Assembly (NCBI GenBank): GCA_963816185.1
Contig: CAWFJJ010000025.1
Coordinates: forward strand, 288,001 to 352,000
Length of the DNA stretch: 64,000 bases
Direction of reading: 5' to 3'
Origin: Thermoanaerobaculia bacterium
GTDB taxonomy: Bacteria > Acidobacteriota > Thermoanaerobaculia > UBA5066
Shown: in pieces, positions 1-64,000 of the stretch
Position numbering within the stretch: position 1 is the first letter of the stretch
Layout: the number at the start of each line of letters is the position of its first letter
Program-made: the position numbers and the translations under genes
The notes under the pieces: model-generated
What the model saw: only the letters and a program-made list of their open reading frames with translations
Told to the model about the DNA's origin: nothing
Databases searched by the model: none

Positions 1-112
1 CGATGGGCGGCGCGGCCGTCGGGGCACACGCCGATTCCGACATCAGGGCGAGGGCGATCGGGGCGAGGGCGGCGAACGAGCACAGCGCGATCAGAACGCT
101 TCTGGTTTTCAT
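1..112 (-). CDS. N-terminus of a secreted protein (runs off window edge)
   Basis: Manual translation MKTRSVLIALCSFAALAPIALALMSESACAPT looks like a signal peptide; TATCGT -10-like hexamer 7 nt upstream of the ATG. Confidence 0.55.
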   Translation of the reverse strand, partial: MKTRSVLIALCSFAALAPIALALMSESACAPTAAPPI

Positions 113-176
113 GGGCGCGACGATAGGAAGTTCGCCTCCCGCGCGCAAGAGATCCGGGCCGCCGGGGCGAGCCGCT

Positions 177-617
177 TCAATTCTTCAGCTTCAGAGCGTG
201 GCGGCGACCCGCTTCCTCGATGGAGTGAGAGTTGGTCAGGGATTGTTCTTTCCGCGTGAGCTCCGCGAGCTTGCGATAGTGCTTGCGGAGGATCGCGAGC
301 TCGGCTTCGGTCAGATCCTCGGCATCGATCAGGCGGTTGCTGGCGCCGTTGAGAGCGGCGACGAGCTCGTTCAGTTTCAGGTGGACTGCGCGCGAATCCT
401 TGTTCTGACTGCGCTGGATGAGAAAGACCATGAGGAAGGTGACGATCGTGGTTCCCGTGTTGATGACGAGCTGCCACGTGTCCGAATAGCGGAAGAACGG
501 CCCGGTCGCACCCCAGACGATGATGACCAGAACAGCGAGCCCGAAGGCCGTCGAACTTCCGGTCGCCTCCGTCGCGACGTGCGAGAAACGCTCGAGGACG
601 TTTGCTTTCTGGGGCAT
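177..617 (-). CDS. Low-affinity iron permease (Fet4-like) family protein
   Basis: Family-typical WQLVINTGTTIVTFLMVFLIQ..Q.KD..A.HLKLNEL; two TM segments; AGGAG RBS. Confidence 0.88.
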   Translation of the reverse strand: MPQKANVLERFSHVATEATGSSTAFGLAVLVIIVWGATGPFFRYSDTWQLVINTGTTIVTFLMVFLIQRSQNKDSRAVHLKLNELVAALNGASNRLIDAEDLTEAELAILRKHYRKLAELTRKEQSLTNSHSIEEAGRRHALKLKN

Positions 618-741
618 GGCGGTTCTCCTTTTGATTCACTCCGTGGAGCGATTGTTATCCCTGAAATTCCACAATTAACGCAATCCTTTGTGTTTTTCCC
701 CGGGAAAGAGGAACGTGTGATTCGCGATTTTGGTGGATGGG

Positions 742-1943
742 ATGTCCGAATCCGAATCAGAGCTGGAGTACAGGCGCGCGGCTCTTCTCGCCCGCGTGCG
801 TTATGGCGCGCTCCTCGAGGCGGCGCCCGACGCCATGGTCATCGTCGACCGGGCGGGTCGGATCGCCGCCGTCAACGAGCAGACCACGAAGATGTTCGGC
901 TTCGGACGCGACGAGCTGATGGGCAAGCCCGTGGAAATGCTCGTTCCGTATCGCTTTTCCGCGACGCACGCGAGCCAGCGACACGACTACTCGAAGGACC
1001 CGAAGATCCGCCCGATGGGCGCGATGCGCGACCTCTGCGGTCGGCACAAGGACGGTACGGAAATTCCCGTCGAGATCAGTCTCGGCCCTCTGCGAGATCG
1101 AGGATGGCAACCTCGTCTGCGCGGCGATCCGGGACGTGACGGAGCGCAGGCGGCTCGAGGAGATCCGGAGCAGGAGTCTCGAGCTGCTCGAGGAGCAGTA
1201 CCGGCGGATCCAGGAAGCGAGCCGGCTCAAGAGCGAGTTCCTCGCGAACATGTCGCACGAGCTGAGGACTCCGCTGAACGCCGTGATCGGGTTCGCGGAG
1301 CTCCTTCACGACGGCAAGGCGGGAACGGTCACGGCCGACCAGAAGGAGTATCTGGGAGACATCCTGACGAGCGCGCAGCACCTCCTCCAGCTCATCAACG
1401 ACGTGCTCGACCTCGCGAAGGTCGAAGCCGGGAAGACGGAGTTCCGAAGGGAGCGCTGTCGACCCCGCGCGCCTCGCCGCGGAGGTGCGCGACACGTTGC
1501 GTTCGCTCGCTGCCGAAAAGCGGATCTCGATCCAGGTCGAGGTGACGCCCGGTCTCGGTGACATCGTGGCGGACGCGGCGAAGCTGCGCCAGGTTCTCTA
1601 CAACTATCTCTCGAATGCGCTCAAGTTCACGCCCGAGGGAGGGCGAGTCGTCGTCTCGATCGCGGCCGAGGGCCGGGAGCACTTTCGAATCGCCGTGGCG
1701 GACACCGGCATCGGCATCGGAGCCGAAGATCTGGGGCGACTCTTCGTCGAGTTCCAGCAGCTCGACGGGGGCGCCGCCAAGCAGCACCCCGGAACCGGCC
1801 TCGGGCTCGCGCTCACGAAGAGGATCGTCGAGGCGCAGGGAGGCCGAGTCGGAGTGACGAGCCAACCCCTCGAGGGCTCGACGTTCTTCGCGGTCTTGCC
1901 GAGGCTCGCAAACGGCCCCGACCTTGCGAAGAAGGGATTGTGA
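742..1943 (+). CDS. PAS-domain sensor histidine kinase (two frameshifts, ~1100 and ~1460)
   Basis: PAS ([13 protein letters not shown]...R.KDG.E.PVEISL), H-box [15 protein letters not shown]-box [15 protein letters not shown] and GTGLGL split over three frames. Confidence 0.85.
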
Positions 1944-2332
1944 GCGGCGAACGGATCCTCGTCGTCGACGACAACCGGGTCAACTTGAAGCTCGCCCGCG
2001 TCCTCCTCGAGTCGGAGGGCTACGAGGTACACACCGCCGCGGATGCCACCGAGGCGATCGCCGTGCTGAAAGATTTCCAGCCCCGGCTGATTCTGATGGA
2101 CCTCCAGCTCCCCGGAACGGACGGCCTCTCGCTCGCGCGTCGCCTGAAGGCGGATCTCCGGACGCGTGACATTACGATCCTCGCGCTCACCGCGTACGCG
2201 ATGAAGGGCGACGAAGAGAGGGCGCGCGCCGCCGGATGCGACGGCTACATCGCCAAGCCGATCGATACCCGCCGCCTTGCCGAGACGATCGCGGCGCACA
2301 TCGGCTCCTCCGGCGCGAGGGGATCGCCTTGA
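1940..2332 (+). CDS. Single-domain response regulator (DivK/CheY-like)
   Basis: ILVVDD, ILMDLQLPG.DG, ALTA, YIAKP; GTGA overlap with the kinase stop. Confidence 0.92.
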   Translation: MSGERILVVDDNRVNLKLARVLLESEGYEVHTAADATEAIAVLKDFQPRLILMDLQLPGTDGLSLARRLKADLRTRDITILALTAYAMKGDEERARAAGCDGYIAKPIDTRRLAETIAAHIGSSGARGSP

Positions 2333-2384
2333 TGCGTCCGCACGATGGAGGCGACCGGCGCCTCGCGGCCCTATAATCGTGCGC

Positions 2385-2816
2385 ATGGACGCGTCCTCCG
2401 CTCCTCGCGTCGTGGCCCGAGCATGGGCGATCCGATCGCTCCGCGAGTTCCTGCTCACGCTCACGGACGAAGACCACTCGATGTGCCGGGTCGCGAGCGA
2501 TCGCGGCATCTTCTGCCAGGGCTTCCGCAAGCTCGATGACGCCGAGCTCCGCAAGCACCTCGCGGGCATCGTGAAGCGGCGGCCGGGCGCGAACCGCTGG
2601 CAGCTCGAAGCTCTCGGGAACCAATGGGAGCTGGCGCGCCAGACGGTGAACCAGCTTCCTCTCTCCTGCGACGTTCAGCAGAAAGAGCACGACACGTGCG
2701 GCGGATGGGACGATTTCAGCAATGAGGAGCTGGCGCGTTACTGCGCCGAGCTGCTCGGGCTGGACGTCGTCGTGACGCCGCAAGGAACGCTCACGCCGCC
2801 CGTCTCCGCCCGCTGA
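2385..2816 (+). CDS. Hypothetical Cys-containing protein
   Basis: Globular-looking 143 aa ORF with normal codon bias; TATAAT 7 nt upstream of the ATG. Confidence 0.7.
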   Translation: MDASSAPRVVARAWAIRSLREFLLTLTDEDHSMCRVASDRGIFCQGFRKLDDAELRKHLAGIVKRRPGANRWQLEALGNQWELARQTVNQLPLSCDVQQKEHDTCGGWDDFSNEELARYCAELLGLDVVVTPQGTLTPPVSAR

Positions 2817-2833
2817 GCCGCCATAATCGGCCC

Positions 2834-4177
2834 GTGGGCGAGCGCCCCTTCCCTGCTCTTGATGTCCTGCGCGCGAGCTTCTTCGCCTCGCTGCCGCGGT
2901 ACGAGTACCTCGGCCCGCTCGGCCAGGGCGGGATGGGCTACGTCTTCAAGGCGATCGACCGCGAGCTGAACGAGGTCATCGCGATCAAGGTCCTGGCACG
3001 AGCCGCCGGGGAAGAGCGGGAAACGGTCCTCATGCGATTCAAGGGCGAGGTGAGCCTGAACCGGAAGATCAGCCATCCGAACGTCTGCCGCCTTCACGAC
3101 TACGGCGTTGCAGGAGACCTGCCGTACCTGACGATGGAGTTCGTCGACGGGCGCGACCTCGGCACCGTCATCGATCTGGAGGGGCCGGTTCCCGTGCGCA
3201 GGGCGCTTCGGATCCTCACGCAGCTCACGCGAGCGGTCGCGGCCGCGCACGCCGCGGACATCGTCCACCGCGACCTGAAGCCCGCGAACGTGATGGTGCG
3301 GCCATCAGGCGAGATCTCCGTTCTCGACTTCGGGCTCGCGCACGACACGACGCGCACGGACCCGCGAATCACGCGTGCCGGCGCGGCGGTCGGGACGCCG
3401 CATTACATGTCTCCCGAGCAGGTTCAGGGCCGCCTCGTGGACGAGCGAAGCGACATCTACGCCATCGGCGCCATCGCGTTCGAGATCCTGAGCGGCCGCC
3501 GGATGTTCACGGGGCGCACGTTCCTGTCGATCGCGAAGAAACATCTCGAAACGAAGGTTTCGCGAGCCACGCTCGAAGGGCGCGGCGTGCCTCGCGAGCT
3601 GGCGGCCACCGTTCTCCGATGTCTCGAGAAGAAGCCCGAGAATCGTTTTCCCTCCGCCGCCGCCCTTGCGGCGTCATTCGAGGCACTCGAGCGGATGCAG
3701 AAGCCGCGGGAACCCGCCGTCAAGCAGGCGGCGCCGGCCGCAGCGCGCGTGAAGACGGCCGTCCACCGGCGGAGCGCCATTCTGCCCACAGGGGCGCCCG
3801 GGCGACGGCCCGTCGTGCTCGTCGTGGACGACGAGGCGCCGGTGAGGGACCTCGTCTGCACTTACCTCAACCGCGGCGGGTTCGAGGCCGTGCCGTCGCC
3901 GTCGGGAGAAGACGCGCTGACGCTTCTCGAGACGCGCATGGTCGACCTCATCCTCATCGACGTGCTGATGCCCGGCGTCGACGGCTTCGACACCGTGAGG
4001 GTCCTGAAGTCGCGGCCGGAGCAGGCTCAGATCCCCGTCCTGTTCATGTCGGGCTTTCCGGAGAAGAACCGGGTGCTCTTCGCGGGGCAGACGGGCGCCG
4101 TGGACTTTCTCCCGAAGCCCCTCGACCTCAAATCCATGCTCGGGAAGGTGACCGAGATCCTCGGAAAGCCCGCCTGA
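2834..4177 (+). CDS. Hanks-type Ser/Thr protein kinase with C-terminal receiver domain
   Basis: LGQGGMG.V, AIK, HRDLKPAN, DFG, GTPHYMSPE; C-terminal VLVVDD..LIDVLMPG.DG..PKP. Confidence 0.92.
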   Translation: MGERPFPALDVLRASFFASLPRYEYLGPLGQGGMGYVFKAIDRELNEVIAIKVLARAAGEERETVLMRFKGEVSLNRKISHPNVCRLHDYGVAGDLPYLTMEFVDGRDLGTVIDLEGPVPVRRALRILTQLTRAVAAAHAADIVHRDLKPANVMVRPSGEISVLDFGLAHDTTRTDPRITRAGAAVGTPHYMSPEQVQGRLVDERSDIYAIGAIAFEILSGRRMFTGRTFLSIAKKHLETKVSRATLEGRGVPRELAATVLRCLEKKPENRFPSAAALAASFEALERMQKPREPAVKQAAPAAARVKTAVHRRSAILPTGAPGRRPVVLVVDDEAPVRDLVCTYLNRGGFEAVPSPSGEDALTLLETRMVDLILIDVLMPGVDGFDTVRVLKSRPEQAQIPVLFMSGFPEKNRVLFAGQTGAVDFLPKPLDLKSMLGKVTEILGKPA

Positions 4178-4184
4178 CGCCTTC

Positions 4185-5201
4185 TCAAACGTCCTTCGGG
4201 ACGCGCGCGATGTCCTCGGAAATCCCCTCGAGGACGCCTCGGAAGACATCGAGAAGGCGGGGATCCCACCATCCGCGGCCGGCTTCCTCGCTCATGATCG
4301 CGAGCGCCTCGGCGCGCGTGAGCGCCGCGCGGTAGACGCGCGCCGTCGTGAGGGCATCGTAAATGTCGGCGATCGTCGTGACGCGCGCGGTGAGCGGGAT
4401 GGATTCGCCCGCGACGCCGTCCGGGTAGCCCGACCCGTCGAGCCGCTCGTGGTGGCCGTAGACGACGTCGAGAGCGAAGGCGAGCGTCTTCATGCCCGAC
4501 AGGAGCTCGCGACCCACGACCGGATGGCGGCGGATCTCGGCGAACTCTTCGGGCGTGAGCCGGGCGGGTTTGAGGAGCACGGCGTCCCGGATCGCGATCT
4601 TCCCGATGTCGTGAAACAGCCCGCCGCGCCTCACCGCCTCCAGGTCGAGGCCTGTGAGGCCGATCGAGGCGCCGAGGCGGCCGGCGTAGGTCGAGACACG
4701 TTCGCTGTGCTGCGCCGTATAGGGATCGCGTGCGTCGATCGCGCGCGCGAGCGCGACGATCACGTGCTCGGCGTGCTCGAGCGCGTCCGTGAAGCGCTTC
4801 ATCCGTACGAGAGACTTCAGTCTCGCAAGGAGCTCCTGGGCGGCGAACGGCTTCGCCACGAAGTCCGTCACTCCCTCCGCGATGGCGGCCAGTCGGTCCT
4901 CGCCGGTGGCGCCGCCCGTGATCATGATGATGGGCAGCAGCCTGGTGAGAGGGTCGGCGCGCAGGTTCGCGAGGACATCCTGTCCGCTCTTTCCGGGAAG
5001 GTGAAGGTCGAGAAGAAGAACGTCGGGTCGAAGCGTCTTGAGCCGCTCTTGGGCCTCTTCGGCCGAGGCGGCCGTCTCGACTTGGTAGCCCCGGGGACGG
5101 AGGAGAGCCACAAGCAAGCCACGCACCTGGGCGTCGTCGTCGACGACCAGCACCGTCCCCGGTGATTCGTCGAAGATCGCCAACTGGTAGAGGCCGCTCA
5201 T
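4185..5201 (-). CDS. REC + HD-GYP cyclic di-GMP phosphodiesterase response regulator
   Basis: REC domain followed by HSERV, HDIGK, HHERLDGSGYP, ADIYDALT; start estimated. Confidence 0.9.
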   Translation of the reverse strand: MSGLYQLAIFDESPGTVLVVDDDAQVRGLLVALLRPRGYQVETAASAEEAQERLKTLRPDVLLLDLHLPGKSGQDVLANLRADPLTRLLPIIMITGGATGEDRLAAIAEGVTDFVAKPFAAQELLARLKSLVRMKRFTDALEHAEHVIVALARAIDARDPYTAQHSERVSTYAGRLGASIGLTGLDLEAVRRGGLFHDIGKIAIRDAVLLKPARLTPEEFAEIRRHPVVGRELLSGMKTLAFALDVVYGHHERLDGSGYPDGVAGESIPLTARVTTIADIYDALTTARVYRAALTRAEALAIMSEEAGRGWWDPRLLDVFRGVLEGISEDIARVPKDV

Positions 5202-5210
5202 GGCGAGAGA

Positions 5211-5239
5211 ATCGTTCCTTTTCGATCCCATCGTGTCAA
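5211..5239 (-). promoter_or_regulatory. Putative sigma70 promoter of the HD-GYP gene
   Basis: TTGACA-N17-AACGAT on the minus strand, 9 nt before ATG 5201. Confidence 0.4.
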
Positions 5240-5384
5240 GGAAAGTGCGAATTTTCGGCCGCTCGTCGAGGTTCCAAACCGCGTCGACTCGTAATCTTTG
5301 CGCGCGTGGTGAATTTTTCAAGAGTCGAAATGTCCAAATTCGGGGCATGGCCATTGCTCCGGGGGCTGGAAGGAGGTTCAGAAC

Positions 5385-6083
5385 ATGAAAGCTTTTCGCA
5401 TCCTTTCCGCCGTCATGGCCGTCATGGCCGTCATGGCCGTCGGGCTCGTCGGCGCCCTGTGGGGGGACGTCCCTCCGGATAAGAAGTCGACGCTCACGAT
5501 CGCGACGCCTCTCGAAGTGCCGGGAGCCATCCTCGATCCAGGCACGTACGTCGTGAAGCTCGTCGACAGCCAGAGCAACCAGGACATCGTGGCGATCACC
5601 AGCGCCGACGAGAAGAAGGTCTACGCGTTGGCGCTCTGCACGCCGCACGTCGCGGCGGACGAGCCGCGTCACACGGAGTTCATGTTCTACAGCGTGCCCG
5701 AGGGCACCAACAGAGTCCTGCGCACCTGGTACCTCCCGAACGACCGCACCGGACAGGACTTCGTATACCCGCCGGACCGTGCTGCCGCGCTCAGGCAGGT
5801 GACGAACACGGAGGTTCCCGCCTTGACGGCGGAGCAGTCGAATGAGCTCGCGAGCCGGCCGGCGCCCGTAGCGGTGGTCTCCGATGCCGAGCCGCCGAAG
5901 CCCGTCGAGGCGTCGGCGCCTGCACCCGCCCCTGCCGCCGCAGCCGAGCCCGCTCCTCAAGCCATGACGGCGGACGCGTCGTCGACGCTCCCAAAGACGG
6001 CCAGCCACACGCCTCTTCTTTTCGCCGCCGGAATCCTCGCGCTCGGCGCCGCGTCCGGCCTTCGCTTTGCGGGTCGCTCCTGA
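5385..6083 (+). CDS. Secreted protein with LPXTG-like sorting signal (LPKTA), putative sortase substrate
   Basis: Signal peptide, beta-rich domain, Pro/Ala linker, LPKTAS, hydrophobic helix, basic tail RFAGRS; AGGAGG RBS; directly upstream of sortase. Confidence 0.82.
   Translation: MKAFRILSAVMAVMAVMAVGLVGALWGDVPPDKKSTLTIATPLEVPGAILDPGTYVVKLVDSQSNQDIVAITSADEKKVYALALCTPHVAADEPRHTEFMFYSVPEGTNRVLRTWYLPNDRTGQDFVYPPDRAAALRQVTNTEVPALTAEQSNELASRPAPVAVVSDAEPPKPVEASAPAPAPAAAAEPAPQAMTADASSTLPKTASHTPLLFAAGILALGAASGLRFAGRS
5409..5441 (+). repeat. 9-bp tandem repeat (GCCGTCATG) x3.7 in signal peptide
   Basis: Seen directly; encodes AVMAVMAVMAV. Confidence 0.85.
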
Positions 6084-6085
6084 GA

Positions 6086-6799
6086 GTGACGCGCGTTCCG
6101 GCCTCCCGCCCCGCTCGCGCGCCGGCCTCCCGCGGCGCGCGGGCTGCCCGGGCCCGCGTTCTCGCAGAGCGCTTTTTCTGGGTGGCCGGATTGCTGTGCG
6201 TGGGCGCCGCGTCGGCGGCGATCGTCGAGTCGTACGTCTACCAGACGGTCGAGAGCGAAGCATTCGACCGGGAGCTGAAGTTCCAGGCATCGGAGTCCCG
6301 CGCGTTGCCCGGCGCCGTCGCCTCACCGGAGGAGCCGCTCGGCTTCCCGCCTTCCGCCGCCTCCGCTCTCGACCCCCGGCCGGCGCCCGTCCTGATCGGT
6401 CGGCTCGAGATTCCGCGTCTCGGCATCCGGGCAATGGTGCGCGAGGGCGTCGATGACGAGACGCTGAAGGTCGCGGTCGGACACATACCGGGCACGGCCC
6501 GCCCCGGCGAGACCGGAAACATCGGCCTCGCAGCGCACCGGGACACCTTTTTCCGCGGCTTGCGGAGCGTCCGCAAGGGCGACCTCATGCGCCTGACGAC
6601 GCTCGATGGATCGGAAACCTATCGCGTCGCGTCCGCCACCGTCGTGGATCCGGCCCAGGTCGGCGTGCTCGACGGAAAGAACGGGACCCGGAGCTTGACG
6701 CTCGTCACCTGCTATCCGTTCGACTTCATCGGCTCCGCGCCGAAGCGGTTCGTCGTCGCGGCGCTGGCGGCGGGAGATGTTCAGCGCCGGGGGAAATAG
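6086..6799 (+). CDS. Class D sortase
   Basis: N-terminal TM; GHIPGT..PG..GN..LAAHRDTFF; LTLVTCYPF (catalytic Cys); downstream Arg (PKRF). Confidence 0.92.
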   Translation: MTRVPASRPARAPASRGARAARARVLAERFFWVAGLLCVGAASAAIVESYVYQTVESEAFDRELKFQASESRALPGAVASPEEPLGFPPSAASALDPRPAPVLIGRLEIPRLGIRAMVREGVDDETLKVAVGHIPGTARPGETGNIGLAAHRDTFFRGLRSVRKGDLMRLTTLDGSETYRVASATVVDPAQVGVLDGKNGTRSLTLVTCYPFDFIGSAPKRFVVAALAAGDVQRRGK

Positions 6800-6828
6800 A
6801 CCGGCCCGGCTCCGCCTAGAATCATTCC

Positions 6829-7731
6829 ATGAGAAACAAACTCGTTCTCGCCGCCGCCCTTGCTGCCGGCGCGTCCCTCTCCGCCTTCGCCCAGCAGGAT
6901 TTCAGCAAGGTCGAGATCAAGACCGAGAAGCTCGCCGAAGGCGTGTGGATGCTGACGGGCGCGGGCGGCAACATCGGCGTCTCGGCCGGCCCGGACGGCG
7001 TCTTCCTCGTGGACGACCAATACGCGCCGCTCACGGCCAAGATCAAGGCCGCTCTCGCGGCCATTTCCGACAAACCCATCCGCTTCGTCCTGAACACCCA
7101 CTGGCACGGCGATCACGTGGGCGGGAACGAGAACCTCGGGAAGGCCGGCGTCGTCGTCGTGGCGCAGGACAACGTGCGGAAGCGCATGTCCTCCGAGCAG
7201 TTCAACAAGATCTTCAACACGAAGATACCGCCGTCGCCGGCGGCCGCGCTGCCGCTCGTGACGTTCGTCGACTCCATCTCGTTCCACGTGAACGGCGACG
7301 AGGTGGACGCCTTCCACGTGCCGCCCGCGCACACCGACGGCGACGCGATCGTCTTTTTCCGGAAGGCGAACGTGCTCCACATGGGAGACACGTTCTTCAA
7401 CGGTTTCTACCCCTTCATCGACCTCGCGTCGGGCGGCTCCGTCGCCGGGATGATCGGGGCCTGCGACCGCGGGCTCTCGATGGGCGATGCGTCCACGAAA
7501 ATCATTCCGGGGCACGGTCCTTCCGGCAACAAAGCCGATCTGAAGGCGTTCCGGGACATGCTCGTGGCCTCGCGCGACGCAGTGACAGCGCTCGTAAAGG
7601 CGGGAAAGACGCTCGACGAGGTGAAGGCCGCGAAGCCAACGGCCGCGCTCGACGAGAAGTGGGGCAAGGGTTTCCTGAAGCCGGCCGGATGGGTGTCGAT
7701 CGTCTACGCGGATCTGTCCGGGAAGAAGTAG
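6829..7731 (+). CDS. Secreted MBL-fold metallo-hydrolase (cyclase-like)
   Basis: Signal peptide; THWHGDH, AHTDGD, GD and PGHG metal-binding motifs. Confidence 0.9.
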   Translation: MRNKLVLAAALAAGASLSAFAQQDFSKVEIKTEKLAEGVWMLTGAGGNIGVSAGPDGVFLVDDQYAPLTAKIKAALAAISDKPIRFVLNTHWHGDHVGGNENLGKAGVVVVAQDNVRKRMSSEQFNKIFNTKIPPSPAAALPLVTFVDSISFHVNGDEVDAFHVPPAHTDGDAIVFFRKANVLHMGDTFFNGFYPFIDLASGGSVAGMIGACDRGLSMGDASTKIIPGHGPSGNKADLKAFRDMLVASRDAVTALVKAGKTLDEVKAAKPTAALDEKWGKGFLKPAGWVSIVYADLSGKK

Positions 7732-7771
7732 AGAGCTTCAGCGCGCCTCGTTCGCACCGGCCTCGTAGAGG

Positions 7772-9400
7772 CTAGACGCTGTCTGCCGATGCGGCTTTCG
7801 CCATCTGTGGCACGGCCGCCGGAACGCCCGGCGGCTTCGGCGGCAGCTCCGGAACCGGCCCTCCGACGGGCGCCGGCTTGACGAGATAGGACCACGCGTT
7901 CGCGAGCTCGGCTTTCGCCCAGCGCAGGACGCCGTGTCCGAGCATCACCCAGCTCGCACCGCGGACGGAGAAGCCGACGAATCCGGGGCGGCGGCCCGCG
8001 TTGTGATTTCCGTAGATCCCGAGCGCCTTCTTTCGCTTCGCGATCGAGACCAAGCGCCGGTTGTAGAAACGCATCGGGTAGAACGCGATCTCCGAGCCGT
8101 CCTGGTAGTACGGCGGGAGGCCCATGCGCTCCGACGACCAGCGATACGTCGGACTGACCGCGGCGAGGTAATAGAGCGCGGTGTCCAGCAGGAAGGCGAT
8201 CGTCATCGTGTCGTAGTCGCCCATAACGTGGTACTTGTCGCGGAAGATCGCCTCGTAGAAGTACGTGAAGTAGCGGGCGTAGCGCTTGTTGTGAAGCTCG
8301 TACTCCTTCGCCATCTCCTCCGCGGGTGCGCCGGACAGGGCTTTCTGAACGAGATGGACACGCGCGTAGACGGAGAACGCCATCTGATCGAGGCCGGGCG
8401 AGTAGAACGGATCGAGAAAGCCGCCGGCGTCGCCGACGCACGTCCACCCGGGACCGATGAACCGGTCCACGTAATACGGCAGGTGGCCGTAAAGCCGGCA
8501 GTCGCCCTCGACGGGGGTTGCGTGCGTCAGGAGCTCTTTCGTGAGCGGGTTCGCGTCGAGGAAACGCGCGAGCTTCTCGAGCGGCGTCGCGCCTTCCGGC
8601 TGGACGAGGCGCGTGTCCCATACGAGGCCCACGCTCGTCTCGCCGCCGCTGAGCGGGATGAACCAGATCCAGTAGCCCCACCCCGTGAAGTGGTTCGTGG
8701 CGAGGCGCCGCGCCGTGAGAACGGCGCGGTGAAAGGGATCGGCCCCGTCCTTTCCCGCGACTTCCACGCCGTCCATGTCCTTCACGCCCCGGTACCGCAC
8801 CCAGATCGCCGATGTGGGATGCGACTCGATCGGCTTGAGGCCCCCGCGCTTGCGCGCGAGCATCGCCTGTCGGCCCGTCGCGTCCACGACCCATTTGCAG
8901 CGGACCGTCTCGCGGGTCCCGTCGGCCTTCTCGATGACGAGCGTGTTTCCGGCGTTTCCGTTCAGCGCGACGTCCAAGACCTTCGCGGGCCGCCAGAGCT
9001 CGGCCCCTTCCTTCGCCGCCAGGGCGAGGACGTGCTCGTCGAGCTTCTTCCGGTCGATCTGGAACGAAGGCGTGCGGACGAGCTGCGTCGGCCCCGTCTC
9101 CGACGCGTCGCGGAGACACGATACCTTCTCGTTGTTGAACCAGTACCGGAAGGCCTGCTTCGGAAGCTGCTCGCGCGAGAGGTGGTCGTAGAGCTTCAGC
9201 TCGCGCGTCAGAAAATAGGCGGAGATCTCGACCGTCGATTCGCCGACCTTCCAGTCGAACACCTCGCTCTTCTCGACGACGAGGACCTTCACGTCCGGCA
9301 TCCGGCGGCGAAGCAGGACGGCCGTCGCGGCGCCCGAGATGGCGCCGCCCATCACGACGACGTCGTAGGAAAGGAACGACGGAGACGGAGTCTCGTTCAC
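7772..9400 (-). CDS. Flavin-dependent halogenase-like FAD oxidoreductase
   Basis: DVVVMGGAISG, KVGES, DATG, WIWFIP (WxWxIP), GDAGGFLDPFYSPG; GTG start estimated. Confidence 0.8.
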   Translation of the reverse strand: MNETPSPSFLSYDVVVMGGAISGAATAVLLRRRMPDVKVLVVEKSEVFDWKVGESTVEISAYFLTRELKLYDHLSREQLPKQAFRYWFNNEKVSCLRDASETGPTQLVRTPSFQIDRKKLDEHVLALAAKEGAELWRPAKVLDVALNGNAGNTLVIEKADGTRETVRCKWVVDATGRQAMLARKRGGLKPIESHPTSAIWVRYRGVKDMDGVEVAGKDGADPFHRAVLTARRLATNHFTGWGYWIWFIPLSGGETSVGLVWDTRLVQPEGATPLEKLARFLDANPLTKELLTHATPVEGDCRLYGHLPYYVDRFIGPGWTCVGDAGGFLDPFYSPGLDQMAFSVYARVHLVQKALSGAPAEEMAKEYELHNKRYARYFTYFYEAIFRDKYHVMGDYDTMTIAFLLDTALYYLAAVSPTYRWSSERMGLPPYYQDGSEIAFYPMRFYNRRLVSIAKRKKALGIYGNHNAGRRPGFVGFSVRGASWVMLGHGVLRWAKAELANAWSYLVKPAPVGGPVPELPPKPPGVPAAVPQMAKAASADSV

Positions 9401-9410
9401 GGGCGAGAAA

Positions 9411-11690
9411 TTACCGGAAACCGCGCGCCTCGTCCACGGTGAGCGTCCGGTCGATCGTGGGGACGGCCCCGAGATCCTGCACGGCGCCCGAGGGCCAGCG
9501 GACCACGAGCCTCTCGATCCGTGTCGCCGCGCCGAGACCGAGGTGCACGATCGGGCTGCCCGTCGAGAGATAGCCGCTCGAGGTGCCGCTTTCGCGCACG
9601 AGGACACGACCCCCGGGAAGCGTGGCCCTGACCTGCGCGCCGAGGCCGTCCGTGTTGTCCCTTCCGCGCGTGCCTTTCAGGCGGAGTCTCAGGAAGTGCT
9701 CGGCGCCCGGGTTCCTGCGGCTCCCGAGGAAAAGGGCCTCGGGCGCCTGAACGGAGCGGACGTAGAGATCGAGGGCCCCGTCGCCGTTCGCGTCGAACGT
9801 CACGACGGCACGCCCGTTCGTCTGGAGGTCCAGCCCGTCGAGAAACGCCTGCTCCGCGAAGAGCGGGTCGCTCCCCGGGCCGCGGTTGACGAAGTACGCG
9901 TCGCGCTCGACGCCCTGGACGCCCGCGCCCTGCCGGTCGAACGTCTTCTTCATGCCGATGTAGTCGTCCCAGTACGCGAGCGTCTCCCACCAGAACTCCA
10001 GTTCGCGGTCATGGTCCCGCCCGTCTCCCCACATGCCGTTCGTGGCGTAGAGGTCGAGATTCCCGTCGTTGTCGAGGTCCGCTGCGACGGCGCTCCAGTT
10101 CCAGCCGGCGCGTCCCGCCCCCGAGCGGGCCGTCGCGTCCTCGAACGCTCCACCGGGCGTCTGGAGGAGCAGGGAGTTGCCGCGGCACATCTTCTCCATC
10201 CATGCGATCGCGACGGGGCGGAAGATCCGGCCGGGAAGAGGCACCGGGAGGCCCGGGTACTCGTGCAGGAAGCCCCACTGCGTGTACGTGCCGGTCGTGT
10301 AGAGGTCGATTCTTCCGTCGCCGTCGAAATCGCCCCACGCGGCCGACATTCCGTACGCGCGATCCTCGGCGCCGAGCTTCTTCGTCACGTCCTCGAAGTG
10401 TTTTCCGTCGACGTTGCGGTAGAGATTCTTGAAGCCGAAGTCGTTCGTGACGATCAGGTCGGGTCGCCCGTCGCCGTCGAAGTCCGCGAAAAGGCACGAG
10501 AGCGACCAGCGCGTGGGTTTCGCGACACCCCACTCGGCGGAAACGTCGCGGAAATGGCCCTTCCCGTCGCCCAGGAAGAGGGTGTTGCGGCGGCCGTCGT
10601 TCGCGTCGAAGGGAGGGTCGGGCATCTGCCCGTAGTAATCGCCCGTCCCGCAGATGAAGACGTCGAGATTGCCGTCGCCGTTCACGTCCGCGAAGGCGGC
10701 CGACCGTGTGGGGCCCTCGGTGACGATTCCCGACGAAGCCGTGATCTCCTCGAACGTGCCGTCGCGCCGGTTCCGGAAGAGGCGGGTCGGGCCGAAGGCG
10801 TCCGTCACGAGGAGATCCGGATAGCCGTCGCCGTCGACGTCCCCAGCGGCGACGCCGGTGGCCGCGATCCCCGAGGACTCCGTGGCGGCGAGGCCCGCCT
10901 GCACGGTCACGTCCGTGAAATGGCCCCGGCCGTCGTTCCGGTACAGGATCGACCGCACGCCGTCGCCCACGAAGAGGTCCTCGCTGCCGTCCTGATCGAA
11001 GTCCAGGACCGCGACGCCCGAGCCCGGCCAGATGCCGTCGATGAGGCGGTTCGTCAGCTTTTGCGGCGGATCGCGGCGCGTCGCGCCGAGGCCCGCCTCG
11101 AGCGTCGCGTCGTGGAAGCGGGGACGCGACTCGATTCGGTCTGCTTCGGATGAGATTAGCGAGACCGAGAAAGGCAACGAAGAGGGGAGAAGAGAAGATT
11201 CTTTGAAGGTAAGAGGGGAGGGGGCGGGAGCCGGCGCCCCCGCCGGCGTGTCCGCGTTCGGGAGCAGGAATGCGACCTTGGCGGCGCGTTCGACCCTCGC
11301 CCCATCCGCGCGAATCCCATCCACGACGAAAACGGTCGTCCCCCGCAGCTCCCATCTTTCTAAGAAATTCTTCTCTCTCTCTTTTTCTTTCTTCTTCTCG
11401 ATTACCGGCTTTCCCTCGACATCAAAAGATACGAGCGCGACGCGGTCGAGGTCCTTCCACGCCCAGGAGCGTAAGGAAGCGATGCCCTCCGGATCCCCCG
11501 GCTGCGCGGCGCGGGCGCGCAGCGCCGCGCGCGTTCTTTCGAGCGCGTCGCGATACCGCTCGAGGCGGTGCATCCACGGGATGAACTCGGCGCGCAGGCG
11601 CGGGAGCGAGACGTTCTCGAAGAGCCATATGCCGAGAACGGCGAAAGCCGTGGCCGCCACCGTGGCCGCCCAGCGCCTCCGCCGCGACAT
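9411..11690 (-). CDS. CRTAC1/ASPIC-UnbV family FG-GAP repeat protein, N-terminally membrane-anchored
   Basis: Repeated D.DGDG..DL and LYRN.G.G.F.DV motifs; C-terminal GYLS...VHLGLG...VRWPSG. Confidence 0.9.
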   Translation of the reverse strand: MSRRRRWAATVAATAFAVLGIWLFENVSLPRLRAEFIPWMHRLERYRDALERTRAALRARAAQPGDPEGIASLRSWAWKDLDRVALVSFDVEGKPVIEKKKEKEREKNFLERWELRGTTVFVVDGIRADGARVERAAKVAFLLPNADTPAGAPAPAPSPLTFKESSLLPSSLPFSVSLISSEADRIESRPRFHDATLEAGLGATRRDPPQKLTNRLIDGIWPGSGVAVLDFDQDGSEDLFVGDGVRSILYRNDGRGHFTDVTVQAGLAATESSGIAATGVAAGDVDGDGYPDLLVTDAFGPTRLFRNRRDGTFEEITASSGIVTEGPTRSAAFADVNGDGNLDVFICGTGDYYGQMPDPPFDANDGRRNTLFLGDGKGHFRDVSAEWGVAKPTRWSLSCLFADFDGDGRPDLIVTNDFGFKNLYRNVDGKHFEDVTKKLGAEDRAYGMSAAWGDFDGDGRIDLYTTGTYTQWGFLHEYPGLPVPLPGRIFRPVAIAWMEKMCRGNSLLLQTPGGAFEDATARSGAGRAGWNWSAVAADLDNDGNLDLYATNGMWGDGRDHDRELEFWWETLAYWDDYIGMKKTFDRQGAGVQGVERDAYFVNRGPGSDPLFAEQAFLDGLDLQTNGRAVVTFDANGDGALDLYVRSVQAPEALFLGSRRNPGAEHFLRLRLKGTRGRDNTDGLGAQVRATLPGGRVLVRESGTSSGYLSTGSPIVHLGLGAATRIERLVVRWPSGAVQDLGAVPTIDRTLTVDEARGFR

Positions 11691-13319
11691 CTACGCCGTG
11701 GCTTTCGCGCGTCCGGGCTGAACGGCGGCGATGAAGCGCAGGTTCGGGTTCTCGCGCTCGGCGCGTGCGAGGTGCCATTGGCTCTGGAAAAGGGCGAGCG
11801 GCCGGCCCTCGAGGTCGACGAGACAGGCGACGCTCGGCGGATCGTCGAAACGCTCGCGGTCAAAACCTTCTCCCTCCACCCAGCGCGCGAGCGTGAACGG
11901 CAGGCGGACGTACGAAATCTCGGCCCCGTACTCCGAGCGAAGGCGGTGCTGGATGACCTCGAACTGCAGGACGCCGACGGCGCCGAGCACGGGATCGCGC
12001 TCCATGCGGTCCGAATCGTGGAAGACCTGGACGGCGCCTTCCTCGGAAAGCTGGTCGAGCCCTTTCTTGAGCTGTTTCCTCTTGGCAGGATCGAGCATGA
12101 CGACCCGGTTGAAGAACTCGGGCGAGAAGCGCGGAATGCCGTCGAACTCGATCCCCGGCTCCTCCGCGAGGGAGTCGCCGATGCGCAGGTTGCCCGCGTC
12201 CCAGAGCCCGAGGATGTCGCCGGCCCAGGCCTCCTCGATGAGCGTTCGCTCCTGCGCGAGAAACTGAAGCGGCTTCGCGAGCTTCAGCGTGCGGCCGGTG
12301 CGCGGGTTCAGCACCTCCATGCCGCGCGTGAACTTTCCCGAGACGATGCGCACGAACGCGATCCGGTCCCGGTGCGCGGGGTCCATGTTCGCCTGGATCT
12401 TGAAGACGAACCCGGAGAAGGTCGGCGAGAGCGGGTCCACCTCGCCCGTCGCGGTCTTGCGCGGCAGCGGCGCCGGGGCCAGGTCGAGGAAGCGTTTCAG
12501 GAACGGCTCGACGCCGAAATCGTTGATCGCGCTGCCGAAGAAGACCGGCGTGACCCCTCCGGCGAGAAACGTCTCGCGGTCGAAGCGGTTGCCGGCCGTG
12601 GCGAGGAGGTCCAGCTCCTCGCGGAGCGTCGCATGGGCCTTCGGGCCGATCGTCGAGACAAAGCCCGGATCGTCGATCGACGCCACCTCGACGGGCACGA
12701 CGCGCTCGCCGCGGGGGCCGTCTCCGCGCTCGTAGGCGAGGAGCGTCTTCGCCCACCGGTCGTAGACGCCCTTGAAGTCCGGGCCCGATCCGATCGGCCA
12801 CGTCACGGGATGGCACGGGATGCCGAGAACGCGCTCGATGTCGTCCATGAGATCGAGCGGGTCCATGCCGGCTCGGTCGAGCTTGTTCATGAAGGTGACG
12901 ATCGGGATCCGCCGCATGCGGCAGACCTCGAAGAGCTTGATCGTCTGAGGCTCGACGCCCTTCGCGCTGTCGATGAGCATCACGGCCGCGTCGGCCGCTG
13001 CGAGCGTGCGGTACGTGTCCTCGGAGAAGTCGTTGTGCCCCGGCGTGTCGAGGAGGTTCACGTTGTGGCCCGCGTACGGGAACTGCAGGACGCTCGTCGT
13101 GATCGAGATGCCGCGCTGCCGTTCCAGCTCCATCCAGTCACTCGTGGTGTGACGGCTCGCGTTCCGCCGCATCCGGACCGAGCCCGCGAGGTGAATGGCA
13201 CCGCCGTACAGGAGCATCTTCTCCGTAAGCGTCGTCTTGCCCGCGTCAGGATGCGAGATGATCGCGAAGGTGCGCCGGCGGGCGACCTCGGCGGCGAGGG
13301 TGCGGGACGGTTCGAGCAT
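11691..13319 (-). CDS. prfC: Peptide chain release factor 3
   Basis: RRRTFAIISHPDAGKTTLTEK, DTPGH.DFSEDTYR, NKLD, FKIQANMDP.HRDR, GAVGVLQFEV. Confidence 0.96.
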   Translation of the reverse strand: MLEPSRTLAAEVARRRTFAIISHPDAGKTTLTEKMLLYGGAIHLAGSVRMRRNASRHTTSDWMELERQRGISITTSVLQFPYAGHNVNLLDTPGHNDFSEDTYRTLAAADAAVMLIDSAKGVEPQTIKLFEVCRMRRIPIVTFMNKLDRAGMDPLDLMDDIERVLGIPCHPVTWPIGSGPDFKGVYDRWAKTLLAYERGDGPRGERVVPVEVASIDDPGFVSTIGPKAHATLREELDLLATAGNRFDRETFLAGGVTPVFFGSAINDFGVEPFLKRFLDLAPAPLPRKTATGEVDPLSPTFSGFVFKIQANMDPAHRDRIAFVRIVSGKFTRGMEVLNPRTGRTLKLAKPLQFLAQERTLIEEAWAGDILGLWDAGNLRIGDSLAEEPGIEFDGIPRFSPEFFNRVVMLDPAKRKQLKKGLDQLSEEGAVQVFHDSDRMERDPVLGAVGVLQFEVIQHRLRSEYGAEISYVRLPFTLARWVEGEGFDRERFDDPPSVACLVDLEGRPLALFQSQWHLARAERENPNLRFIAAVQPGRAKATA

Positions 13320-13321
13320 CC

Positions 13322-15496
13322 TCAGCGTTTTTGCGCGTCCCTCGGCGCCTCCGGTGGGACCGCCGTCTCGGAGAGCGCGAACGCGTATTCGTCCGCGCGC
13401 GAGGCAACCGCGGACTTCACGAGATCCGCGCCGCCGTGGCCCGCGTGCCTCTCGATCCTGAGGAGCACGGGCCCGTCCGTCGATGCCGCCTGCAGCGCGG
13501 CCGTGAACTTCCGCGCGTGCATCGGGTCCACCCGGTCGTCGCTGTCGGCCGAGAGGACGAGAACCGCCGGGTATTTCGTGCCGGCCTTCACGTGCTGGTA
13601 CGGCGAGTACGCCAGGAGCGCCCGGAACTGCGCCGCGTCGTCCGCCGAGCCGTACTCGGAGATCCACGTCTTGCCCGAGCCGAAGAGGTGATAGCGCACC
13701 ATGTCGAGGAGCGGCACGGCGCAGAGGGCGACGCGGAAGAGCTCGGGGTGCTGCGTGATCAGCGCGCCCACCAGAAGCCCGCCGTTCGAGCCGCCTCGGA
13801 GAACGAGACGCGAGGGCGAGGTCCATTTCTCCTTCTCGAGGTACTCGGCGGCCGCCGCGAAATCGTCGAAGACGTTCTGCTTCTTGAGCAGCATTCCCGC
13901 CTCGTGCCAGGCCTCGCCGTACTCGCCTCCGCCGCGCAGGTTCGGGACGGCATAGACGCCTCCCCTCTCGAGCCACGGGATGACCCCGGAGTTGAAGCTC
14001 GGCGTCAGCGAGATCAGGAAACCCCCGTAGCCTTCGAGCATGCATCTCTCCGAGCCGTCGCGCTTGAGACCCTTGCGGTGGACGATGAACATCGAGACGC
14101 GCGTGCCGTCTTTCGAGGGGTAGAAAACCTGCGACACCGTGTAGGGCGTGAGGTCGGCCTGAACCTTGACCTGGGAGTAGAGCGACGTCGCGCCCGTCTT
14201 CACGGACGTCTTGTAGATCGTCGTGGGCGTCGTGAACGACGTGAAGGCAAAATACGCGTCGTCCTCGTCGTCGCGGCCCACGAGGCCGCGGACCGTTCCG
14301 ATCCCGGGAAGCGGGACGTCGCGCACGAGCGTCCCGTCGGTCTCGTGGATCTCGAGGAGACTCGCAGCGCTTCTGAGGTAGCCGAGGGCGAGCCGGCCGC
14401 CCACGATCGCGTACCCCTCCAGCGTCGCATCTTTGCGCTCCGGCACGATCTCCTTCCAGAGAGCGCGGTCACTCTTCGCCGGATCGACCGCGAAGACGCG
14501 CCCTTTCGGCGCCCCGTCGTCCGTCTTGACGAAGATCCTGCCTCCGAGCGCGTCCACGTCGAAGTGCGCCTTGATCCCGACGGCGAGCGGCGTCCACGCC
14601 GCGGCCTTCGGGTCGGCGGCGAGATCGCGGAACCACACGTCCTGGGACGTCCAGCCGTGCGAGAGCACGAGAAAGAGGAAACGTCCGTCGCGCGTCAGGT
14701 TCGCGTTCTGGAAGACCGTCGGATCACCCGTCTTCGCCTTCACGACCGCGTCGGTCTTCGGGTCGGTCCCGAGCCGGTGCAGGCGCACCTCGGCGTAGCC
14801 GGGCCGGTCGGACGCGGGGATCTTCGGGTCCACGGGGAGCCATGTGTAATAGAAGGCCTTGCCGTCCGGCGTCCACGAAGGGTTCGCGTACTTGGCTCCC
14901 TCGATGACGTCCACATCGGAGACCTTGCCGGTCGCGACGTCCATCACGTAAAGCGTCGCCTCGTCGGAGTTGTTGATCTTCTTCTGGTAGGCGACGCGCG
15001 TCCCGTCCCAGGAGACCTGCCACCCGCCGAGGGAGGCGCTGCCGTCCGCGCTCCAGGTGTTCGGGTCGAAGAGCACCTTCTCGGCACCGTCGGCGCCCTC
15101 CCTCCAGGTCACGACGCTCTTCTCCTGGTTCGAATGCCGCCGCGTCAGGAAGAACCGCGATCCCCGGTGCTCCGGGGCTGAGACGAAATCGATGTAATAG
15201 AGCTCCTTCAGCCGCGAGGCGATCGCGTCGCGCCCGGGCAGCGACGCGAGGCGCTGGCGCGTGAGGTCGTCCTGCGCTTTCATCCAGGCCTGCACCTCGG
15301 GAGACTTCGCGTCCTCGAGCCAGCGGTACGGGTCGGGCACCGGGACGCCGTGCAGGACGTCCGTGACGTTCACCCTCCGGGTCGGAGGATAGGGCGCTTT
15401 CGACGCGGTTTCGGCGGCGCGGGCTCGGGGCGACCACGCGAGCGCGAAGGCGAGAAGGGGAAGGAGCAGGGACAGGCCGTCGGCGGGCTTCTTCAT
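13322..15496 (-). CDS. Prolyl oligopeptidase (S9A), secreted
   Basis: DPYRWLED, GGSNGG nucleophile, DDRV, AGHG; signal peptide. Confidence 0.95.
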   Translation of the reverse strand: MKKPADGLSLLLPLLAFALAWSPRARAAETASKAPYPPTRRVNVTDVLHGVPVPDPYRWLEDAKSPEVQAWMKAQDDLTRQRLASLPGRDAIASRLKELYYIDFVSAPEHRGSRFFLTRRHSNQEKSVVTWREGADGAEKVLFDPNTWSADGSASLGGWQVSWDGTRVAYQKKINNSDEATLYVMDVATGKVSDVDVIEGAKYANPSWTPDGKAFYYTWLPVDPKIPASDRPGYAEVRLHRLGTDPKTDAVVKAKTGDPTVFQNANLTRDGRFLFLVLSHGWTSQDVWFRDLAADPKAAAWTPLAVGIKAHFDVDALGGRIFVKTDDGAPKGRVFAVDPAKSDRALWKEIVPERKDATLEGYAIVGGRLALGYLRSAASLLEIHETDGTLVRDVPLPGIGTVRGLVGRDDEDDAYFAFTSFTTPTTIYKTSVKTGATSLYSQVKVQADLTPYTVSQVFYPSKDGTRVSMFIVHRKGLKRDGSERCMLEGYGGFLISLTPSFNSGVIPWLERGGVYAVPNLRGGGEYGEAWHEAGMLLKKQNVFDDFAAAAEYLEKEKWTSPSRLVLRGGSNGGLLVGALITQHPELFRVALCAVPLLDMVRYHLFGSGKTWISEYGSADDAAQFRALLAYSPYQHVKAGTKYPAVLVLSADSDDRVDPMHARKFTAALQAASTDGPVLLRIERHAGHGGADLVKSAVASRADEYAFALSETAVPPEAPRDAQKR

Positions 15497-15544
15497 CCGG
15501 GAAACGTAGCATGACGGGCGCGGCGGCGTAGACTCGGGCCTCGA

Positions 15545-15841
15545 ATGGTCGCAGATCCTTCCTCCCGCGCGTGTTTCCTCTGCGGCTTTCCGGCCTCCGT
15601 GGGGGAGGAGAACGCCCTTTTCGCATCCTCCGAGCGCGGATTTTCCGTGGACTGTGAGGAATGCGGTCCCTACGCGGTCACGCCCGACGCGATCCACCGG
15701 CTCGAGGTGCGCGCGGTCGCGCGGCCTGGCGTGCGGTTCGAGATCTTCCGCCTGCGCTCGAACGGGCACACGCCCCGGCCGACGGTAGACCTGAAGATGG
15801 TCGATCACTTCTGTACGGGCTATACGCCGATCCGCGGCTGA
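15545..15841 (+). CDS. Small hypothetical zinc-ribbon-like protein
   Basis: CFLC...CEEC pairs in a 98 aa ORF. Confidence 0.6.
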   Translation: MVADPSSRACFLCGFPASVGEENALFASSERGFSVDCEECGPYAVTPDAIHRLEVRAVARPGVRFEIFRLRSNGHTPRPTVDLKMVDHFCTGYTPIRG

Positions 15842-15879
15842 CCCCCGGCCGCCGGGCCGGTGCGCTAAAGTTCCGCCCC

Positions 15880-16314
15880 ATGAGCAGGGAACACCCCGAC
15901 CACCACGACGCGGACCTTGCGTTCCGCGCCTACGAGCTGCGCCGCGAGACCGTCATGCGCGACTCGCGCAACGCGATCAACCGGGACTTCTGGCCGAAAT
16001 CGTTCGCCGACGTCCAGGCCGTCACGAAGAGCGACCATCCGCTCAACGCGGCCTGGCGCCAGACGACGACGTACTGGGAGATGGTCTACGGCACGGTCAA
16101 GCACGGAATCGTGAACGCGGACTACTTCATGGAATCGAGCGGCGAGGGGATGCTCCTGTTCGCCCGCGTCGCCCCTTACCTCGAGGAATTCCGCCGCGAG
16201 CTGTCTCCTTACGCGTTCCAGAACGCCGAATGGGTGGCGAAGAACACGGCGGTGGGCCGGAGGCTGTTCGCCATGTTCGAGGCGCGCGTCCAGAAGATGC
16301 TGGCTGCGAAATAG
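15880..16314 (+). CDS. Conserved-looking hypothetical protein (DUF4760-like)
   Basis: YELRRE..MR..R and A.WRQ..TYWEM pattern; family assignment from memory. Confidence 0.65.
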   Translation: MSREHPDHHDADLAFRAYELRRETVMRDSRNAINRDFWPKSFADVQAVTKSDHPLNAAWRQTTTYWEMVYGTVKHGIVNADYFMESSGEGMLLFARVAPYLEEFRRELSPYAFQNAEWVAKNTAVGRRLFAMFEARVQKMLAAK

Positions 16315-16394
16315 AGGCGGACGAATCGTCCGGCCGGGCGAAACCCGCGGGGCCGCCCCGCGTATCTCCAGGCGTGAAAAGTCGGTTTCGTCCC

Positions 16395-16450
16395 TTGACA
16401 GGTCCGGGGGCGGGCGCTACTTTTCCAGCACATGCTAGTTTTTTAGCATG
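16395..16450 (+). promoter_or_regulatory. Sigma70 promoter and BlaI-family operator
   Basis: TTGACA(16395)-N17-TACTTT, then perfect inverted repeat CATGCTA-N6-TAGCATG (16431-16450). Confidence 0.75.
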
Positions 16451-16500
16451 GCCCCTCTCACCCTGAAGATCTTCTCTAGAAGCGAACGGAAAGAAAAGCG

Positions 16501-16902
16501 ATGCCGAAAGCGACGACCGTTCCCGACCCGCTCCACCTCTCCCGCCGGGAGCGTCAGATCATGGACATCCTGTATCGGGAGGGTCGGGCCGCGGCCGGCG
16601 AAGTGCTCGAGCGGCTTCCGGACCCTCCGGGCTATTCGGCCGTCCGCGCGATGCTGCGCGTGCTCGAGAACAAGGGCCACCTGATGCACGTACTCGAGGA
16701 GGGACGCTACGTCTATCGTCCGATCGTCCCGAGGAACCGGGCGCGCCGCTCGGCTCTTCAGAACCTCCTCCAGACGTTCTTCGAGGGCTCGGCGGAAAAG
16801 GCCGTCGCCTCGCTCCTTCTGGAATCGAAGAATCCGCTGAGCGAGGACGAGCTGGAGCGGCTCTCCCGCCTCATCGCCGACGCCCGCAAGGAGGGCCGTT
16901 GA
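16501..16902 (+). CDS. BlaI/MecI/CopY family repressor
   Basis: LSRRERQIMDILY, YSAVR..LR.LE.KG, L..TFFEGS. Confidence 0.93.
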   Translation: MPKATTVPDPLHLSRRERQIMDILYREGRAAAGEVLERLPDPPGYSAVRAMLRVLENKGHLMHVLEEGRYVYRPIVPRNRARRSALQNLLQTFFEGSAEKAVASLLLESKNPLSEDELERLSRLIADARKEGR

Positions 16903-16903
16903 C

Positions 16904-19144
16904 ATGAATGCGTACCTCGTCGCCTCCCTCGTCAAGGCCACGCTCCTCCTTCTCGCGACGGCGCTCGCCCTCCGGGCCCTCGGGCGCGCGTCTGCGGCAA
17001 GCCGCCATCTCGTCGCGTTCCTTGGCCTCGCGCTGTCTTTGGCCGTGCCGGTTCTCGGGCTCGTCCTGCCGCGCCTGGACATCCCGGTCCTCACGGCATC
17101 CACGAGGCCCGCGCCCGAAACGGGCCCCGCGCACCGTGACCGGTCCGACGAGGCGAACGACCTCGCGGGCTTTTCCGGCCGCGTCGGCGTCCAGGTGCCC
17201 CCGTTCGAAGAGCCCGCCGCCGCACCGGTTCGACGAAAGGTCCGGCCATCCCTCGACCTCGACGTCGCTCAGGTGGCGGTGCTCCTATGGATGCTCGGCG
17301 GCCTGGTGCCGCTCGCGGCGCTCGCCGTCGGATTCCGTCGCGCCCGGACGATCATCCGGAACGCCCGCCTCCCCCGAGATCCCGGCCTCGACGCCCTCGC
17401 AGCGGAGGTGTCGGCCCGGCTCGGCCTGAGCCGCAAGGTCCCGGTCCTTCTCTCCCCGGAGGCCCTCGTACCGATGACCGCGGGCTTCTTCCGCCCGGTC
17501 CTCGTCCTGCCCGGCTCCGCGCGCACGTGGCCGCGGGAGAGGCAGCGCGTCGTTCTCCTCCACGAGCTCGCTCACGTGGCGCGACGCGACCTCGGCGCGC
17601 TGCTCGTCGCCGAGCTCACGACGATTGCCTATTGGTTCCATCCGCTCGCGCACGCGGTGGCCCGACATCTGCGCCGCTCCGCGGAGGAAGCGTCGGACGA
17701 TCTCGTGCTCGGAAACGGCGCGCGCGCCTCGGACTACGCGTCGCATCTCGTCGGCATCGTGAGAGGTCTCGGATCGCCCGAGGAGATGCCGGTCCTCGCG
17801 ATGGCGCGCCCGTCGGACCTCGAGAAACGCGTGCGCGCGATCCTCGACCCGCGGCGCAGACGCCAGGCGCCTTCGCGTCTCCTGACCGCCTCGCTGACGG
17901 CCGCGGGAATCGCCGGTGCGCTCGTCCTGGCCGCGGCGGTGCCGGGCGCCGCTCGGCCCGCGATGGCGGCGCTGCCCGCGCAAGACGAGCCGCTCCTCGC
18001 TTCCAGTGCGGCCGCCTGCAACGCCGCGAGGATCGTCCTCGCGGCGAACCGCAAGGAGAGCGGCTCGGCCGCGTACGCGCGCGGCCGCGATCTCTACAAC
18101 GACGACAGCTACCTCGAAGCCGCCGAGGCATATCGCAAGGCGGCCGAGCTCGGCTACCGGGAAGACACCGCGGCGTACAACGCGGCGTGCTCGTATGCGC
18201 TGGCGGGGCGAAAGGACGACGCGTTCACGTGGCTGAAGAAATCAGCCGAGCTCGGGTTCGACCTCGAGTCTTACCTTCGGAGCGACGACGATCTCGACTC
18301 CCTGCGCAGCGACCCGCGCTTTGCCGAGATGAAGAAAGCCGCGCGTACCGCAAAGGCGGAGGGGAAGAGCGCCGATTCCGTGGTCGCCGTCAGGGCCTTC
18401 GAAAGGCTCACGGCCGAGGGTTCGAAGAACGGCGCCCGCTGGTACGGAGCGGGCAAGGATCTCCTCGACGCCGAGCAGCTCGAGCTCTCGGAGAAGGCGT
18501 TTCGCACGGCGGCGTCGCTCGGCTATCGCCCGGGCGCGTCGACGTACAACGCCGCGTGCGCGCTGGCGCGGGCCGGAGAGGCGCCGCAGGCGCTGGATAC
18601 GCTCGACGCCGCGCTCGAGGCGGGCTTCGACGATCCGGGGCTTCTCGAGCGGGACGACGATCTCGAGGCGCTGCACGGCCAGGCACGTTTCGCGCAGCTG
18701 AAGAAGAAGGCGGAGGAGCTGTCCCTGTCGTCTTCGGATGTCGACACGGGCTTCTCGCGCCTGTTCCGGCGCCGCAGCGCGTGGCGCGAGGAGGTTCCGC
18801 ATTACGCGGCGTACGCAAAGGCTCATCCCGAAAGCGGCCGCGCCCACTACAACCTCGGGTACGCGCAGCTTCTGGCGGAGCGGCCCGAGGCGGCGCTTCC
18901 CGCGTTCACCCGCGCGCTCGAGCTCGGCTATCGCAAGCCGGCCACTCTCTACAACCTCGCGTGCGTTCATGCGCGGCTCGAGGAGAAGGACAAGGCGTTC
19001 GAGCGTCTCTTCCAGGCGATCGACGCGGGCTTCGGCTCGCCGGACCAGATCCGAAGCGACGAGGATCTCGACTCGCTGCACGGGGATCCGCGATTCAAGC
19101 AGGCGCTCCGGCGCGCAGCGAAAGACGACGGCGCCGAGGACTGA
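16904..19144 (+). CDS. M56 (BlaR1-like) membrane metallopeptidase with C-terminal TPR repeats
   Basis: VLLHELAH..R.D, YWFHPL, E.ASDD.VL; three YN.AC..A...D.DL.SL..DPRF-type units. Confidence 0.9.
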   Translation: MNAYLVASLVKATLLLLATALALRALGRASAASRHLVAFLGLALSLAVPVLGLVLPRLDIPVLTASTRPAPETGPAHRDRSDEANDLAGFSGRVGVQVPPFEEPAAAPVRRKVRPSLDLDVAQVAVLLWMLGGLVPLAALAVGFRRARTIIRNARLPRDPGLDALAAEVSARLGLSRKVPVLLSPEALVPMTAGFFRPVLVLPGSARTWPRERQRVVLLHELAHVARRDLGALLVAELTTIAYWFHPLAHAVARHLRRSAEEASDDLVLGNGARASDYASHLVGIVRGLGSPEEMPVLAMARPSDLEKRVRAILDPRRRRQAPSRLLTASLTAAGIAGALVLAAAVPGAARPAMAALPAQDEPLLASSAAACNAARIVLAANRKESGSAAYARGRDLYNDDSYLEAAEAYRKAAELGYREDTAAYNAACSYALAGRKDDAFTWLKKSAELGFDLESYLRSDDDLDSLRSDPRFAEMKKAARTAKAEGKSADSVVAVRAFERLTAEGSKNGARWYGAGKDLLDAEQLELSEKAFRTAASLGYRPGASTYNAACALARAGEAPQALDTLDAALEAGFDDPGLLERDDDLEALHGQARFAQLKKKAEELSLSSSDVDTGFSRLFRRRSAWREEVPHYAAYAKAHPESGRAHYNLGYAQLLAERPEAALPAFTRALELGYRKPATLYNLACVHARLEEKDKAFERLFQAIDAGFGSPDQIRSDEDLDSLHGDPRFKQALRRAAKDDGAED

Positions 19145-19194
19145 GCGGGTCCGCGCGGACCTCGGCGCTATCCTCCCGCTTCCGGGGAGGATTC

Positions 19195-21468
19195 ATGCAC
19201 CGATTTCAGCGATCGCTTGGCGCGCTTCTCTCGCTTCTCGTGGCCCTTATGCCCGCACGTCCGGCATTCGCAGCGGAAGCGCCCGCCGCGGCGAGCCTCC
19301 TCGGCTTCGACGCGGCAGGCACGGGTGCGGAGCGTGCGCTCGAGGCGGTGTTCGATTCCGCTCTGGGCCCGGCGGAGCAGCGCGCCTGGATGAAGCGCCT
19401 CGCGGCGCGCCCGCACCACGTGGGCTCGCCGTACGACAAGGAGAACACCGAGTTCCTCGCGTCGCTCTTCCGGTCGTTCGGCTTCGACACGCGGGTCGAG
19501 GAGTTCCTGGTCCTCTTCCCGGTGCCGAAGACGCGCCTCCTGGAGATGGTCACGCCGTCGGCGTTCACGGCCTCTCTGGCCGAGCCGGCGCTTGCCGCTG
19601 ACGCGACGTCGGGGCAGAAGAGCGAGCAGCTTCCCGTCTACAACGCCTATTCCATCGACGGCGACGTGACGGCCGAGGTCGTCTACGTGAATTACGGCGT
19701 GCCGAAGGACTACGAGGAGCTCGAGATGCGCGGTGTGGACGTGAAGGGCAAGATCGTCCTCGCGCGCTACGGCGGCTCGTGGCGCGGAATCAAGCCGAAG
19801 GTCGCGGCCGAGCACGGCGCCTTGGGCTGCCTCATTTATTCCGACCCTCGCGACGACGGCTACTTCGCGGGCGACGTGTACCCGAAAGGCGCATTCCGAA
19901 ACGAGTACGGCGCGCAGCGAGGCTCGGTCGCGGACATGCCGGTCTACCCGGGCGACCCGCTGACGCCCGGCGTGGGCGCGACGAAAGACGCCAAGCGCCT
20001 CGACCGAAAGGACGCGCCGACGCTCACGAAGATTCCCGTCCTGCCGATCTCGTACGCGGACGCGCTGCCGTTCCTCAAAGCGCTTGGAGGCCCCGTCGCG
20101 CCGGAGGCCTGGCGCGGGGCGCTGCCCGTGACGTATCACCTGGGGCCCGGCCCCGCGAAGGCGCACCTGAAGCTCGAGTTCGACTGGCGGATGGAGCCGG
20201 TGCGAGACGTTCTCGCGGTGCTGAAGGGCTCGGAGCTTCCGGACGAATGGATCCTGCGCGGCAACCACTACGACGCGTGGGTGAACGGCGCTCAGGACCC
20301 GATCAGCGGGCTCGTGGCTGAGCTTTCCGAGGCGAAGGCGCTCGGGGTGCTCGTGAAGTCCGGCTGGAAGCCGAAGCGCACGATCGTGTACGCGGCGTGG
20401 GACGGCGAGGAGCCGGGTCTGATCGGCTCGACGGAATGGGTCGAGACGCATGCCGAGGAGCTCTCGAAAAAGGCGGTCGCGTATCTCAACACCGACAGCA
20501 ACGGCCGCGGGTTCCTTTCCGCAGGCGGCTCGCACAGCCTCGAGCGGTTCATGGGCGAGGTCGCATGCGACGTCGCCGACCCCGAAACAAAGGTGAGCAT
20601 CGCGGAGCGGCAGCGCGCGCGCCGGCTCGTTCGGGGTTCGCCCGAGGCCAGGAAGGACGCGAAGGAGCACCCGGGCTTGAAGCTCGAGGCGCTGGGCTCG
20701 GGATCGGACTACTCGCCCTTCCTTCAGCATCTCGGCATCGCGGCCCTCGACCTCGGCTTCAGGGGGGAGTCGCCGGGCGGCTCGTACCACTCGATCTACG
20801 ACTCCTACGACCACTTCTCGCGCTTCATCGATCCGGATTACGCGTACGGCATCGCGCTCTCGAAGACCGCGGGCCGCGTCGTCCTGCGCCTCGCGAACGC
20901 CGGCACCCTGCCATTCACGTTCGATCCCCTCGCCGACACCGTCGCGCGGTACGCGAAGGAAGTCGTGACGCTCGCCGACGAGCTCCGCGAGAAAACCGAC
21001 GACGAAAACCGGAACATCGCCGAGAGGCGCTGGGAGCTCGCGGCCGACCCGAAGGAGACCTTCGTAGCGCCTAAGCCGAAGGCCCCCGTGCCGTTCCTCA
21101 ACTTCGCGCCGCTCCAGAACGCGGTGGCCGCGCTGAAGAAAAGCGCGGCCGCGTACGCGAGCGCCGAGAAGGAGTGCAAGACGCAGCCGGCGGGGAGGGC
21201 GCGGGCCACCCTCGACGAGGCGCTCTACACGACCGAGCGCGCGCTCACGCGCAAGGAGGGCCTCCCTCTCCGGCCCTGGTACGTCCATCAGCTCTACGCG
21301 CCGGGCTTCTACACCGGCTACGGCGTCAAGACGCTTCCCGGAGTTCGCGAGGCCCTCGAAGAGCGCCGTTTCGACGAAGCGCAGAAGCAGATCTCCTCCG
21401 CCGCCGAGGCGATCGAGGCCTGTGCGGCGCGCATCGACACGGCGGCGGGCGCGATGGCGGGGCGCTGA
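19195..21468 (+). CDS. M28 glutamate carboxypeptidase II / transferrin-receptor-like peptidase
   Basis: PA domain (YVNYG..DY, GDPLTPG), GNHYDAW, WDGEE.GLIGSTEW, GSDY, YHSIYD; signal peptide; GGAGG RBS. Confidence 0.93.
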   Translation: MHRFQRSLGALLSLLVALMPARPAFAAEAPAAASLLGFDAAGTGAERALEAVFDSALGPAEQRAWMKRLAARPHHVGSPYDKENTEFLASLFRSFGFDTRVEEFLVLFPVPKTRLLEMVTPSAFTASLAEPALAADATSGQKSEQLPVYNAYSIDGDVTAEVVYVNYGVPKDYEELEMRGVDVKGKIVLARYGGSWRGIKPKVAAEHGALGCLIYSDPRDDGYFAGDVYPKGAFRNEYGAQRGSVADMPVYPGDPLTPGVGATKDAKRLDRKDAPTLTKIPVLPISYADALPFLKALGGPVAPEAWRGALPVTYHLGPGPAKAHLKLEFDWRMEPVRDVLAVLKGSELPDEWILRGNHYDAWVNGAQDPISGLVAELSEAKALGVLVKSGWKPKRTIVYAAWDGEEPGLIGSTEWVETHAEELSKKAVAYLNTDSNGRGFLSAGGSHSLERFMGEVACDVADPETKVSIAERQRARRLVRGSPEARKDAKEHPGLKLEALGSGSDYSPFLQHLGIAALDLGFRGESPGGSYHSIYDSYDHFSRFIDPDYAYGIALSKTAGRVVLRLANAGTLPFTFDPLADTVARYAKEVVTLADELREKTDDENRNIAERRWELAADPKETFVAPKPKAPVPFLNFAPLQNAVAALKKSAAAYASAEKECKTQPAGRARATLDEALYTTERALTRKEGLPLRPWYVHQLYAPGFYTGYGVKTLPGVREALEERRFDEAQKQISSAAEAIEACAARIDTAAGAMAGR

Positions 21469-21475
21469 TCCGCTC

Positions 21476-21925
21476 GTGGCCCGACGCATCGAGCCCAGCC
21501 GGAAGTCTCCCGCGGAGCGGCTGGACGACCTTCTCGCGGGGCACCGCGACGCGCCGTTCCCGGAGGGTGCGGCGAAATACCTCGAACGCGCGCTTTCTTC
21601 CAGCGACTCGATGCCGAACGCGGTGAAGTTCTTCGGCTGGGCGTTGCTCGTGCCCGCGTCCGCCGCGCTCGGTTCACCCGAAGGTGAGGACCGCGCTCTC
21701 GAAGCGCTCGCCGAGGCCGAACGCTACCTTCCCGTGGCGCAGGGCGAGCTGGGCGCGCTCTTCGCCCGCGAGTGCGCCGGGCTGACCTGGCTCGAGACGG
21801 GGATATCGCTCCTCACGGATCGCGCGGCCTTCGACGAGGCCCTGCGGCTGTGCGACTTGGCACTTTCCCTCGGCTGCGGCCGCGCGTACGAGGCAAAGAA
21901 GAATTCGCTCCTGCGGATGGTGTAA
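21476..21925 (+). CDS. Hypothetical helical (TPR-like) protein
   Basis: Co-oriented ORF 7 nt after M28 stop; helical Ala/Leu/Glu-rich composition. Confidence 0.6.
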   Translation: MARRIEPSRKSPAERLDDLLAGHRDAPFPEGAAKYLERALSSSDSMPNAVKFFGWALLVPASAALGSPEGEDRALEALAEAERYLPVAQGELGALFARECAGLTWLETGISLLTDRAAFDEALRLCDLALSLGCGRAYEAKKNSLLRMV

Positions 21926-21978
21926 GAGCGCGGGGTGAAGAGCGGGCGTGCTAGAATCGAGCTGATCACGGCGAAAGC

Positions 21979-23988
21979 ATGAACCGTTGGGTGGTTGCCG
22001 GGCTCGTTACTCTCGCAGCAATTTGCCCTTCCGAAACGACCTTGGCGAGCGGATCATCGTGGTCGGGCAATGGTCCGTTCGGTGGGTTCGTCACTACAAT
22101 CGCTGCGGCTCCGACAAATCCTCTGGTCGTCTTCGCGGGCACCTCGGCGGGCGTCTACAAGTCTGTTGATGGAGCGCATTCATGGATTGGCCCTGACGCG
22201 GGGCTTCCTTTGGCACGGGTGTCGGCACTCGCGGTCGACCCTTCCAATGCCGGAATAGTCTTCGCGGCAGTAGGCGACCTTTATCGCTCTACGGACGGTG
22301 GAGCAACCTGGATTACGGTCTATACCCGCGGTCTCGACGGCGAACCCACGGCAGTAACAGTCGACTTCCGCGACGGCAATCGCGTTTACGCGGGCACGGG
22401 CGATGGGTATTTCCTCAGGAGTGTCGACGGCGGCGAATCGTGGACGACTCGTTACACAGGCACGCCTTACGTCAACGCCATAACGGTAAGCCCGACCTCC
22501 GGTTCGATACTTCTCTGTGGGGGCGGGGTCTATCGAAGCGACGACGATGGCAACTCATGGGCCGTGCTCACCGACAGATACGACTCGTATAGCATGACTG
22601 TCCTACCGACGACGCCCGAGACAATTTTGCTTGGCGACGCCGGCGGAAGTGGAATCCAGAAGAGCACGGACGGTGGCAAGACCTGGAGAATCTCGAGCAA
22701 TGGCCTGCCCTTCAAACCTATCGGCTTCTGCGCCAGCTGTACTCTGCCTGTCACCGCCCTTGGGGTCGATCCCGACTCCAGTCATCTCTTTGCCGGCCTG
22801 TATGGCGGGGGTGTCTTCACGTCGTCGGACGGCGGTGACAACTGGACGCCTTGGCCGAGCGGCGTTCCGCCCGATGCCGGCGTTTTGAGTTTCGCTTTTT
22901 CCCAACAATTCACACTGGTCGGCACTGCGGATGCTGGTGTGTACACGATCCGAGGCCGCATCGCCTCGCCGTCAAACGAGGGCATGAAAGCCTCGAATGT
23001 ATACGGCATCGCAGTGACTCCGTCGTCAGTTGTGTTTGCGGCGAGCGGCGGTGGGATCTCTCGGAGCAGCGATCGTGGCAGATCCTGGACGACCGCCACA
23101 AGCCCAGGCCCGGGAACTGTTATCCCAGGTATTTGGGCTGATCCAAGTGACGATGGGCTTTTGTTCGCGGCCTCGGAATACGGCGGCCTGCTTCGAAGCG
23201 AGGACGACGGCCTATCATGGACTTTGGTGGTCGAAGATGGACAGTTCTTCCAGGTCCCATGTGTTGCATTCGATCCCAACAAGCCGAATCGAATATTCGC
23301 CGGCACCGCGCCCTTGCCCTTGTCACACGAGCCGTTGAAGATCCTCGAAAGTGACGACTACGGGGCGACATGGGTCATCGTCGTGGCCAGTTCGTCGACC
23401 GGATCAGTACTCTGGCTCGGCTTCGATCCACTCGAAAATTCGACCGTCTTCGCGCGGGCCGAATGGGGCCTTCTTCGGTCGACCGATAGCGGCAAGACGT
23501 GGGCTTCTCTCGACTATACCTCCTGGGATGTCGCTTGCTGGGCTCCTCAGGCCGTGGTCTTGAATCCCTGGGGCGAGCACGCCATCTACACTGCAGTCGT
23601 CGGCGGACGCGTCATCTGCCGGAGTGCCGATTCTGGTCTTACCTTCCAACCGATACTTTACGATACGAATCACCGCCAACTCACCTCTCTTCTGGCTGAC
23701 CCTCTCCGACCTGGGACGTTCTATGCCGCGTCCACCTACGTTCCAGGTAGCGGGGTAGAGAACGCAGTTCTTGTCAGTTTGGATCACGGGGGCACCTGGT
23801 CCGAGATCCGGTCGGGCTTTCCCGGAACGGAGGTCTTGTCAATGGCCCTGGATGCCTCCAGCTCGACGCTGTTCGCCGGCACCGCCGGGACCGGGGCTAT
23901 CTCGATGACGTTGTCCGCCGGACATGAGAAGGTCACGCTCGCGCCCAATCTCCCCCCACCGGTGAAACGAAGAGCACCACAAAACTAG
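21979..23988 (+). CDS. Secreted BNR/Asp-box beta-propeller protein (YCF48/VPS10-like)
   Basis: More than ten S.D.G.(T/S)W repeats; signal peptide; visibly lower GC than neighbours. Confidence 0.88.
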   Translation: MNRWVVAGLVTLAAICPSETTLASGSSWSGNGPFGGFVTTIAAAPTNPLVVFAGTSAGVYKSVDGAHSWIGPDAGLPLARVSALAVDPSNAGIVFAAVGDLYRSTDGGATWITVYTRGLDGEPTAVTVDFRDGNRVYAGTGDGYFLRSVDGGESWTTRYTGTPYVNAITVSPTSGSILLCGGGVYRSDDDGNSWAVLTDRYDSYSMTVLPTTPETILLGDAGGSGIQKSTDGGKTWRISSNGLPFKPIGFCASCTLPVTALGVDPDSSHLFAGLYGGGVFTSSDGGDNWTPWPSGVPPDAGVLSFAFSQQFTLVGTADAGVYTIRGRIASPSNEGMKASNVYGIAVTPSSVVFAASGGGISRSSDRGRSWTTATSPGPGTVIPGIWADPSDDGLLFAASEYGGLLRSEDDGLSWTLVVEDGQFFQVPCVAFDPNKPNRIFAGTAPLPLSHEPLKILESDDYGATWVIVVASSSTGSVLWLGFDPLENSTVFARAEWGLLRSTDSGKTWASLDYTSWDVACWAPQAVVLNPWGEHAIYTAVVGGRVICRSADSGLTFQPILYDTNHRQLTSLLADPLRPGTFYAASTYVPGSGVENAVLVSLDHGGTWSEIRSGFPGTEVLSMALDASSSTLFAGTAGTGAISMTLSAGHEKVTLAPNLPPPVKRRAPQN

Positions 23989-24015
23989 TCAGGTGTCGGG
24001 AGCGTGTCCTCGGAA

Positions 24016-26049
24016 CTACTCCCACCACCCGTTGACGTCCACGATGAGGTGGACCGAGCCGGATGACAGGTCGTTCGTGAAAGCCACGCCGCCTGTCCCG
24101 TCCCGCGCGAGGAGCAGCATCGAGTTGTTCGCGCGAGTCCGGCCCGCGCTGAAGCTCAGAGTGTTCGTGCCGGGCGCCTGAGCGAGGTCCGCTGGGAACG
24201 CGACGAGGCTGCCCGCGGCCGTCGGGCCTGTGATCGTCACGTTCGCCGAGACGGACTTCGCGGTCGGCGGGATGCCGCACGTCCCCGTGAGGACGAAGTC
24301 GCGCCGGACTCCGGCGACGAGCGCCGGGCCTCCGAGCAGCCCGTTCGCGTTCCGCGTGTCGAGGATGCGGCATGGCACCGTCGTGTGGAACGACGTGCCG
24401 GAAGGGGGTGGGGCGGCAGCAAGAGACGCTACAACGAGCGTCGCCGAGCGGGCCGGAAGAGCGAGCGTCAGCGTCCCGCCGGACGGTGACGCGCTTCCGG
24501 CTGCCGAGAGCCGCGAGGCGCCGGAAAAGCGCCACAGGGAGGCCGTGCCGGGGAGGCCGCCCGCGACGGTCGCCGCGACCGTCTGCGTCGCGATGTCCTT
24601 GTTGAAGAGGAGGAGATAAAGCGTATTTCCGCCCGCGCCGCCACGAACTGCGTACGCGCCGACCAGGTCCACGTTCGCGCTCGTGGCGCGCACGCTGTCG
24701 CCGCTCACCTGCGCTCCGGCGCCGTCGTAGTTGCGGTAGAGGAGGAAGGCGTCCTCGGTCTTCGTGTTGTCGGCGGGCGCGACCCACCGCGTGGCGAGAT
24801 CGACGCCCTCGCGTCCGAAGATCGCGAGAGCCTCGGCCTGCGCGAGAGCGCCGCTGATCCCGTCGTCGGAGCCCCAGTTGTACTCGCTGATCGCGAGCTT
24901 CGTGCCGGGGTAGTGCGCCGCGATCCACGCCTTCATCCGCGGGATCAAATACACGGCCTGGCCGACGTCCGTGCCGATCCACGATTCGTCGAGATACGTC
25001 GGGTCGTAGAGGCTCTTGAGCGTCCGGAGCCGGAGCGCCGACGTCGCCGTCGACTCGTCGTTCGTGAGCGCGACGCCGCCCGCCTGCGGGTAGTAGTGGA
25101 CGTCGAGGGTGTCGAGGAGGCGCGTCCCGTGCGCGGTCTCCCACGCCTTCGCCTGGTCGAGGTACCACGGGAGGAAGTCTTCGCCGCCGTGCGCGGTGCG
25201 GTCCGGGCCGGGTCCGCAGCCGTCCGCGCCGGAAAAGAAGTACGCGCACCATCCCCAGACCGCCGGGCCGAGGATCTTCGCGCCGGCGTCCTGGGCCTTG
25301 ATCGCGGCGCCGACCGCGGCGGTCTTCGACCACAGCTCGTCGTAGGTCGTTCCGGCCGGGTGGACGTCGTGGTGCGTCGAGTTCCAGAGCATCGGCTCGT
25401 TGTCGAGGGCCCAGAGCCGCACGCCGCCGGCCGCCGCGGTGCCGACACGGCCGGCGATGTGCGCCATCCAGCGCGTCACGAACGTCGCGTCGATTGTCTT
25501 CGACGTGTCCGCCGGATCGTTCCCCGTCACGTACGAGCCGTCCGGCTTCACGCCGTTGCCGGCGTCGGGGTTGCACCAGCTCGCGTTCCCCGTGGCCGAG
25601 CACTCGGTCTGCTGCTGCGCGCCGTACTTCGACACCGAGAATCCCCAGCGGCGGACGCGGTCGATCGGCGTCCAGCCGATGAGCGGTACGGTGATCAGCG
25701 CCTGGCCGGAGGCGGCGCGGATCTCGTCCACGAAGACGTCGGCCGCCGAGCCGTTCGGGAGGTTCGCGGGGTTCGCGCTCCCGGCGTAGTTCGTGAAGAA
25801 CCAGTCGCTCGCGCTGTTGTTCGTGTCGGTCTCCCAGTTGTACCGGGTCGTCGCGTTGCCGCCCCAGCGGCGCACGGGGACCTTCAGGCGCGACATCTGT
25901 GCGGCCGTTCCGTAGTTCATTCCATAAATTTGCGGGCTGACGGCGTGACGGTCTGCGTTCGGATCGACACTCACCGCAATGGTCGCGGCCCCGGACGGTG
26001 CGGCCGAGAGAAACATCGCCGCGACGACGAGAAGAACGCGGGTCTGCAT
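24016..26049 (-). CDS. Glycoside hydrolase family 44 with C-terminal PCR..DTR beta domain
   Basis: RWGGNATTRYNW, LDNEP.LW.STH.DVHP, LAISEYNWG; signal peptide. Confidence 0.88.
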   Translation of the reverse strand: MQTRVLLVVAAMFLSAAPSGAATIAVSVDPNADRHAVSPQIYGMNYGTAAQMSRLKVPVRRWGGNATTRYNWETDTNNSASDWFFTNYAGSANPANLPNGSAADVFVDEIRAASGQALITVPLIGWTPIDRVRRWGFSVSKYGAQQQTECSATGNASWCNPDAGNGVKPDGSYVTGNDPADTSKTIDATFVTRWMAHIAGRVGTAAAGGVRLWALDNEPMLWNSTHHDVHPAGTTYDELWSKTAAVGAAIKAQDAGAKILGPAVWGWCAYFFSGADGCGPGPDRTAHGGEDFLPWYLDQAKAWETAHGTRLLDTLDVHYYPQAGGVALTNDESTATSALRLRTLKSLYDPTYLDESWIGTDVGQAVYLIPRMKAWIAAHYPGTKLAISEYNWGSDDGISGALAQAEALAIFGREGVDLATRWVAPADNTKTEDAFLLYRNYDGAGAQVSGDSVRATSANVDLVGAYAVRGGAGGNTLYLLLFNKDIATQTVAATVAGGLPGTASLWRFSGASRLSAAGSASPSGGTLTLALPARSATLVVASLAAAPPPSGTSFHTTVPCRILDTRNANGLLGGPALVAGVRRDFVLTGTCGIPPTAKSVSANVTITGPTAAGSLVAFPADLAQAPGTNTLSFSAGRTRANNSMLLLARDGTGGVAFTNDLSSGSVHLIVDVNGWWE

Positions 26050-26076
26050 ACTCGTAGTGTCGGAGCCTCTCACGGG

Positions 26077-28789
26077 TCAGGACTTTCGCGCCGGCCGGCA
26101 GAAGACGAGGGACGTGTCGCGCGCGTAGAGCACGGGCACGGCCCAGTCCATGGGCTCGGCTCCTCTTGCGTACGAGACGGCGACGCGCGCTTCGCGAGCG
26201 GCCGCGCCCAGGCTGTGGCCTTTCGCGAGCGCCCAATAGAGATGTCGGGCGAACGCCGTGGCGGACGTGTCGAGCACCTTGTACTGGTTCGCGAGCACGG
26301 CCGGGATGCCCCCCGCGGCGAGAGCGGGCGCGACGCCGCGCAGGAACTCCGTCCGTCCTCCGCGCCCCGTCTCGCACGCGTTCAGGACGACGAGCTTCAA
26401 CGCGCGTCCGGCGAGGAGGCGAAGAACGCGATCCGTGTCGACGGCAATGGAACGCCCGCGCGTGTCCACGAGGAAGAGGGAGCCCGTCTTTTCCTTTTCG
26501 TCGAAGGTCCCGTGCCCCACGAAGTGGAGGACGTCGACGCGGCCCGCCGAGAGGCGCCGGTGGAGGCCCGCGGGCGAGGTGGACGCGAGGACCTCGAGAC
26601 GGACGAGGCCAGCCTTCACGAGCGGCTGGAGAGCGGCCCGAATGGCTGACGCCTCCTGCCGCGCCGCCACGGGCGCGGTGTCGTGCGGCTCGGCGAGGGC
26701 GACGAGGACGTGGAGCGGCCCGCGGCCCGGCGGAGGCGCGGTGGAGGGCGGCGCCCCGAAGACGCCGCGGACGAGGACGGCGTCGTCCGCGAGGAAGCGC
26801 CTCCGGGAGGAATCCCAGGCGAGCTCCCACGGCTTGTCGGCGATCCAGTCGAGACCCGGCGTGAAGACGACCTCGAGCGCGCCCTTCGCGGCCGTGCGCG
26901 CCTCGTCCCAGAGGCGCCGCACGGCTCCCGGGAAGAGCGTCTCGAAGAGGACGGCGCCATATTCGCGGAGCTCCTTCGCGGCGGGAAGGGGCTCGCCCCC
27001 GCCGCCGTCGAGGGCCGCGAGGACGCGCTCGTGCATCGCGATGATGACGCGCATGCGCTCTCCCGCGGCGCCGCCCTTCGTCTCGAACGGCTCGACGACG
27101 CGCGCTCCTCCGAAAGTCGCGAGAAGGTGCGTGGGCTCGCCTCCGCGGCCGCCCACGAGCACGAGCTCGAAACGGCGCGCGGCGCGCGGCGCGCGAGCGG
27201 AAGCGGAAGAAGAAGAGGGAGATTTTGCTGAAGAGGAAGAGGACGACGCGCTTCGCGCGGAATATTTCTTCTGATATGCGGCGGCCGCTTTGCGGCCGCC
27301 GATAGTAGAAAATCTTCTCCCCGGATGTCCGGTGTCAAGGGTCTTCAACCGCTGCGCGGCGCGCGAAGCGCGCCCTTGACTCCGGACATCCGGGGAAGAC
27401 GTGCTCTTCTTCTCTCTCTTTCCTTCTAAGAAATTCCTAATTCCCTCTCTCGTCTCCTTCTGGGCAAACAAGTTCAAATGGTGAACGATCGCGCCCGCGC
27501 CGGCGTTGCCGCCCGGCCCGAACCGAATGACGTCTTGCTCGGGCACCGGAGGGGCCGCGCCGAGGCGCGCGCCGCCCTCGGTGGGAACCACGAGGTCGTT
27601 CGGATCCTCGAAGAAGACTCCCGCGGCGGCGTCGAGGAGCCTGCGGGCCGCGCTGCCGCGCGGCTCGTAGCGCGCGACGGCGGCGGCGACGTCGTACGGC
27701 CGCGCCACGCCCGCGTTCAGCTTCTCCAGGAATCCACCGGCAGGATCCATCGCGGCGATTCCCGGCAGCGTGCCGCCGGCGCGGGAGGCCATCCACACGA
27801 GCGCCTCCGCCGCGAAGTCGAGCGAGAAGGCGAGAGAGCCCCCGGGGAACATCTCGCCGAGATTGGCGAGCCATGCGGCGAGCCGGTCCCAGCGCGCGGG
27901 CGAGGCGAGAGGAGTGCCCTCGTTCGGCGACGCGACGAGGAACACGCGGCTCACCCGTGGGAGCTCCCGGCGAGGAGGCGAGAAGGCGCGCGACGAGGCC
28001 GCCGCGCGAATGCGTCACGACGTCGAGTGAGGAGCCAGGAGAGAAGCCAAGAGACGAGTCGCGAAGGGCCTCGAGCATGGCCTTCACGTTCTCGCCCGGC
28101 GAGCGCCCCACGGTCAGGTGGTTGAACGCGAAGACACGCCCTTCATAGAGCTTCGAGAGAGCGTCGAACGCGCCGTCCTGCGCCAGGTCGGAGAACGCCG
28201 CGGAAGCGTGCGAGAACGTGCCGTGGAGAAAGAGGAGGTTCCTCGCCTGTGTCCGCGGCAGAGAGGACTTTGCGACGCGTGACGCGACGAGCTTCCCCGC
28301 AGAGACCGTGAGGCGCACGAGACCGAGCGGAACGTGGGCTTCTTCGAAACGCTTCTTCTCCCAGGCGCGCGCGAGCGCCGGCAGCAGGGCGCCGGCCACC
28401 GCTCCGGCGACCCGCAGGAAGAAGACGCGGACGACGGCGCCGGGACCGCGGCGGGCGGTCGGCTGAGGCGCGAGGCGCACCTCGAATCGATGAGACCCTC
28501 CTTCGATCGCGCTCGGGGCGTGAAACGTCAGTGCGCCCGACGTGTGGCGGGCCACGAGGACCCAACCCTCGGACCCAGGGGCTTCGACCCGGGCGTCGAG
28601 AGAACCGGGTCCGGCCCGCGCGCCGCGGAGCGGCCGTGCGGAGCGAACGCCTTCGAGCACGAGCTGTCCGTCCTCGAGGACGCGCGCGAGAAACGGGTCT
28701 GCCTCGGCCGCCCGCGCGCGTGCTCCCGCCGCGGGGGAGAGGACTTCCCAGCCGGGGCTCGCCGTGACGCGGATGCGCGGAGGCGGCAT
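26077..28789 (-). CDS. Alpha/beta-hydrolase (lipase-like) + CHAT protease fusion (frameshift ~27970)
   Basis: FLHGTFS, THSRGG, ASPNEGTPLA, NDLVVPT, HH in the N-half; PWE, LHFVGHG, LNACE in the C-half. Confidence 0.82.
27247..27395. repeat. Compound palindromic (REP/MITE-like) element inside CDS linker
   Basis: 23-bp inverted repeat 27319-27341 / 27373-27395 (22/23 match), 10-bp hairpin 27279-27301, GCGAAGC-type minihairpins 27247-27259 and 27358-27374. Confidence 0.75.
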
Positions 28790-28827
28790 GTCTTCGAGTC
28801 TAGCCGTGCGTCACGAAAGGAGCCGTC

Positions 28828-29574
28828 TCATCCGAACTCGATCACGACCGGGCCGTGGTCGCTGGTCCCGAACTCTCGGTAGACGCGAGCCGCCACCGCC
28901 TCCGAGGCGAGCGCTTCGCTCGCGAGGACGTAGTCCAGGCGCCAGCCGATGTTGCGCTCCCTGAGCTGCCGCCACGGCGCCCACCACGTGAAAAGAGAGT
29001 CGTTTTCGGGGTCGAGAGCACGGCCCGTGTCCACGAGCCCCTGCGCGAGGATCTTCTCGACGAGCGCGCGCTCGTCGGGGCGCTGTCCGATGGCGCCCGC
29101 TTTCCGCTCTTTCGGGTGGACGTCGCGGTCCGTGAGCGCGACGTTGAGGTCGCCGCAAAGGAGGAGCTTCCGTCCTTCCGCCCGCGCCGCGGCTGCGCGG
29201 CGTTCGAGGGCTTCGAGGAACGCGACCTTGGCGGCGAAGTCCTTCCCGCCGTTCGGAACGTAGAGGGACGCGACCGTGAAATCCGGAAGGTGTGCCTCGA
29301 CGACCCGCGTCTCATGGTCGAAGTCCGGATGCGTGAAGGCGACGTCCCCCCCGAACGTCTCCTTGCGAAGAAGCAGCCCGACGCCCGAGTAGCCCTTGTG
29401 TCCGTGCCAGTACGTCTTGTACCCCTCGGGCGCGACGAGGGAGAGCGGAAGCTGCTCCTGGGCCGCCTTCAGCTCCTGCAGGCAGAGGACATCGGGCTTC
29501 TCGCGCTCGAGCCACTCCACGACCTGCAGCTCCCGCGCCCGGATTCCGTTCACGTTCCAAGTGACGACTTTCAT
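28828..29574 (-). CDS. xth: Exodeoxyribonuclease III
   Basis: TWNVNGIRAR, LQELK, YSGV, YVPNG, GDLN, FTWW, GWRLDY, SDH.PV. Confidence 0.95.
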   Translation of the reverse strand: MKVVTWNVNGIRARELQVVEWLEREKPDVLCLQELKAAQEQLPLSLVAPEGYKTYWHGHKGYSGVGLLLRKETFGGDVAFTHPDFDHETRVVEAHLPDFTVASLYVPNGGKDFAAKVAFLEALERRAAAARAEGRKLLLCGDLNVALTDRDVHPKERKAGAIGQRPDERALVEKILAQGLVDTGRALDPENDSLFTWWAPWRQLRERNIGWRLDYVLASEALASEAVAARVYREFGTSDHGPVVIEFG

Positions 29575-29578
29575 CGCG

Positions 29579-30279
29579 TCAGCACGCGAACCTCTCGGAG
29601 AACTGCCGCGCAAGCTCGGGAGCCGCGCCGTCCTCCTCGTGCTTGAAGAAGACGTAGGCCTCGGTCCACGGCTGTTCGCTCGACGCGCGCCGCCCACGCG
29701 TCGAGGTCCGTCGCGCTGTAATCCTCGCGGCGCAGGCGGAGATATCCCCAGGCCGCCGTGGCCGTGAGCGGCGTCGTGCCCTTTTCGTCGTCGGCGATGC
29801 AAAGGGCCGCGCCGGCGGACTTGAGGAGTGCGAAGACCTCCTCGTCGAGCCACGTCGGATTTCGGAATTCGAAGGCCGCCTTCACGTCCTTCGGCAGCAG
29901 CGCGAGGAACGCGTCGAGTCGCGGCAGGTCCTTCTTCAGGTTCGGCGGCAGCCCGAAGAGGAGCGGCCCGAGGCGGCCGCCGAGGTGCCGCGCCGACCCG
30001 ATGAGAAAGCGCATCTCCTCGGACGTCTCCTTGAGGCGCTTGATGTGCGTGATGCGCTGCGAGGCCTTGAGCGCGAACTGAAACGTCTCCGGGACCTGCG
30101 CCGCCCAGCCCGCGAGAAGCTCGGGCCTCGGCATCCGGTAGAAGGTGTTGTTGATCTCGACCGCGGGAAGCTTCGTCGCGTAGAAGCCCAGGCGTCCTTT
30201 CGACGGGGAGATCCTCCGGGTAGAACGCGCCGGTCCAGCCGTCGTAGCTGAAGCCGCTCGTGCCCGCGAGAACGCGCAT
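29579..30279 (-). CDS. DUF72 (YecE-like) protein, two frameshifts
   Basis: GTSGFSY..W...FYP, VEINNTFYR.P, FALKA..ITH, FEFR, YLRLR, YVFFKHE across frames. Confidence 0.85.
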
Positions 30280-30287
30280 GCCGGATT

Positions 30288-31127
30288 CTAGGTCGCGCGC
30301 TTCTTCCGTGGCGTGGACGGGACGCTCCGGACCACGAGCGCGGTGACGTTGTCGGGCGCGCCGGCCTCGTTCGCGGTGTCGACGAGGGCCCGGACGGCGT
30401 CCCCCGGCTCGCGCGACGCCAGGATCGTGGCGATCGAGAGCTCGTCCACGACGCCGTGGAGGCCGTCCGTGGCGAGAAGAAGCGTCGAGCCCGGCTGCCA
30501 CGGCCTCCAGAAAAGATCGACGTCGACCTCGTCCCGGGCCCCGAGGGAGCGCGTGATGAGGTGATGAAAGGGCAGCCGGGCCACGTCTTCCTGCTTCACG
30601 AGGCCGCGTCGAACCTCGTCGGCGAAGCAGGTGTGGTCGCTGCTGATCTGCTCGAGGCGCCCGTCCTGGAAGAGGTAGGCGCGGCTGTCGCCCACGTTGC
30701 CGAACAGGACCCACTCTCCGAGGACGAGAGCCGCCACGAGAGTCGTTCCCATCGGCGGAAGAGGGGCGGCGCCGGGATCCGGTCCCGCCTTCTCGGGCGC
30801 GGCGAGGATTCCGGCCCGCCTTACGGCCGTGTTCGCGGTCGTCATCGCGCGCCGGAAGACCTCGGCGCTCTCTCCGGGCGCCGTGTAGAAAGTCGAAAAG
30901 AGCACCTCGATCGCGAGCTTGGAGGCGACCTCCCCGCGAGCATGCCCGCCCATTCCGTCCGCCACGGCGAAGAGCGCCCCGCGCGTGCCGAGGCTCGCCC
31001 GCGGGCCGGCCAGCGCGACCAGCGTTTCGGGATCTCCCGCGTAGTCCTCGTTGCCCGGCCGAAGGCGGCCGCGGTCCGACAGGCTCGCCCACTGAAGCCG
31101 GCCGTCTGTTTCGGGATCGGGTTTCAC
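30288..31127 (-). CDS. PP2C-family Ser/Thr protein phosphatase
   Basis: GR.R..NED, VADGMGG, MGTT, VGDSRAY, DH, ATDGL, DNVT; GTG start chosen from TACCAT 8 nt upstream (alternative start 31163). Confidence 0.92.
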   Translation of the reverse strand: MKPDPETDGRLQWASLSDRGRLRPGNEDYAGDPETLVALAGPRASLGTRGALFAVADGMGGHARGEVASKLAIEVLFSTFYTAPGESAEVFRRAMTTANTAVRRAGILAAPEKAGPDPGAAPLPPMGTTLVAALVLGEWVLFGNVGDSRAYLFQDGRLEQISSDHTCFADEVRRGLVKQEDVARLPFHHLITRSLGARDEVDVDLFWRPWQPGSTLLLATDGLHGVVDELSIATILASREPGDAVRALVDTANEAGAPDNVTALVVRSVPSTPRKKRAT

Positions 31128-31163
31128 GCCCGGGAATGGTAGCCCCCGGGCGGTCTCGATCAT

Positions 31164-31517
31164 TCAGGCCTTCCTCTTCGGCGCCCAGCGCAGGATCTCG
31201 ACCTTCTCCATCGTCATGAGAACGCCGCAGCCCGCTTCGTCGAGGATGGGCTCGATGCGCTCGAGGAACCCTCGAATCTTCTCCTCCGTGTCCACGATCT
31301 CGACGACGATCGGAAGGTCCTCGGAGAGCTCGACGAGCCGGGCGCGGTGAACAACGCTGGACGCCCCGTAAGACTCGATGCCCCGGAGGACCGTCGCGCC
31401 CGACAGGCCGGCCGCCCGCGCTTCACGCACGAGGACCTCGAACAGCGGCTGATGACGGGCGCGGTCCAGCTCGCCGATATGGATGCGCAGCAGCTTCGCG
31501 GTCGTGACGTCCTTCAT
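31164..31517 (-). CDS. DUF190 (PII-like) protein
   Basis: LLRIHIGE.D, GATVLRGI..YG, LS.DLP.VVEIVD; overlaps crcB stop, the usual context. Confidence 0.9.
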   Translation of the reverse strand: MKDVTTAKLLRIHIGELDRARHQPLFEVLVREARAAGLSGATVLRGIESYGASSVVHRARLVELSEDLPIVVEIVDTEEKIRGFLERIEPILDEAGCGVLMTMEKVEILRWAPKRKA

Positions 31518-31897
31518 GCGCCGATCCTCCCCAACGAACGGCCGAGAAACGCTCCGACGAGCCCGAAGAAGACCGACCCGCCCACGTAGAACGACGTGCG
31601 GAGGAGGTCTCTGACGGTCAGAAGGCCGAGCGACTCCCACGCGAAGGACGAAAAGGTCGTGAAGCCTCCGAGAATCCCGACCATGATGAACGTGCGCGCC
31701 TCGGGCGAGAGCGCGGCGCGCTCGAGGCCGAGAGCGCCGACGAGGCCGATCGCGAAGCACCCGAGCAGGTTCACGGTGAACGTTCCGACGGGGAAGGAGC
31801 CGGGGAAGGTTCTCTGAAGGCTCGTCGCCATCACGTAGCGGGCGACCGAGCCGATGCCGCCGCCGACGAAGACAAGGAGCAGGAGAGAGGGCCGCAT
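31514..31897 (-). CDS. crcB: Fluoride channel Fluc/CrcB
   Basis: GGGIGS..RY, FP.GTF.VN..G, GILGGFTTFSSF. Confidence 0.95.
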   Translation of the reverse strand: MRPSLLLLVFVGGGIGSVARYVMATSLQRTFPGSFPVGTFTVNLLGCFAIGLVGALGLERAALSPEARTFIMVGILGGFTTFSSFAWESLGLLTVRDLLRTSFYVGGSVFFGLVGAFLGRSLGRIGA

Positions 31898-31931
31898 GCG
31901 TGCGTGCCGTTATACTCGAATCCGCAAAGAC

Positions 31932-31989
31932 GGCGATGGAGTCCGCCGCAAACGCCTTCGGGCTGATGACTCCTACCTCAGGTAGGAGT
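31932..31989 (+). ncRNA. Fluoride riboswitch (crcB motif) with SD-sequestering expression platform
   Basis: GGCGATGGAGTCCGCC..AAACGCC-TTCG-GGCTGATGACTCCTAC matches the consensus; pseudoknot GGAGTC/GACTCC; alternative hairpin ACTCCTACC-TCA-GGTAGGAGT. Confidence 0.92.
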
Positions 31990-31994
31990 TACCC

Positions 31995-33692
31995 GTGTCT
32001 CAGCAGCAGGAAGATGCAGCGCTCGGGGCCATCGCGGAGGTCGCGGAAGAGCGACGCGACCAGGCGATTGCCGCGGAGGCGCGCGAGGCCTCCCGCTCGC
32101 TCGCGGCGGCGCGTTTCAACGTCGCGGTGCTCGGCCAGTTCAAGCGCGGCAAGAGCACGCTCATCAACGCGCTCCTGAAGACGGCGCTGCTGCCCACCGA
32201 CGTCGTGCCGCTGACGACCGCGATCACAATCGTCGAGTACGGCCCGAAGGCCGTGGCGCGCGTGCGATACGACGACGGCCGCGAGGAGACGAGCGGCGTC
32301 GAGCGCCTGGCCGAGTACGTGTCCGAGGAGGGCAACCCCGGCAACCGCAAAGGGGTGCAGGCTGTCATCGTCGAGCTCCCGGCGCCGCTCCTCGCGCGCG
32401 GAGTGCGGTTGGTCGACACTCCGGGTATCGGCAGCGTGTTCGCGCCGAACTCGGAGGCCACACGCCGCTTCCTGCCGCGCATCGACATCGCGATCGTCGT
32501 GCTCGGATCGGACCCGCCGATCTCGGGCGAGGAGCTGACGATGGTGCGGGAGGTGGCCCCCCTCTGCGGCGGCCTCCGCGTCGTCCTCAACAAGTCGGAC
32601 CGGGTCCGCGAAAAGACCCGTGAGAAGGCGGAGACGTTCACGCGCACGGTCCTGAAAGGCGCTCTCGGCCGTGACCCGGGCCCGGTGCTGCACACCTCGG
32701 CCAGGACCGCGCTCGAGGCCGGGAGCGAGGACGGCGTCGACGCGTTGCGAGACTGGATCGAAGGCCTCGCCGGCGACGCGGCGGACGACCTCGCGCGCTC
32801 CTCGGCGCGAAGAGCCGTGCGTCACCTCGCGTCACGCCTGCTCCACGAGATCGAGATCGAGCGTGTGGCGCTCACGCAGCCGATCGAGGAGCTGGAGGAA
32901 CGCGTCGAGCGCTTCCGGCACGCGATGCGCGACATCGAGGACCTCGCGTTCGCGGTGCTGACCCGGCTCCGCGACGAGACCTCCATCGATTGGAAGGCCT
33001 GGCAGGACCACCGGCGCGAGCTGGAAGCGAGCTGGACGGAGCGGGTGGTCGAAGCCGTCCGGACGGACCTCGGCCGGCCGCCGGGGCGCTCGCGGGCGGC
33101 GATGCGAAGGACGGCTGCTGAAATCACCCGAAAGCTCGTGGCGGAGGGAGTCGAGGCCTGGCGGGGGGAAGCGGTGGCGGCGTTCGACCAGCACCGGACC
33201 CATAAGCTCACCCGGGCGACGAGCGAGGCGAATCGGCTGATCGCGCGGGTGGCCGCGGCCGCGGCCGAGGCTTTCGGGACCGAGGTCGAAGAGTTCGAGC
33301 CGGAGCCGCTCGACGTCGAGAGTCCGACGGGGGTCTTCGAGTTCGTGGAGGCTGCGGCCGCCCTGGACGCCTCAGCCTGGCTCGTGCCGCTCACCGACGC
33401 CTTCCTGGTCCGGCCGGCAGTCACGGCGCGGGCGGCCTCGCGAGCGCGCCGGACCGCCCGTGAGTGGTTCCGTCGAAACCTCTACGAGGTCGACCGCCAC
33501 CTGACGGACGGGCTCGACCTGATCACCCGTCACGTCGACGCCGAGGTGCGAAGGCGGCTCGAAGCCCTCCGGGACGAGGTTCTCGTCGCGGTCGAGGAGG
33601 GGCGAAGGACGCGGGAGGAGGGCCTCCGCGCCGTCGAGAAGGCGCTCGCCCGGCTCGCGGCGCAGCGCGAGCGCCTCGAGGCCGCGCGCTAA
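31995..33692 (+). CDS. Bacterial dynamin-like GTPase
   Basis: G1 GQFKRGKST, G2 PLT, G3 DTPG, G4 NKSD; long helical C-terminus; AGGAG 6 nt upstream of GTG. Confidence 0.9.
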   Translation: MSQQQEDAALGAIAEVAEERRDQAIAAEAREASRSLAAARFNVAVLGQFKRGKSTLINALLKTALLPTDVVPLTTAITIVEYGPKAVARVRYDDGREETSGVERLAEYVSEEGNPGNRKGVQAVIVELPAPLLARGVRLVDTPGIGSVFAPNSEATRRFLPRIDIAIVVLGSDPPISGEELTMVREVAPLCGGLRVVLNKSDRVREKTREKAETFTRTVLKGALGRDPGPVLHTSARTALEAGSEDGVDALRDWIEGLAGDAADDLARSSARRAVRHLASRLLHEIEIERVALTQPIEELEERVERFRHAMRDIEDLAFAVLTRLRDETSIDWKAWQDHRRELEASWTERVVEAVRTDLGRPPGRSRAAMRRTAAEITRKLVAEGVEAWRGEAVAAFDQHRTHKLTRATSEANRLIARVAAAAAEAFGTEVEEFEPEPLDVESPTGVFEFVEAAAALDASAWLVPLTDAFLVRPAVTARAASRARRTAREWFRRNLYEVDRHLTDGLDLITRHVDAEVRRRLEALRDEVLVAVEEGRRTREEGLRAVEKALARLAAQRERLEAAR

Positions 33693-33697
33693 GCTCC

Positions 33698-35480
33698 ATG
33701 CTCTTGACCAGAGGGTCTCATCGATTTCGTCCTGGCGCCGCGGCGGCGTTCGTTCTCGGCGTCGCCGCGCTCGTGCGGTGCGCGTCGGCGCCGCCCGCGC
33801 CCTCAAGGCGCACTGTGGTCATCTCGTTCGACGGGCTCGGCGGCGTGAGGCTGAACGAGCTCCTTTCGCAGGGGAAGCTGACGGCCGGCGGCTTTTCGGC
33901 GATCGCCGAGCGCGGCCTTCTCGCGGGGCGCGCCATCGACGTCACGCCGTCCCTGACGCCCGCGGCTCACATCGCCGCGATCACGGGCGCGCCGCCTGCG
34001 CGGAACGGGATCGTCGGAAATCGTTTCCGCGAGCCGGGCAGACCCTTCGGCGCCGAGACGACGGGGTTTCTCGCGCCCATCGAAACGGAGACGCTCTGGG
34101 AGGCCGCGCGCCGCCAGGGACATCGCGTCGGCGTGCTCCTCTATCCGGGCGCGGACGGCACGAATGCACGGCGGCGCGGCGACTTCGGCCTGACCTGGCC
34201 CGATCGGCCGGCGCAGGCGTCGGCCTTCGTGACACTCGACAGCGGGCATTGGACCGGCGCCGGCGGGACGGACGCGGCCTCGTTCTCCCCGGTCCGCCGG
34301 ACGACGGTGGACGTGGCGGCGCCGGGCGGCCGCACGGTGCGCCTCGACATTCGCGCGCGCGACACGACGAACGACGGCGTCGTCGACTACGACACGCTGG
34401 TCGTGGCGCGCCCGGACGGAGCTGCGGCGGAAGTCAAGCGCCTCGGCTGGTTCGCGGTCCAGGCCCCGGGCAAGGACGGACCTTTCACCGCATGGTGCCG
34501 CGTCGTCACGCTGGAGCCGACGCTCGCGCGCGTCAACGTCTACGTGGGCGGCTTCTTCGCCGTGCCCGCCTATCCCGCGGCCTTCCGCTCCCGATTCGAG
34601 GCGGCGCTCGGCGGGTGGCCGGGGCCGCCGGATCCGGCGCTCGTGCGTGCGGGTCCGCCCGGGGAGGGCGATGCCGCCGGCGAGGAGCAGGCCCAGCGCC
34701 TCGCGGAGTACCTCACGCGGGCGATCGTCTTCGCGATCCGGAGCGAGCAGCTGGGACCTCCTCGTTGCGTACCAGCCCCTCGTGGACGAGATCGAGCACC
34801 ACTTCGAGCCCGGACCGCGCGGCGGCTCGGCCGAGGCGATCGTGCGCGCCTTCCAGACCGCCGACCGTTGCGTCGCCGCGATGCTCGCCGCCCTCACGGC
34901 GCGCGACACGCTCCTCATCCTCAGCGACCACGGAATGGTCCCGCTCGAGAAGTCGGTCGACCTCGAGCGGTATCTCGAGGAGAAGAGCTGGACGATCGCG
35001 CGGAAGGCCGGGGCCCAGGGCGGGCCGCATGTCGTGCAGGTCTGCGCGTCGAGCGGGATCGCGCACGTGTACGTCGACCCCGCCCTCGCGCCCGCGGCGC
35101 GCGCCGAGGCAGCGGCGGCTCTCGCCCGAGACCTCGCGGGCCTTTCGGCGCTGCCCGGAAGCCTCGTCGACGCGATCGTGCCTCGCGCCGCCCTCGGCTC
35201 GCTCGACCTCGACAACCCGCGGTCGGGCGACGTCGTCGTCCTTCTCCGTCCGGGGTTCGAGTTCGTGCGCGGAAGGCCTTCCGTCCTCTCGGTCCCGACG
35301 AATCTCGGGGGCCACGGCTACCGAAACGCGACGCCCGTCCTCGACGCGTCGTTCGCCGCGATCGGCCCGGGAATCGAGCCCTCGCGCCCCGCGACCGTCT
35401 CGCTCCTCGAGGTCGCCTCGCGCGCGGCGCGCGCCCTCGGCATCGATCCTCCGCGCGGCGCCGCGCCGGCCGGGCGCTGA
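33698..35480 (+). CDS. Alkaline phosphatase superfamily nucleotide pyrophosphatase/phosphodiesterase, probable lipoprotein (frameshift ~34745)
   Basis: ISFDG, PSLT..AH...TG....NGIVGN, D..EH, SDHGM, GHGY; N-terminal hydrophobic stretch ending in Cys. Confidence 0.85.
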
Positions 35481-35482
35481 CC

Positions 35483-36712
35483 TCAGAACAGAGGCGTCGG
35501 AACGTTTCCCCAGCCGGTTCCCGGACCCAGGTCCTTCATCTCCTGGACGGCGAGATCGTGCATGTCCACGTCCACGAGGAACCGCGGCGTGCGCGTTGCG
35601 TTGATCGCGAAGAGCGACGCCGGCGCCGGAGATTCCCTGGGTGTCTCGACGCTGAGGAAGATCAGCCGTCGGATCACGCCGTCAGCGGCGGTGCCCGGTG
35701 CCGTGGCTCCTCCTGCGTGATGCATCGCGTGGCCGCCCTGGAGGTGCCGGAAGGGATGGAAGATCCAGTCCGCGATCATCGGCATGGTCTGGTGATGCTC
35801 GTAGAGCCGCCACTCGGGCCCCGTGTCCGCGATCATTCCCTGCATGACGTACTGCCGCGGAACGACGTACACGAGGATCGGCCCCGGCGTCCTTGACGCG
35901 CGAGCCTTGACCTCGGGCAGCTCGAGCAAGGCAGACATGCGGTGCTCGAGCATCGCCCCGTCAGCCGGAAGGATGGCAAGTGCGGTGATTCGTCCGCTCG
36001 ACCAGAGAGGTAGCCGGTTCACCGTGTAGGCACGCAGGGCGAAGGCGCCCCCCACGGCGACGACGAAGAGGATCGCCAGATCGAACAGCGTCCGAAAGGC
36101 CGCGGATTTCGGAAGCGGAAGGCGGCCGAGGATGCGTTCCAGCCCACGCGGGAGAAACATCCCGGTCCGCGCCATGTATTCGCGGTACCGGTCGCCGAAC
36201 TGCTTCACCATCCGGCGCTCCTCGTCCCGCGCCAGCAGGACGTACAGCCCGATCATGGCGGTCCAGAGGACGATGGTCAGGAATCGCGGCCAGAGGATGG
36301 CGAGACCCAGCGCCGCAAACGAGAGGGCCATGTATTGCGGGTGGCGGATCCACCTGTAGAGCCCGCCCAACGCCGGTCCCCGGTGGAAGAGTTTGTGGGA
36401 GTACACCTGGCCGGCGCAGACGAGGAACACGAGCGTGCCGCCGACGAACAGCACCGAGCCGGCGACGCGGACCGCCTTCAGGAAGAGCCCCGGCGGCAGG
36501 ACCATGTGGGGCAGGAAGAAAGCCGCCAGCCAGCGGGACGCCGGCCACTTCGCGAGGAAGAGCAGGACCGGGTTGAAGACAGCGTAGAAGAACGCCGCGA
36601 AGGGGCTGATCATGACCAGCACTTCGAGCGCGATGACGAAGTACAGGAGGATCACGCCGCCGAGAACCGGGTGAGGCCTGGCGGCCGCGCGGTCTTCGTC
36701 TCGTTGCGTCAT
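35483..36712 (-). CDS. Isoprenylcysteine carboxylmethyltransferase/PEMT family membrane methyltransferase with C-terminal extension
   Basis: GLYRWIRHPQY, EE..M...FG..Y.EY...T.MFLP; multiple TM segments. Confidence 0.82.
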   Translation of the reverse strand: MTQRDEDRAAARPHPVLGGVILLYFVIALEVLVMISPFAAFFYAVFNPVLLFLAKWPASRWLAAFFLPHMVLPPGLFLKAVRVAGSVLFVGGTLVFLVCAGQVYSHKLFHRGPALGGLYRWIRHPQYMALSFAALGLAILWPRFLTIVLWTAMIGLYVLLARDEERRMVKQFGDRYREYMARTGMFLPRGLERILGRLPLPKSAAFRTLFDLAILFVVAVGGAFALRAYTVNRLPLWSSGRITALAILPADGAMLEHRMSALLELPEVKARASRTPGPILVYVVPRQYVMQGMIADTGPEWRLYEHHQTMPMIADWIFHPFRHLQGGHAMHHAGGATAPGTAADGVIRRLIFLSVETPRESPAPASLFAINATRTPRFLVDVDMHDLAVQEMKDLGPGTGWGNVPTPLF

Positions 36713-37269
36713 CAGGGGTCTCCGTCGAGATCAGTCGGCTTTCGACGGGCGCGGCGGATGTCCCTCGGCGGGTCCGTCGAGGCCAACGCCTGGTTCAGGC
36801 AGGTGAGCGAGGAGAGGACTCCGGCGCGGGACCTTCGGGGAATGGCCGACATGAGCCTCCTGAAGCGATCACGGCTGGAGCGCTCGACGTTCTTCGCGAC
36901 CCGCGTGCCACGTGTCGTCAGCGAGAGGAGCCGTTCGCGCCCGTCGTCTGCCGAGCGGCTCTGGACCAGGTGGCCCGCGCTCTCCATCCGCCGGCACAGC
37001 CGGGCCACGTTGCTCTTGTCGATTCCGAGGGCCCGCCCCAGCTCGCGTTGGGTCGCGAGCTCGCGCTTCCGCGCCGTTTCGAGCAGGACCATGAGCGCAT
37101 GGGCGTGGGAAACCGCAACGGGATGGCCGCAGGGTGTCTGATCGCCCGCGAGAAGCCCGGCGGACCTTGTGAAGGCCTGGATCAGGCGTCTCAGGTCGGC
37201 GCCTTCGAGCTCTGATGCCGGGTTGGGGGCCGGCCGCGATCGGGCTCGTCGAGGGCTCACGGTCGTCAT
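36712..37269 (-). CDS. MarR family transcriptional regulator
   Basis: TQRELG..LGIDKSNV.R....ME..G, D.RE..L.LT..G; TPCG motif. Confidence 0.88.
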   Translation of the reverse strand: MTTVSPRRARSRPAPNPASELEGADLRRLIQAFTRSAGLLAGDQTPCGHPVAVSHAHALMVLLETARKRELATQRELGRALGIDKSNVARLCRRMESAGHLVQSRSADDGRERLLSLTTRGTRVAKNVERSSRDRFRRLMSAIPRRSRAGVLSSLTCLNQALASTDPPRDIRRARRKPTDLDGDP

Positions 37270-37275
37270 CGTACC

Positions 37276-37305
37276 AGCAGATGGTTGCGTGCGCAACTAT
37301 CTGCT
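37276..37305. promoter_or_regulatory. Putative MarR operator
   Basis: 14-2-14 inverted repeat AGCAGATGGTTGCG-TG-CGCAACTATCTGCT (13/14) just upstream of the marR ATG. Confidence 0.7.
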
Positions 37306-37328
37306 CCCTCGCCGCGCCCCGGTCGGCT

Positions 37329-37700
37329 TTACGACGAGACCCTCGCCTTCCTAGGGGGCGGCGATGCAGCTTGGAGGCCGTCGATCCGATGCCGAAGCGC
37401 GAGAACGGGGTGCCGGAGGAGCATGCGCGGCCCCGCATACCGCATGACGATTCTCATCTCTTCCTTCTTGTCAACCCGATAGCAGTGGATCGGACACTTG
37501 ACGCACGTGGGCTTGGCCTCGCCGTACGGACATCGCGCGAGCCGAAGGTCGGCGTAACGGCCAAGGTCTGCGCAGGAGCCGCACAGGCCCGCCGCCGAAC
37601 CGTGGACGCCCTTGCAGTAGATGCGAAGCATCGCCCGGATCGTCCGGCTTTCCCGCTCCAATCTGCCTTCCATCTTCACGAGAACAGCTTGTGGCGTCAC
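37329..37700 (-). CDS. ygbA: Nitrous oxide-stimulated promoter (YgbA) family Cys-rich protein
   Basis: E..T...M..IYC...H, C..C, CPYG..KPTC..CPIHCY, MRYAGPRML..HP; GGAGG before GTG 37700. Confidence 0.88.
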   Translation of the reverse strand: MTPQAVLVKMEGRLERESRTIRAMLRIYCKGVHGSAAGLCGSCADLGRYADLRLARCPYGEAKPTCVKCPIHCYRVDKKEEMRIVMRYAGPRMLLRHPVLALRHRIDGLQAASPPPRKARVSS

Positions 37701-37744
37701 GGCCCCTCCCCCCATGATTCAAACGGATCAACGAGCTCGTCGGC

Positions 37745-37758
37745 ATGACGGCTGTCAT
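37745..37758. promoter_or_regulatory. Putative Crp/Fnr-type box upstream of ygbA
   Basis: Perfect palindrome ATGAC-N4-GTCAT centred at -41.5 relative to a weak TTGAAT -10 (37722-37717). Confidence 0.5.
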
Positions 37759-37795
37759 AACGGTGGCGAACGGAGGGCGCTGGTCCTGTTCGGCT

Positions 37796-38311
37796 CTAGA
37801 GCAGCGTCGCGCCCGCGACACCCGCGGCGAGCACCAGGAGGGTCGGGTCGATCTTCGTGAACGCCATGAGGGCGAAGCTCGCAACGCAGATCGCGATCGC
37901 GATCGGGCTCACGAGGGAAGCCGTCCCGAGGCTGAGGCAGACGGCCAGGAGCATCCCGACGACGACCGGCTTGATCCCGCGGAAGACCGAGCCGACGGCC
38001 TTCGAGGTCTTGAACTTCAGGTAGTACTTCGTGACGAAGGTGGTCACGAGGAGCGACGGGAGGTAGCTCCCGGCGGTCGCGGTCACCGCCCCCGCGAGCC
38101 CCGCCACCTTGTAGCCGATGAAGGCGTTCATGATGGTCAACGGTCCCGGCGTCACCTGCCCGATCGCCACCGCGTCCATGAACTCCTGGTTCGTCAACCA
38201 GCGGAACTGCTCCACGAAGAAACCATGGAGCAGGGGGAGCATGACGTACCCGCCCCCGATGGTGAAGAGGTTGACGAGGAAGAGAACCCCGAACAGCACG
38301 ACGAGCGTCAT
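37796..38311 (-). CDS. chrA: Short-chain chromate transporter (second subunit)
   Basis: FTIGGGY, WL...EF.D..AIGQ.TPGP, F.GYK.AG. Confidence 0.9.
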   Translation of the reverse strand: MTLVVLFGVLFLVNLFTIGGGYVMLPLLHGFFVEQFRWLTNQEFMDAVAIGQVTPGPLTIMNAFIGYKVAGLAGAVTATAGSYLPSLLVTTFVTKYYLKFKTSKAVGSVFRGIKPVVVGMLLAVCLSLGTASLVSPIAIAICVASFALMAFTKIDPTLLVLAAGVAGATLL

Positions 38312-38841
38312 CGGGTTCTCCCGTAGATCAGGTAGCCGAGCATGCCGGCCGCGACGATCAGCAGAATGGGGTTCGCCCTGGCGAAGTAGAGCAGGAGGAA
38401 GCCTCCCAACGCCAACAGCGCAGGTTGCCATCCGTCGACGATCTGCCTGCCCATCTTGAGGACCACGGAGCCCAGGAGGCCTACGACGGCAGCGCCGACA
38501 CCCTTCAGGGCGCCCTCGAGCAAGGGGACGGACTTGTACTTGGTATAAAGGAAAGCCAGAACCAGGACCAGAAGGAAGCCCGGAAGGACCTGGCCGGCGG
38601 TCGTCGCGATGGCGCCTCGGACGCCCTTCAGACGGTAGCCGACGAAGATGCCCGTGTTGACGATCGGAGGGCCGGGGGTCATCTGGCCGATGGCCACCCC
38701 TTCGGCAAACTCCTCCTCGCTGAGCCAGCGTCTCCGGTCCACCAGCTCCCTCTGGAAGAACGAGAGCATCGAATAGACGCCGCCGAACGCGAAGGCGCCC
38801 ATCTTCAGAAAGACCAGGAAGAGATTCTTCAGCGTCGGCAT
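38308..38841 (-). CDS. chrA: Short-chain chromate transporter (first subunit)
   Basis: FLKMG..AFGG, V..R.WL.EEEF....AIGQ.TPGP. Confidence 0.9.
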   Translation of the reverse strand: MPTLKNLFLVFLKMGAFAFGGVYSMLSFFQRELVDRRRWLSEEEFAEGVAIGQMTPGPPIVNTGIFVGYRLKGVRGAIATTAGQVLPGFLLVLVLAFLYTKYKSVPLLEGALKGVGAAVVGLLGSVVLKMGRQIVDGWQPALLALGGFLLLYFARANPILLIVAAGMLGYLIYGRTR

Positions 38842-38847
38842 TGCGGC

Positions 38848-39669
38848 TTACTGCGGTTCGATCTTCACCTCGACCTGGCGCACTCCCTCCACCACTTTCA
38901 GCACGGACATCACCTCCCCACGAAATACCTCGTGGAGGGCATCCGGCATGGAAGGTTCGAGGGCGGTAACGCTCACCACGACCCGTCCGTCCCGCGCCGT
39001 CACTTCCACCGGAAGTCCGTGCGTCGCCGGGCTTTTCTCGAACGCCAGCCTGACCCTCGTGTCGAGCAGGAAGTCCTGCAACCGTCTGCGGAGATCATCG
39101 GTGATCGCAAACCGGGGATGCCGGGCCGCTCGGACGACGCAATCTGCCGCTTCCTCCACCGAGAGCTGCTCCAGATTCAGGACGAGGTCGTAGAGCGCAG
39201 GGTCAGACCAGTCCAACCCGTAAATGGCCTTCGTCCAGCGCCCGCGCACTTCGTCGTACTGCCTGACCGACGCCTCGGCGAGATGGCGGCTCAGATTCTC
39301 GCTCCGCATGGCCTCCTGGATGCGAGTTTCCATCGGGGCGACGATCCGGACCCGCAGAACGCAGGGGAGGTCCTTGAGGAGCAGGTGGCCCGCGTAGCTG
39401 TGATAGACGAGATCGCCCACCACGGCGTGCTCGGCAAGGGCAGCCTGGACCGCGATGATGTACCTCTGGCGTTCCACCGTGAGGCGATCCCACAGGCCCG
39501 GAACGTGCCCGATCTTGCTGCTGAGGATGTCAGCGGGTACGCCGAGCTTCGCGGCGGCTTCGACCAGGATCTCGCGACCAATGCAGGGGCAGCCAAGAGA
39601 GGCGGCGACGGCTTCCGCCACGGCCTGGCAGCCGGCCGGGAATCCGCGGGAGAGCGTGACGATCGGCAT
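38848..39669 (-). CDS. Cytidylate kinase-like family protein with BON-like C-terminus
   Basis: IVTLSR...G....A..VA..LG, LRVRI.AP...R, YG.DW.DP.LYDLVLN; degenerate P-loop. Confidence 0.78.
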   Translation of the reverse strand: MPIVTLSRGFPAGCQAVAEAVAASLGCPCIGREILVEAAAKLGVPADILSSKIGHVPGLWDRLTVERQRYIIAVQAALAEHAVVGDLVYHSYAGHLLLKDLPCVLRVRIVAPMETRIQEAMRSENLSRHLAEASVRQYDEVRGRWTKAIYGLDWSDPALYDLVLNLEQLSVEEAADCVVRAARHPRFAITDDLRRRLQDFLLDTRVRLAFEKSPATHGLPVEVTARDGRVVVSVTALEPSMPDALHEVFRGEVMSVLKVVEGVRQVEVKIEPQ

Positions 39670-39698
39670 GACATTCTCCTAATGGAAGGCGTGAATCC

Positions 39699-40766
39699 TT
39701 ACAGCAGAGCGTTGAAGAGGAATCCGACAAGGAGGATTCCGACGGTGACGACACCGACGAAGACCGCGATCAACCTGGGGCGCAGCACCTTTCGCAGGAT
39801 GATCAGCTCCGGCGTCGAGATGGAGATCACCGACATCATGAAGGCGAGAACGGTGCCGAGCGCGGCGCCCTTTCCAAGCAAGGCCTGGACGACCGGAATG
39901 ATGCCGGCGGCGTTCGAGTACATCGGGATGCCGATCAGGACGACGAGCGGAACCCCCCACCAGACGTCCTTGCCCATGAACTTCGCCATGAAGTTCGTGG
40001 GGACCCAGCCGTGGATGGCCGCGCCGACCGCGATGCCCGCGACGACGTAGGGCCAGACCTTTCCCACGATCTCGCGAAGCGCCTCGAGCCCGAATCCGAT
40101 CCTGTCCCGCCATCCGAAGGCGACGACCGGAGCATCCTCGACGCCGGTCCGGACCTTACGGACCCAGGGCTCGAGCTGATCCTCCATTCCCAGACGCCCG
40201 ATCGTCCACCCGGATGCCATGGCGATCACGAGCCCCGTGCTCGTGTAGATGGCGGCCACCTTCCAGCCGAAGAGCCCGAACAGGAGCACGAGAGCGACCT
40301 CGTTCACCATCGGCGCCGAGATCAGGAAGGAGAACGTCACGCCGAGCGGCACCCCCGCCGTGACGAACCCGAGGAAGAGGGGGACCGCCGAGCAGGAACA
40401 GAACGGCGTCACCACGCCGAGCAGAGCCGCGAGCACGGTGCCGACCGACTCGCGGGTGCCGGCCAGGATCCGGCGCGTCCGCTCCGGGGTGAAGTACGAG
40501 CGGACGATGCCGACGGCGAACACCACCGCCGTCAGCAGAAGCAGGACCTTCGGAACCTCGAAAACGAGGAACTCGACGGCGGAGGAAAGGTGCTTTCCCC
40601 TGGCAAGGCCGAGCAGGGAATAGGTCAGCCATTCGGAAATGCGGCTCAGGCTGAGGTATAGGGCGAGCCAGCAGACCACGGCGCCTATGCCGACCAGCAC
40701 CGCGGCAGATGCAGACATGCTCTTCGCCGCGGGTGCCGTCGGTGAGGCGACCGAGGCCGAGTCCAT
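39699..40766 (-). CDS. DUF318/ArsP-like permease
   Basis: TPFCSCS..PLF, SFLIS.P..NE, GIPMY.N, G...GT.LAFMM. Confidence 0.9.
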   Translation of the reverse strand: MDSASVASPTAPAAKSMSASAAVLVGIGAVVCWLALYLSLSRISEWLTYSLLGLARGKHLSSAVEFLVFEVPKVLLLLTAVVFAVGIVRSYFTPERTRRILAGTRESVGTVLAALLGVVTPFCSCSAVPLFLGFVTAGVPLGVTFSFLISAPMVNEVALVLLFGLFGWKVAAIYTSTGLVIAMASGWTIGRLGMEDQLEPWVRKVRTGVEDAPVVAFGWRDRIGFGLEALREIVGKVWPYVVAGIAVGAAIHGWVPTNFMAKFMGKDVWWGVPLVVLIGIPMYSNAAGIIPVVQALLGKGAALGTVLAFMMSVISISTPELIILRKVLRPRLIAVFVGVVTVGILLVGFLFNALL

Positions 40767-41020
40767 CACGCCTTCGCGAGGATCGCCCGGATCTCGTCGG
40801 CCTTTGGGATGCGCCCGGTGACGACGATCTTCCCGTCGATCACGACCCCCGGTGTCGCCATGAGTCCCAGCTCGACCATCCGCTCGATCGATTCGACCTT
40901 CTCGACGTCGGCCTCCAGGTGATCGGTCTCGACGACGTGCTGGACGACGCGGAACGTCTCCTTGCACCGGGCGCAGCCGGGGCCGAGGATCTCGATCTTC
41001 TTGCGCGATATTTTTTCCAT
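40766..41020 (-). CDS. Small redox-active disulfide protein (MTH895/TM0996 thioredoxin-like)
   Basis: IEILGPGCARC, G.M.TPG..IDG.....GRIP. Confidence 0.9.
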   Translation of the reverse strand: MEKISRKKIEILGPGCARCKETFRVVQHVVETDHLEADVEKVESIERMVELGLMATPGVVIDGKIVVTGRIPKADEIRAILAKA

Positions 41021-41043
41021 GATGTTCTCCTTGCTTCCGTATT

Positions 41044-41748
41044 TCACGCCGCGAACGCGCGGCGAAGCGCCGTGGCGCCCACGCTGACGCCGAGGACGAC
41101 GAGGACCCACCCGAACGCCCGCTGCAGCCGCCCGGCCCACACGGCGGCGCGGCTCCCGACGAAGGCGGTGACGAAGCCGGTCGCGATGCCTGCGGCGAGC
41201 AGCAGGACCACGTGGCCGGCGGAATAGGCGAGGAGCAGCGTCGTTCCCCAGAGGACCTTCTGCTCGAAGGCTACGAGGGAGAGGATGACGACGAGGATCG
41301 GCGTCGCGCACGGCGACGAGAGCGTCCCCGTGAGGGCGCCGAGCGCGAAGGCGCCCGCGGTTCCGGCCTTGCCGAGCCGGGCCGCGTCGACGCGCGGCAT
41401 CGGGAGGCGGAGGACGCCCGCGAGGTGAAGGCCCATGACGGCGAGGACCGCCGAAAGGAGCAGCGGCCAGGCAGCACCGACGTCGCCGAGGAGGCGCCCC
41501 GAAAGAGCCGCCACCGCGCCGAGCGCCGTGAAGCACACGGCGAGACCCGTCGCGAACGCCAATGTGAGCGCCGCGGCGCGCGCCCGCGTCGTTCCGGCGC
41601 CACCAACAGTTGCAACCACGAGGGGGACCGCCGCGAGGACGCAGGGGCTTGCGGACGAGAGCACGCCCCCAAGGAAGACGAGGGCGAGCATGACCGGGGC
41701 CGGCGCGGCGGCTGCCCGCGCAGCGAGGCCGGCCAGGACTCCCTCCAT
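41044..41748 (-). CDS. ccdA: CcdA/DsbD-type transmembrane disulfide relay
   Basis: SSASPCVL..VP and SSPCATP motifs; about six TM segments. Confidence 0.88.
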   Translation of the reverse strand: MEGVLAGLAARAAAAPAPVMLALVFLGGVLSSASPCVLAAVPLVVATVGGAGTTRARAAALTLAFATGLAVCFTALGAVAALSGRLLGDVGAAWPLLLSAVLAVMGLHLAGVLRLPMPRVDAARLGKAGTAGAFALGALTGTLSSPCATPILVVILSLVAFEQKVLWGTTLLLAYSAGHVVLLLAAGIATGFVTAFVGSRAAVWAGRLQRAFGWVLVVLGVSVGATALRRAFAA

Positions 41749-42164
41749 CAGAGGAGTCCTTTCTCCTTCAGGGCTTTCTCGAAATCGGGCTGCGCGAAGT
41801 AGCCCATGTGCCGGAAGATCTCTCGCCCGCGGGCGTCGAAGATGATCTGCGTCGGCATCACCATGATCTGGTGCCGGCGGGCGACCTCCGGGTTGGGCTG
41901 AATCCAGAAGTTGGAGACGCGCGCACGAGTTCCGAGGCGCGCCCGGAGATTCTTCAGGACGCCCTGCATGTGCATGCACGGGATGCAATGCTCTCCGCCG
42001 AACTCGACGATGAGCGGGACCCCGGCCTTCAGGGCGGATTCGAGGTCGGCCGGGGAGAGCGCAGGAATCGGAATCTCGGCCGCGGGTGTGGCGGCGGGAG
42101 CATGGCCCGAAGCCACGGCCGCGAGCGCGGCGGCGACGATCAAGGCTGAGAGGCGGAGCGTCAT
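41748..42164 (-). CDS. Exported thioredoxin family protein
   Basis: Signal peptide; CIPC; MPTQ..FD..G.E..RH.G. Confidence 0.88.
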   Translation of the reverse strand: MTLRLSALIVAAALAAVASGHAPAATPAAEIPIPALSPADLESALKAGVPLIVEFGGEHCIPCMHMQGVLKNLRARLGTRARVSNFWIQPNPEVARRHQIMVMPTQIIFDARGREIFRHMGYFAQPDFEKALKEKGLL

Positions 42165-42571
42165 CGCGGTGAACCTCCTGGGCGAATTTTTCGAGGCGGC
42201 GGAATCCGGCCGCCTGTCGCGGCGAATTCCTCGACGGGAATCCGGCGAAGCCGGGCCACGAGGGCGGCGTCCGCCAGGGCGACCGGATCGCCGTCCAGAC
42301 CGAGGTGCACGGCATCCCGCCACCGGGCCGCGTCAGGCGACTGGGCGAGCCGGTACGAGACGAACTTGCCATTCTTCTCTTCCACGAGGAGGCCTGCTTG
42401 CTTCAGCTCCCTGAGATGCTCGGAGACCGTGGAAGGAGCAGAGCCGAGAACGGCGGTCATCTGACAGACGCAAAGAGGCCCGCTCGAGAGCATCGCGAGA
42501 ACCCGGAGTCGCGCGGGGTGCGCGAGGGCCTTGGCGGCGGCGGTCGTGGCGGAGAGGCCTGACTTCGTCAT
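42161..42571 (-). CDS. ArsR/SmtB family repressor
   Basis: KALAHP.RLR.L..L, LCVC, STVSEHL..L..AGL. Confidence 0.92.
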   Translation of the reverse strand: MTKSGLSATTAAAKALAHPARLRVLAMLSSGPLCVCQMTAVLGSAPSTVSEHLRELKQAGLLVEEKNGKFVSYRLAQSPDAARWRDAVHLGLDGDPVALADAALVARLRRIPVEEFAATGGRIPPPRKIRPGGSPR

Positions 42572-42593
42572 TTCGTAATAACCCGAAATGTAT
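42566..42593. promoter_or_regulatory. ArsR-type operator, copy 1
   Basis: CATTTCG-N8-CGAAATG overlapping the arsR ATG and a TACATT -10. Confidence 0.75.
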
Positions 42594-42628
42594 GGCAGGT
42601 GCGTCTCTCCCGATATGAGGCGCCTGCA

Positions 42629-43654
42629 TCAGAGGCCGAGGGGCGGCGGCGTCAGCGCTTCCGGGTGCGGCGAGCGTCTGTCGTCCGGATCAGCACGAGG
42701 GGTGTCAGCAATGGTTCTTGCCGCCGGGCGAGCCGCCGCCGGCTCGTCCCAGCTGCCGAGAAGGCCATTCGCCTCGCACGCCGTCACCTCGGGCTCGAGG
42801 GTCGCGTGGCTCACGCCCCATCTCTCGTGCAGGAACGTCTTGATTTCTCCGAGCAGGCCCTCGACGCCCTTCGCGCTCTCCTCGGCGGCTACCGTGACGT
42901 GCCCCGTGAGGAGGAGCTGGCCCGGGCCGGCCTGCCAGACGTGGACGTGGTGCAGGCGCCCCTCGCCGAAGGCCTTCGCGACGCTCGCAGCCAGCTCCTC
43001 GACGTCGACGCCAGCGGGGGCACCCTCGAGCAGCGTCGAGACCGTCTGCCAGACGAGGGAGACGGCGCTCCGGAGCACGACGAGGCCGACCAGGAGCGCC
43101 GCGGCGGGATCGACCCATGGCCCCACCGCGGTCCCGGCCAGAAGGGCCGCCACGACTACCGCCAGCGAGGCGAGGGCGTCCTGGGCCATGTGGAGGAACG
43201 CGCTCCTCACGTTCACGTCCTCCTCCCGGTGGCGCCGGAGCAGGAAGACGGAGGCGACGTTGGCTACGAACGCAACGAGAGCCACGGCGAGCATCAGGCC
43301 GCGAGCCACCGGCTCGGGATGGAGCAGCCGCTGCACGGCCTCGCGGGCGATCAGAGCGGTCACCACGATCAGCGTGACGGCGTTGGCGAGCGCGGCCACC
43401 ACCTCCGCCCTCCGGAAGCCGTACGTGTGCCGGGCTGTCGGAGGGCGGCGGCCCAGCCGCCGGGCCCAGAGCGCCAGAACCACGGCCATGACGTCGCTCG
43501 CGTTGTGCGCTGCGTCGGAGAGGAGAGACACGCTGCCCGAGGCGAGGCCCCCCAGGACCTCCGCGACGGTGATCGCTGCGTTCAGCCCCGCGCTCGCCCG
43601 GAGCCGGGTGTCCATCGCGCCGTCTGCGCCTCCTTTTCCCTGTCGCGCTCGCAT
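42629..43654 (-). CDS. Cation diffusion facilitator (CzcD/ZitB-like)
   Basis: LLSDAAHN.SD, TYGF.R.E, NVRSAFLH...D, H.VHVW, HATLEPE; start 43654 or 43615. Confidence 0.9.
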   Translation of the reverse strand: MRARQGKGGADGAMDTRLRASAGLNAAITVAEVLGGLASGSVSLLSDAAHNASDVMAVVLALWARRLGRRPPTARHTYGFRRAEVVAALANAVTLIVVTALIAREAVQRLLHPEPVARGLMLAVALVAFVANVASVFLLRRHREEDVNVRSAFLHMAQDALASLAVVVAALLAGTAVGPWVDPAAALLVGLVVLRSAVSLVWQTVSTLLEGAPAGVDVEELAASVAKAFGEGRLHHVHVWQAGPGQLLLTGHVTVAAEESAKGVEGLLGEIKTFLHERWGVSHATLEPEVTACEANGLLGSWDEPAAARPAARTIADTPRADPDDRRSPHPEALTPPPLGL

Positions 43655-44394
43655 CAACAGAGGCCCCATGCCATCTTCACCGCCACGGCGAGGAGAACGA
43701 TTCCGATGATCACCTTGACATGACGCCCCTTCAGGCGATCCGACATCAGCCGCGCGCCCACGGCGGCCCCGCCGCCCGCTCCCACGGCCGTCCAGCCCAG
43801 CAGCGGCCAGCTCACGCCCGCCAGCGACGCGTGAGCCAGAAAGCCCGACAAGGACGCGAAGACGACCACGAACGACGTGGTCGCCGAGGCCTTCCTCGGC
43901 TCGACGCCGAGCGTCACCAGGGCCGGGACGACGACGTTGCCGCCGCCCACGCCGAGGAGCCCGCCGAGGAAGCCGGCCGCGCCCCCGACTCCCACGCCGG
44001 CACCGAGAAGAGCCCATGGCCGGCGGGTCGTCTCTCTCTCCCTGGGCGTGTAGAGCAGCATCAGCGCGGCCGCGAGGACCAGGAACCCGACGAAGAGCCG
44101 GAGCAGCAGCGTGCGATCCAGGCCCTGGCTCACGTGCGCGCCCACTGGAGCGAGCGCGGCGGCCACGATGAGGATGGGCACGCCGATGCGCCAGACCACG
44201 AGCTTCCGCCTTATGAAGGTCACGGAAGCGATCCCCAAGCTGATCGCGTTGAGCAGGAGCGCCGTGGCCATCGCGGTATGGACCTCGACCCCGAGCGCCA
44301 TGAAGACCGGGATCAGGATGAACGCCGCCCCCAGTCCCGCAATGGTCATCACGACCGTGAAGACGAACGTGATGACTCCCGCCAGCAAGGCCAT
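43654..44394 (-). CDS. TauE/SafE (TSUP) sulfite-exporter family membrane protein
   Basis: GLG.....IP and GFLGGLLGVGGG...VP repeats; multiple TM segments. Confidence 0.88.
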   Translation of the reverse strand: MALLAGVITFVFTVVMTIAGLGAAFILIPVFMALGVEVHTAMATALLLNAISLGIASVTFIRRKLVVWRIGVPILIVAAALAPVGAHVSQGLDRTLLLRLFVGFLVLAAALMLLYTPRERETTRRPWALLGAGVGVGGAAGFLGGLLGVGGGNVVVPALVTLGVEPRKASATTSFVVVFASLSGFLAHASLAGVSWPLLGWTAVGAGGGAAVGARLMSDRLKGRHVKVIIGIVLLAVAVKMAWGLC

Positions 44395-44409
44395 GCCCGT
44401 CGACGGCTC

Positions 44410-45028
44410 CTACCGGCTCCCGGCAGGGGCAGGAGTAGCCCGAGCACGGGATGCACACGGGCTTGCCGTCCTTCGTGCGCAGATAGCGCTCGAAGACGTA
44501 CTCGCCGCAGCCGCTGCACAGCGCCTTGTTGAACGAGCCCTTGGCGGGGGTGTGGCGGAAGTCCGGCCTCGGCTCGATCTTGAACACGGTGTCGTCCGGC
44601 TGCGCAGCCGCCCAGTCGATCACCTCGGCCGCCACTGCCGCCGGGATTTCCGACGGCTCGGCGCCCCGCTTGCGGTAGGAGAAGAACTCCAGCTTTCCCA
44701 TCGCGTCGACGAACGCCGGCTTCAACGCGAACCGGACGGCGCCCTTCCCGGGGTGGAAGAAGGTGGCCGCGAGCTTTCCGTAGAACGTCTTCTCCATGAG
44801 GACCTTCCCGTACGTCGCACCGGTGGCCACCTGAATTCCGTCCATCATGCAGGTCTGCGGGTGGCCCTCGCCCAGCTCGGGGAAGACGAAGAGGCCGTGG
44901 TCTTTCTCGCGCCGTGCACCGAGGCGCGCGAGGGCGAGCACCCCCATCCGGTAGCCGATGGGCATGAAGGGACAGCGGTGGCCGTGGAACTCGAAAGCCC
45001 ACTCCGGGGGGACGAATCCATTGTTCAT
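44410..45028 (-). CDS. FmdE-family protein with C-terminal zinc finger (stop codon apparently lost to an indel)
   Basis: FHGHRCP....G.RM, C..DGIQ..TG.T.GK, CSGCGE...CIPC; out-of-frame TAG at 44412-44410 next to the GGAG RBS of tauE. Confidence 0.82.
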
Positions 45029-45060
45029 GACGGGAGTCCTCCTTCTTGCGTCTCAGGGCA

Positions 45061-48000
45061 TCAGCGCGGGCGCGGCGCGGCGCCGGCTTGCCGAACGCCT
45101 GGCTCAGCCGCTGCCGTACGGACTCGAACAGGTCGTAGAAGACGGGAACGTAGATGAGGGTGAGGAACGTCGACACCGTGAGGCCGCCGATCGCGACCAC
45201 GGCGAGCGGGCTGAGGCGCTCCAGGCCGATCGCCCACTCGAGGGCGATCGGGAGCATCCCGACCGCGGTCGCCGCGGCCGTCATCAGGATCGGCCGCGTC
45301 CTCACGCGCACGGATTCCGTCAGGGCGTCGAGGAGGCTCTCGCCGCGCCCGCGCGCCTCCTCGATGAAGTCGATGAGGAGAATGCTGTTCTTCACGACGA
45401 TCCCGGCGAGCAGGATCATCCCCATGAACGACGGCATGCACTGGTGCTTGCCGGTCAGGAGGAGCGCCCAGACGGCTCCGATGACCCCGAGCGGGATCGC
45501 CACCATGATCGTGAGCGGGTGAAGGAACGAGCGGAAGGCCGGGACCAGGGAGAAGTACAGGAGGATCAGGCCGAGGACGAGCGCCTTCATCAGCGCCGAG
45601 AACGCCTCGTCCATCGTCTTGCGTTCCCCTTCTTCGGTGAGGGTGTAGCCCGGTGGGAGCTTCAGGCCCTCGAGCGCCTTGGTGACGCCGTCGTTGATGT
45701 GGGTGACCGCGGTCGTCGAGCGGTAGCCCAGGACGTCCACCGTCTCCTGGAGGTTCTGCCGCGTGTGAAGCGTCGGAACGAAGGCCCGCTCGAGCCGGCC
45801 GAGTGACGAGAGCGGGACGCTGCCCCTCGGCGTGAGGACCGGGAGCGTGGCGAGATCCTCCGGAGCGGCGCGGCGGCCGGCCTGCCGCCTGGACCCAGAC
45901 GGCGAACGAATCCTGCTGCGGGACCCGGAAGAGCGTCGCGGGCGTTCCCTTGACCTGCGCGCTCACCTGGGCCGCCACCGCGGCCGCGTCGACGCCGTAG
46001 AAGGAGAGCTGCTCGGCGTCGGGAAGGAAGCGGACCTCCACGCGGTCGAGCGTCCAGGTCGGCACCACGGACGTCAGGCCGCCCACGGTCCGGAGCCGGC
46101 GCGCCACGTCCTGTGAGAGGGAGGCGAGCGTCTTCGGATCGGGGCCGGAGATCATCAGGTCGACGGTCGACCGGATCGTGGAGAGAGGCGTGGCGCCGTA
46201 GTCGAAGGCGGCCGGGAAGCGGATCCCCGGGATCGTCCGGAGCCTGGCGAGAACCGAGCGCTCGACGTCCCAGAGCGACTCCTTGCGGTGGAAGCGGTCG
46301 ACGAGGTGGACGGTCACGAACGCCTGCTGCGGGTTGCGGCCCGAGCCGAACGTGAGGACGCCGGGCTCCGAGCCGAGCGTCGCCGACGTCCGCACGATGC
46401 CGGGTTCGGCGCGAATCGCCTTCTCGGCCTGCGTCAGCAGCGTCTCGGCCTCGGCCAGGGACGCGTTCGGGTACGCCTCGAAAGTGACGCGGAAGATCCC
46501 CGTGTCCATCGGGGGCATCAGGTCGCGGCCGACGAGCGGGATGACGAGTCGGCCCGAGATCACGAGAAGCAGGACGGCGGGGAGGATGAAGAGCGTCTTC
46601 CTGCGCAGCGCGACCTCGACCACCTTGACGAAGAACTCCTGGATCCGGTGGAGGATCGTGCCGTTCACGACGTGGTCGAGCTTCTTCTCCCAGCCCCACT
46701 TCTCCGTGCGGCCTCCCAGCCGGAGGATGAACGGCGCCAGGATCGGCAGGATCGTCACCGAGACGAGGTACGAGGCGAGGAGCGCGATCGAGAGCGTCAG
46801 GCTGAGCGGGCGGAGGACGGTCTGGACGAAGCCGCCGATGTAGATGATCGGCAGGAGGACGACGACCGTTGCGTAGGTCCCCGAGAGGATCGCCAGCATC
46901 ACCTCCTCGGTGCCGCCGATGGTGGCCGACGAGAGGTCCTTGCCGAGCTTGTGGTAGTGCCGCTCGATGTTCTCCAGGACGACGATCGCGTCGTCGAGGA
47001 GCATTCCCACCCCGAGGATGACGCCCGTGAGCGTCACCATGTCGAACTGGAAGCCGAAGAGCCACATGAAGGCGAACGTGATGAGGTAGGTGAACGGGAT
47101 CGAGATGCCGGCCAGGATCATCCCGCGCGTGTCCGCGAGGAAGAGGAAGATGACGAGGACCGTCAGCAGGATCGCGTCGCGCAGCGCGTCCACCATGTTG
47201 GAGACGCTCTTGCCGATCAGCTCGCCCTGCGTGTCCGCGATCTCGAAGGAGATTCCCGGGAACTGCCGTTCGAGCTCGGGCAGCTTCGCCGCGACGGCCT
47301 CGATCGTCGGGAGGGCGAAGCCCGAGAGGGCCCGCTGGATCGAGACGCCGATCGCCGGCTTCCCGTTGCCGTGGTACGCCGACATCCGCTCCTGGACGCC
47401 GCGGCGGATCGTCGCGACGTCGCGCAGGTAGACGGGCGGGCCCGGCGCGCCGCCGATCACGATGCCACCGGCCTCCTCGGGCCGGACGAACTCTCCCTGG
47501 CTCTTGAGAAGGAGGTGGGTCGGGTCGGTGACGAGCAGCCCTTCGGGCGTGTTCCGGTTCCAGGCCGAGAGCGCCGCGACGACCTGACCCGGGCTCAGCC
47601 GGTAGGCCTGCAGCTTGTCGGGATCGAGCACGACCGAGACGACGGGCTGGTACCCGCCGAAGACCTCCACGTTCGCGACGTCCGGGAGGCGGAGAAGCGC
47701 CTCCTTGACGGGGTTCTGCGCGAGCTGGCGGACCATCGACAGGTCGAGGCCCGAGCCGTCCTTCGGCGAGAGGGCGAGGACGAGGACCGCCGGCGTCGCC
47801 GACGACACCTTGTAGACCTGGAAGGGGCGGATGTCCGGCGGGAGGAGCGACCGGATCTTGTTCAGCGCGTTGGAGACGTCGGTGGCCGCCGAGTCGAGGC
47901 CCTTCTCGTACTCGAACTCCGCCGTGACGACCGAGACCTCGTCGTTGGACGTGGAGGTCACGCGGCGCACGAGCTCGATCGTCTTGACCTCCTTCTCGAT

Positions 48001-48198
48001 GACGCGGCTGACGTCGCCGCTCACGTCGTCGGCCGAGGCGCCCGGCCAGACGGTCACGACCGAGATCTGGGGCCGCTCGCTGTCGGGGAAGAGGTTGACG
48101 GGAAGCTTGAAGAACCCCACGCCGCCGACGACGGCGAGGAGAAGGACGACGGACAGGAGGAGGTGGGGCTTCTTGACGTAGCGTTGGACGAGACTCAC
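45061..48198 (-). CDS. RND efflux permease (AcrB/CusA superfamily), frameshift ~45880
   Basis: LP..LFP....P.I.V.T.WPGAS, GMLLDDAIVVLENI.R, GIVVKNSILLIDF, R.RPILMT. Confidence 0.92.
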   Translation of the reverse strand: MSLVQRYVKKPHLLLSVVLLLAVVGGVGFFKLPVNLFPDSERPQISVVTVWPGASADDVSGDVSRVIEKEVKTIELVRRVTSTSNDEVSVVTAEFEYEKGLDSAATDVSNALNKIRSLLPPDIRPFQVYKVSSATPAVLVLALSPKDGSGLDLSMVRQLAQNPVKEALLRLPDVANVEVFGGYQPVVSVVLDPDKLQAYRLSPGQVVAALSAWNRNTPEGLLVTDPTHLLLKSQGEFVRPEEAGGIVIGGAPGPPVYLRDVATIRRGVQERMSAYHGNGKPAIGVSIQRALSGFALPTIEAVAAKLPELERQFPGISFEIADTQGELIGKSVSNMVDALRDAILLTVLVIFLFLADTRGMILAGISIPFTYLITFAFMWLFGFQFDMVTLTGVILGVGMLLDDAIVVLENIERHYHKLGKDLSSATIGGTEEVMLAILSGTYATVVVLLPIIYIGGFVQTVLRPLSLTLSIALLASYLVSVTILPILAPFILRLGGRTEKWGWEKKLDHVVNGTILHRIQEFFVKVVEVALRRKTLFILPAVLLLVISGRLVIPLVGRDLMPPMDTGIFRVTFEAYPNASLAEAETLLTQAEKAIRAEPGIVRTSATLGSEPGVLTFGSGRNPQQAFVTVHLVDRFHRKESLWDVERSVLARLRTIPGIRFPAAFDYGATPLSTIRSTVDLMISGPDPKTLASLSQDVARRLRTVGGLTSVVPTWTLDRVEVRFLPDAEQLSFYGVDAAAVAAQVSAQVKGTPATLFRVPQQDSFAVWVQAAGRPPRRSGGSRHAPGPHAEGQRPALVTRPARAGLRSDASHAAEPPGDGGRPGLPLDDRGHPHQRRRHQGARGPEAPTGLHPHRRRGTQDDGRGVLGADEGARPRPDPPVLLPGPGLPLVPSPAHDHGGDPARGHRSRLGAPPDRQAPVHAVVHGDDPARRDRREEQHSPHRLHRGGARARREPPRRPDGIRAREDAADPDDGRGDRGRDAPDRPRVGDRPGAPQPARRGRDRRPHGVDVPHPHLRSRLLRPVRVRTAAAEPGVRQAGAAPRPR

Positions 48199-48201
48199 CC
48201 G

Positions 48202-49293
48202 TCACCTCTGCCTCGGCGCGACGGGGGTGCCGGCCGTCAGCGCCATCAGCTCGCTCGGAAGCCCGGTGACGACGAGGTCCCCGGCCGCGAGATCGCCCTT
48301 CACCCTACTGTTGCGACCGTCCCCGCCCGCCACGACGACGCGGACCGGCTGGGCTTTCCCGTCCTTCACCCGCACGACGAGCGTCTCGGCGGTCCCCTCG
48401 AGCAGGGCCGCGGAGGGGACGACGAGCCCTTCCGCAGACGAGGTGGCGGCATAGGTCGCCGCGACAGTCGCTCCCGGCGCGAGTGAGAACGGCGCGGAGG
48501 GAAGGTCCGACTCGACTGTCCCCAGGTGCGAGGCGTCGAGGGCAGGGTAGATCCTCGAGATCCTGGCCTCGCGCGTGTCGCTTCCGTTCGCGAGAACGAC
48601 CCGGCCTCCAGGCGAAAGGAGCGCGAGGCTCTCCTGCGAGAGCTTCGAGACGACCCTCACGGGTCCCGCGACCTGGACGGTGTAGAGCGGCCTTGCCGGG
48701 CGCGGCGAGATCGCCGGGCTCGACGAGCCGGGCGCTCACGACGCCGGACCAGGGGGCCGGGACGTCGCGCGAACGAACGGAGCGTGCGGGCGCTCGCGAG
48801 CGCCCTCTCGGCGGCGACCAGCGCCGCCTTCGCCGCCTCGAGCTGCGCCTGGCTCGCCTCGAACGCCTGCCGTCGAGAGGGCGTCGTTCTCGACGAGCAC
48901 CGTGTCCCGCGAGACGACCGCCTCCTGGCGGGTCCGCTCCTGCCGCGCCGCCGCGACGCGCGCCTCGGCGGCGGCGACGGCGTCGTCGAGGACCCGCGCG
49001 TCGACGCGGGCCATCACCTCGCCCTTCCGGACGGTGTCCCCTTCGCGGAAGCGGACCTCGAGGAGCGCTCCGGCGACCTGGGCCGAGACCGTCGCCGCCG
49101 TGTCGGACTGGATCAGGGCGACCGTCTTCACCGAGGCCGCCACCGTCCCGGTCCTCACGGGGATGACGTCCACCGCGACGGCGGGGACCTCCGGGGGCGA
49201 AAGCCGCGCCAGGCTCTGCTTCTTGTGACGGATTGCGAGGACCCCGGCGAGAACGACCGCCAGCGCCAGGACCAGCCCAAGGATCCTCTTCAT
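48202..49293 (-). CDS. RND periplasmic adaptor (MFP), frameshifted
   Basis: N-terminal TM, V.AQVAG.......EGD.V.KG, LVEPGD, VVP..AL; split over frames at ~48870-48740. Confidence 0.82.
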
Positions 49294-50613
49294 CGCGTCT
49301 CTCCTCTCCTCGCGGTCACGAACTCCAGGTTGTCCTCGGCGGTCTGCAGCGCGTAGAGCCCTCGCCAGTAAGCGGTCTCTCCGAGGAGCTCCTGCGACCG
49401 GGCCGACAGGTAGTCCTCCACCTTGCCGGTTCCCTGATCGAGCCTCAGACGCTCGACGCGGGCGACTTCCTTCCCGAGGTCCCGCTGCGCCTCGCCCGCC
49501 CGGAGCTGAGCTCGAGCCGCCTCGAGGCGCCCGCCGGCCTCGACGACCTGCGCGGAGACCTCCAGCTCCTTCCCTCTCTCGCGCTCGCTGGCGGCCGCGA
49601 GATTCGCCTCGGCTTCGCGAACGGCGTGCAGGCGGCCGAGCCCGTCGAAGAGCGGGAGGCGCAGCGTCACGGCCACCTCGTGGGTCTCCAGCGAGCCGTT
49701 CACGGACGGCGCACGATTCCAGAGGACATTGCCCTCGAGCGCGAGGCGCGGGCCGAAGGAGTCGATCGCCAGCCGCTTGCGGCTTTCGGAGATGAGCGTC
49801 GCGTCGCGCACGGCCCCGAGGTCGGCGCGCATCGAGAGGGCCTTCGCGAGCCCGTCCCCCGGCTCGTCCATGGGCACCGCGCTCGTCGGCGACGTCCGCG
49901 AGGTCCCATCCGCCCGCCGGCGGGTCCTCGCCCATCAGGGCGGCGAGGTACGCCTGCGCCGTCGTCTCCTGCGCCTCGAGCTCGGCCACCTGTGCCTCGG
50001 CTCCCCGCAGCGCGTACGTCACCTTCGCGGCGTCGACCGGCGCGGCGGCGCCGAGGCTCACCTTCAGCCGCGCGTCCTCTTCGTCCTTCGTCAGGGCCGC
50101 GGCGTACTGCCGTGCCGCGCCGAGGGCATGCCGGACGAGGAGGGCGTTGCGATACGCCGCCCGGACGCTCGTTCGGATCTCGTCGCGCGTGAACTCGGCG
50201 GTCTTCTCCGCGGCGCTCCGGGCCAGCGAAGCGCTGCGGTCTCCTTCGTGCAGCGCGCCGCCGGCGAGGAGAGGCAGCTGGAACGCGAAACCGTAGTGCG
50301 TCTGGTTCTGGTCCCAGGGGAGTTGATACAACCCCAGCGCCGGGACCTCGAATTGGTCGATGGAGATGGGGCGCACGAGGCGCGGCGACTCGTAGTTGTT
50401 GTACGACGCGACGGCGTCGATCTGCCCGAAATGCCGGGCGCGGGCCTGCGACTCGCGACGGGCCGCCGCCACGGCCTCCAGCCGCGAGGCGGCGAGGCGG
50501 GGGTTCGCGGATTGAGCGCGGACCTCGGCGTCGTTCATCGTGAGGGGTGCGGCGGCGAGCGTCGCCGTCGACGGGCCAGCGAGGATCAGGCAGACGGAAA
50601 CGGCGAGTCTCAT
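49290..50613 (-). CDS. TolC family outer membrane efflux protein (frameshift ~49880)
   Basis: Signal peptide; A...NP.L, two LPL(L/F).G motifs, helical repeats; heads the MFP-RND operon. Confidence 0.85.
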
Positions 50614-50933
50614 CGGGATTTCCCCTCACGCGCGCGTCCGGCGCCCAGGAAAGCGCCGAGCGTTCGGAGGAGCGTGTCGGCCGCCCCCCTCTCGATCTCG
50701 TACTCCACCCGCGATCCCTCCCGGCGAGGGAAGACGAGGCCCGCGGTGCGAAGCACGCCGAGATGGTGCGAGACGGCGGGCTGCTCGACACCCAGCTCCG
50801 CGGCGAGGTCGCAGACGCAGCGTCCGGGACGCCGCACGAGCTGCGCGAGGATCCGGAGCCGGAGCGGATGGGCCGTGAGCCGCAGACGTCCTGCCAGCGT
50901 TTCCGTCGTGAGCATCTCTGGATCTATCGACAT
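50610..50933 (-). CDS. ArsR/SmtB family repressor
   Basis: AHP.RLRIL, CVCDL, QPAVSHHL..LR.AGLV...REG; start 50933 or 50915. Confidence 0.9.
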   Translation of the reverse strand: MSIDPEMLTTETLAGRLRLTAHPLRLRILAQLVRRPGRCVCDLAAELGVEQPAVSHHLGVLRTAGLVFPRREGSRVEYEIERGAADTLLRTLGAFLGAGRAREGKSR

Positions 50934-50942
50934 ACCTCGATA
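50925..50942. promoter_or_regulatory. Putative operator of the second ArsR
   Basis: TATCGA-N6-TCGATA at the gene start. Confidence 0.6.
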
Positions 50943-50984
50943 CCTCGGTGCGCAAAAAGGCGGCTGAGCCGCCGTCACGCAAGG

Positions 50985-51026
50985 AAGGTATCGCCGCGCC
51001 CGCAGGCGCGCCTTGACGCGCGACAA
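50985..51026 (-). promoter_or_regulatory. Putative Crp/Fnr-activated class II promoter of the arsR-tolC-RND operon
   Basis: TTGTC-N4-GTCAA (51026-51013) centred at -41.5 relative to TACCTT -10 (50990-50985). Confidence 0.5.
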
Positions 51027-51038
51027 GAAAAACAGAGA

Positions 51039-51749
51039 TCAGTCGCCGTCGGCGACGCGGCGCAGGGCGTCGAGGGAGGGGATCCGGAAGCGCCGCGGAC
51101 CCAGCCTCTCGAGCAGGCCCTCCCGGCGCAGCTTCGCGAGCGCCCGCGAGAGGTTCTCGGGCGTCACGTGCAGGGTCCGCGCCAGCTCCTGCTGGCTGAA
51201 GGGGAGCGTGACGATGGCTTCGCCGCGACCTGAAGCCTCGGGCGGGACGAAGCTGAGAAGTCCGTGCGCGGCACGTGCGTGGGCGCCTGGCTGCCCGAGC
51301 ATGCCGAGCTGGTCGAGACAGCCGCGGAGCCGGGAGGTCAGATACTCGAGCAGCCGAAGGCCGACTTCCGGCTCCTGCCGGAGGAACGTCTGGAAGGCCG
51401 CCCTCTCGAGGACGAGCGAGACCGACTCCTCCATCGCCGCGACGGAAACGGGGAAAGGGCCGCCGTCGAGGAGCGGCAGGAACCCGAAGGACGCTCCAGG
51501 CTGGAGGACGAAGACCGTGATCTCGCGTCCGCTCGGGAGCAACCGGTAGACCCGAAGGCGCCCGCTTGCGAGGACGAAGAACTGACCGCCCGCATCACCC
51601 TCCGAGAAAACGAGCGCTCCCGCAGAAAAGCGCTTCTCGGCGAAGAGGGCCGCGAGCTTCGATGCGCCCTCTCCCAACGCGCCGAAAGGGGTCTTCTCCA
51701 GGAGCCTTGCGCGGGCCGCGGAGTCGATCCTCACGTCTCTCGACTTCAT
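51039..51749 (-). CDS. Crp/Fnr family transcriptional regulator
   Basis: cNMP-like domain (F.EGD, G.L.VY.....GREI, PG.SFG) plus HTH SQQELA..L..TPE.LSR.L. Confidence 0.92.
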   Translation of the reverse strand: MKSRDVRIDSAARARLLEKTPFGALGEGASKLAALFAEKRFSAGALVFSEGDAGGQFFVLASGRLRVYRLLPSGREITVFVLQPGASFGFLPLLDGGPFPVSVAAMEESVSLVLERAAFQTFLRQEPEVGLRLLEYLTSRLRGCLDQLGMLGQPGAHARAAHGLLSFVPPEASGRGEAIVTLPFSQQELARTLHVTPENLSRALAKLRREGLLERLGPRRFRIPSLDALRRVADGD

Positions 51750-51768
51750 TTCCGCCGTCTCCTGGCCA

Positions 51769-52956
51769 TCAGCCCGCCCACGCGCCGAACGCGAGGCCGC
51801 AGATCGTCGAGAGAACGATGACGAGGGAGACGTAGGTCACCGTCTTCTTCAGCCCGAGGTAGGAGTTGATGACGAGCATGCTCGGGAGGGATAGCGCCGG
51901 CCCCGAGAGAAGCAGGGCCAGCGCAGGCCCCTTCCCCATTCCCGAGCCGAGAAGGCCCTGCAGGATCGGGACCTCCGTCAGCGTGGCGAAATACATGAAT
52001 GCGCCGAACACCGACGCGACGAGATTCGCGGCGACCGAATTGCCGCCCACGAGGGAGGCGACCGCCGAGTCGGGGATGATCCCCGCGTCGCTCCCGGGCC
52101 GTCCCATCAACCACCCCGCGACGAGCACGCCGCCAAAAAGAAGCGGCAGGATCTGCTTGGCGAACTCCCATGTCCCGAGGACCCATTCCCGGCGCTCGCC
52201 CGGGTCGAGCCACTTCACGATCATGAAGAGGAGTGCCCCTGCGGAGAGGGCCGCGAGCGGAAGATGCGCCTTCCAGACGGCCGCGAAGAACCCGACCGCG
52301 CGGTTCGGGGAACCCCAGTTGATGAAGACGAGAAGGGCCACCATCGAGCCGAGAAACGCCGCGTCCTGCCACGGCTTGCGCCGCGGAGGGACGTCGCCGG
52401 CGCCGGCCGCCGCGAAGGGATCGGGGCCGTTCGCGACGCGCTCGGATTCTTCCTTCCGGAACAGGAACGCCATCAAGAGGCCGATGACGACCGAGAACCC
52501 GACGGCGCCCACGATCCGGGCGACGCCCAGCTCGAATCCGAGGACGCGCGCCGTCAGGATCATCGCGAGGACGTTGATCGCGGGCCCCGAATAGAGGAAC
52601 GCGGTCGCGGGCCCGAGTCCCGCCCCGCGCCGGTAGATGCTGGCGAAGAGCGGAAGCACGGTGCACGAGCAGACGGCGAGAATCGAGCCCGACACCGACG
52701 CGACCCCGTAGGCGACCGGCCTCGGCGCCCGGGCGCCGAGGTAGCGCATCACGGCGGCCTGGCTCAGGAACTGTCCGATGGCCCCGGCGATGAAGAGAGC
52801 CGGGACGAGACAGAGGAGAACGTGCTGCCGCGCGTAGTCCTTGAGGAGGAAGAGACCCTCGAGGAAAGACCTCTGGAGCCGCGGGCTCTCGACGGGCAGC
52901 AGGTACGCCGCCGCGAAGACGGCGACGATCAAGAGCAGCTTCGTCCGCTCCTTCAT
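51769..52956 (-). CDS. DUF318/ArsP-like permease (second, divergent paralogue)
   Basis: HVLLCL.PA.FIAG, LAVCSCTVLPLF, FLYSGPAIN, MYFATLTEVP. Confidence 0.9.
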   Translation of the reverse strand: MKERTKLLLIVAVFAAAYLLPVESPRLQRSFLEGLFLLKDYARQHVLLCLVPALFIAGAIGQFLSQAAVMRYLGARAPRPVAYGVASVSGSILAVCSCTVLPLFASIYRRGAGLGPATAFLYSGPAINVLAMILTARVLGFELGVARIVGAVGFSVVIGLLMAFLFRKEESERVANGPDPFAAAGAGDVPPRRKPWQDAAFLGSMVALLVFINWGSPNRAVGFFAAVWKAHLPLAALSAGALLFMIVKWLDPGERREWVLGTWEFAKQILPLLFGGVLVAGWLMGRPGSDAGIIPDSAVASLVGGNSVAANLVASVFGAFMYFATLTEVPILQGLLGSGMGKGPALALLLSGPALSLPSMLVINSYLGLKKTVTYVSLVIVLSTICGLAFGAWAG

Positions 52957-52975
52957 CGGGCGGGCTCCCGTTCTC

Positions 52976-53230
52976 TCATGCGCCCGCGAGGAGCTTGCGG
53001 ATCTCGTCCACCTTCGGGATGCGGCCCGAGAGGACGACCTTGCCGTCGACGGCGACGCCCGGCGTGGCGAGAAGGCCCAGCTCGATCATTCGCTCCATCG
53101 ACTCGACCTTCTCGACGTCGGCCTCCAGATGGTCGGCCTCCACGGCCTGCAGCACGACGCGGTAGGTTTCCTTGCAGCGGGCGCAGCCCGGACCGAGGAT
53201 CTCGATCTTCTTGTGTGCGATGTTCTCCAT
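52976..53230 (-). CDS. Small redox-active disulfide protein (close paralogue of 40766-41020)
   Basis: KKIEILGPGCARCKET...HLEADVEKVES shared with copy 1. Confidence 0.92.
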   Translation of the reverse strand: MENIAHKKIEILGPGCARCKETYRVVLQAVEADHLEADVEKVESMERMIELGLLATPGVAVDGKVVLSGRIPKVDEIRKLLAGA

Positions 53231-53281
53231 GACGATCTCCTTGATTTCATCTCCCGGTCATGCCTTTGCGAGAGGTTGCTC

Positions 53282-53309
53282 CGTCATTTCGCTACATGCC
53301 GAAATGTAT
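53282..53309. promoter_or_regulatory. ArsR-type operator, copy 2
   Basis: CGTCATTTCG-N8-CGAAATGTAT, arms identical to 42566-42593. Confidence 0.75.
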
Positions 53310-53408
53310 TCGTCCGGCGACACCCCGAACCATGATTCGCCTGCATCACGCATGTGCGTTGACATCCGCGAGCGCCGCGGCACAGAATTTACGAAGGGCG
53401 ATAGAGCG

Positions 53409-54584
53409 ATGGAGCTCGCTCCCACGGCCGCGAAGGCGGATGACTCCTGGATCGGCAAGAGGGAGTCACACGTGTCCGGAAACGGACGCGCTCTCCAGGA
53501 TCTCCTCGCGCCCTCGGGTCTCAGGCTCAACGGCGACGCGCCGTGGGATCCCAGAGTTCACGACGAGCGGTTCTACGGTCGCGTCCTCGCGAACGGGTCG
53601 CTCGGCCTCGGGGAGAGCTACGTCGACGGCTGGTGGGATTGCGAGGATCTCGAGACGTTCTTCTGGCGCCTCCTCACGGCGGGGCTGGCGCAAAAGGTCA
53701 AAGTCTGGCGCGATCTCCCGCGAGTCGCCCTGGCGCGGCTCCAGAACCGGGGGCGGCGGTCGCGGGCATTCGAAATCGGCGAGCGCCACTACGATCTCGG
53801 CAACGACCTCTACGAAACGATGCTCGACCGGCGCATGACGTACAGCTGCGGGTATTGGACCCGCGCCCGCACCCTGGACGAGGCGCAGGAAGCGAAGCTG
53901 GACCTCATCTGCCGTAAGGCGGGCCTGAAGGCGGGGATGCGCGTCCTCGACATCGGCTGCGGCTGGGGTTCTTTCGCGGCGTTCGCCGCGGAGCGCTACG
54001 GAGTTTCGGCCGTCGGCATCACCGTCTCCAAAGAGCAGATCGAGCTGGGCCGTCGGCGGACGGCCGGGATGCCCGTCGAGCTTCTCCTCAAGGACTACCG
54101 CGACCTCGACGGGACCTTCGACGCGATCGTGTCGGTCGGCATGTTCGAGCACGTCGGGCGCCGGAACTATCGGACGTTCTTCGACGTGGCGCGCCGCTGC
54201 CTCGCTCCGGGGGGCCTCTTCGTCCTCCACACGATCGGAACCCGGCTGTCCACCCTTTCGTGCGACCCGTGGATCGAGAAATACATCTTCCCGAACAGCC
54301 TCGTTCCGTCGATGGCTCAGATCACCGCGGCGCTCGAGGGCCGCTTCGTCATCGAAGACTGGCAGAACATCGGGCCGGACTACGAGCCCACGCTGGCGGC
54401 CTGGTTCTCGAACTTCCGCGCCGGCTGGGACCGGCTCCAGGCGCGATACTCCGACCGCTTCTACCGCCTGTGGTCGTACTACCTGCGCGCCTGCGCGGGA
54501 TCCTTCCGCGCGCGGTACAACGACGTCTGGCAGCTCGTGCTTTCGCGCGACGGGCTGCAGGGCGGGTACGAAGCGGTCCGCTAG
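53409..54584 (+). CDS. cfa: Cyclopropane fatty acyl phospholipid synthase
   Basis: GSLGLGESY.DGWW, HYDLGNDL, YSCGYW, LDIGCGWG, SVGMFEHVG, YIFPN. Confidence 0.95.
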   Translation: MELAPTAAKADDSWIGKRESHVSGNGRALQDLLAPSGLRLNGDAPWDPRVHDERFYGRVLANGSLGLGESYVDGWWDCEDLETFFWRLLTAGLAQKVKVWRDLPRVALARLQNRGRRSRAFEIGERHYDLGNDLYETMLDRRMTYSCGYWTRARTLDEAQEAKLDLICRKAGLKAGMRVLDIGCGWGSFAAFAAERYGVSAVGITVSKEQIELGRRRTAGMPVELLLKDYRDLDGTFDAIVSVGMFEHVGRRNYRTFFDVARRCLAPGGLFVLHTIGTRLSTLSCDPWIEKYIFPNSLVPSMAQITAALEGRFVIEDWQNIGPDYEPTLAAWFSNFRAGWDRLQARYSDRFYRLWSYYLRACAGSFRARYNDVWQLVLSRDGLQGGYEAVR

Positions 54585-54680
54585 CGCGCCGCGTGCTTCG
54601 CACGCACCGGGGAAAGGCGCGCTAGCAACTGCGAGTAATGGGGGAAACACGGTCGTGTTTCCCCCTGTACCCCCTTCACC
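54580..54680. repeat. Intergenic compound hairpin (REP-like or bidirectional terminator) between convergent genes
   Basis: GCTAGCGCGCC/GGCGCGCTAGC enclosing GCGTGC-TTC-GCACGC; then GGGGGAAACAC-GGTC-GTGTTTCCCCC. Confidence 0.65.
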
Positions 54681-54692
54681 GCTCGAGTATTC

Positions 54693-55832
54693 TCACTTCC
54701 CCGAGGCGCCGCAGGCGCAGTCGCCGCGGAACGCGTCGTTGCCCGGCGGCTCCTTGTTGGCGTGGAAGCAGAAGTCCACGAGCTCTTTCGCCCCGGGACC
54801 CGAGGCCAGCGGCGGCGAATCGGCGTCGACCTTCCGGAATCGCGCCGTGAGCGTGCCGTCGTCGGCCACTTCGATTCGCACGTAGCCGTACCGGATCGAC
54901 TCACCGTATTGCTGCGCGCCCGCGGTCCCGATGATCCAGCCGGGCAGCACCTGTCCGCGGTGCTCGGGCGTGTCGTACACGTTCTCCCGGAAATCGTGCG
55001 AATGGCTCGCGAGGACGTACACGTGCTTGCGCTTGTCCGGAGGTCCGGCGAGGTTCTGCGCGCGGAAAAGGAGGTCGTAGGCCTGCTGGCCCGAGCACAG
55101 CCCCGCGCAGGTCGCGTCCATGGCGTGGCCGCGCGACGTGCTGTAGGGAAGCGCCGCGTGCATGCCGACGACGATCGTCCTCACGGAATCCTTCGCGGCA
55201 TCCGCGGCGAGAACGCGCGCGAGCCAGACGAGCTGCTCCCGCGAGAAGCCGCCCCCGTCCGCGTTGTCCAGGGAGATGAAATCCACGCCTTTGCGGACGA
55301 CCCGGTAGAACGTGCTCCCTTCCGCCGACGAGATGCCGCGCGGGAAGTCCAGGATGCGCTGCTCGTGGATCGGAGATTGCAGCAGCCACTTTCGAAAGGC
55401 CCTGCGGTAATCGTCGCGAGTCCTTCCGAAGAGCTCGTGGTTCCCGATCGCAAGGAGAACCGGCGTCTTCTTGAACGCTCCGAGCTGCCTCTCGATGAAG
55501 TCGTCCCACGCCATGTCGAGGTATTCGGCCATCTCGAAGCGGTCGAGCTGATCCGGCGGCCGGACCGTGCAGTCGTACGAGGGGTGCCGGCGCTTCAGGA
55601 TGTCGCAATCGATGTCGTACATCCGCCGGAAATCCCCGAGGTGCCAATAGAGCTCCGCGGGCGGGCCCGCGGTGTCGCTCTCGATGGCCCGGGCGATCTT
55701 GGGCATCACGAGGTCGCCGCAATCGCGCGAATCTCCCGAGACGGCGAACGCCCAGGCGACTCGGGGAGGAGCCTGAGCAAGAACGGCACCCTCCAGCACG
55801 AGGGCGCCGACCGCCACGAGGACTCTCTTCAT
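54693..55832 (-). CDS. Secreted calcineurin-like metallophosphoesterase
   Basis: GDSR, HLGD, GNHE, GMH, SHSH motifs; signal peptide; GGAG RBS. Confidence 0.8.
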   Translation of the reverse strand: MKRVLVAVGALVLEGAVLAQAPPRVAWAFAVSGDSRDCGDLVMPKIARAIESDTAGPPAELYWHLGDFRRMYDIDCDILKRRHPSYDCTVRPPDQLDRFEMAEYLDMAWDDFIERQLGAFKKTPVLLAIGNHELFGRTRDDYRRAFRKWLLQSPIHEQRILDFPRGISSAEGSTFYRVVRKGVDFISLDNADGGGFSREQLVWLARVLAADAAKDSVRTIVVGMHAALPYSTSRGHAMDATCAGLCSGQQAYDLLFRAQNLAGPPDKRKHVYVLASHSHDFRENVYDTPEHRGQVLPGWIIGTAGAQQYGESIRYGYVRIEVADDGTLTARFRKVDADSPPLASGPGAKELVDFCFHANKEPPGNDAFRGDCACGASGK

Positions 55833-55855
55833 GAAATCTCCTTGCGCCGTCCGGT

Positions 55856-56965
55856 TCAGCGTGCCGCCACGCCCTCGATCTTCCGGATACGCGCGTTGAA
55901 CGAGTCGACGACGTAGAGGTTGCCTTTGCCGTCGAGGCCGAGCCCGATCGGGAAGTTGAGCCTGGCCTTCACGGCGGGGCCGCCGTCCCCCTCGAAACCT
56001 GGTTTGCCGTCGCCCGCCACGGTCGTCAGAATCCCCGTCTTCGCGTCGAGGCGCCGGATCGCGTGGTTCTGTGTGTCCGCGATGAAGACGTTGTCCGCGC
56101 CGTCGATGACGAGTGACGCCGGCTGGTTGAGCTGCGCGTTTTGGCCGGGGCCGCCGTCTCCGGTGTAGTTGCCCATGCCGTTGCCCGCGGCGACCACGAC
56201 CTGGCCCGTCTTCGCGTCGAGCTTCAGGACGCGTTCGTTTCCGGTCGCGCAGAACCAGAGATTGCCCGCGCGGTCGACCCGCGGCGAGTTGGGCCAGGCC
56301 ATGCCGGTCTCGAGCGCCTTCCCCGGTCGGCCGTTGAAGGCCATGTCGCCGTTTCCGGCTAGCGTCTCGATCCGGCCGGACTTGAAGTCGAGGCGTCTCA
56401 GGCGGGCGTTCATCGTATCGGCGATCAGGAGCCGGCCTTCGCGATCGAAAGCGAGGCCGCCGGGCCGCGCGAGGCCGGTCTGGGACGCGAGGCCGTCTCC
56501 CGTGAAGACGTTCTTCCGGATGCCGGCGACCGTCGTGATGAGCTTCGTCTTCGCGTCGACGCGCCGGAGAACGTAATTCGCGGCGTCCGCGATGTAGAGG
56601 TTGCCGTGGCGGTCGAACGCGACCTCCGACGGGGATTTCAGGGCCGCTGCGGTGGCCAGGCCGCCGTCGCCCGCGAAGCTCGCACGGCCGCTGCCCGCGA
56701 CGGTCTCGAGCACTCCCGTCTTTCTGACGATGCGCCGCACGCGCGAGGCGTTGGCTTCGGAGAAGACGAGATTGCCGTCGGGATCGAAGACGACGTTCGA
56801 GACCGAGTCGAGCGCGAGCGCGAGCGAGGACGTTTTCGCGAGGCTGCCGTCGGGCGAGAACGCGTGGGTGCCGTTGCCGGCGATCGTCGTGATCGTCTGG
56901 GCGGCGGAGGGAGACGAGAAGGCGAGCGCGGCGGCGAGGGTGAAGGCGGGCCCGTGACATGTCAC
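55856..56965 (-). CDS. Secreted NHL-repeat beta-propeller protein
   Basis: Repeated T.AG.G.....GDGG.A..A.L..P..L..D..GN.YIAD..N..IR. Confidence 0.9.
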   Translation of the reverse strand: MTCHGPAFTLAAALAFSSPSAAQTITTIAGNGTHAFSPDGSLAKTSSLALALDSVSNVVFDPDGNLVFSEANASRVRRIVRKTGVLETVAGSGRASFAGDGGLATAAALKSPSEVAFDRHGNLYIADAANYVLRRVDAKTKLITTVAGIRKNVFTGDGLASQTGLARPGGLAFDREGRLLIADTMNARLRRLDFKSGRIETLAGNGDMAFNGRPGKALETGMAWPNSPRVDRAGNLWFCATGNERVLKLDAKTGQVVVAAGNGMGNYTGDGGPGQNAQLNQPASLVIDGADNVFIADTQNHAIRRLDAKTGILTTVAGDGKPGFEGDGGPAVKARLNFPIGLGLDGKGNLYVVDSFNARIRKIEGVAAR

Positions 56966-56975
56966 AGTCCGATTA

Positions 56976-58289
56976 TCACAGCACCGGGGAGAGCGCGCGG
57001 GCGCAGAAGTCGCCGAATGCGTGAAGCGACGTCCGCCGGCTCCACGCCGAGAGCGTGACCTCTTTCGATCCGGCGAGGTCCAGGGTGAACTGCCTTTCGA
57101 GCGATTCCGCGACCGCGCCGTCGAGAACCACTGCGTTGCATTCGGAGTTGAAGTGGAAAGACCGGAAGTCCATGTTCGTCGAGCCGACCATCGAGGCGAA
57201 GCCGTCGACGACGAGGGACTTCGCGTGGAGGACGGATCTTTCGTACTCGAAGATCCTCACGCCCCGCTCGAGCAGGTATCGGAAGACGCCGTGCCCGGCA
57301 TGCCGCACGAGCGGAACGTCGCTCGCCCCCGGAAGGAGGAGCCGAACGTCGACCCCGCGCGCGGCCGCCCGGGCGAGGATCGGCAGGGCGCCGCGGCGTG
57401 GAGCGAAGTACGCGTTCGTGAGCCAGAAGGTCCTTCGCGCAGCAGCGCCCATCGCGGCGAGGACCGAAGCCGTCTCCTCGTGCCCGCGGCCGGGGCTCGA
57501 GTCGAGGACGAGGATCGACGCTCCCTTGGGAGCCGCCTCGTCCAACGGCGTGAGCTCCAGAGGCTGGATCTCGAAGGGCCTCCCGCCGGCACGGTCCCAA
57601 CCTTCCTGGAAGACGATGGCCATCTCCCAGGCGGCGGGCCCTTCGAGCCGCGCGTGCGTATCGCGCCAGAGCTCCGAGCCACGGCCCTTGAGGGACGAGC
57701 CGTATTCGTCGCCGATGTTCATGCCGCCCGTGAAGGCCACGCGCCGGTCCACGACGAGGATCTTGCGGTGGTCGCGATACGGCTGGTACCAAAGGAAGGG
57801 GAGCAGCGGGTGATAGAGGTGCACCTCGATGTGTCGCTCTTCCATCTGCTGCCAGAACTCCGCTCGCGTGTCGCTCGACCCGAATGCGTCGGCGAGAACG
57901 CGGACGGCGACGCCTCGCCGGGCGGCGGCCGCGAGCGCTTCGACGAACGCGCGGCCGGTGGCGTCGTCCTTGAGGATGTACGCCTCGAGGAGGACTTCGC
58001 GCTCGGCGACCGCGATTGCGTCGCACATCGAGGCGAACGCAGGAGGGCCGTCGAAGAAGACCGTGACGGCGTTGCCCCGGTGGAGAGGCGATGTGTCGAT
58101 CCGCTGGAGGAGCACTTCGAATCCCGGATCACGCACCCCGAGGGCCAGGACCTGGGCGAGACGCCAGACGCGCGTCGGCCTGAGCTCGCGGGGGAGCACG
58201 CGGAAAGCCATCGGACGCAGGACCGGCCTGAGGAACCTCGGCGTCCTCCGCCTGTGCTTCTTTCGGGCGCCGCGTGCGAACACGGACAT
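56976..58289 (-). CDS. cls: Cardiolipin synthase (ClsB-like, PLD family)
   Basis: Two HKD motifs (HRKILVVD, HAKSLVVD), GG.NI, WRD, GS.N.D.RS. Confidence 0.9.
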   Translation of the reverse strand: MSVFARGARKKHRRRTPRFLRPVLRPMAFRVLPRELRPTRVWRLAQVLALGVRDPGFEVLLQRIDTSPLHRGNAVTVFFDGPPAFASMCDAIAVAEREVLLEAYILKDDATGRAFVEALAAAARRGVAVRVLADAFGSSDTRAEFWQQMEERHIEVHLYHPLLPFLWYQPYRDHRKILVVDRRVAFTGGMNIGDEYGSSLKGRGSELWRDTHARLEGPAAWEMAIVFQEGWDRAGGRPFEIQPLELTPLDEAAPKGASILVLDSSPGRGHEETASVLAAMGAAARRTFWLTNAYFAPRRGALPILARAAARGVDVRLLLPGASDVPLVRHAGHGVFRYLLERGVRIFEYERSVLHAKSLVVDGFASMVGSTNMDFRSFHFNSECNAVVLDGAVAESLERQFTLDLAGSKEVTLSAWSRRTSLHAFGDFCARALSPVL

Positions 58290-58311
58290 CTCGCTGCGCT
58301 AGCATCGCACG

Positions 58312-59349
58312 ATGTCCGAAGACGGCGCGCGCTCCGTTCTGCACGGCGAGATTCGCGAGCAGCCCGAGGCCGTCGCACGCCTTCTGGCGCGAGAGCGCCG
58401 GAACGCGGCGGCACTCGCCGCCCTCTGGCGCCGCTTGGACGTCCCGTTCGTCCTCGTCGCGGCGCGCGGCACGTCGGACAACGCGGCCCGATACGTGAAG
58501 TACGCGTTCGGGCTTTCCTCGCGTCTCCCCGTGGCGCTCGCGGCGCCGTCCCTCGTCACCCTTTACGGGGCGCCGCCGCGGCTCAAGGGCGCGCTCGTCA
58601 TCGGCATCTCCCAATCCGGGCGCTCGCCGGACATCGTCGAGACGATCGCGGCCGCGCGCCGCGACGGATCGCCGACGCTCGCGATCGTGAACGACCCCGA
58701 GAGCCCGCTCGCGCGTGCGGCGGCGGACGTGCTGCCGCTGCACGCAGGCCCGGAGAGAAGCGTCGCGGCGACGAAGACGTACACGACCCAGCTCGCGGCC
58801 GTCGCTCTCCTCGTCCTGTCGTTCGCGCAGCGGAGAAAGGAGCTCGACGCGCTCGCGGCCGTGCCGGACGCCATGGGAAAGGCCCTCTCTTTCGAGCCGG
58901 CCGCGAGCCGCGCGGCGCGCAGGCTCGCGCGCGCGGAGCGCGCCGTCGTCCTTGCGCGAGGCGTGCACTATGCGACGGCGTTCGAGATCGCGTTGAAGCT
59001 GAAGGAGCTCGCGCTCCTCTTCGCCGAGCCTTTTTCAGCCGCCGATTTCCAGCATGGGCCGATCGCGATGGCCGAAGACGATCTTCCCGTCATTCTCGTG
59101 TCGCCGCCGGGGACGCGTCCCGAGGCCGAGATGCGCGCCGTCGGCCTGGACCTGGCGCGCCGCGGGAGCCCGGTGATCCGGATCGGCCCGCGCGGGCCGG
59201 CCGCGATTCCCGTGCCCGAGGTCCCCGAGATTCTCGCGCCGATCGTCTCGGTGATTGCCGGGCAGCTCCTCGCGTACCATGCCGCGCTCACGCGAGGACT
59301 CGACCCCGACCGCCCGCGCGGCATCCGAAAGGTGACCGAAACGCGGTGA
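58312..59349 (+). CDS. SIS-domain sugar-phosphate isomerase/deaminase (GlmS C-terminal / GlmD-like)
   Basis: EI.EQP, RGTS, ISQSG.S, VAATKTY, LKLKE, HGP, DPD.P....KVT. Confidence 0.9.
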   Translation: MSEDGARSVLHGEIREQPEAVARLLARERRNAAALAALWRRLDVPFVLVAARGTSDNAARYVKYAFGLSSRLPVALAAPSLVTLYGAPPRLKGALVIGISQSGRSPDIVETIAAARRDGSPTLAIVNDPESPLARAAADVLPLHAGPERSVAATKTYTTQLAAVALLVLSFAQRRKELDALAAVPDAMGKALSFEPAASRAARRLARAERAVVLARGVHYATAFEIALKLKELALLFAEPFSAADFQHGPIAMAEDDLPVILVSPPGTRPEAEMRAVGLDLARRGSPVIRIGPRGPAAIPVPEVPEILAPIVSVIAGQLLAYHAALTRGLDPDRPRGIRKVTETR

Positions 59350-59378
59350 ACGGCCGCCGTCTCTGCTAGTGTTCTCCC

Positions 59379-59762
59379 ATGCGAAGCTCATCTCACGTGA
59401 GGCTCGCCGGCATTCTGGCCGCCGCCTCGGCGCTCGCCCTTCTCGCGGGCTGCGCGTCCTCCCGCGGCTCGACGGAGGGGCCGATCGTGGCCGAGGCGAA
59501 GGATCTGCCCGACCACTTCATGGTCGCCGCCACCGGGCTCGCCCAGAAGGAAGAGCCGAGGGCCGGCGAGGGGTGCCGCAACCCGATGGTGGATCCGAGG
59601 AATGGCACGGCCTTGAACCTCATGCGCTCGAGGAACGGCGTCGGCGACTACCAGGTTCTCGGCAACCGATACGAGCTCGATTCGACGTACGGCGTGGATT
59701 CGCGCCATCTCCTCAGGGTCGACTGCGCGACGGGAAAGGCGCTCGGAATCGTTGACCAGTAG
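59379..59762 (+). CDS. Hypothetical lipoprotein
   Basis: Lipobox LAGC; two further Cys. Confidence 0.75.
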   Translation: MRSSSHVRLAGILAAASALALLAGCASSRGSTEGPIVAEAKDLPDHFMVAATGLAQKEEPRAGEGCRNPMVDPRNGTALNLMRSRNGVGDYQVLGNRYELDSTYGVDSRHLLRVDCATGKALGIVDQ

Positions 59763-59781
59763 CAGGCGGCTGGCCGCCGGC

Positions 59782-61146
59782 TCAACGAGCGCGCTCCTCG
59801 TCGCGGGCGGAAGCCTTCTTGGCCTCGTCGAGAAGGCAGCGTGCTTCCGAGAGAAGGCACGCGCTCCGAACGTTCTCCCGTTCGAGGAGCCCCCGCAGGA
59901 TTTCGACGGTCCGCCGCGGGCGGCGGGCGTTCCTCTCGAGGATCGCGAGATCGAGGAGCGTCCGCGCGTTGTCCCACCCGCCCGCCTGGACCTGCCGGCC
60001 CATCGTCTCTCCCACATCGAGGAGATCCGGGTCGTGGACCCGCGCGAGCCCCGCGAGGAGAGCGGGATCCGCCGCCATGAAGGGCTCCCGGCCTGCGAGC
60101 GCGATCCGGAAGGCCGCAGCGGCTCCGGGATCGCCCTTCCACTGAAGCGCGAGCGCGCGGTCGATCGCCTCTTCGACCGGGAAGAGACGTCGTGCCTCCT
60201 GGACGAGCTGCACGAAGCGGCGGAGAAACGAGAGGACGAAGGGAGAGCGCAAAGGGTTCGCGTACGACAGGCGAAAGGGCGCCGAAAGGCCCGGACCCTC
60301 CGCGATCAGGATCAGCGCGAGACCGCGGTCGGGCAAGCGGAAGAAGAGCGCCGAGGCTTCGGGGCACTCGCCGAACGCCCAGACCATCCTCTCTCCCGCC
60401 GACCACGACACGAACCATCCCAGGCCGTAAGGGAGAAAGCCGTTCGGTGTGAATGTGGGAGATGTCATGCGACGAAGCGGCTCCGGCGCGAGAAGTCGAC
60501 CCCTGGTCAGGGCGGCTTCGAGCCGCGCGAGATCGCATGCGTTCGAAGAGAGTCCGGCCGCGGCGGAAAGCGAGGCGGTCGCTCGCGTCGAAACGAGGCG
60601 CGCCGGACGAAGCACCTCACTCTCGAGAACGTCGGTGAACTTCCTGCCCGAGGCGCGTTCGAGAATCCGCGTCAGCCGCGCGAATTCGGCGCTCTCGTGC
60701 TGAAACGTCGAACCCGGCGTCTCCTCCGAGGAGTGGGAGAGAAGGTGCCGGACGAGGACGGTGGGAGGTCCCGCGAAGGAGGGATCGAGGTCGGCCACGG
60801 GAGCGTCGAGGCTGAGCTTCCCGCGCCCCTCGAGGCGCAGCGCGGCGATGGCAGTGAAGGCCTCCGTCAGGCTCCCGATGGGGAGAGCGGCATCCGGGAT
60901 CGCCGTTCCGAACTCGTGGGACCACTCGAGGTCTCCGTTCCGGACGACCGCCGCCTGAAGGCCGGGGATTGCGAGGAACGTTCTGAGATCCTCGACGTCG
61001 GCCGCGAAGGCGTCGAGGTTCTCTCTCTCCTTGGAAGAAGGCGGATTGGGACGCGATAGAGACGAGCTCGCGTAGCCGCCGTCCAGCAGAAGGGACAGGA
61101 CGGCCGTGACGAGTTTGACCCGGCCCGGGCACCGCGACGGCATCAT
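59782..61146 (-). CDS. Beta-lactamase class C-fold protein with degenerate active site and helical C-terminus
   Basis: IPGL..AVV..G, IGSLTE.FT, G.L.LD.PV, LL.H.S, AA.GL.S...DLAR, YGLGW; start uncertain. Confidence 0.75.
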   Translation of the reverse strand: MMPSRCPGRVKLVTAVLSLLLDGGYASSSLSRPNPPSSKERENLDAFAADVEDLRTFLAIPGLQAAVVRNGDLEWSHEFGTAIPDAALPIGSLTEAFTAIAALRLEGRGKLSLDAPVADLDPSFAGPPTVLVRHLLSHSSEETPGSTFQHESAEFARLTRILERASGRKFTDVLESEVLRPARLVSTRATASLSAAAGLSSNACDLARLEAALTRGRLLAPEPLRRMTSPTFTPNGFLPYGLGWFVSWSAGERMVWAFGECPEASALFFRLPDRGLALILIAEGPGLSAPFRLSYANPLRSPFVLSFLRRFVQLVQEARRLFPVEEAIDRALALQWKGDPGAAAAFRIALAGREPFMAADPALLAGLARVHDPDLLDVGETMGRQVQAGGWDNARTLLDLAILERNARRPRRTVEILRGLLERENVRSACLLSEARCLLDEAKKASARDEERAR

Positions 61147-61173
61147 CGGGCCGTCGATCATAAGATCGGATCC

Positions 61174-62331
61174 ATGCGATTTTCCTTCTTGACGCACCTG
61201 TCCTGCACGAAGTGCGGAGCGCGCGAGGACCCGGGAAGCTTCTCAACGTCTGCACGAGGGCCGGCTGCGGGGGCGCGCTCTTCGCGGAGTACGCGGCGGA
61301 CGCGCTCTCGAAAGACGACACGCGCCGGCCGCCCGCGCTCGATCTGGCGCTGGCACGAGCTGATGCCCGCGCGCCGGCCCGAGGACATCGTATCCCTGGG
61401 CGAAGGCGGGACGCCGCTCCTCCACGCGAAGCGCCTCGGAGAGAAGAACGCGATGCCGCGGCTCTACATCAAGGAGGAGGCGGGCAACCCGACCGGCTCT
61501 TTCAAGGCGCGCGGGCTCGGCGCGGCCGTCACGATGGCGAAGGCGCTCGGCGCGAAGAAGCTCGCGCTCCCGACCGCGGGAAACGCGGGCGGCGCCGCAG
61601 CGGCATACGCGGCGGCCGCGGGTCTCGAGTGTCACGTCTTCATGCCGAGAGACACGCCGAAAATCTTCCGGATCGAGTGCGAGGCGTATGGCGCGCACGT
61701 GACGCTCGTGGACGGCCTCATCGACGACTGCGGCCGGATCGTCGCGCAGAAGAAGGACGCGGAAGGCTGGTTCGACGTGTCCACGCTCAAGGAGCCGTAC
61801 CGCGTCGAAGGCAAGAAGACGATGGGCTACGAGCTGGCCGAGGACTTCGGCTGGACGCTGCCAGACGTCGTCATCTACCCGACGGGCGGCGGAACTGGGC
61901 TGATCGGGATGTGGAAGGCGTTCGACGAGATGGAGCGCCTCGGGTGGATCGGCTCCGCGCGCCCGCGCATGGTCTCGGTGCAGGCGGAGGGCTGCGCGCC
62001 GATTCCGAAGGCCTTCGCGGAAGGGAAGGACGTCTCGGTGAGGTTCGAGAACGCGCGGACGTACGCGTCGGGCCTGCGCGTCCCGAAGGCGTATGCGGAC
62101 TACCTGATCCTGAAGGTCCTGCACGCCTCGAAGGGTGAAGCCGTCGCCGTCACGGACGACGAGATGCGGCGCGGCGCGAACGAGCTGGCGTCCTTTGAGG
62201 GCCTCTTTGCCGCACCCGAGGGCGGCGCCGCGTGGGAAGCGGTCAAGAAGCTCGTGGCCGAGGGCAAGGTCGACCGCGGCGAGCGCGTCGTCGTCTTCGA
62301 CACGGGCACGGGCTACAAGTACGTGGAGTGA
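61174..62331 (+). CDS. thrC: Threonine synthase-like PLP enzyme (compensating frameshifts near N-terminus)
   Basis: SLGEGGTPL, NPTGSFKARG, TAGNAG, EGKKT, PTGGG, DTG.G.KY; second CxxC-like pair lies in frame 61212. Confidence 0.85.
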   Translation: MRFSFLTHLSCTKCGAREDPGSFSTSARGPAAGARSSRSTRRTRSRKTTRAGRPRSIWRWHELMPARRPEDIVSLGEGGTPLLHAKRLGEKNAMPRLYIKEEAGNPTGSFKARGLGAAVTMAKALGAKKLALPTAGNAGGAAAAYAAAAGLECHVFMPRDTPKIFRIECEAYGAHVTLVDGLIDDCGRIVAQKKDAEGWFDVSTLKEPYRVEGKKTMGYELAEDFGWTLPDVVIYPTGGGTGLIGMWKAFDEMERLGWIGSARPRMVSVQAEGCAPIPKAFAEGKDVSVRFENARTYASGLRVPKAYADYLILKVLHASKGEAVAVTDDEMRRGANELASFEGLFAAPEGGAAWEAVKKLVAEGKVDRGERVVVFDTGTGYKYVE

Positions 62332-62368
62332 GGCCTGGCCATGCCGGAGGCGAAAGCGCTGAGCGAGT

Positions 62369-62836
62369 CTACTTCCACCTCTTGTAGGGGTTCTTCAACA
62401 GGTTGGAGTTGAAGTAGCGAGGGTCGGAGGAGACTTCGGCCCCCACCCACGTCGGCTTCGCGAACGTCTCGTCTTCGGACTTCAACTCGAGCTCGGCGAC
62501 GACGAGACCGTCGTTCTCACCGTGAAAGACGTCGATCTCCCACGTCTTGCCGCCGTGTACTTCCTTGTGCCGGTGCTTTTCGATGACGGGCTGCTCGCAG
62601 ATGTGGTCCAGGAGGGCCTGCGCGTCCTCGACGGGGAGCGGGTATTCGAACTCCGAACGGCTCACGCCCTTGGTCAGTCCCTTGATCGTGAGCATCGCCT
62701 TTTCTCCGGCGATGCGCACGCGCACGACGCGCTCCTTCTGGGAGTTCAGGTAGCCCTGCTTGTAGTGGGTGCCGCCGTCCCGAGGCGTCCATGCGCGCGT
62801 CATCACGAGGAACTTGCGTTCGATCTCTTTCGCCAT
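62369..62836 (-). CDS. CYTH domain protein (triphosphate tunnel metalloenzyme)
   Basis: EIERKFLV, VRVR, LTIKG, R.EFEY, WEID.F.G.N.GL..AE.EL, RY.N. Confidence 0.93.
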   Translation of the reverse strand: MAKEIERKFLVMTRAWTPRDGGTHYKQGYLNSQKERVVRVRIAGEKAMLTIKGLTKGVSRSEFEYPLPVEDAQALLDHICEQPVIEKHRHKEVHGGKTWEIDVFHGENDGLVVAELELKSEDETFAKPTWVGAEVSSDPRYFNSNLLKNPYKRWK

Positions 62837-62863
62837 CGGGTTCTCTCCAGTCTCCTTGGCCGG

Positions 62864-63457
62864 TCAGAGCGCCAGGGCCTTCTTGAGGCCCATGGGGTAG
62901 TTGATGTTCTGGTGGCTGTCGAGCGAGAGCCCCCGGATCACGTGGAGAACGAGCTTGGGGTCCTCGTGCTCGATGCAGAAACTCTCGAGTGGGACGCCGT
63001 CCGCGACGATGGTTGCGAATTCGCATTTCGTCCCGTCGAGCGTGAATCCCTCGCGGCGTTTGTTCGTTTGGACGGCCCTGAGGCCCGGCGTCCTTCCCAT
63101 GATCTCGTCGAGGAACTGCGGAAGGGTATAGGAGGCGCGCTCGAGCCTCGGCAGCGGGAGCCCCCAGGCCCCGAAGAGCCGGGGCATGAAGGAAGCCTCG
63201 AACGGAAAGCCTGATTTGAGCACCGGGTCCCAGAGCTCGAGGCCGTCGCCGTCGACCTGCTTCTTCCACTTGAGGTCCATCAGGTCGTCACGGATCTTCG
63301 CGTTGTGCGAGCTCGTCAGGCAGAGGAGGTAGATCTCGCGGCTCTCGCGGGGCGCCGCGAAGGCGGCCCCGTCGATCCTCCGGCGGAGGTCGTTCAGGGA
63401 CGAGGCGAACGTTCGCCACTCCCAACGCGGAATCACCATGGCGGCAGTCTGTGTCAT
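62864..63457 (-). CDS. Hypothetical protein, possible CYTH-like fold (PRWEWRTF)
   Basis: PRWEWRTF, N.KIR...MD.K, GLE.W.P..K..FP, K.R..F, NY..GLK. Confidence 0.65.
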   Translation of the reverse strand: MTQTAAMVIPRWEWRTFASSLNDLRRRIDGAAFAAPRESREIYLLCLTSSHNAKIRDDLMDLKWKKQVDGDGLELWDPVLKSGFPFEASFMPRLFGAWGLPLPRLERASYTLPQFLDEIMGRTPGLRAVQTNKRREGFTLDGTKCEFATIVADGVPLESFCIEHEDPKLVLHVIRGLSLDSHQNINYPMGLKKALAL

Positions 63458-63573
63458 CGTCGGCTCCAGCAGCGGTCGGGTCGGGCGTGCCGCCGTCGGG
63501 CCCTCTCGGTCGGCACCGGCGGGGGGAACGGGAGAGCCCGCGGGCGGGCCCTCCCGGTGTTGCGCCCGGATGG

Positions 63574-64000
63574 CTAGAACGCGAACTGGACGCGGAACTG
63601 GAGCTCGTTGAAGTCGTCGTTCGTGAGGCCGCCGTACGTCGTCTTCGGCTTGGCGTACTGGTCGTTGTTGACGAGGGTGTAGTTCAGCATCAGGCGGACG
63701 TTGTAGTTCGGATAGTAGTTCACGCCGAACGTGAAGTTCTTGGCCGAGCCTCCCTTGATCGGGTCGGGCGTCGTGAAGTCGTTGAGGTCCATCTCGCTGT
63801 AGCGAGCGAGCAGCTCGTACGCGCCGCCCTTGCCGGGTTCTACGCGGCCGAAGAGGCCCTCGCTCGGGTCGTACGTGCGCTGCCCGTTGAAGATCCACGC
63901 GGCCTGCCCGTACCACGTCGAGAACTTGTGGTCGGACAGGTTCGGGTTGCCCGAGCGCCGGTTGACCTTGGTCTCCTGATACTCGCCCTGCCAGGAGATG
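63574..64000 (-). CDS. Phosphate-selective porin OprO/OprP family (C-terminal part)
   Basis: QGEY, WY.Q..W...G.R.Y....G.F, ELLARYS..DLND, GVNYY.N...RLMLNY, terminal Phe. Confidence 0.85.
   Translation of the reverse strand, partial: ISWQGEYQETKVNRRSGNPNLSDHKFSTWYGQAAWIFNGQRTYDPSEGLFGRVEPGKGGAYELLARYSEMDLNDFTTPDPIKGGSAKNFTFGVNYYPNYNVRLMLNYTLVNNDQYAKPKTTYGGLTNDDFNELQFRVQFAF

What the first reader, a model, noticed from the sequence alone, without database searches (positions are those of the whole stretch)
11140..27480. AT-rich purine-then-pyrimidine patches inside unrelated ORFs, sharing TTCTAAGAAATTC
Seen: two roughly 280-bp patches (11140-11430 in CRTAC1; 27200-27480 in the CHAT fusion) break the GC-rich codon bias without breaking frame. 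Each has a purine-rich tract on the left and a pyrimidine-rich tract 150-200 bp to the right, a layout symmetric under reverse complementation. They encode K/E/R-rich (EKKKEKEREK; EGKREKK) and Ser-rich runs. Both contain the identical 13-mer TTCTAAGAAATTC (11358-11370, 27424-27436), read as AAT TTC TTA GAA (NFLE) with a rare TTA codon; its core TTCT-N-AGAA is palindromic. Smaller similar patches occur at ~28030-28060 and ~61020-61070. Inference: a DNA-level signal overprinted on coding sequence, such as a chromosome-organising protein site, a local mutational footprint, triplex-prone DNA or a decayed mobile repeat. I know no named system that explains it.
Basis: partly seen in the sequence, partly recalled or inferred. 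Interest (0 to 1): 0.75.

Follow-up and report, generated by a model that had tools for sequence, protein, structure and literature searches.

The report
Genus-wide convergent DNA motif pairs overprinting genes
The two odd AT-rich patches are copies of a short DNA motif that one group of uncultured Acidobacteria carries hundreds of times as inward-facing pairs, even written in frame over essential genes, and nobody yet knows what reads it.

Summary
The interpretation "DNA-level signal overprinted on coding sequence" is supported in general form.

The repeated unit is not the ~280-bp patch. It is an asymmetric arm of about 25-45 nt: a purine-rich run, then (A/G)ATTTCTTnGAAGG, then a second purine-rich run.

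- **Abundance.** The genome holds 337 exact TTCTTAGAA/TTCTAAGAA cores, 60-90 times expectation. These are its most over-represented non-homopolymer 9-mers.
- **Arrangement.** About two thirds of arms sit as inward-facing pairs 45-230 bp apart: 172 pairs against 6 in the opposite arrangement. Intergenic pairs peak at 74-78 bp. This geometry explains "purine left, pyrimidine right".
- **Distribution.** The motif is in 27 of 27 genomes of the genus (37-267 copies of the 11-mer). A sister genus has 1-31 copies. Other relatives have 0-1.
- **Between the arms.** The DNA differs from copy to copy. In patch 1, HisA and IspE it is the gene's own ancestral coding sequence.
- **Origin of arms.** Arms arise by substitution at near-cognate sites, including synonymous changes to rare codons, plus short slippage-prone insertions.
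- **Partners.** The two arms of a pair do not co-vary, so hairpin selection and palindrome copying gain no support.

Best reading, at about 0.5: paired oriented recognition sites for an unknown lineage-specific DNA-binding or DNA-processing protein, translated only passively. A MITE- or RPE-like mobile repeat is the main rival. No transposase, target duplication, RAYT gene or Rfam family was found.

The parts
9411..11690 (-). Host gene of patch 1: membrane-anchored FG-GAP / UnbV_ASPIC (CRTAC1-like) protein, 759 aa
   Evidence: ORF, translation, Pfam. Orthologues with single open frames.
11150..11198 (.). Outer homopurine tract of the left arm of patch 1. Read on the minus strand it encodes the Ser/Leu/Pro-rich run.
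   Evidence: 84% purine. Its length varies between orthologues, which is slippage-like behaviour.
11199..11226 (+). Left arm of patch 1: variant core TTCTTTGAA plus GGTAAGAGGGGAGG. Read on the minus strand it encodes PLTFKE.
   Evidence: Found as the partner of the right arm in the relaxed pair search (C25:299199, spacing 159). Kept at the same place in 7 of 9 genus orthologue fragments as PLTF/PFKE-like sequence.
11227..11348 (-). Segment between the arms of patch 1. It is largely the gene's own ancestral coding sequence (…GTTVFVVDGIRADGARVERAAKV…).
   Evidence: Five arm-free order-level orthologues keep G-x-V-x-F-x-V-G-G-F-R-A/S-D-G-A/S-RVER-S/A-A at the same position but lack both arms. GC is 0.73.
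11349..11370 (-). Read on the minus strand it encodes NFLE with a rare TTA codon.
   Evidence: arm profile hit 11351-11376, E 0.0019. The TTA codon is kept in 6 of 7 orthologues that have the codon.
11371..11412 (.). Outer homopyrimidine tract of the right arm of patch 1. Read on the minus strand it encodes EKKKEKEREK.
   Evidence: 87% pyrimidine over 11367-11412. The K/E run varies from 0 to about 14 residues between orthologues.
26077..27954 (-). Host frame of patch 2: end of a DUF7379 hydrolase-like domain, a linker, and a CHAT domain. The upstream part of the gene continues in another frame from about 27960.
27196..27245 (.). Homopurine tract of patch 2 with a degenerate arm-like stretch at 27219-27236. 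Read on the minus strand it encodes the Ser-rich run.
   Evidence: 82% purine. Orthologues read a degenerate arm (…TTCAGCAAAAT…) plus a pyrimidine tract here.
27264..27404 (.). Nested copy of a second, unrelated palindromic repeat family with a 24-nt stem (27318-27341 / 27373-27396). It is translated in frame.
   Evidence: 96% complementary arms. (dozens of blastn matches on 11 contigs at 72-95% identity). Present in 4 of 12 orthologues only (L045-L048).
27404..27462 (-). Arm of patch 2: exact core TTCTAAGAA at 27424-27432 (13-mer to 27436) with pyrimidine-rich flanks. Read on the minus strand it encodes …REGIRNFLEGKREKK.
   Evidence: (arm profile hit 27421-27450, E 0.00083). The exact 9-mer is kept in 9 of 12 orthologues.

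Best explanation
**What it is.** The two patches are two of at least 160 copies of a lineage-specific DNA motif pair. The repeated unit is an asymmetric arm of about 25-45 nt: purine-rich run, (A/G)ATTTCTTnGAAGG(T)GAA, purine-rich run. Its core is a TTC-N3-GAA dyad.

**How it is arranged.** Arms occur as two convergent (inward-facing) copies 45-230 bp apart. That is why each patch is purine-rich on the left and pyrimidine-rich on the right.

**What lies between the arms.** This DNA is not part of the repeat. It differs between copies, and inside genes it is often the gene's own ancestral coding sequence.

**How arms arise and persist (shown).**
- Arms are installed at the DNA level, by multi-base substitution at near-cognate sites plus short insertions.
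- The homopurine tracts of these insertions then grow and shrink by slippage.
- Arms are kept at orthologous positions across the genus, rare codons included.

**Effect on proteins (inferred).** Translation into E/K-rich…FLE(G/R) and PSKK/LSKK…Ser-rich peptides is a passive by-product, tolerated in loops and linkers.

**Function (inferred).** Each arm is an oriented recognition site for a lineage-specific DNA-binding or DNA-processing protein, and the convergent pair is the working unit. The reader protein and the benefit, or the selfish drive, are unknown.
For: **Enrichment.**
- There are 165 TTCTTAGAA and 172 TTCTAAGAA cores in 5.09 Mb.
- Observed over expected is 60-90 under a third-order Markov model. 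These are the top non-homopolymer 9-mers.
- Positions C3 and G7 of the 11-mer show 0 single-base variants. Position 6 tolerates C (93 copies) and T (21 copies).

**Pairing and polarity.**
- Consecutive exact sites run L then R 63 times, against 5 for R then L.
- With TTCTTnGAA there are 172 L-to-R pairs against 6 R-to-L pairs at 40-230 bp.
- 216 of 336 arms have an inward partner with at most 2 mismatches in 12. Only 5 of 336 do in the outward control.
- 16 of 42 intergenic exact pairs are spaced 74-78 bp. The 16 CDS pairs spread over 65-174 bp.

**Taxon range.**
- The 11-mer is in 26 of 26 further genus genomes plus this one, at 37-267 copies each.
- It is in 8 of 8 genomes of one sister genus at 1-31 copies, with 62-78-bp pairs in G053.
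- It occurs 0-1 times in 26 genomes of 8 other genera of the family, and 0-1 times in 12 genomes of two other families. The reversed-word control gives 0-6.

**Cores are not part of the repeat.**
- The central 25 nt of 18 canonical cores average 0.37 pairwise identity.
- Arm-free orthologues keep the sequence between the arms in the CRTAC1-like gene and IspE. Solved HisA/PriA structures do the same for HisA.

**Overprinting by substitution.**
- The IspE R-arm site reads ATTCACCTTTCnAAGA…ATCCC (IHLSKK/RIP) in 22 of 22 genus genomes recovered.
- 9 of the 10 arm-free genomes read L-x-K-R/N-I/V-P here (7 of them LEK), for example ATCCGCCTCGAGAAGAGGATCCC; the tenth reads LEKRTP. None has an indel here.
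- The changes include the synonymous ATC to ATT and CTC to CTT.
- The L-arm site grew from TTCGAGGAG to GATTTCTTAGAAGGTGAAGAG, adding 2-10 residues.

**Nucleotide-level retention.** TTA is 0.24% of Leu codons, yet it is kept in 6 of 7 orthologous arms. Third-position identity at conserved residues in the same gene is 0.60. CTT is kept in 22 of 22 at the IspE site.

**Sequence recognition rather than pairing.**
- Within-pair complementarity of the 14 nt inside and outside the core equals that of shuffled partners (0.390 against 0.390, and 0.329 against 0.338).
- The centre bases of partner arms are independent.

**Not protein-level.** In-CDS arms are read in all four stop-free frames. The counts are 39 FLE, 40 LR, 54 SK and 22 LR.
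Against: - No reader protein or enzyme was identified. The function is pure inference.
- At some intergenic orthologous sites the whole unit (tract, arm, core, arm, tract) is present in some genomes and missing in others. Copy number varies 7-fold within the genus. This is what a mobile element would show.
- Several in-gene pairs (UvrA, RNase R, a pyridine-nucleotide oxidoreductase) enclose peptides that do not look like the host family, so they may be inserted wholes. These were not checked against orthologues.
- The density of one unit per 17 kb is far below that of known uptake sequences or HIP1.
- At the IspE site the exact 9-mer survives in only 1 of 22 genomes, because its fourth base drifts as a Ser third position. 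Selection on the full core is therefore not uniform.
- Coding and intergenic assignments rest on my own crude gene caller.
Confidence: 0.5

Rival explanations
1. Classical non-autonomous mobile element, like a MITE or the Rickettsia palindromic elements. Whole units with long imperfect terminal inverted repeats transpose into intergenic DNA and, in frame, into genes. Arms that flank ancestral sequence would be leftovers of two separate insertions or of later rearrangement.
For: - The family is dispersed and lineage-restricted, with 7-fold copy-number variation.
- Intergenic sites are filled or empty between genomes, and cores shrink to 24, 37, 75 and 110 bp while the arms stay.
- Intergenic pairs have a canonical 74-78-bp class.
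- 54% of arms lie in the 16% of the genome I called non-coding.
- Another repeat family has nested inside patch 2.
- In-frame genic copies recall RPEs (passages read in PMC10969869).
Against: - Cores are unrelated between copies.
- No target-site duplication was seen, and outward complementarity is only a median 3.5 nt.
- No empty TTCTTAAGAA site exists in the genome.
- No gene between long-range arm pairs looked like a transposase. The six I translated were housekeeping-type genes.
- The IspE R arm arose without any indel.
- The HisA, IspE and CRTAC1-like cores are ancestral.
- Partner arms are no more alike than random arms.
Confidence: 0.25
2. Self-propagating or selected short word, like DNA uptake sequences (USS/DUS) or the cyanobacterial HIP1 palindrome. 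The motif would accumulate by point mutation and recombination because uptake, repair or nucleoid function favours it. This overlaps with the best explanation but names a specific driver.
For: - Numbers are equal on both strands (165 and 172).
- The motif is lineage-specific, with a weaker presence in a sister genus.
- It originates by substitution at near-cognate coding sites.
- It is kept at orthologous sites.
- Genic copies sit at poorly conserved positions, as the abstract of PMC2817400 reports for uptake sequences.
- The abstract of PMC5861425 reports between-genome conservation for HIP1.
- Arm density is lowest on the lower-GC contigs: C18 has 0, C6 has 1.1 and C12 has 2.1 per 100 kb, against 4-12 elsewhere.
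Against: - Density is roughly 10- to 20-fold lower than the uptake-sequence counts shown in the section headings of PMC2817400 (1,471, 765 and 1,892 per genome).
- Strict convergent pairing with a 74-78-bp mode and long homopurine tracts is not a described feature of uptake sequences or HIP1. This point rests on my recall, not on a call.
- No periodic spacing was found.
- Uptake bias cannot be tested here.
Confidence: 0.15
3. Structure-level element. The two arms would pair in RNA or single-stranded DNA to give a hairpin that acts as a bidirectional terminator, a Rho entry site (through the CU-rich tail), an RNase III site or a cruciform.
For: - The arms pair in the minimum-free-energy fold of all 58 exact pairs.
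- In co-directional spacers, 13 of 19 '++' units and 9 of 11 '--' units lie within 55 bp of the upstream gene's end as I called it.
- On both strands a pyrimidine-rich tail follows the unit.
Against: - There is no within-pair covariation and no excess complementarity beyond the core.
- Cores are not more structured than shuffles. The median z is -0.66 for intergenic pairs and -0.29 for CDS pairs.
- Units are spread over spacer types in proportion to spacer length: 30 co-directional, 7 divergent and 5 convergent, against 25, 10 and 6 expected.
- About 63 pairs lie inside genes, where a terminator would be harmful.
- No Rfam family reached threshold.
- The closeness to stop codons may be an artefact, because arms carry stop codons in 2 of 3 inward frames.
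Confidence: 0.07
4. Invertons. The convergent arms would be sites of a master invertase that flips the segment between them, recoding or switching genes.
For: Inverted repeats sharing one consensus flank unrelated segments at many loci, and each arm contains a dyad core.
Against: - In-silico inversion keeps the host frame open in only 7 of 16 CDS pairs, against 62% of random same-length segments. It puts stops into both patches.
- Segments inside HisA and IspE are conserved catalytic-fold sequence.
- The 74-78-bp mode is shorter than the invertible segments I know of. This is recalled, not from a call.
Confidence: 0.02
5. Chance low-complexity linkers selected at the protein level, or an assembly artefact.
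For: The patches lie in linkers and encode low-complexity peptides.
Against: - The same nucleotide word is read in four different frames.
- It occurs in 181 places that I called non-coding.
- It is 60-90-fold enriched.
- It recurs at the same sites in many independent assemblies.
Confidence: 0.01

Closest known systems
Rickettsia palindromic elements (RPEs)
   Same: Both are short repeats with dyad symmetry that sit in frame inside unrelated housekeeping genes and are translated into extra surface peptide. This comes from passages of the review PMC10969869. Ogata et al. 2000 is cited there but was not read.
   Different: As described in that review, RPEs are ~150-bp elements of defined families that insert as wholes. 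Here only the ~25-45-nt arms are shared. The DNA between them is unrelated and often ancestral host sequence. One arm arose without any length change. The taxon is also different: Acidobacteriota, class Thermoanaerobaculia, by record titles.
REP / REPIN / BIME elements with RAYT transposases
   Same: Both are dispersed, inverted doublets of a short conserved sequence with a less conserved spacer. Both are mostly extragenic and often lie just after genes.
   Different: - No Y1_Tnp (RAYT/IS200) gene is in this genome. It is in only 2 of 18 genus genomes, yet in 6 of 6 genomes of an arm-free sister family.
- The arms are not themselves hairpins beyond a 9-nt dyad.
- 46% of arms are genic.
- Spacers are unrelated.
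DNA uptake sequences (USS/DUS)
   Same: Both are lineage-specific over-represented words, equal on both strands, present in coding regions at tolerant positions and arising there by substitution (abstract of PMC2817400; here).
   Different: Density here is about ten times lower. The arrangement is an obligate convergent pair with a preferred spacing, with homopurine tracts attached. No uptake data exist for these uncultured organisms.
HIP1 (GCGATCGC) of cyanobacteria
   Same: Both are hyper-abundant dyad words conserved within and between ORFs across genomes, with function long unknown. The abstract of PMC5861425 reports 15- to 300-fold over-representation. Here it is 60-90-fold.
   Different: HIP1 is a symmetric 8-mer occurring about once per gene, with periodic spacing. 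This motif is an asymmetric ~25-nt arm in oriented pairs, occurs once per ~17 kb, and shows no periodicity.
MITEs such as Correia/ERIC/BOX
   Same: Both have terminal inverted repeats, small size and intergenic bias, and are occasionally intragenic (review PMC10969869).
   Different: There is no conserved interior, no target-site duplication and no parent IS. The second family nested in patch 2 does behave like an ordinary MITE/REP, with a conserved full-length sequence.

Membership tests
MITE | Terminal inverted repeats | tested here: met
   Convergent arms share a consensus: 172 L-to-R pairs against 6 R-to-L pairs.
MITE | Copies share a conserved internal sequence derived from one parent | tested here: not met
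   The central 25 nt of 18 canonical cores have mean identity 0.37 and maximum 0.68. blastn of patch 1 finds no second copy of its core.
MITE | Target-site duplication flanking each copy | tested here: not met
   None was seen in 58 pairs after outward extension. Filled and empty junctions give no consistent duplication.
MITE | Cognate autonomous IS or transposase with matching ends | tested here: inconclusive
   The genes I translated between long-range arm pairs were housekeeping genes. No systematic transposase-end comparison was done.
Rickettsia palindromic elements | In-frame presence inside unrelated protein-coding genes, translated | tested here: met
   155 of 337 arms lie in called CDS and none is in a stop frame. 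Orthologues keep open frames through both patches.
Rickettsia palindromic elements | Insertion of a whole ~100-150-bp element of a defined sequence family | tested here: not met
   Ancestral host sequence lies between the arms in the CRTAC1-like gene, HisA and IspE. The IspE R arm has no indel.
REP/REPIN | Associated RAYT (Y1 transposase) gene in genomes that carry the repeats | tested here: not met
   PF01797 gives 0 hits in G000 (94.9% complete). It is found in 2 of 18 genus genomes and in 6 of 6 genomes of arm-free family f2, which includes unpublished G019.
REP/REPIN | Inverted doublets of a conserved short sequence with a spacer | tested here: met
DNA uptake sequences | Short lineage-specific word, strongly over-represented, equal on both strands | tested here: met
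DNA uptake sequences | Density of roughly one per kb | tested here: not met
   243 units on the large contigs with a mean gap of 17.4 kb. The counts in the section headings of PMC2817400 are 765-1,892 per genome.
DNA uptake sequences | Preferential uptake of motif-bearing DNA by competent cells | not testable with these tools
   The lineage is uncultured and known only from MAGs (record titles).
HIP1-like iterated palindromes | Conservation of sites between genomes beyond the neutral expectation | tested here: inconclusive
   Supported at three genes: TTA kept in 6 of 7, CTT in 22 of 22, and the exact 9-mer in 9 of 12. Against this, the 9-mer's fourth base drifts at the IspE site. No genome-wide test was run.
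HIP1-like iterated palindromes | Periodic distribution along the chromosome | tested here: not met
   Gap CV is 1.28, with an excess of short gaps over the exponential expectation and no regularity. The test was crude and used contigs only.
Invertons | Both orientations of the segment exist in the population | tested here: inconclusive
   Only low-depth contigs could be laid, and no strand-changing joint was listed at the patches. In-silico inversion breaks 9 of 16 host frames.
Known RNA families (Rfam 15) | Match at the gathering score | tested here: not met
   Only a fluoride riboswitch elsewhere in the window reached threshold. The best sub-threshold hits over the patches scored 13-24 bits against cut-offs of 40-160.

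The most novel reading that the evidence does not exclude
This Thermoanaerobaculia lineage possesses an undescribed DNA-writing or DNA-marking system. An enzyme or recombination pathway would install oriented ~25-nt arms as convergent pairs around 45-230-bp stretches of pre-existing DNA, by short-patch conversion of near-cognate sites, even inside essential genes such as ispE and hisA. A partner protein would read the pairs, for example for self-recognition, repair or recombination targeting, or local DNA wrapping with a ~76-bp optimum. That would be a new kind of genome-wide sequence signal, neither a transposon nor an uptake sequence.
Probability: 0.2. Interest if true: 0.85.

Novelty: new variant of a known kind. 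Interest (0 to 1): 0.62.

Why it matters
If the reading is right, an abundant soil and sediment lineage keeps several hundred oriented motif pairs. These are the most over-represented words in its genome.

The lineage pays for them with rare codons and extra loops in enzymes such as IspE, HisA, UvrA, RecG and AddA-like helicases. Such a cost implies a reader protein and a benefit, or else a selfish drive, that nobody has described.

The case joins HIP1 and uptake sequences as a third example of a short word that reshapes coding sequence. It adds two features they lack, strict convergent pairing and a preferred spacing, and both make the question testable.

Practically, the arms are a clean genus marker. 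They also cause low-complexity insertions and contig breaks in MAGs: Logan contigs 'seem cut' at 11368-11399. They warn that AT-rich in-frame patches in GC-rich genomes need not be errors or foreign DNA.

Tried and rejected
**RAYT/REP link.** PF01797 is absent from G000 and runs opposite to the motif across relatives.

**Target-site duplication and empty sites.** No duplication was found. No TTCTTAAGAA 'unoccupied' palindrome exists in the genome.

**Promoter or terminator placement.** Units follow spacer length, not spacer type. The distances to start codons that first looked suggestive did not generalise.

**Hairpin selection and template-switch copying.** There is no within-pair covariation, and cores are not structured.

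**Invertons.** The in-silico inversion test was negative.

**Regular chromosomal spacing.** Not seen.

**Known RNA families.** None matched.

**Reads.** One search returned 20 runs, the best holding 0.38 of the sampled words. I laid 4 of them (X1, X2, X3, X19), all as low-depth Logan contigs.
- No piece was shown bridging either patch.
- One contig had a 1-nt omission at 27347.
- Contigs break in the pyrimidine tract at 11368-11399.
- No joints were listed at the patches.
- This gives no verdict for or against the patches, inversion or transcription.

**First profile search.** The first nhmmer profile gave 375 hits at E<=10 and was too loose to count with. A second profile gave 138 hits at E<=0.01. 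I counted with exact and relaxed words instead.

**HisA orthologue search.** A search in five arm-free genomes at E<=1e-20 found nothing. I used solved HisA/PriA structures instead.

**Sua5.** Only 2 of 5 genomes matched.

**Literature.**
- 'TTCTTAGAA' anywhere in text gave 214 papers. None of the 15 listed was on bacteria with this motif.
- 'Thermoanaerobaculia' plus 'repeat' gave 44 papers. None of the 10 listed was on genomic repeats.
- I therefore found no description in print with these two searches.

**Limits of my own methods.**
- Gene calls come from my own crude codon-usage caller: 4006 genes, 84% coding. Every coding or intergenic count depends on it.
- Rows dropped: arms within about 320 bp of contig ends (1 of 337), pairs with cores under 30 nt, and partial orthologues L009 and L010 in the codon test.
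- L202, L204 and L217 gave no regex match in the IspE series.

**Unpublished genomes.** G019 and G024 are flagged as unpublished.
- They are among the 12 'other-family' genomes with 0-1 motif copies. Without them the count is 10 of 10.
- G019 is one of the 6 of 6 f2 genomes with Y1_Tnp, and it is listed as a CRTAC1-like orthologue.
- No sequence from either genome was fetched or used.

Full report
**1. The observation**

Both patches exist as described. Each has a purine-rich run on the left (84% and 82% purine) and a pyrimidine-rich run on the right (87% and 83%). The arm-plus-tract GC is 0.38-0.57, inside genes of 0.68-0.71 GC.

The 13-mer TTCTAAGAAATTC occurs at 11358 and 27424 and nowhere else in the window. 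The shuffle expectation is 0.08, and 0 of 100 shuffles reached two matches.

Both patches lie in open minus-strand frames. The frames read …EKKKEKEREKNFLE… and …GIRNFLEGKREKK…, followed by Ser-rich runs. The hosts are an FG-GAP/UnbV_ASPIC protein and a DUF7379-CHAT protein.

The two 'smaller patches' near 28030 and 61020 did not appear among the arm-profile hits at E<=1.

**2. The real unit is a short arm in convergent pairs**

The window lies in a 5.09-Mb, 30-contig genome of about 67% GC. That genome holds 17 exact 13-mers, 172 TTCTAAGAA and 165 TTCTTAGAA.

Under a third-order Markov model these words are 60-90 times over-represented. They are the top 9-mers after one homopolymer artefact.

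Read inward, the consensus arm is a purine-rich run of about 20 nt, then aGATTTCTTAGAAGG, then tgaa.gggg.

In the 11-mer, positions C3 and G7 never vary. Position 6 also takes C (93 copies) or T (21 copies), so the core is a TTC-N3-GAA dyad.

Consecutive sites run TTCTTAGAA then TTCTAAGAA 63 times, against 5 for the reverse order. Allowing TTCTTnGAA gives 172 inward-facing pairs at 40-230 bp against 6 outward-facing.

Of 336 arms, 216 have an inward partner with at most 2 mismatches in 12. Only 5 have one in the outward control. This gives about 160 pairs, of which 63 (with cores of at least 30 nt) lie inside called genes.

Of the 42 intergenic exact pairs, 16 are spaced 74-78 bp. The 16 genic pairs spread over 65-174 bp.

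**3. Taxon range**

Record titles of pattern hits name Acidobacteriota/Thermoanaerobaculia MAGs in 61 of the 80 listed rows. The other 19 rows are single hits in unrelated, mostly AT-rich taxa.

| Group | Genomes with the 11-mer TTCTTAGAAGG | Copies per genome |
|---|---|---|
| Genus g1, further genomes | 26 of 26 | 37-267 |
| This genome (G000) | – | 201 |
| Sister genus g17 | 8 of 8 | 1-31 |
| 8 other genera of the family (26 genomes) | – | 0-1 |
| Two other families of the order (12 genomes) | – | 0-1 |

In g17, genome G053 has pairs 62-78 bp apart. The reversed-word controls give 0-6. Two of the 12 other-family genomes are unpublished (G019, G024).

**4. What lies between the arms**

Cores of different copies are unrelated. 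They are not significantly structured.

*Patch 1.* Nine genus orthologue fragments keep both arms at the same places, and the K/E and Ser tracts vary in length. Five arm-free order-level orthologues lack both arms. They still keep the sequence between them, …G-x-V-x-F-x-V-G-G-F-R-A/S-D-G-A/S-RVER…. The arms and tracts are therefore the novelty, and the core is ancestral coding sequence.

*HisA.* Alignment to solved HisA/PriA structures shows arms 76 bp apart flanking the ancestral …ARVVVGS… strand. The two arms add 1 and 8 residues.

*IspE.* The series below is the clearest.

| Site | Arm-free genomes | Genus g1 |
|---|---|---|
| R-arm site | 9 of 10 (5 other genera of the family, 5 of other families) read L-x-K-R/N-I/V-P, 7 of them LEK, for example ATCCGCCTCGAGAAGAGGATCCC; the tenth reads LEKRTP | 22 of 22 recovered read ATTCACCTTTCnAAGA…ATCCC (IHLSKK/RIP) |
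| L-arm site | TTCGAGGAG (FEE) in 5 of the 10, and in 3 of 4 g17 genomes | GATTTCTTAGAAGGTGAAGAG (DFLEGEE) or close variants (FSEGEE, FFESEE, FQERKD) |

- At the R-arm site there is no indel. The changes include synonymous ATC to ATT and CTC to CTT, both toward rare codons.
- One of four sister-genus genomes has an arm-like intermediate at the R-arm site.
- The L-arm site gained 2-10 residues in the genus.
- Arms are thus written over near-cognate sites at the DNA level.

*Sua5.* This gene shows a similar near-substitutional arm, adding 2 residues.

*Other genes.* In-gene pairs in UvrA, RNase R and an oxidoreductase enclose peptides that do not look like the host family. I did not check these against orthologues.

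**5. Patch 2**

All 12 genus orthologues with both anchors carry the element in the linker between the hydrolase-like domain and the CHAT domain. The exact TTCTTAGAA is present in 9 of 12.

In this genome and its three closest relatives, a second repeat family has landed inside it at 27264-27404. This family has a conserved ~135-140-bp palindromic sequence with a 24-nt stem and dozens of copies. The nested copy is itself translated in frame.

No orthologue outside the genus was found at E<=1e-40. An empty site is therefore not available for comparison.

**6. Turnover**

I compared 15 genomes over an 18-kb syntenic block. Arms recur at the same gene junctions but differ between genomes.
- At one junction the spacers are 31 bp with no unit (2 genomes), 50-85 bp with collapsed or mini units, 110-220 bp with full units, and 1364 bp where an unrelated IS sits in a CTAG.
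- Cores at that site are homologous but shrink to 24, 37, 75 and 110 bp, while the arms persist.
- At another junction, close relatives keep only GATTTC joined to the pyrimidine tract. That is a deletion between the arms.
- Units are therefore lost by deletion between arms. Whether the filled state arose by insertion cannot be told from these data.

**7. DNA-level constraint, and no evidence for pairing**

TTA makes up 0.24% of Leu codons, and 39 of the 359 TTA codons lie in TTC-TTA-GAA. In the CRTAC1-like arm, TTA is kept in 6 of 7 orthologues. Third positions of conserved residues in the same gene are only 0.60 identical.

In-gene arms are read in all four stop-free frames, so the constraint is not on the peptide.

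Partner arms are no more complementary to each other than to random arms, either inside or outside the core. Their variable centre bases are independent. This gives no support to hairpin selection, template-switch copying or recent transposition of a palindrome. It fits two independent, oriented copies of a sequence-specific site.

**8. What it is not**

- It is not RAYT-associated REP.
- It shows no target-site duplication and no empty palindromic target.
- It matches no Rfam family.
- It shows no bias to a spacer type and no regular spacing.
- It shows no sign of frame-preserving invertibility.
- Public runs gave only low-depth contigs and no verdict.
- Two literature searches found no description of this motif.

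**9. Comparison with known systems**

The phenomenon shares different features with several known systems.
- With RPEs it shares in-frame genic copies (passages of PMC10969869).
- With REPINs it shares inverted doublets.
- With uptake sequences it shares substitutional origin at tolerant coding positions (abstract of PMC2817400).
- With HIP1 it shares being a conserved hyper-abundant dyad word (abstract of PMC5861425).

It fails at least one defining feature of each; see the membership table. The combination is not covered by any of them:
- an asymmetric arm;
- strict convergent pairing with a preferred ~76-bp spacing;
- unrelated, often ancestral DNA between the arms;
- substitutional overprinting of essential genes.

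**10. Verdict**

The feature is real, lineage-wide and acts at the DNA level. I put 0.5 on 'paired oriented recognition sites of an unknown lineage-specific DNA-binding or DNA-processing protein, passively translated'. I put 0.25 on a classical MITE/RPE-like mobile element, 0.15 on an uptake/HIP-like driven word, and the rest on structure-level or other readings.

Shown:
- enrichment;
- pairing polarity;
- taxon range;
- ancestral cores;
- substitutional origin at IspE;
- tract slippage;
- lack of covariation.

Inferred: the existence of a reader protein, and any function.

Noticed in passing
window 27264-27404: A second, unrelated palindromic repeat family is nested in patch 2. It is ~135-140 bp with a 24-nt stem plus a second small GC hairpin. 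The genome holds dozens of copies at 72-95% identity on 11 contigs. It has a conserved full-length sequence, so it looks like an ordinary MITE/REP. It is also translated in frame, and it is present in only 4 of 12 orthologues.
   Followed up: partly
window ~27960 (between frames of 27437-28789 and 26077-27954, minus strand): The DUF7379-hydrolase/CHAT gene is split by a frame change in this genome, at residue ~285 of the G011 orthologue. Orthologues have one open frame of 848-1107 aa. This is either an assembly error or a pseudogene.
   Followed up: partly
window 31923-31982 (+): A fluoride riboswitch (RF01734, 52.2 bits, gathering score 34), upstream of a plus-strand ORF that starts at 31995.
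   Followed up: no
L016:7480-7680 (G000 contig C28, about 475480-475680) and the same junction in 14 other genomes: An AT-rich intergenic block (…TATTTAACATAATAAATATTATCGGAC…) is almost invariant across 15 genomes, while everything around it varies. It may be an operator, a promoter or a small RNA. Arm units flank it in several genomes.
   Followed up: no
G000 contig C10:1147-2239: A 1028-nt homopolymer run followed by a 65-nt one, almost certainly an assembly artefact. It is the reason poly-T/poly-A tops the 9-mer table.
   Followed up: no
L032 (G011), junction matching L016:9980-10200: A 1.36-kb insertion with ~21-nt inverted ends, flanked by a duplicated CTAG. It looks like an IS element, sits at the site where other genomes carry an arm unit, and is unrelated to the arms.
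   Followed up: no
G000 contigs C18, C6, C12: These lower-GC contigs (0.64-0.66) have 0-2 arms per 100 kb, against 4-12 on the large contigs. They could be foreign DNA or bin contamination; the stated contamination is 3.4%.
   Followed up: no
window 21900-24000: A stretch of ~2 kb with GC 0.58-0.63, well below the surroundings. It was not examined.
   Followed up: no
window 27247-27259 and 27360-27372, and patch-2 orthologues: A small GC palindrome, CGCGC(G/T)(A/T)(A/C)GCGCG, recurs in and around patch 2 and in the loop of the nested repeat.
   Followed up: no
genome-wide (G000): A sub-family of arms has centre C (TTCTTCGAA: 287 copies, 88 of them preceded by ATT). It is often followed by TGGTTAATA rather than GGTGAA. 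At one junction it occupies the same orthologous site as the A-type arm in other genomes.
   Followed up: partly

Follow-up and report, generated by a model that had tools for sequence, protein, structure and literature searches.

A fluoride riboswitch aptamer sits in front of a dynamin-like protein gene, and the pairing recurs across soil Acidobacteriota

Why would a fluoride riboswitch lie beside a fluoride channel gene, yet face away from it and towards a dynamin-like GTPase? This question is raised by a stretch of 64,000 nucleotides, which we call the window, from a Thermoanaerobaculia bacterium (GenBank assembly GCA_963816185.1, contig CAWFJJ010000025.1, positions 288,001 to 352,000 of the forward strand). 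The initial annotation, made from the sequence alone, placed an aptamer at 31932-31976 on the plus strand, pointed out that crcB-DUF190 is on the minus strand, described a 9-bp alternative hairpin that buries the Shine-Dalgarno (SD) site of the dynamin gene, and inferred that a fluoride-induced membrane-remodelling GTPase forms part of an uncharacterised fluoride-stress module. We find that what it described is really there. Its reading of the locus is also supported, in that each step survived testing as far as sequence tools can take it.

The absence of a covariance-model match had been named beforehand as grounds for rejecting the riboswitch, but the Rfam Fluoride model (RF01734) matches window positions 31923-31982 on the plus strand at 52.2 bits against a gathering score of 34 (E 1.3e-11), over model positions 1-64 of 64. 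This is the only match in the window, with both strands searched, and also the only match in the 5.09-Mb genome; the 31932-31976 of the initial annotation is its core. The helices can be read directly from the sequence: P1 is GGCG (31932-35) with CGCC (31944-47), P2 is GCC (31954-56) with GGC (31961-63) around a UUCG loop, and the P1-loop GGAGU (31938-42) is perfectly complementary to ACUCC (31969-73), which is the pseudoknot. These columns are invariant in 20 aligned aptamers. Seven nucleotides or so before the 5' end of the aptamer lies TTATACT (31910-31916, plus strand), a possible -10 box that is invariant in the window and in genomes G009 and G017. It was seen by eye only, as a sigma-70 consensus scan called 0 sites.

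The aptamer cannot be in the crcB mRNA, because it is on the opposite strand. The crcB gene, encoding the Fluc fluoride channel, occupies 31514-31897 on the minus strand (PF02537, 1.3e-25), has no aptamer of its own, and begins 25 nt from the aptamer. It is followed on the minus strand by DUF190, a P-II-like protein gene at 31164-31520 that overlaps the crcB stop (PF02641, 3.5e-33), and by a PP2C-type protein phosphatase gene at 30288-31163 (PF13672, 1.4e-15; PF00481, 1e-08), the third gene of this divergent operon, an 88.6% identical orthologue of which follows DUF190 in G017. On the plus strand the aptamer instead leads to an open reading frame at 31995-33692, with a GTG start, encoding a 565-aa dynamin-like protein (DLP; Dynamin_N, 4.4e-24).

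The leader of this gene has the anatomy of a translational ON switch. The strand that forms the pseudoknot is also the anti-SD strand: ACTCCTACC at 31969-77 is followed by a TCA loop and by GGTAGGAGT at 31981-89, which contains the AGGAG SD site (31984-88) 6 nt before the GTG at 31995, exactly at the coordinates first reported. The minimum-free-energy fold of 31923-32010 contains this helix extended to 11 pairs, at -34.3 kcal/mol with a z of -2.49 (1 of 200 shuffles folds as well), and the centroid fold contains it too. No terminator-like site was found in 31400-32400, and there is no U-tract terminator. The same tail-to-SD pairing recurs in relatives with compensatory changes (UACC/GGUA, UGCA/UGCA, UACG/CGUA, UGAC/GUC), which is more than chance. 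All 13 direct cases in relatives have 10-18 nt between the aptamer and the start codon and a tail-to-SD or tail-to-start helix, and by our count by eye about 20 of 24 related leaders fold with the CUCCU tail paired to a downstream GGAG strand, either next to the start codon or followed by a U-run. Fluoride binding and fluoride-dependent activation were not assayed here; the helix is strong and might need co-transcriptional kinetics to be escaped, and Rho-dependent or mixed control is not excluded. The DLP body was replaced by a distant allele while the riboswitch and the first ~7 codons stayed about 90% identical to G009 and G017, which we take as selection to keep a DLP under this switch.

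Misassembly and a linkage confined to this contig had likewise been set out in advance as outcomes that would overturn the reading, and neither applies. Eight public sequencing runs contained the stretch, each in small shares only, and no RNA run was among them. Short contigs from four of these runs bridge the crcB/aptamer/DLP junction and an indel at 34749, but hold nothing on expression. A 241-nt contig of run X3 is identical over 31854-32094, although X3 may be the source sample of this assembly, and a 225-nt contig of run X1, from another study, is about 94% identical over 31827-32051.

A survey of how often this DLP follows the riboswitch, also proposed at the outset, shows that the linkage is recurrent. 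Among 41 close relatives, 14 of 14 genomes with a strong DLP match have an aptamer, and 15 of 22 aptamers lead to this DLP, 13 of them directly upstream and 2 upstream of crcB-DUF190-DLP, making it the commonest target in the window's own order. The divergent arrangement of crcB and aptamer-DLP is shared by six other genomes of the genus beside the window's own. In an even draw of 151 genomes of the phylum, 28 carry this DLP, 49 carry an aptamer and 25 carry both; in 24 of the 28, a Rfam-scored aptamer lies upstream on the same strand and contig within 5 kb, 14 directly and 10 through an operon (cross-referenced by hand). About half of the aptamer-bearing genomes (24 of 49) therefore aim an aptamer at this DLP, although related genomes are not independent samples. 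The remaining 4 of 28 show no linked aptamer: G097 has its aptamers on another contig, G103 has none, G134 is a weak match, and the DLP of G157 lies at a contig edge. A complete census of RF01734 hits against this DLP clade within 10 kb over all GTDB genomes was not made, nor was a rooted tree of BDLPs built to test whether riboswitch-linked DLPs form one clade.

Homologous loci in public records give a similar picture. A search with the single protein found no relative, but a search with an alignment did, and of the 80 best homologue loci 51 hold at least one aptamer by a covariance model of our own (R1), built after a regular-expression screen proved to undercount. R1 over-calls relative to Rfam, such that its counts are upper estimates: the Terriglobales aptamers that lead operons containing a second DLP (DLP-A; we call the clade of the window protein DLP-B) score below the Rfam cut-off in loci L072 (29.3 bits), L048 (27.2) and L104 (33.1) and are not listed in L092, and two further R1 hits, L103 2575-2643 and L114 7622-7691, were not listed at the gathering threshold. 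Gene calls in this survey are also heuristic; L057, for example, was counted as direct but has crcB between the aptamer and the DLP. However, 12 of 12 direct-upstream cases that we re-checked pass the Rfam cut-off. Three of five loci without an aptamer that we followed up also have no linked aptamer (L060, L066, L099). Other aptamers in the same loci precede enolase, pyrophosphatase, Na/H exchangers and MutS_V proteins, the classic fluoride regulon, and in L061 a PP2C follows an aptamer-led gene.

The neighbors of the DLP in these loci suggest a possible, though doubtful, alternative, in which the DLP is not a general membrane-repair factor but a dedicated accessory of Fluc and DUF190 that could organise, insert or cluster Fluc dimers or couple a P-II-like DUF190 signal to the membrane. 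Synteny is tight and recurs in several gene orders: crcB-DUF190-DLP-B-DLP-A in G029 and G037, DLP-A-crcB-2xDUF190-DUF190-DLP-B in Terriglobales, and DLP followed by crcB in G026 and G038. DUF190 ends 3-6 nt before DLP-B in L072, L092 and L148, and within 4 kb of the DLP there is a crcB in 47 of 80 loci, a DUF190 in 50 and a DLP-A in 46. The cultured, non-pathogenic strain Acidicapsa dinghuensis 4GSKX carries the full operon (aptamer-eno-dlpA-crcB-DUF190-dlpB-dlpC) inside a 55-kb region with 12 aptamers. On the other hand, 33 of 80 loci have no crcB within 4 kb, in 12 direct-upstream loci the aptamer leads straight to the DLP alone, and in the window the DLP and crcB are in separate, divergent transcription units. 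There is no interaction evidence of any kind; a complex prediction of the DLP with DUF190 returned no answer (score 0.00), which is neither support nor evidence against binding.

It is also conceivable, but very unlikely, that the plus-strand riboswitch mainly serves crcB, with fluoride-dependent transcription or translation across the 97-nt intergenic region modulating the overlapping crcB promoter and the DLP as a passenger. The lack of a crcB aptamer, the 25-nt spacing, such that the two promoters must overlap, and conservation of the layout in six other genomes of the genus would fit this view. However, in other lineages the same DLP is aptamer-led with no crcB nearby, the nearest DLP homologue (L044) has separate aptamers for crcB and for the DLP, and only about 15% of Flucs are riboswitch-controlled at all (PMC11139923).

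What kind of protein does the switch precede? Dynamin_N (PF00350) scores 85.8 bits against a cut-off of 27, and the G1 GQFKRGKS (47-54), T74, G3 DTPG (141-144) and G4 NKSD (199-202) are invariant or at least 90% conserved in 58 sequences. The AF2 model (pLDDT 88.1, pTM 0.74) predicts long helices over residues 246-564, and its top Foldseek hits are the bacterial dynamin BDLP, IniA, Cj-DLP1/2 and mitofusins, all with probability 1.00, although global TM is only 0.3-0.4. The best structural match is Nostoc punctiforme BDLP (PDB 2J68/2J69; E 4.4e-18, 659 aligned columns), also a top sequence-profile match (5.4e-27), which shares the G domain plus helical neck and trunk; identity is 18% and TM 0.32-0.36, perhaps reflecting a different hinge state or shorter trunk, and the window protein is about 130 aa shorter with no strongly hydrophobic paddle. 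BDLP has no known inducing signal. Mycobacterial IniA (PDB 6J72; E 1.1e-17, TM 0.39-0.40, 18% identity) is of similar size (561-606 aa) and fold and shares the concept of a DLP induced by a specific chemical stress, in its case isoniazid, as the PDB molecule name also states; it is controlled by a protein-regulated operon (iniBAC), not a riboswitch, and has no link to fluoride. The best sequence-profile hit is the Campylobacter jejuni DLP1/DLP2 pair (PDB 5OWV; 5owv_C, 3.5e-27), which the DLP-A and DLP-B pairs of the Terriglobales, G029 and G037 operons resemble. The window's genome has no DLP-A partner, its other three Dynamin_N matches covering only the P-loop, and here the DLP acts alone or as a homo-oligomer. 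No transmembrane segment is predicted: the most hydrophobic 19-mer (454-472, maximum KD 1.38) is below the transmembrane range, and its position next to the low-confidence tip loop (428-459) is the only hint of a membrane-binding tip, neither membrane binding nor nucleotide-dependent self-assembly having been measured. A scan with the PADLOC library gave only remote matches to the anti-phage 'Dynamins' models, LeoA (46.3 bits, residues 8-65 only) and LeoBC (39.4 bits); this library has no curated cut-off, and the scores alone do not settle membership in that system. A defence gene, or an otherwise unrelated gene with incidental adjacency, is nevertheless a remote prospect and close to refuted, as the adjacency recurs in 24 of 28 genomes across many genera with different expression platforms, and the neighbors are fluoride genes, not leoABC or other defence genes.

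Metal-fluoride complexes poison GTPases, and GDP-AlF4-/MgF3- trap dynamin-family G domains. The fluoride regulon includes over-produced targets such as enolase and pyrophosphatase (PMC11139923), and the cell might similarly make more of a fluoride-sensitive DLP, or a fluoride-tolerant isoform. We consider such compensation unlikely, because this genome has only one full Dynamin_N protein, the riboswitch-controlled one, and there is no housekeeping paralogue to back up; the clade is also largely confined to fluoride loci. The suggestion in the initial annotation that metal-fluoride inhibition of GTPases explains the link is not supported by anything we could test. A more speculative and equally unlikely possibility is that fluoride acts twice, the riboswitch inducing the DLP and Mg- or Al-fluoride, a gamma-phosphate mimic, then locking its G-domain dimer in a transition-state-like assembly. 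The protein would become a fluoride-triggered membrane tether or sealant, working with Fluc and DUF190 as one membrane module against HF influx in acid, Al-rich soils, and the DLP/DUF190/Fluc cluster would be a dedicated fluoride-stress organelle-like patch, not a set of independent genes.

With good though not complete confidence, we propose that a canonical fluoride riboswitch acts as a translational ON switch for a solo bacterial dynamin-like GTPase, and probably for the phosphodiesterase gene that follows it. Without fluoride, ACUCCUACC in the 3' strand of the aptamer would pair with GGUAGGAGU across the UCA loop (31969-31989) and hide the SD site; with fluoride, the Mg-F-stabilised pseudoknot would hold that strand, and the GTG at 31995 would be used. 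In this view the protein belongs to a DLP clade that is a regular member of the fluoride-riboswitch regulon in Acidobacteriota and several other soil phyla, usually together with crcB, DUF190 and often a second DLP. Our data demonstrate the aptamer, the competing helix and its covariation, the fold class of the protein (from a predicted structure), and the recurrent genomic linkage, whereas the fluoride response and its translational mode are inferred, from anatomy and from covarying hairpins, and the function of the protein is inferred too. Nothing here says what the DLP does. Our preferred but tentative guess is repair or remodelling of the cytoplasmic membrane under HF/F- stress, by analogy with stress-induced BDLPs such as IniA and DynA.

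The riboswitch itself is of a known type, and its use of the 3' pseudoknot strand as the anti-SD strand is the standard logic of ON switches; what differs is the gene it precedes, while crcB next door is left without an aptamer. The published lists of associated genes that we consulted name Fluc, CLC-F, Na/H antiporters, pyrophosphatase, HAD phosphatases, enolase, formate hydrogen lyase, chorismate mutase, mutS and K+/Cl- transport, and mention neither a GTPase nor a dynamin (PMC11139923, PMC2864571), nor, in PMC11139923, DUF190; PMC7266159 and PMC5473149 were also consulted on fluoride. Literature searches found no paper linking fluoride riboswitches with dynamins or dynamin-like proteins, although they did not extend to supplementary tables or to the primary gene list of Baker et al. 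2012 (PMC4140402), where the association could sit. Papers combining fluoride riboswitches with GTPases and crcB, crcB with dynamin, or DUF190 with fluoride were unrelated, and none of those listed for bacterial dynamins and fluoride concerned riboswitches. Bacterial DLPs are widespread but few have a known physiological trigger; here a whole clade is tied by a ligand-specific RNA sensor to one defined stress, such that its function becomes directly testable, and the Acidicapsa strain offers an immediate experimental system. For fluoride biology, the pairing adds a large mechanochemical GTPase, together with DUF190 proteins, to a regulon so far described as exporters, pH and phosphate homeostasis genes and over-produced target enzymes, pointing to an unstudied part of the bacterial fluoride response. 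It also bears on efforts to engineer fluoride tolerance for organofluorine degradation.

Downstream of the DLP, a type I phosphodiesterase / nucleotide pyrophosphatase gene (33698-35480, plus strand) starts 6 nt after the DLP stop and is probably co-transcribed. It is frameshifted near 34750 in this assembly: the intact orthologue, L100:5689-7482, has PF01663 at 4.6e-35, tblastn splits the window copy into frame 2 (33692-34750) and frame 3 (34752-35474), and a related contig of run X4 lacks one base at 34749. On the other side of the locus, a long ORF at 28828-31092 on the minus strand was considered as a gene and dropped, as it is an open frame running through several real genes (Exo_endo_phos, DUF72, PP2C).

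The window contains exactly one Rfam match at gathering threshold, the Fluoride riboswitch aptamer (RF01734) at 31923-31982 on the plus strand, which scores 52.2 bits against a cut-off of 34 (E 1.3e-11) and covers the whole model. A covariance-model hit was something the initial annotation had staked its claim on, and this match is also the only one in the 5.09-Mb, 94.9%-complete genome. Pfam places crcB at 31514-31897, DUF190 at 31164-31520 and a PP2C phosphatase at 30288-31163, all on the minus strand, whereas a 565-aa Dynamin_N protein (the dynamin-like protein, DLP) is encoded on the plus strand at 31995-33692 (E 4.4e-24). The initial annotation had described a hairpin formed by the 3' pseudoknot strand that buries the Shine-Dalgarno (SD) site of this gene, and its observation held: the strands lie exactly where it had placed them, with ACTCCTACC at 31969-77, a TCA loop, GGTAGGAGT at 31981-89, AGGAG at 31984-88 and GTG at 31995. 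The frame opens only at 31986, so GTG 31995 is the only start that keeps the P-loop. The minimum-free-energy fold of 31923-32010 contains this helix extended to 11 pairs, at -34.3 kcal/mol with z -2.49, and 1 of 200 shuffles folds as well. No terminator-like site exists in 31400-32400. The P1-loop GGAGU (31938-42) is complementary to ACUCC (31969-73), so the pseudoknot and the anti-SD helix compete for the same strand. Misassembly had been named in advance as a way in which the claim could fail, but short contigs from the soil runs of two other studies bridge crcB, the aptamer and the DLP start, one of them identical (although it may come from the source sample) and one about 94% identical, so this is not a misassembly.

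A profile of ten homologues of the DLP hits Cj-DLP2 (5owv_C, 3.5e-27), Nostoc BDLP (2j68, 5.4e-27) and IniA (6j72, 9.7e-20) in the PDB. An AlphaFold2 model built on a 58-sequence alignment has pLDDT 88.1 and pTM 0.74, and shows a G domain followed by long helices and a low-confidence loop at 428-459. Foldseek ranks BDLP (4.4e-18), IniA (1.1e-17), Cj-DLP1/2 and mitofusins first, all with probability 1.00, but global TM is only 0.3-0.4. The G1, G3 and G4 motifs and T74 are invariant or at least 90% conserved. The protein has no transmembrane-grade hydrophobic stretch, and its most hydrophobic 19-mer (454-472) lies at the predicted tip. A search with PADLOC gave only remote LeoA/LeoBC matches. 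The genome has no other full Dynamin_N protein, and because of this it is unlikely that the riboswitch serves to compensate for a poisoned GTPase.

Among 41 genomes (the window's own genome, its genus and its order), 14 have a strong match to the DLP and 19 have an aptamer, with 22 aptamers in all, and all 14 DLP genomes have an aptamer. Thirteen of the 22 aptamers lie directly upstream of the DLP start codon, at 10-18 nt (genomes G000, G003, G006-G010, G011 twice, G017, G019, G026 and G038). Two lead crcB-DUF190-DLP-B-DLP-A operons (G029 and G037), in which DLP-B denotes the clade of the window protein and DLP-A a second dynamin-like protein. Four precede crcB alone (G033, G034, G039, and G025, which is flagged unpublished), two precede Na/H exchangers (that of G029 was confirmed by Pfam, and that of G037 has the same N-terminus), and the target of the one in G021 is unclear. 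In this order, then, the DLP and not crcB is the usual target. The aptamer-led DLP of G038, a 51%-complete genome, is interrupted, as a 93-aa ORF is followed by one TGA inside the match (loci L015/L021). In G011 there is a second, different aptamer-DLP cassette (locus L004, 3485-3558), with the same N-terminal sequence in G007 (locus L003, 1108-1181), which lies ~190 nt from a tRNA gene and may be a transferred cassette.

The divergent layout of the window, with crcB-DUF190(-PP2C) on one side and aptamer-DLP on the other, recurs in G006, G008, G009, G010, G017 and G019. A DNA alignment of window 31800-32260 with G009 (locus L006) and G017 (locus L007) shows about 90% identity from the crcB 5' end through a TTATACT box, the aptamer, the hairpin, the GTG and about seven codons, after which similarity collapses, with a 36-nt indel and 33-35% protein identity. 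This looks like an in-situ exchange of the DLP body for a distant allele under an unchanged riboswitch. The nearest allele is that of locus L044, at 50% identity.

Restriction of the linkage to this one contig had likewise been set out beforehand as grounds for rejection, and a survey of its frequency was called for. With the alignment as query, the genome collection holds at least 585 relatives, and the best 80 loci are mostly Acidobacteriota but, as labelled in their records, also include Binatia, Verrucomicrobiia, Gemmatimonadales, Methylomirabilia, Rokubacteria, Limnocylindrales and several Myxococcota. A covariance model that we built from 20 aptamers (R1) finds 70 matches at E <= 0.1 in these 725 kb. 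With a 24-bit floor and heuristic gene calls, an aptamer lies directly upstream of the DLP in 15 of the 80 loci and upstream in a same-strand gene string in 25. In 4 loci it lies upstream but with a called minus-strand ORF between, in 7 there are aptamers elsewhere in the locus only, and in 29 there is no aptamer in the locus. Rfam confirms 12 of 12 re-checked direct cases above its cut-off. Many of the 29 blanks are truncated views, as 24 of them show DLP-A and 18 show crcB upstream, often running off the locus edge. Of five blanks followed into their genomes, two have the aptamer just beyond the flank (L116 and L087) and three have none linked (L060, L066 and L099).

The variant aptamers that lead the Terriglobales operons (L048:109-168, L072:68-128, L092:102-162 and L104:752-816) are below the 34-bit Rfam cut-off, at 29.3 (L072), 27.2 (L048) and 33.1 bits (L104), or, in the case of L092, not listed, while two others pass at 42.2 and 40.9 bits. 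The former have GGUG...CACC in P1 and GUUGG instead of GAUGG, but keep the pseudoknot strands and sit in front of DLP-A operons. They are likely a sub-threshold variant that Rfam-based censuses miss.

As an unbiased check, we applied Rfam's own model to an even draw of 151 genomes of the phylum (105 genera). Aptamers occur in 49 genomes, with 72 matches in all, the DLP occurs in 28 genomes at E <= 1e-20, and both occur in 25. When the two tables were cross-referenced by hand, the aptamer was found upstream on the same contig and strand in 24 of those, within about 150 nt in 14 and at 0.6-4.8 kb in 10. The linkage is not unique to this contig. Related genomes are not independent, and so counts are given without a statistical test. 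The four exceptions are G097 (aptamers on another contig), G103, G134 (a weak match) and G157 (DLP at a contig edge).

In Terriglobales the gene string consists of the aptamer, DLP-A (698 aa, Dynamin_N), crcB, a double DUF190, a single DUF190, DLP-B and often an AAA/STAND-like 262-aa protein. This ~250-260-aa P-loop protein, which has weak Pfam hits, follows DLP-B in many Terriglobales loci (L048:5681-6469 and homologues), is present in 40 of the 80 loci and sometimes has its own aptamer (L085:7618-7688, L079:8358-8428). In the cultured Acidicapsa dinghuensis 4GSKX (genome G041, locus L148) the aptamer (37.4 bits by Rfam) is followed on one strand by enolase, DLP-A, crcB, a Cys-rich 188-aa protein, 2xDUF190, DUF190, DLP-B, a third Dynamin_N protein of 706 aa and a HEAT/zinc-ribbon protein. 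That genome has 14 Rfam Fluoride matches, 12 of them clustered in ~55 kb at 776.9-832.4 kb of one contig (C12), and the rest of this island was not annotated. Given this synteny, a dedicated Fluc/DUF190 accessory role for the DLP is a serious alternative to the function that we favor. Other aptamers in the 80 loci precede enolase, pyrophosphatase, Na/H exchangers, MutS_V proteins and SAICAR synthase and, judged by the N-terminus only, hydrogenlyase-subunit-like membrane proteins, which is the classic fluoride regulon (PMC11139923). In locus L061 two aptamers lie back to back, 24 nt apart, at 3418-3488 (-) and 3512-3576 (+). One leads to the DLP and the other to a 781-aa beta-propeller/phosphoesterase protein followed by PP2C, which also follows DUF190 in the window. 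Control of crcB by promoter interference and a defence role for the DLP are both unlikely, given the recurrence without crcB and the fluoride context.

Leaders in front of the DLP use two standard solutions, both built on the invariant ACUCCU tail. The first is sequestration of the SD or start codon (the genus labelled g1, G026/G038, L046, L054, L064, L097 and others), and the second is a hairpin plus U-run terminator (L078, L103 and L114, and also the crcB-led operons of G029 and G037). Beyond CUCCU the helix covaries, as ACC/GGU, GCA/UGC, ACG/CGU and GAC/GUC. By visual count, about 20 of 24 leaders fold with the tail paired to a downstream GGAG strand. That different platforms lead to the same gene argues that the regulatory link itself is under selection.

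Our best reading is that of a fluoride-dependent translational ON switch for a solo DLP, and probably for the phosphodiesterase gene that starts 6 nt after its stop. In the orthologous G003 locus that gene overlaps the DLP stop by ATGA. The interpretation in the initial annotation, that the riboswitch gates translation of a fluoride-induced membrane-remodelling GTPase, is supported in its regulatory part as far as sequence tools can take it. The aptamer, the competing helix and the recurrent linkage are findings of the analysis, whereas the operation of the switch is read from them and the function of the protein is not shown. We favor membrane repair or remodelling under HF/F- stress, by analogy with stress-induced BDLPs. 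The riboswitch and the protein fold are each ordinary members of known families, and what appears new is their systematic coupling and the DLP/DUF190/Fluc module. We found no paper that links fluoride riboswitches, crcB or DUF190 with dynamin-like proteins, and neither a 2024 review of fluoride resistance (PMC11139923) nor the 2010 discovery paper contains the words GTPase or dynamin, although a bare listing in the 2012 paper that first listed the associated genes, or in supplementary material, cannot be excluded. The phosphodiesterase/nucleotide pyrophosphatase gene itself (33698-35480, plus strand) is split into two frames near 34750 relative to the intact G003 orthologue. A ~95% related soil contig lacks one base at 34749, and the break is therefore either a recent frameshift or an assembly error specific to this genome.

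Neighbors of the locus in the window include a CHAT-domain protein, a PEMT/ICMT-like membrane methyltransferase and a MarR regulator (26077-27954, 35483-36712 and 36712-37296, all on the minus strand), and a protein with a similar N-terminus to the methyltransferase also lies next to the DLP locus in G003. In genome G013, an Rfam SECIS_3 match (locus L016:126-184, minus strand; 66.3 bits against a cut-off of 63) lies next to a 58-aa fragment similar to the DLP.
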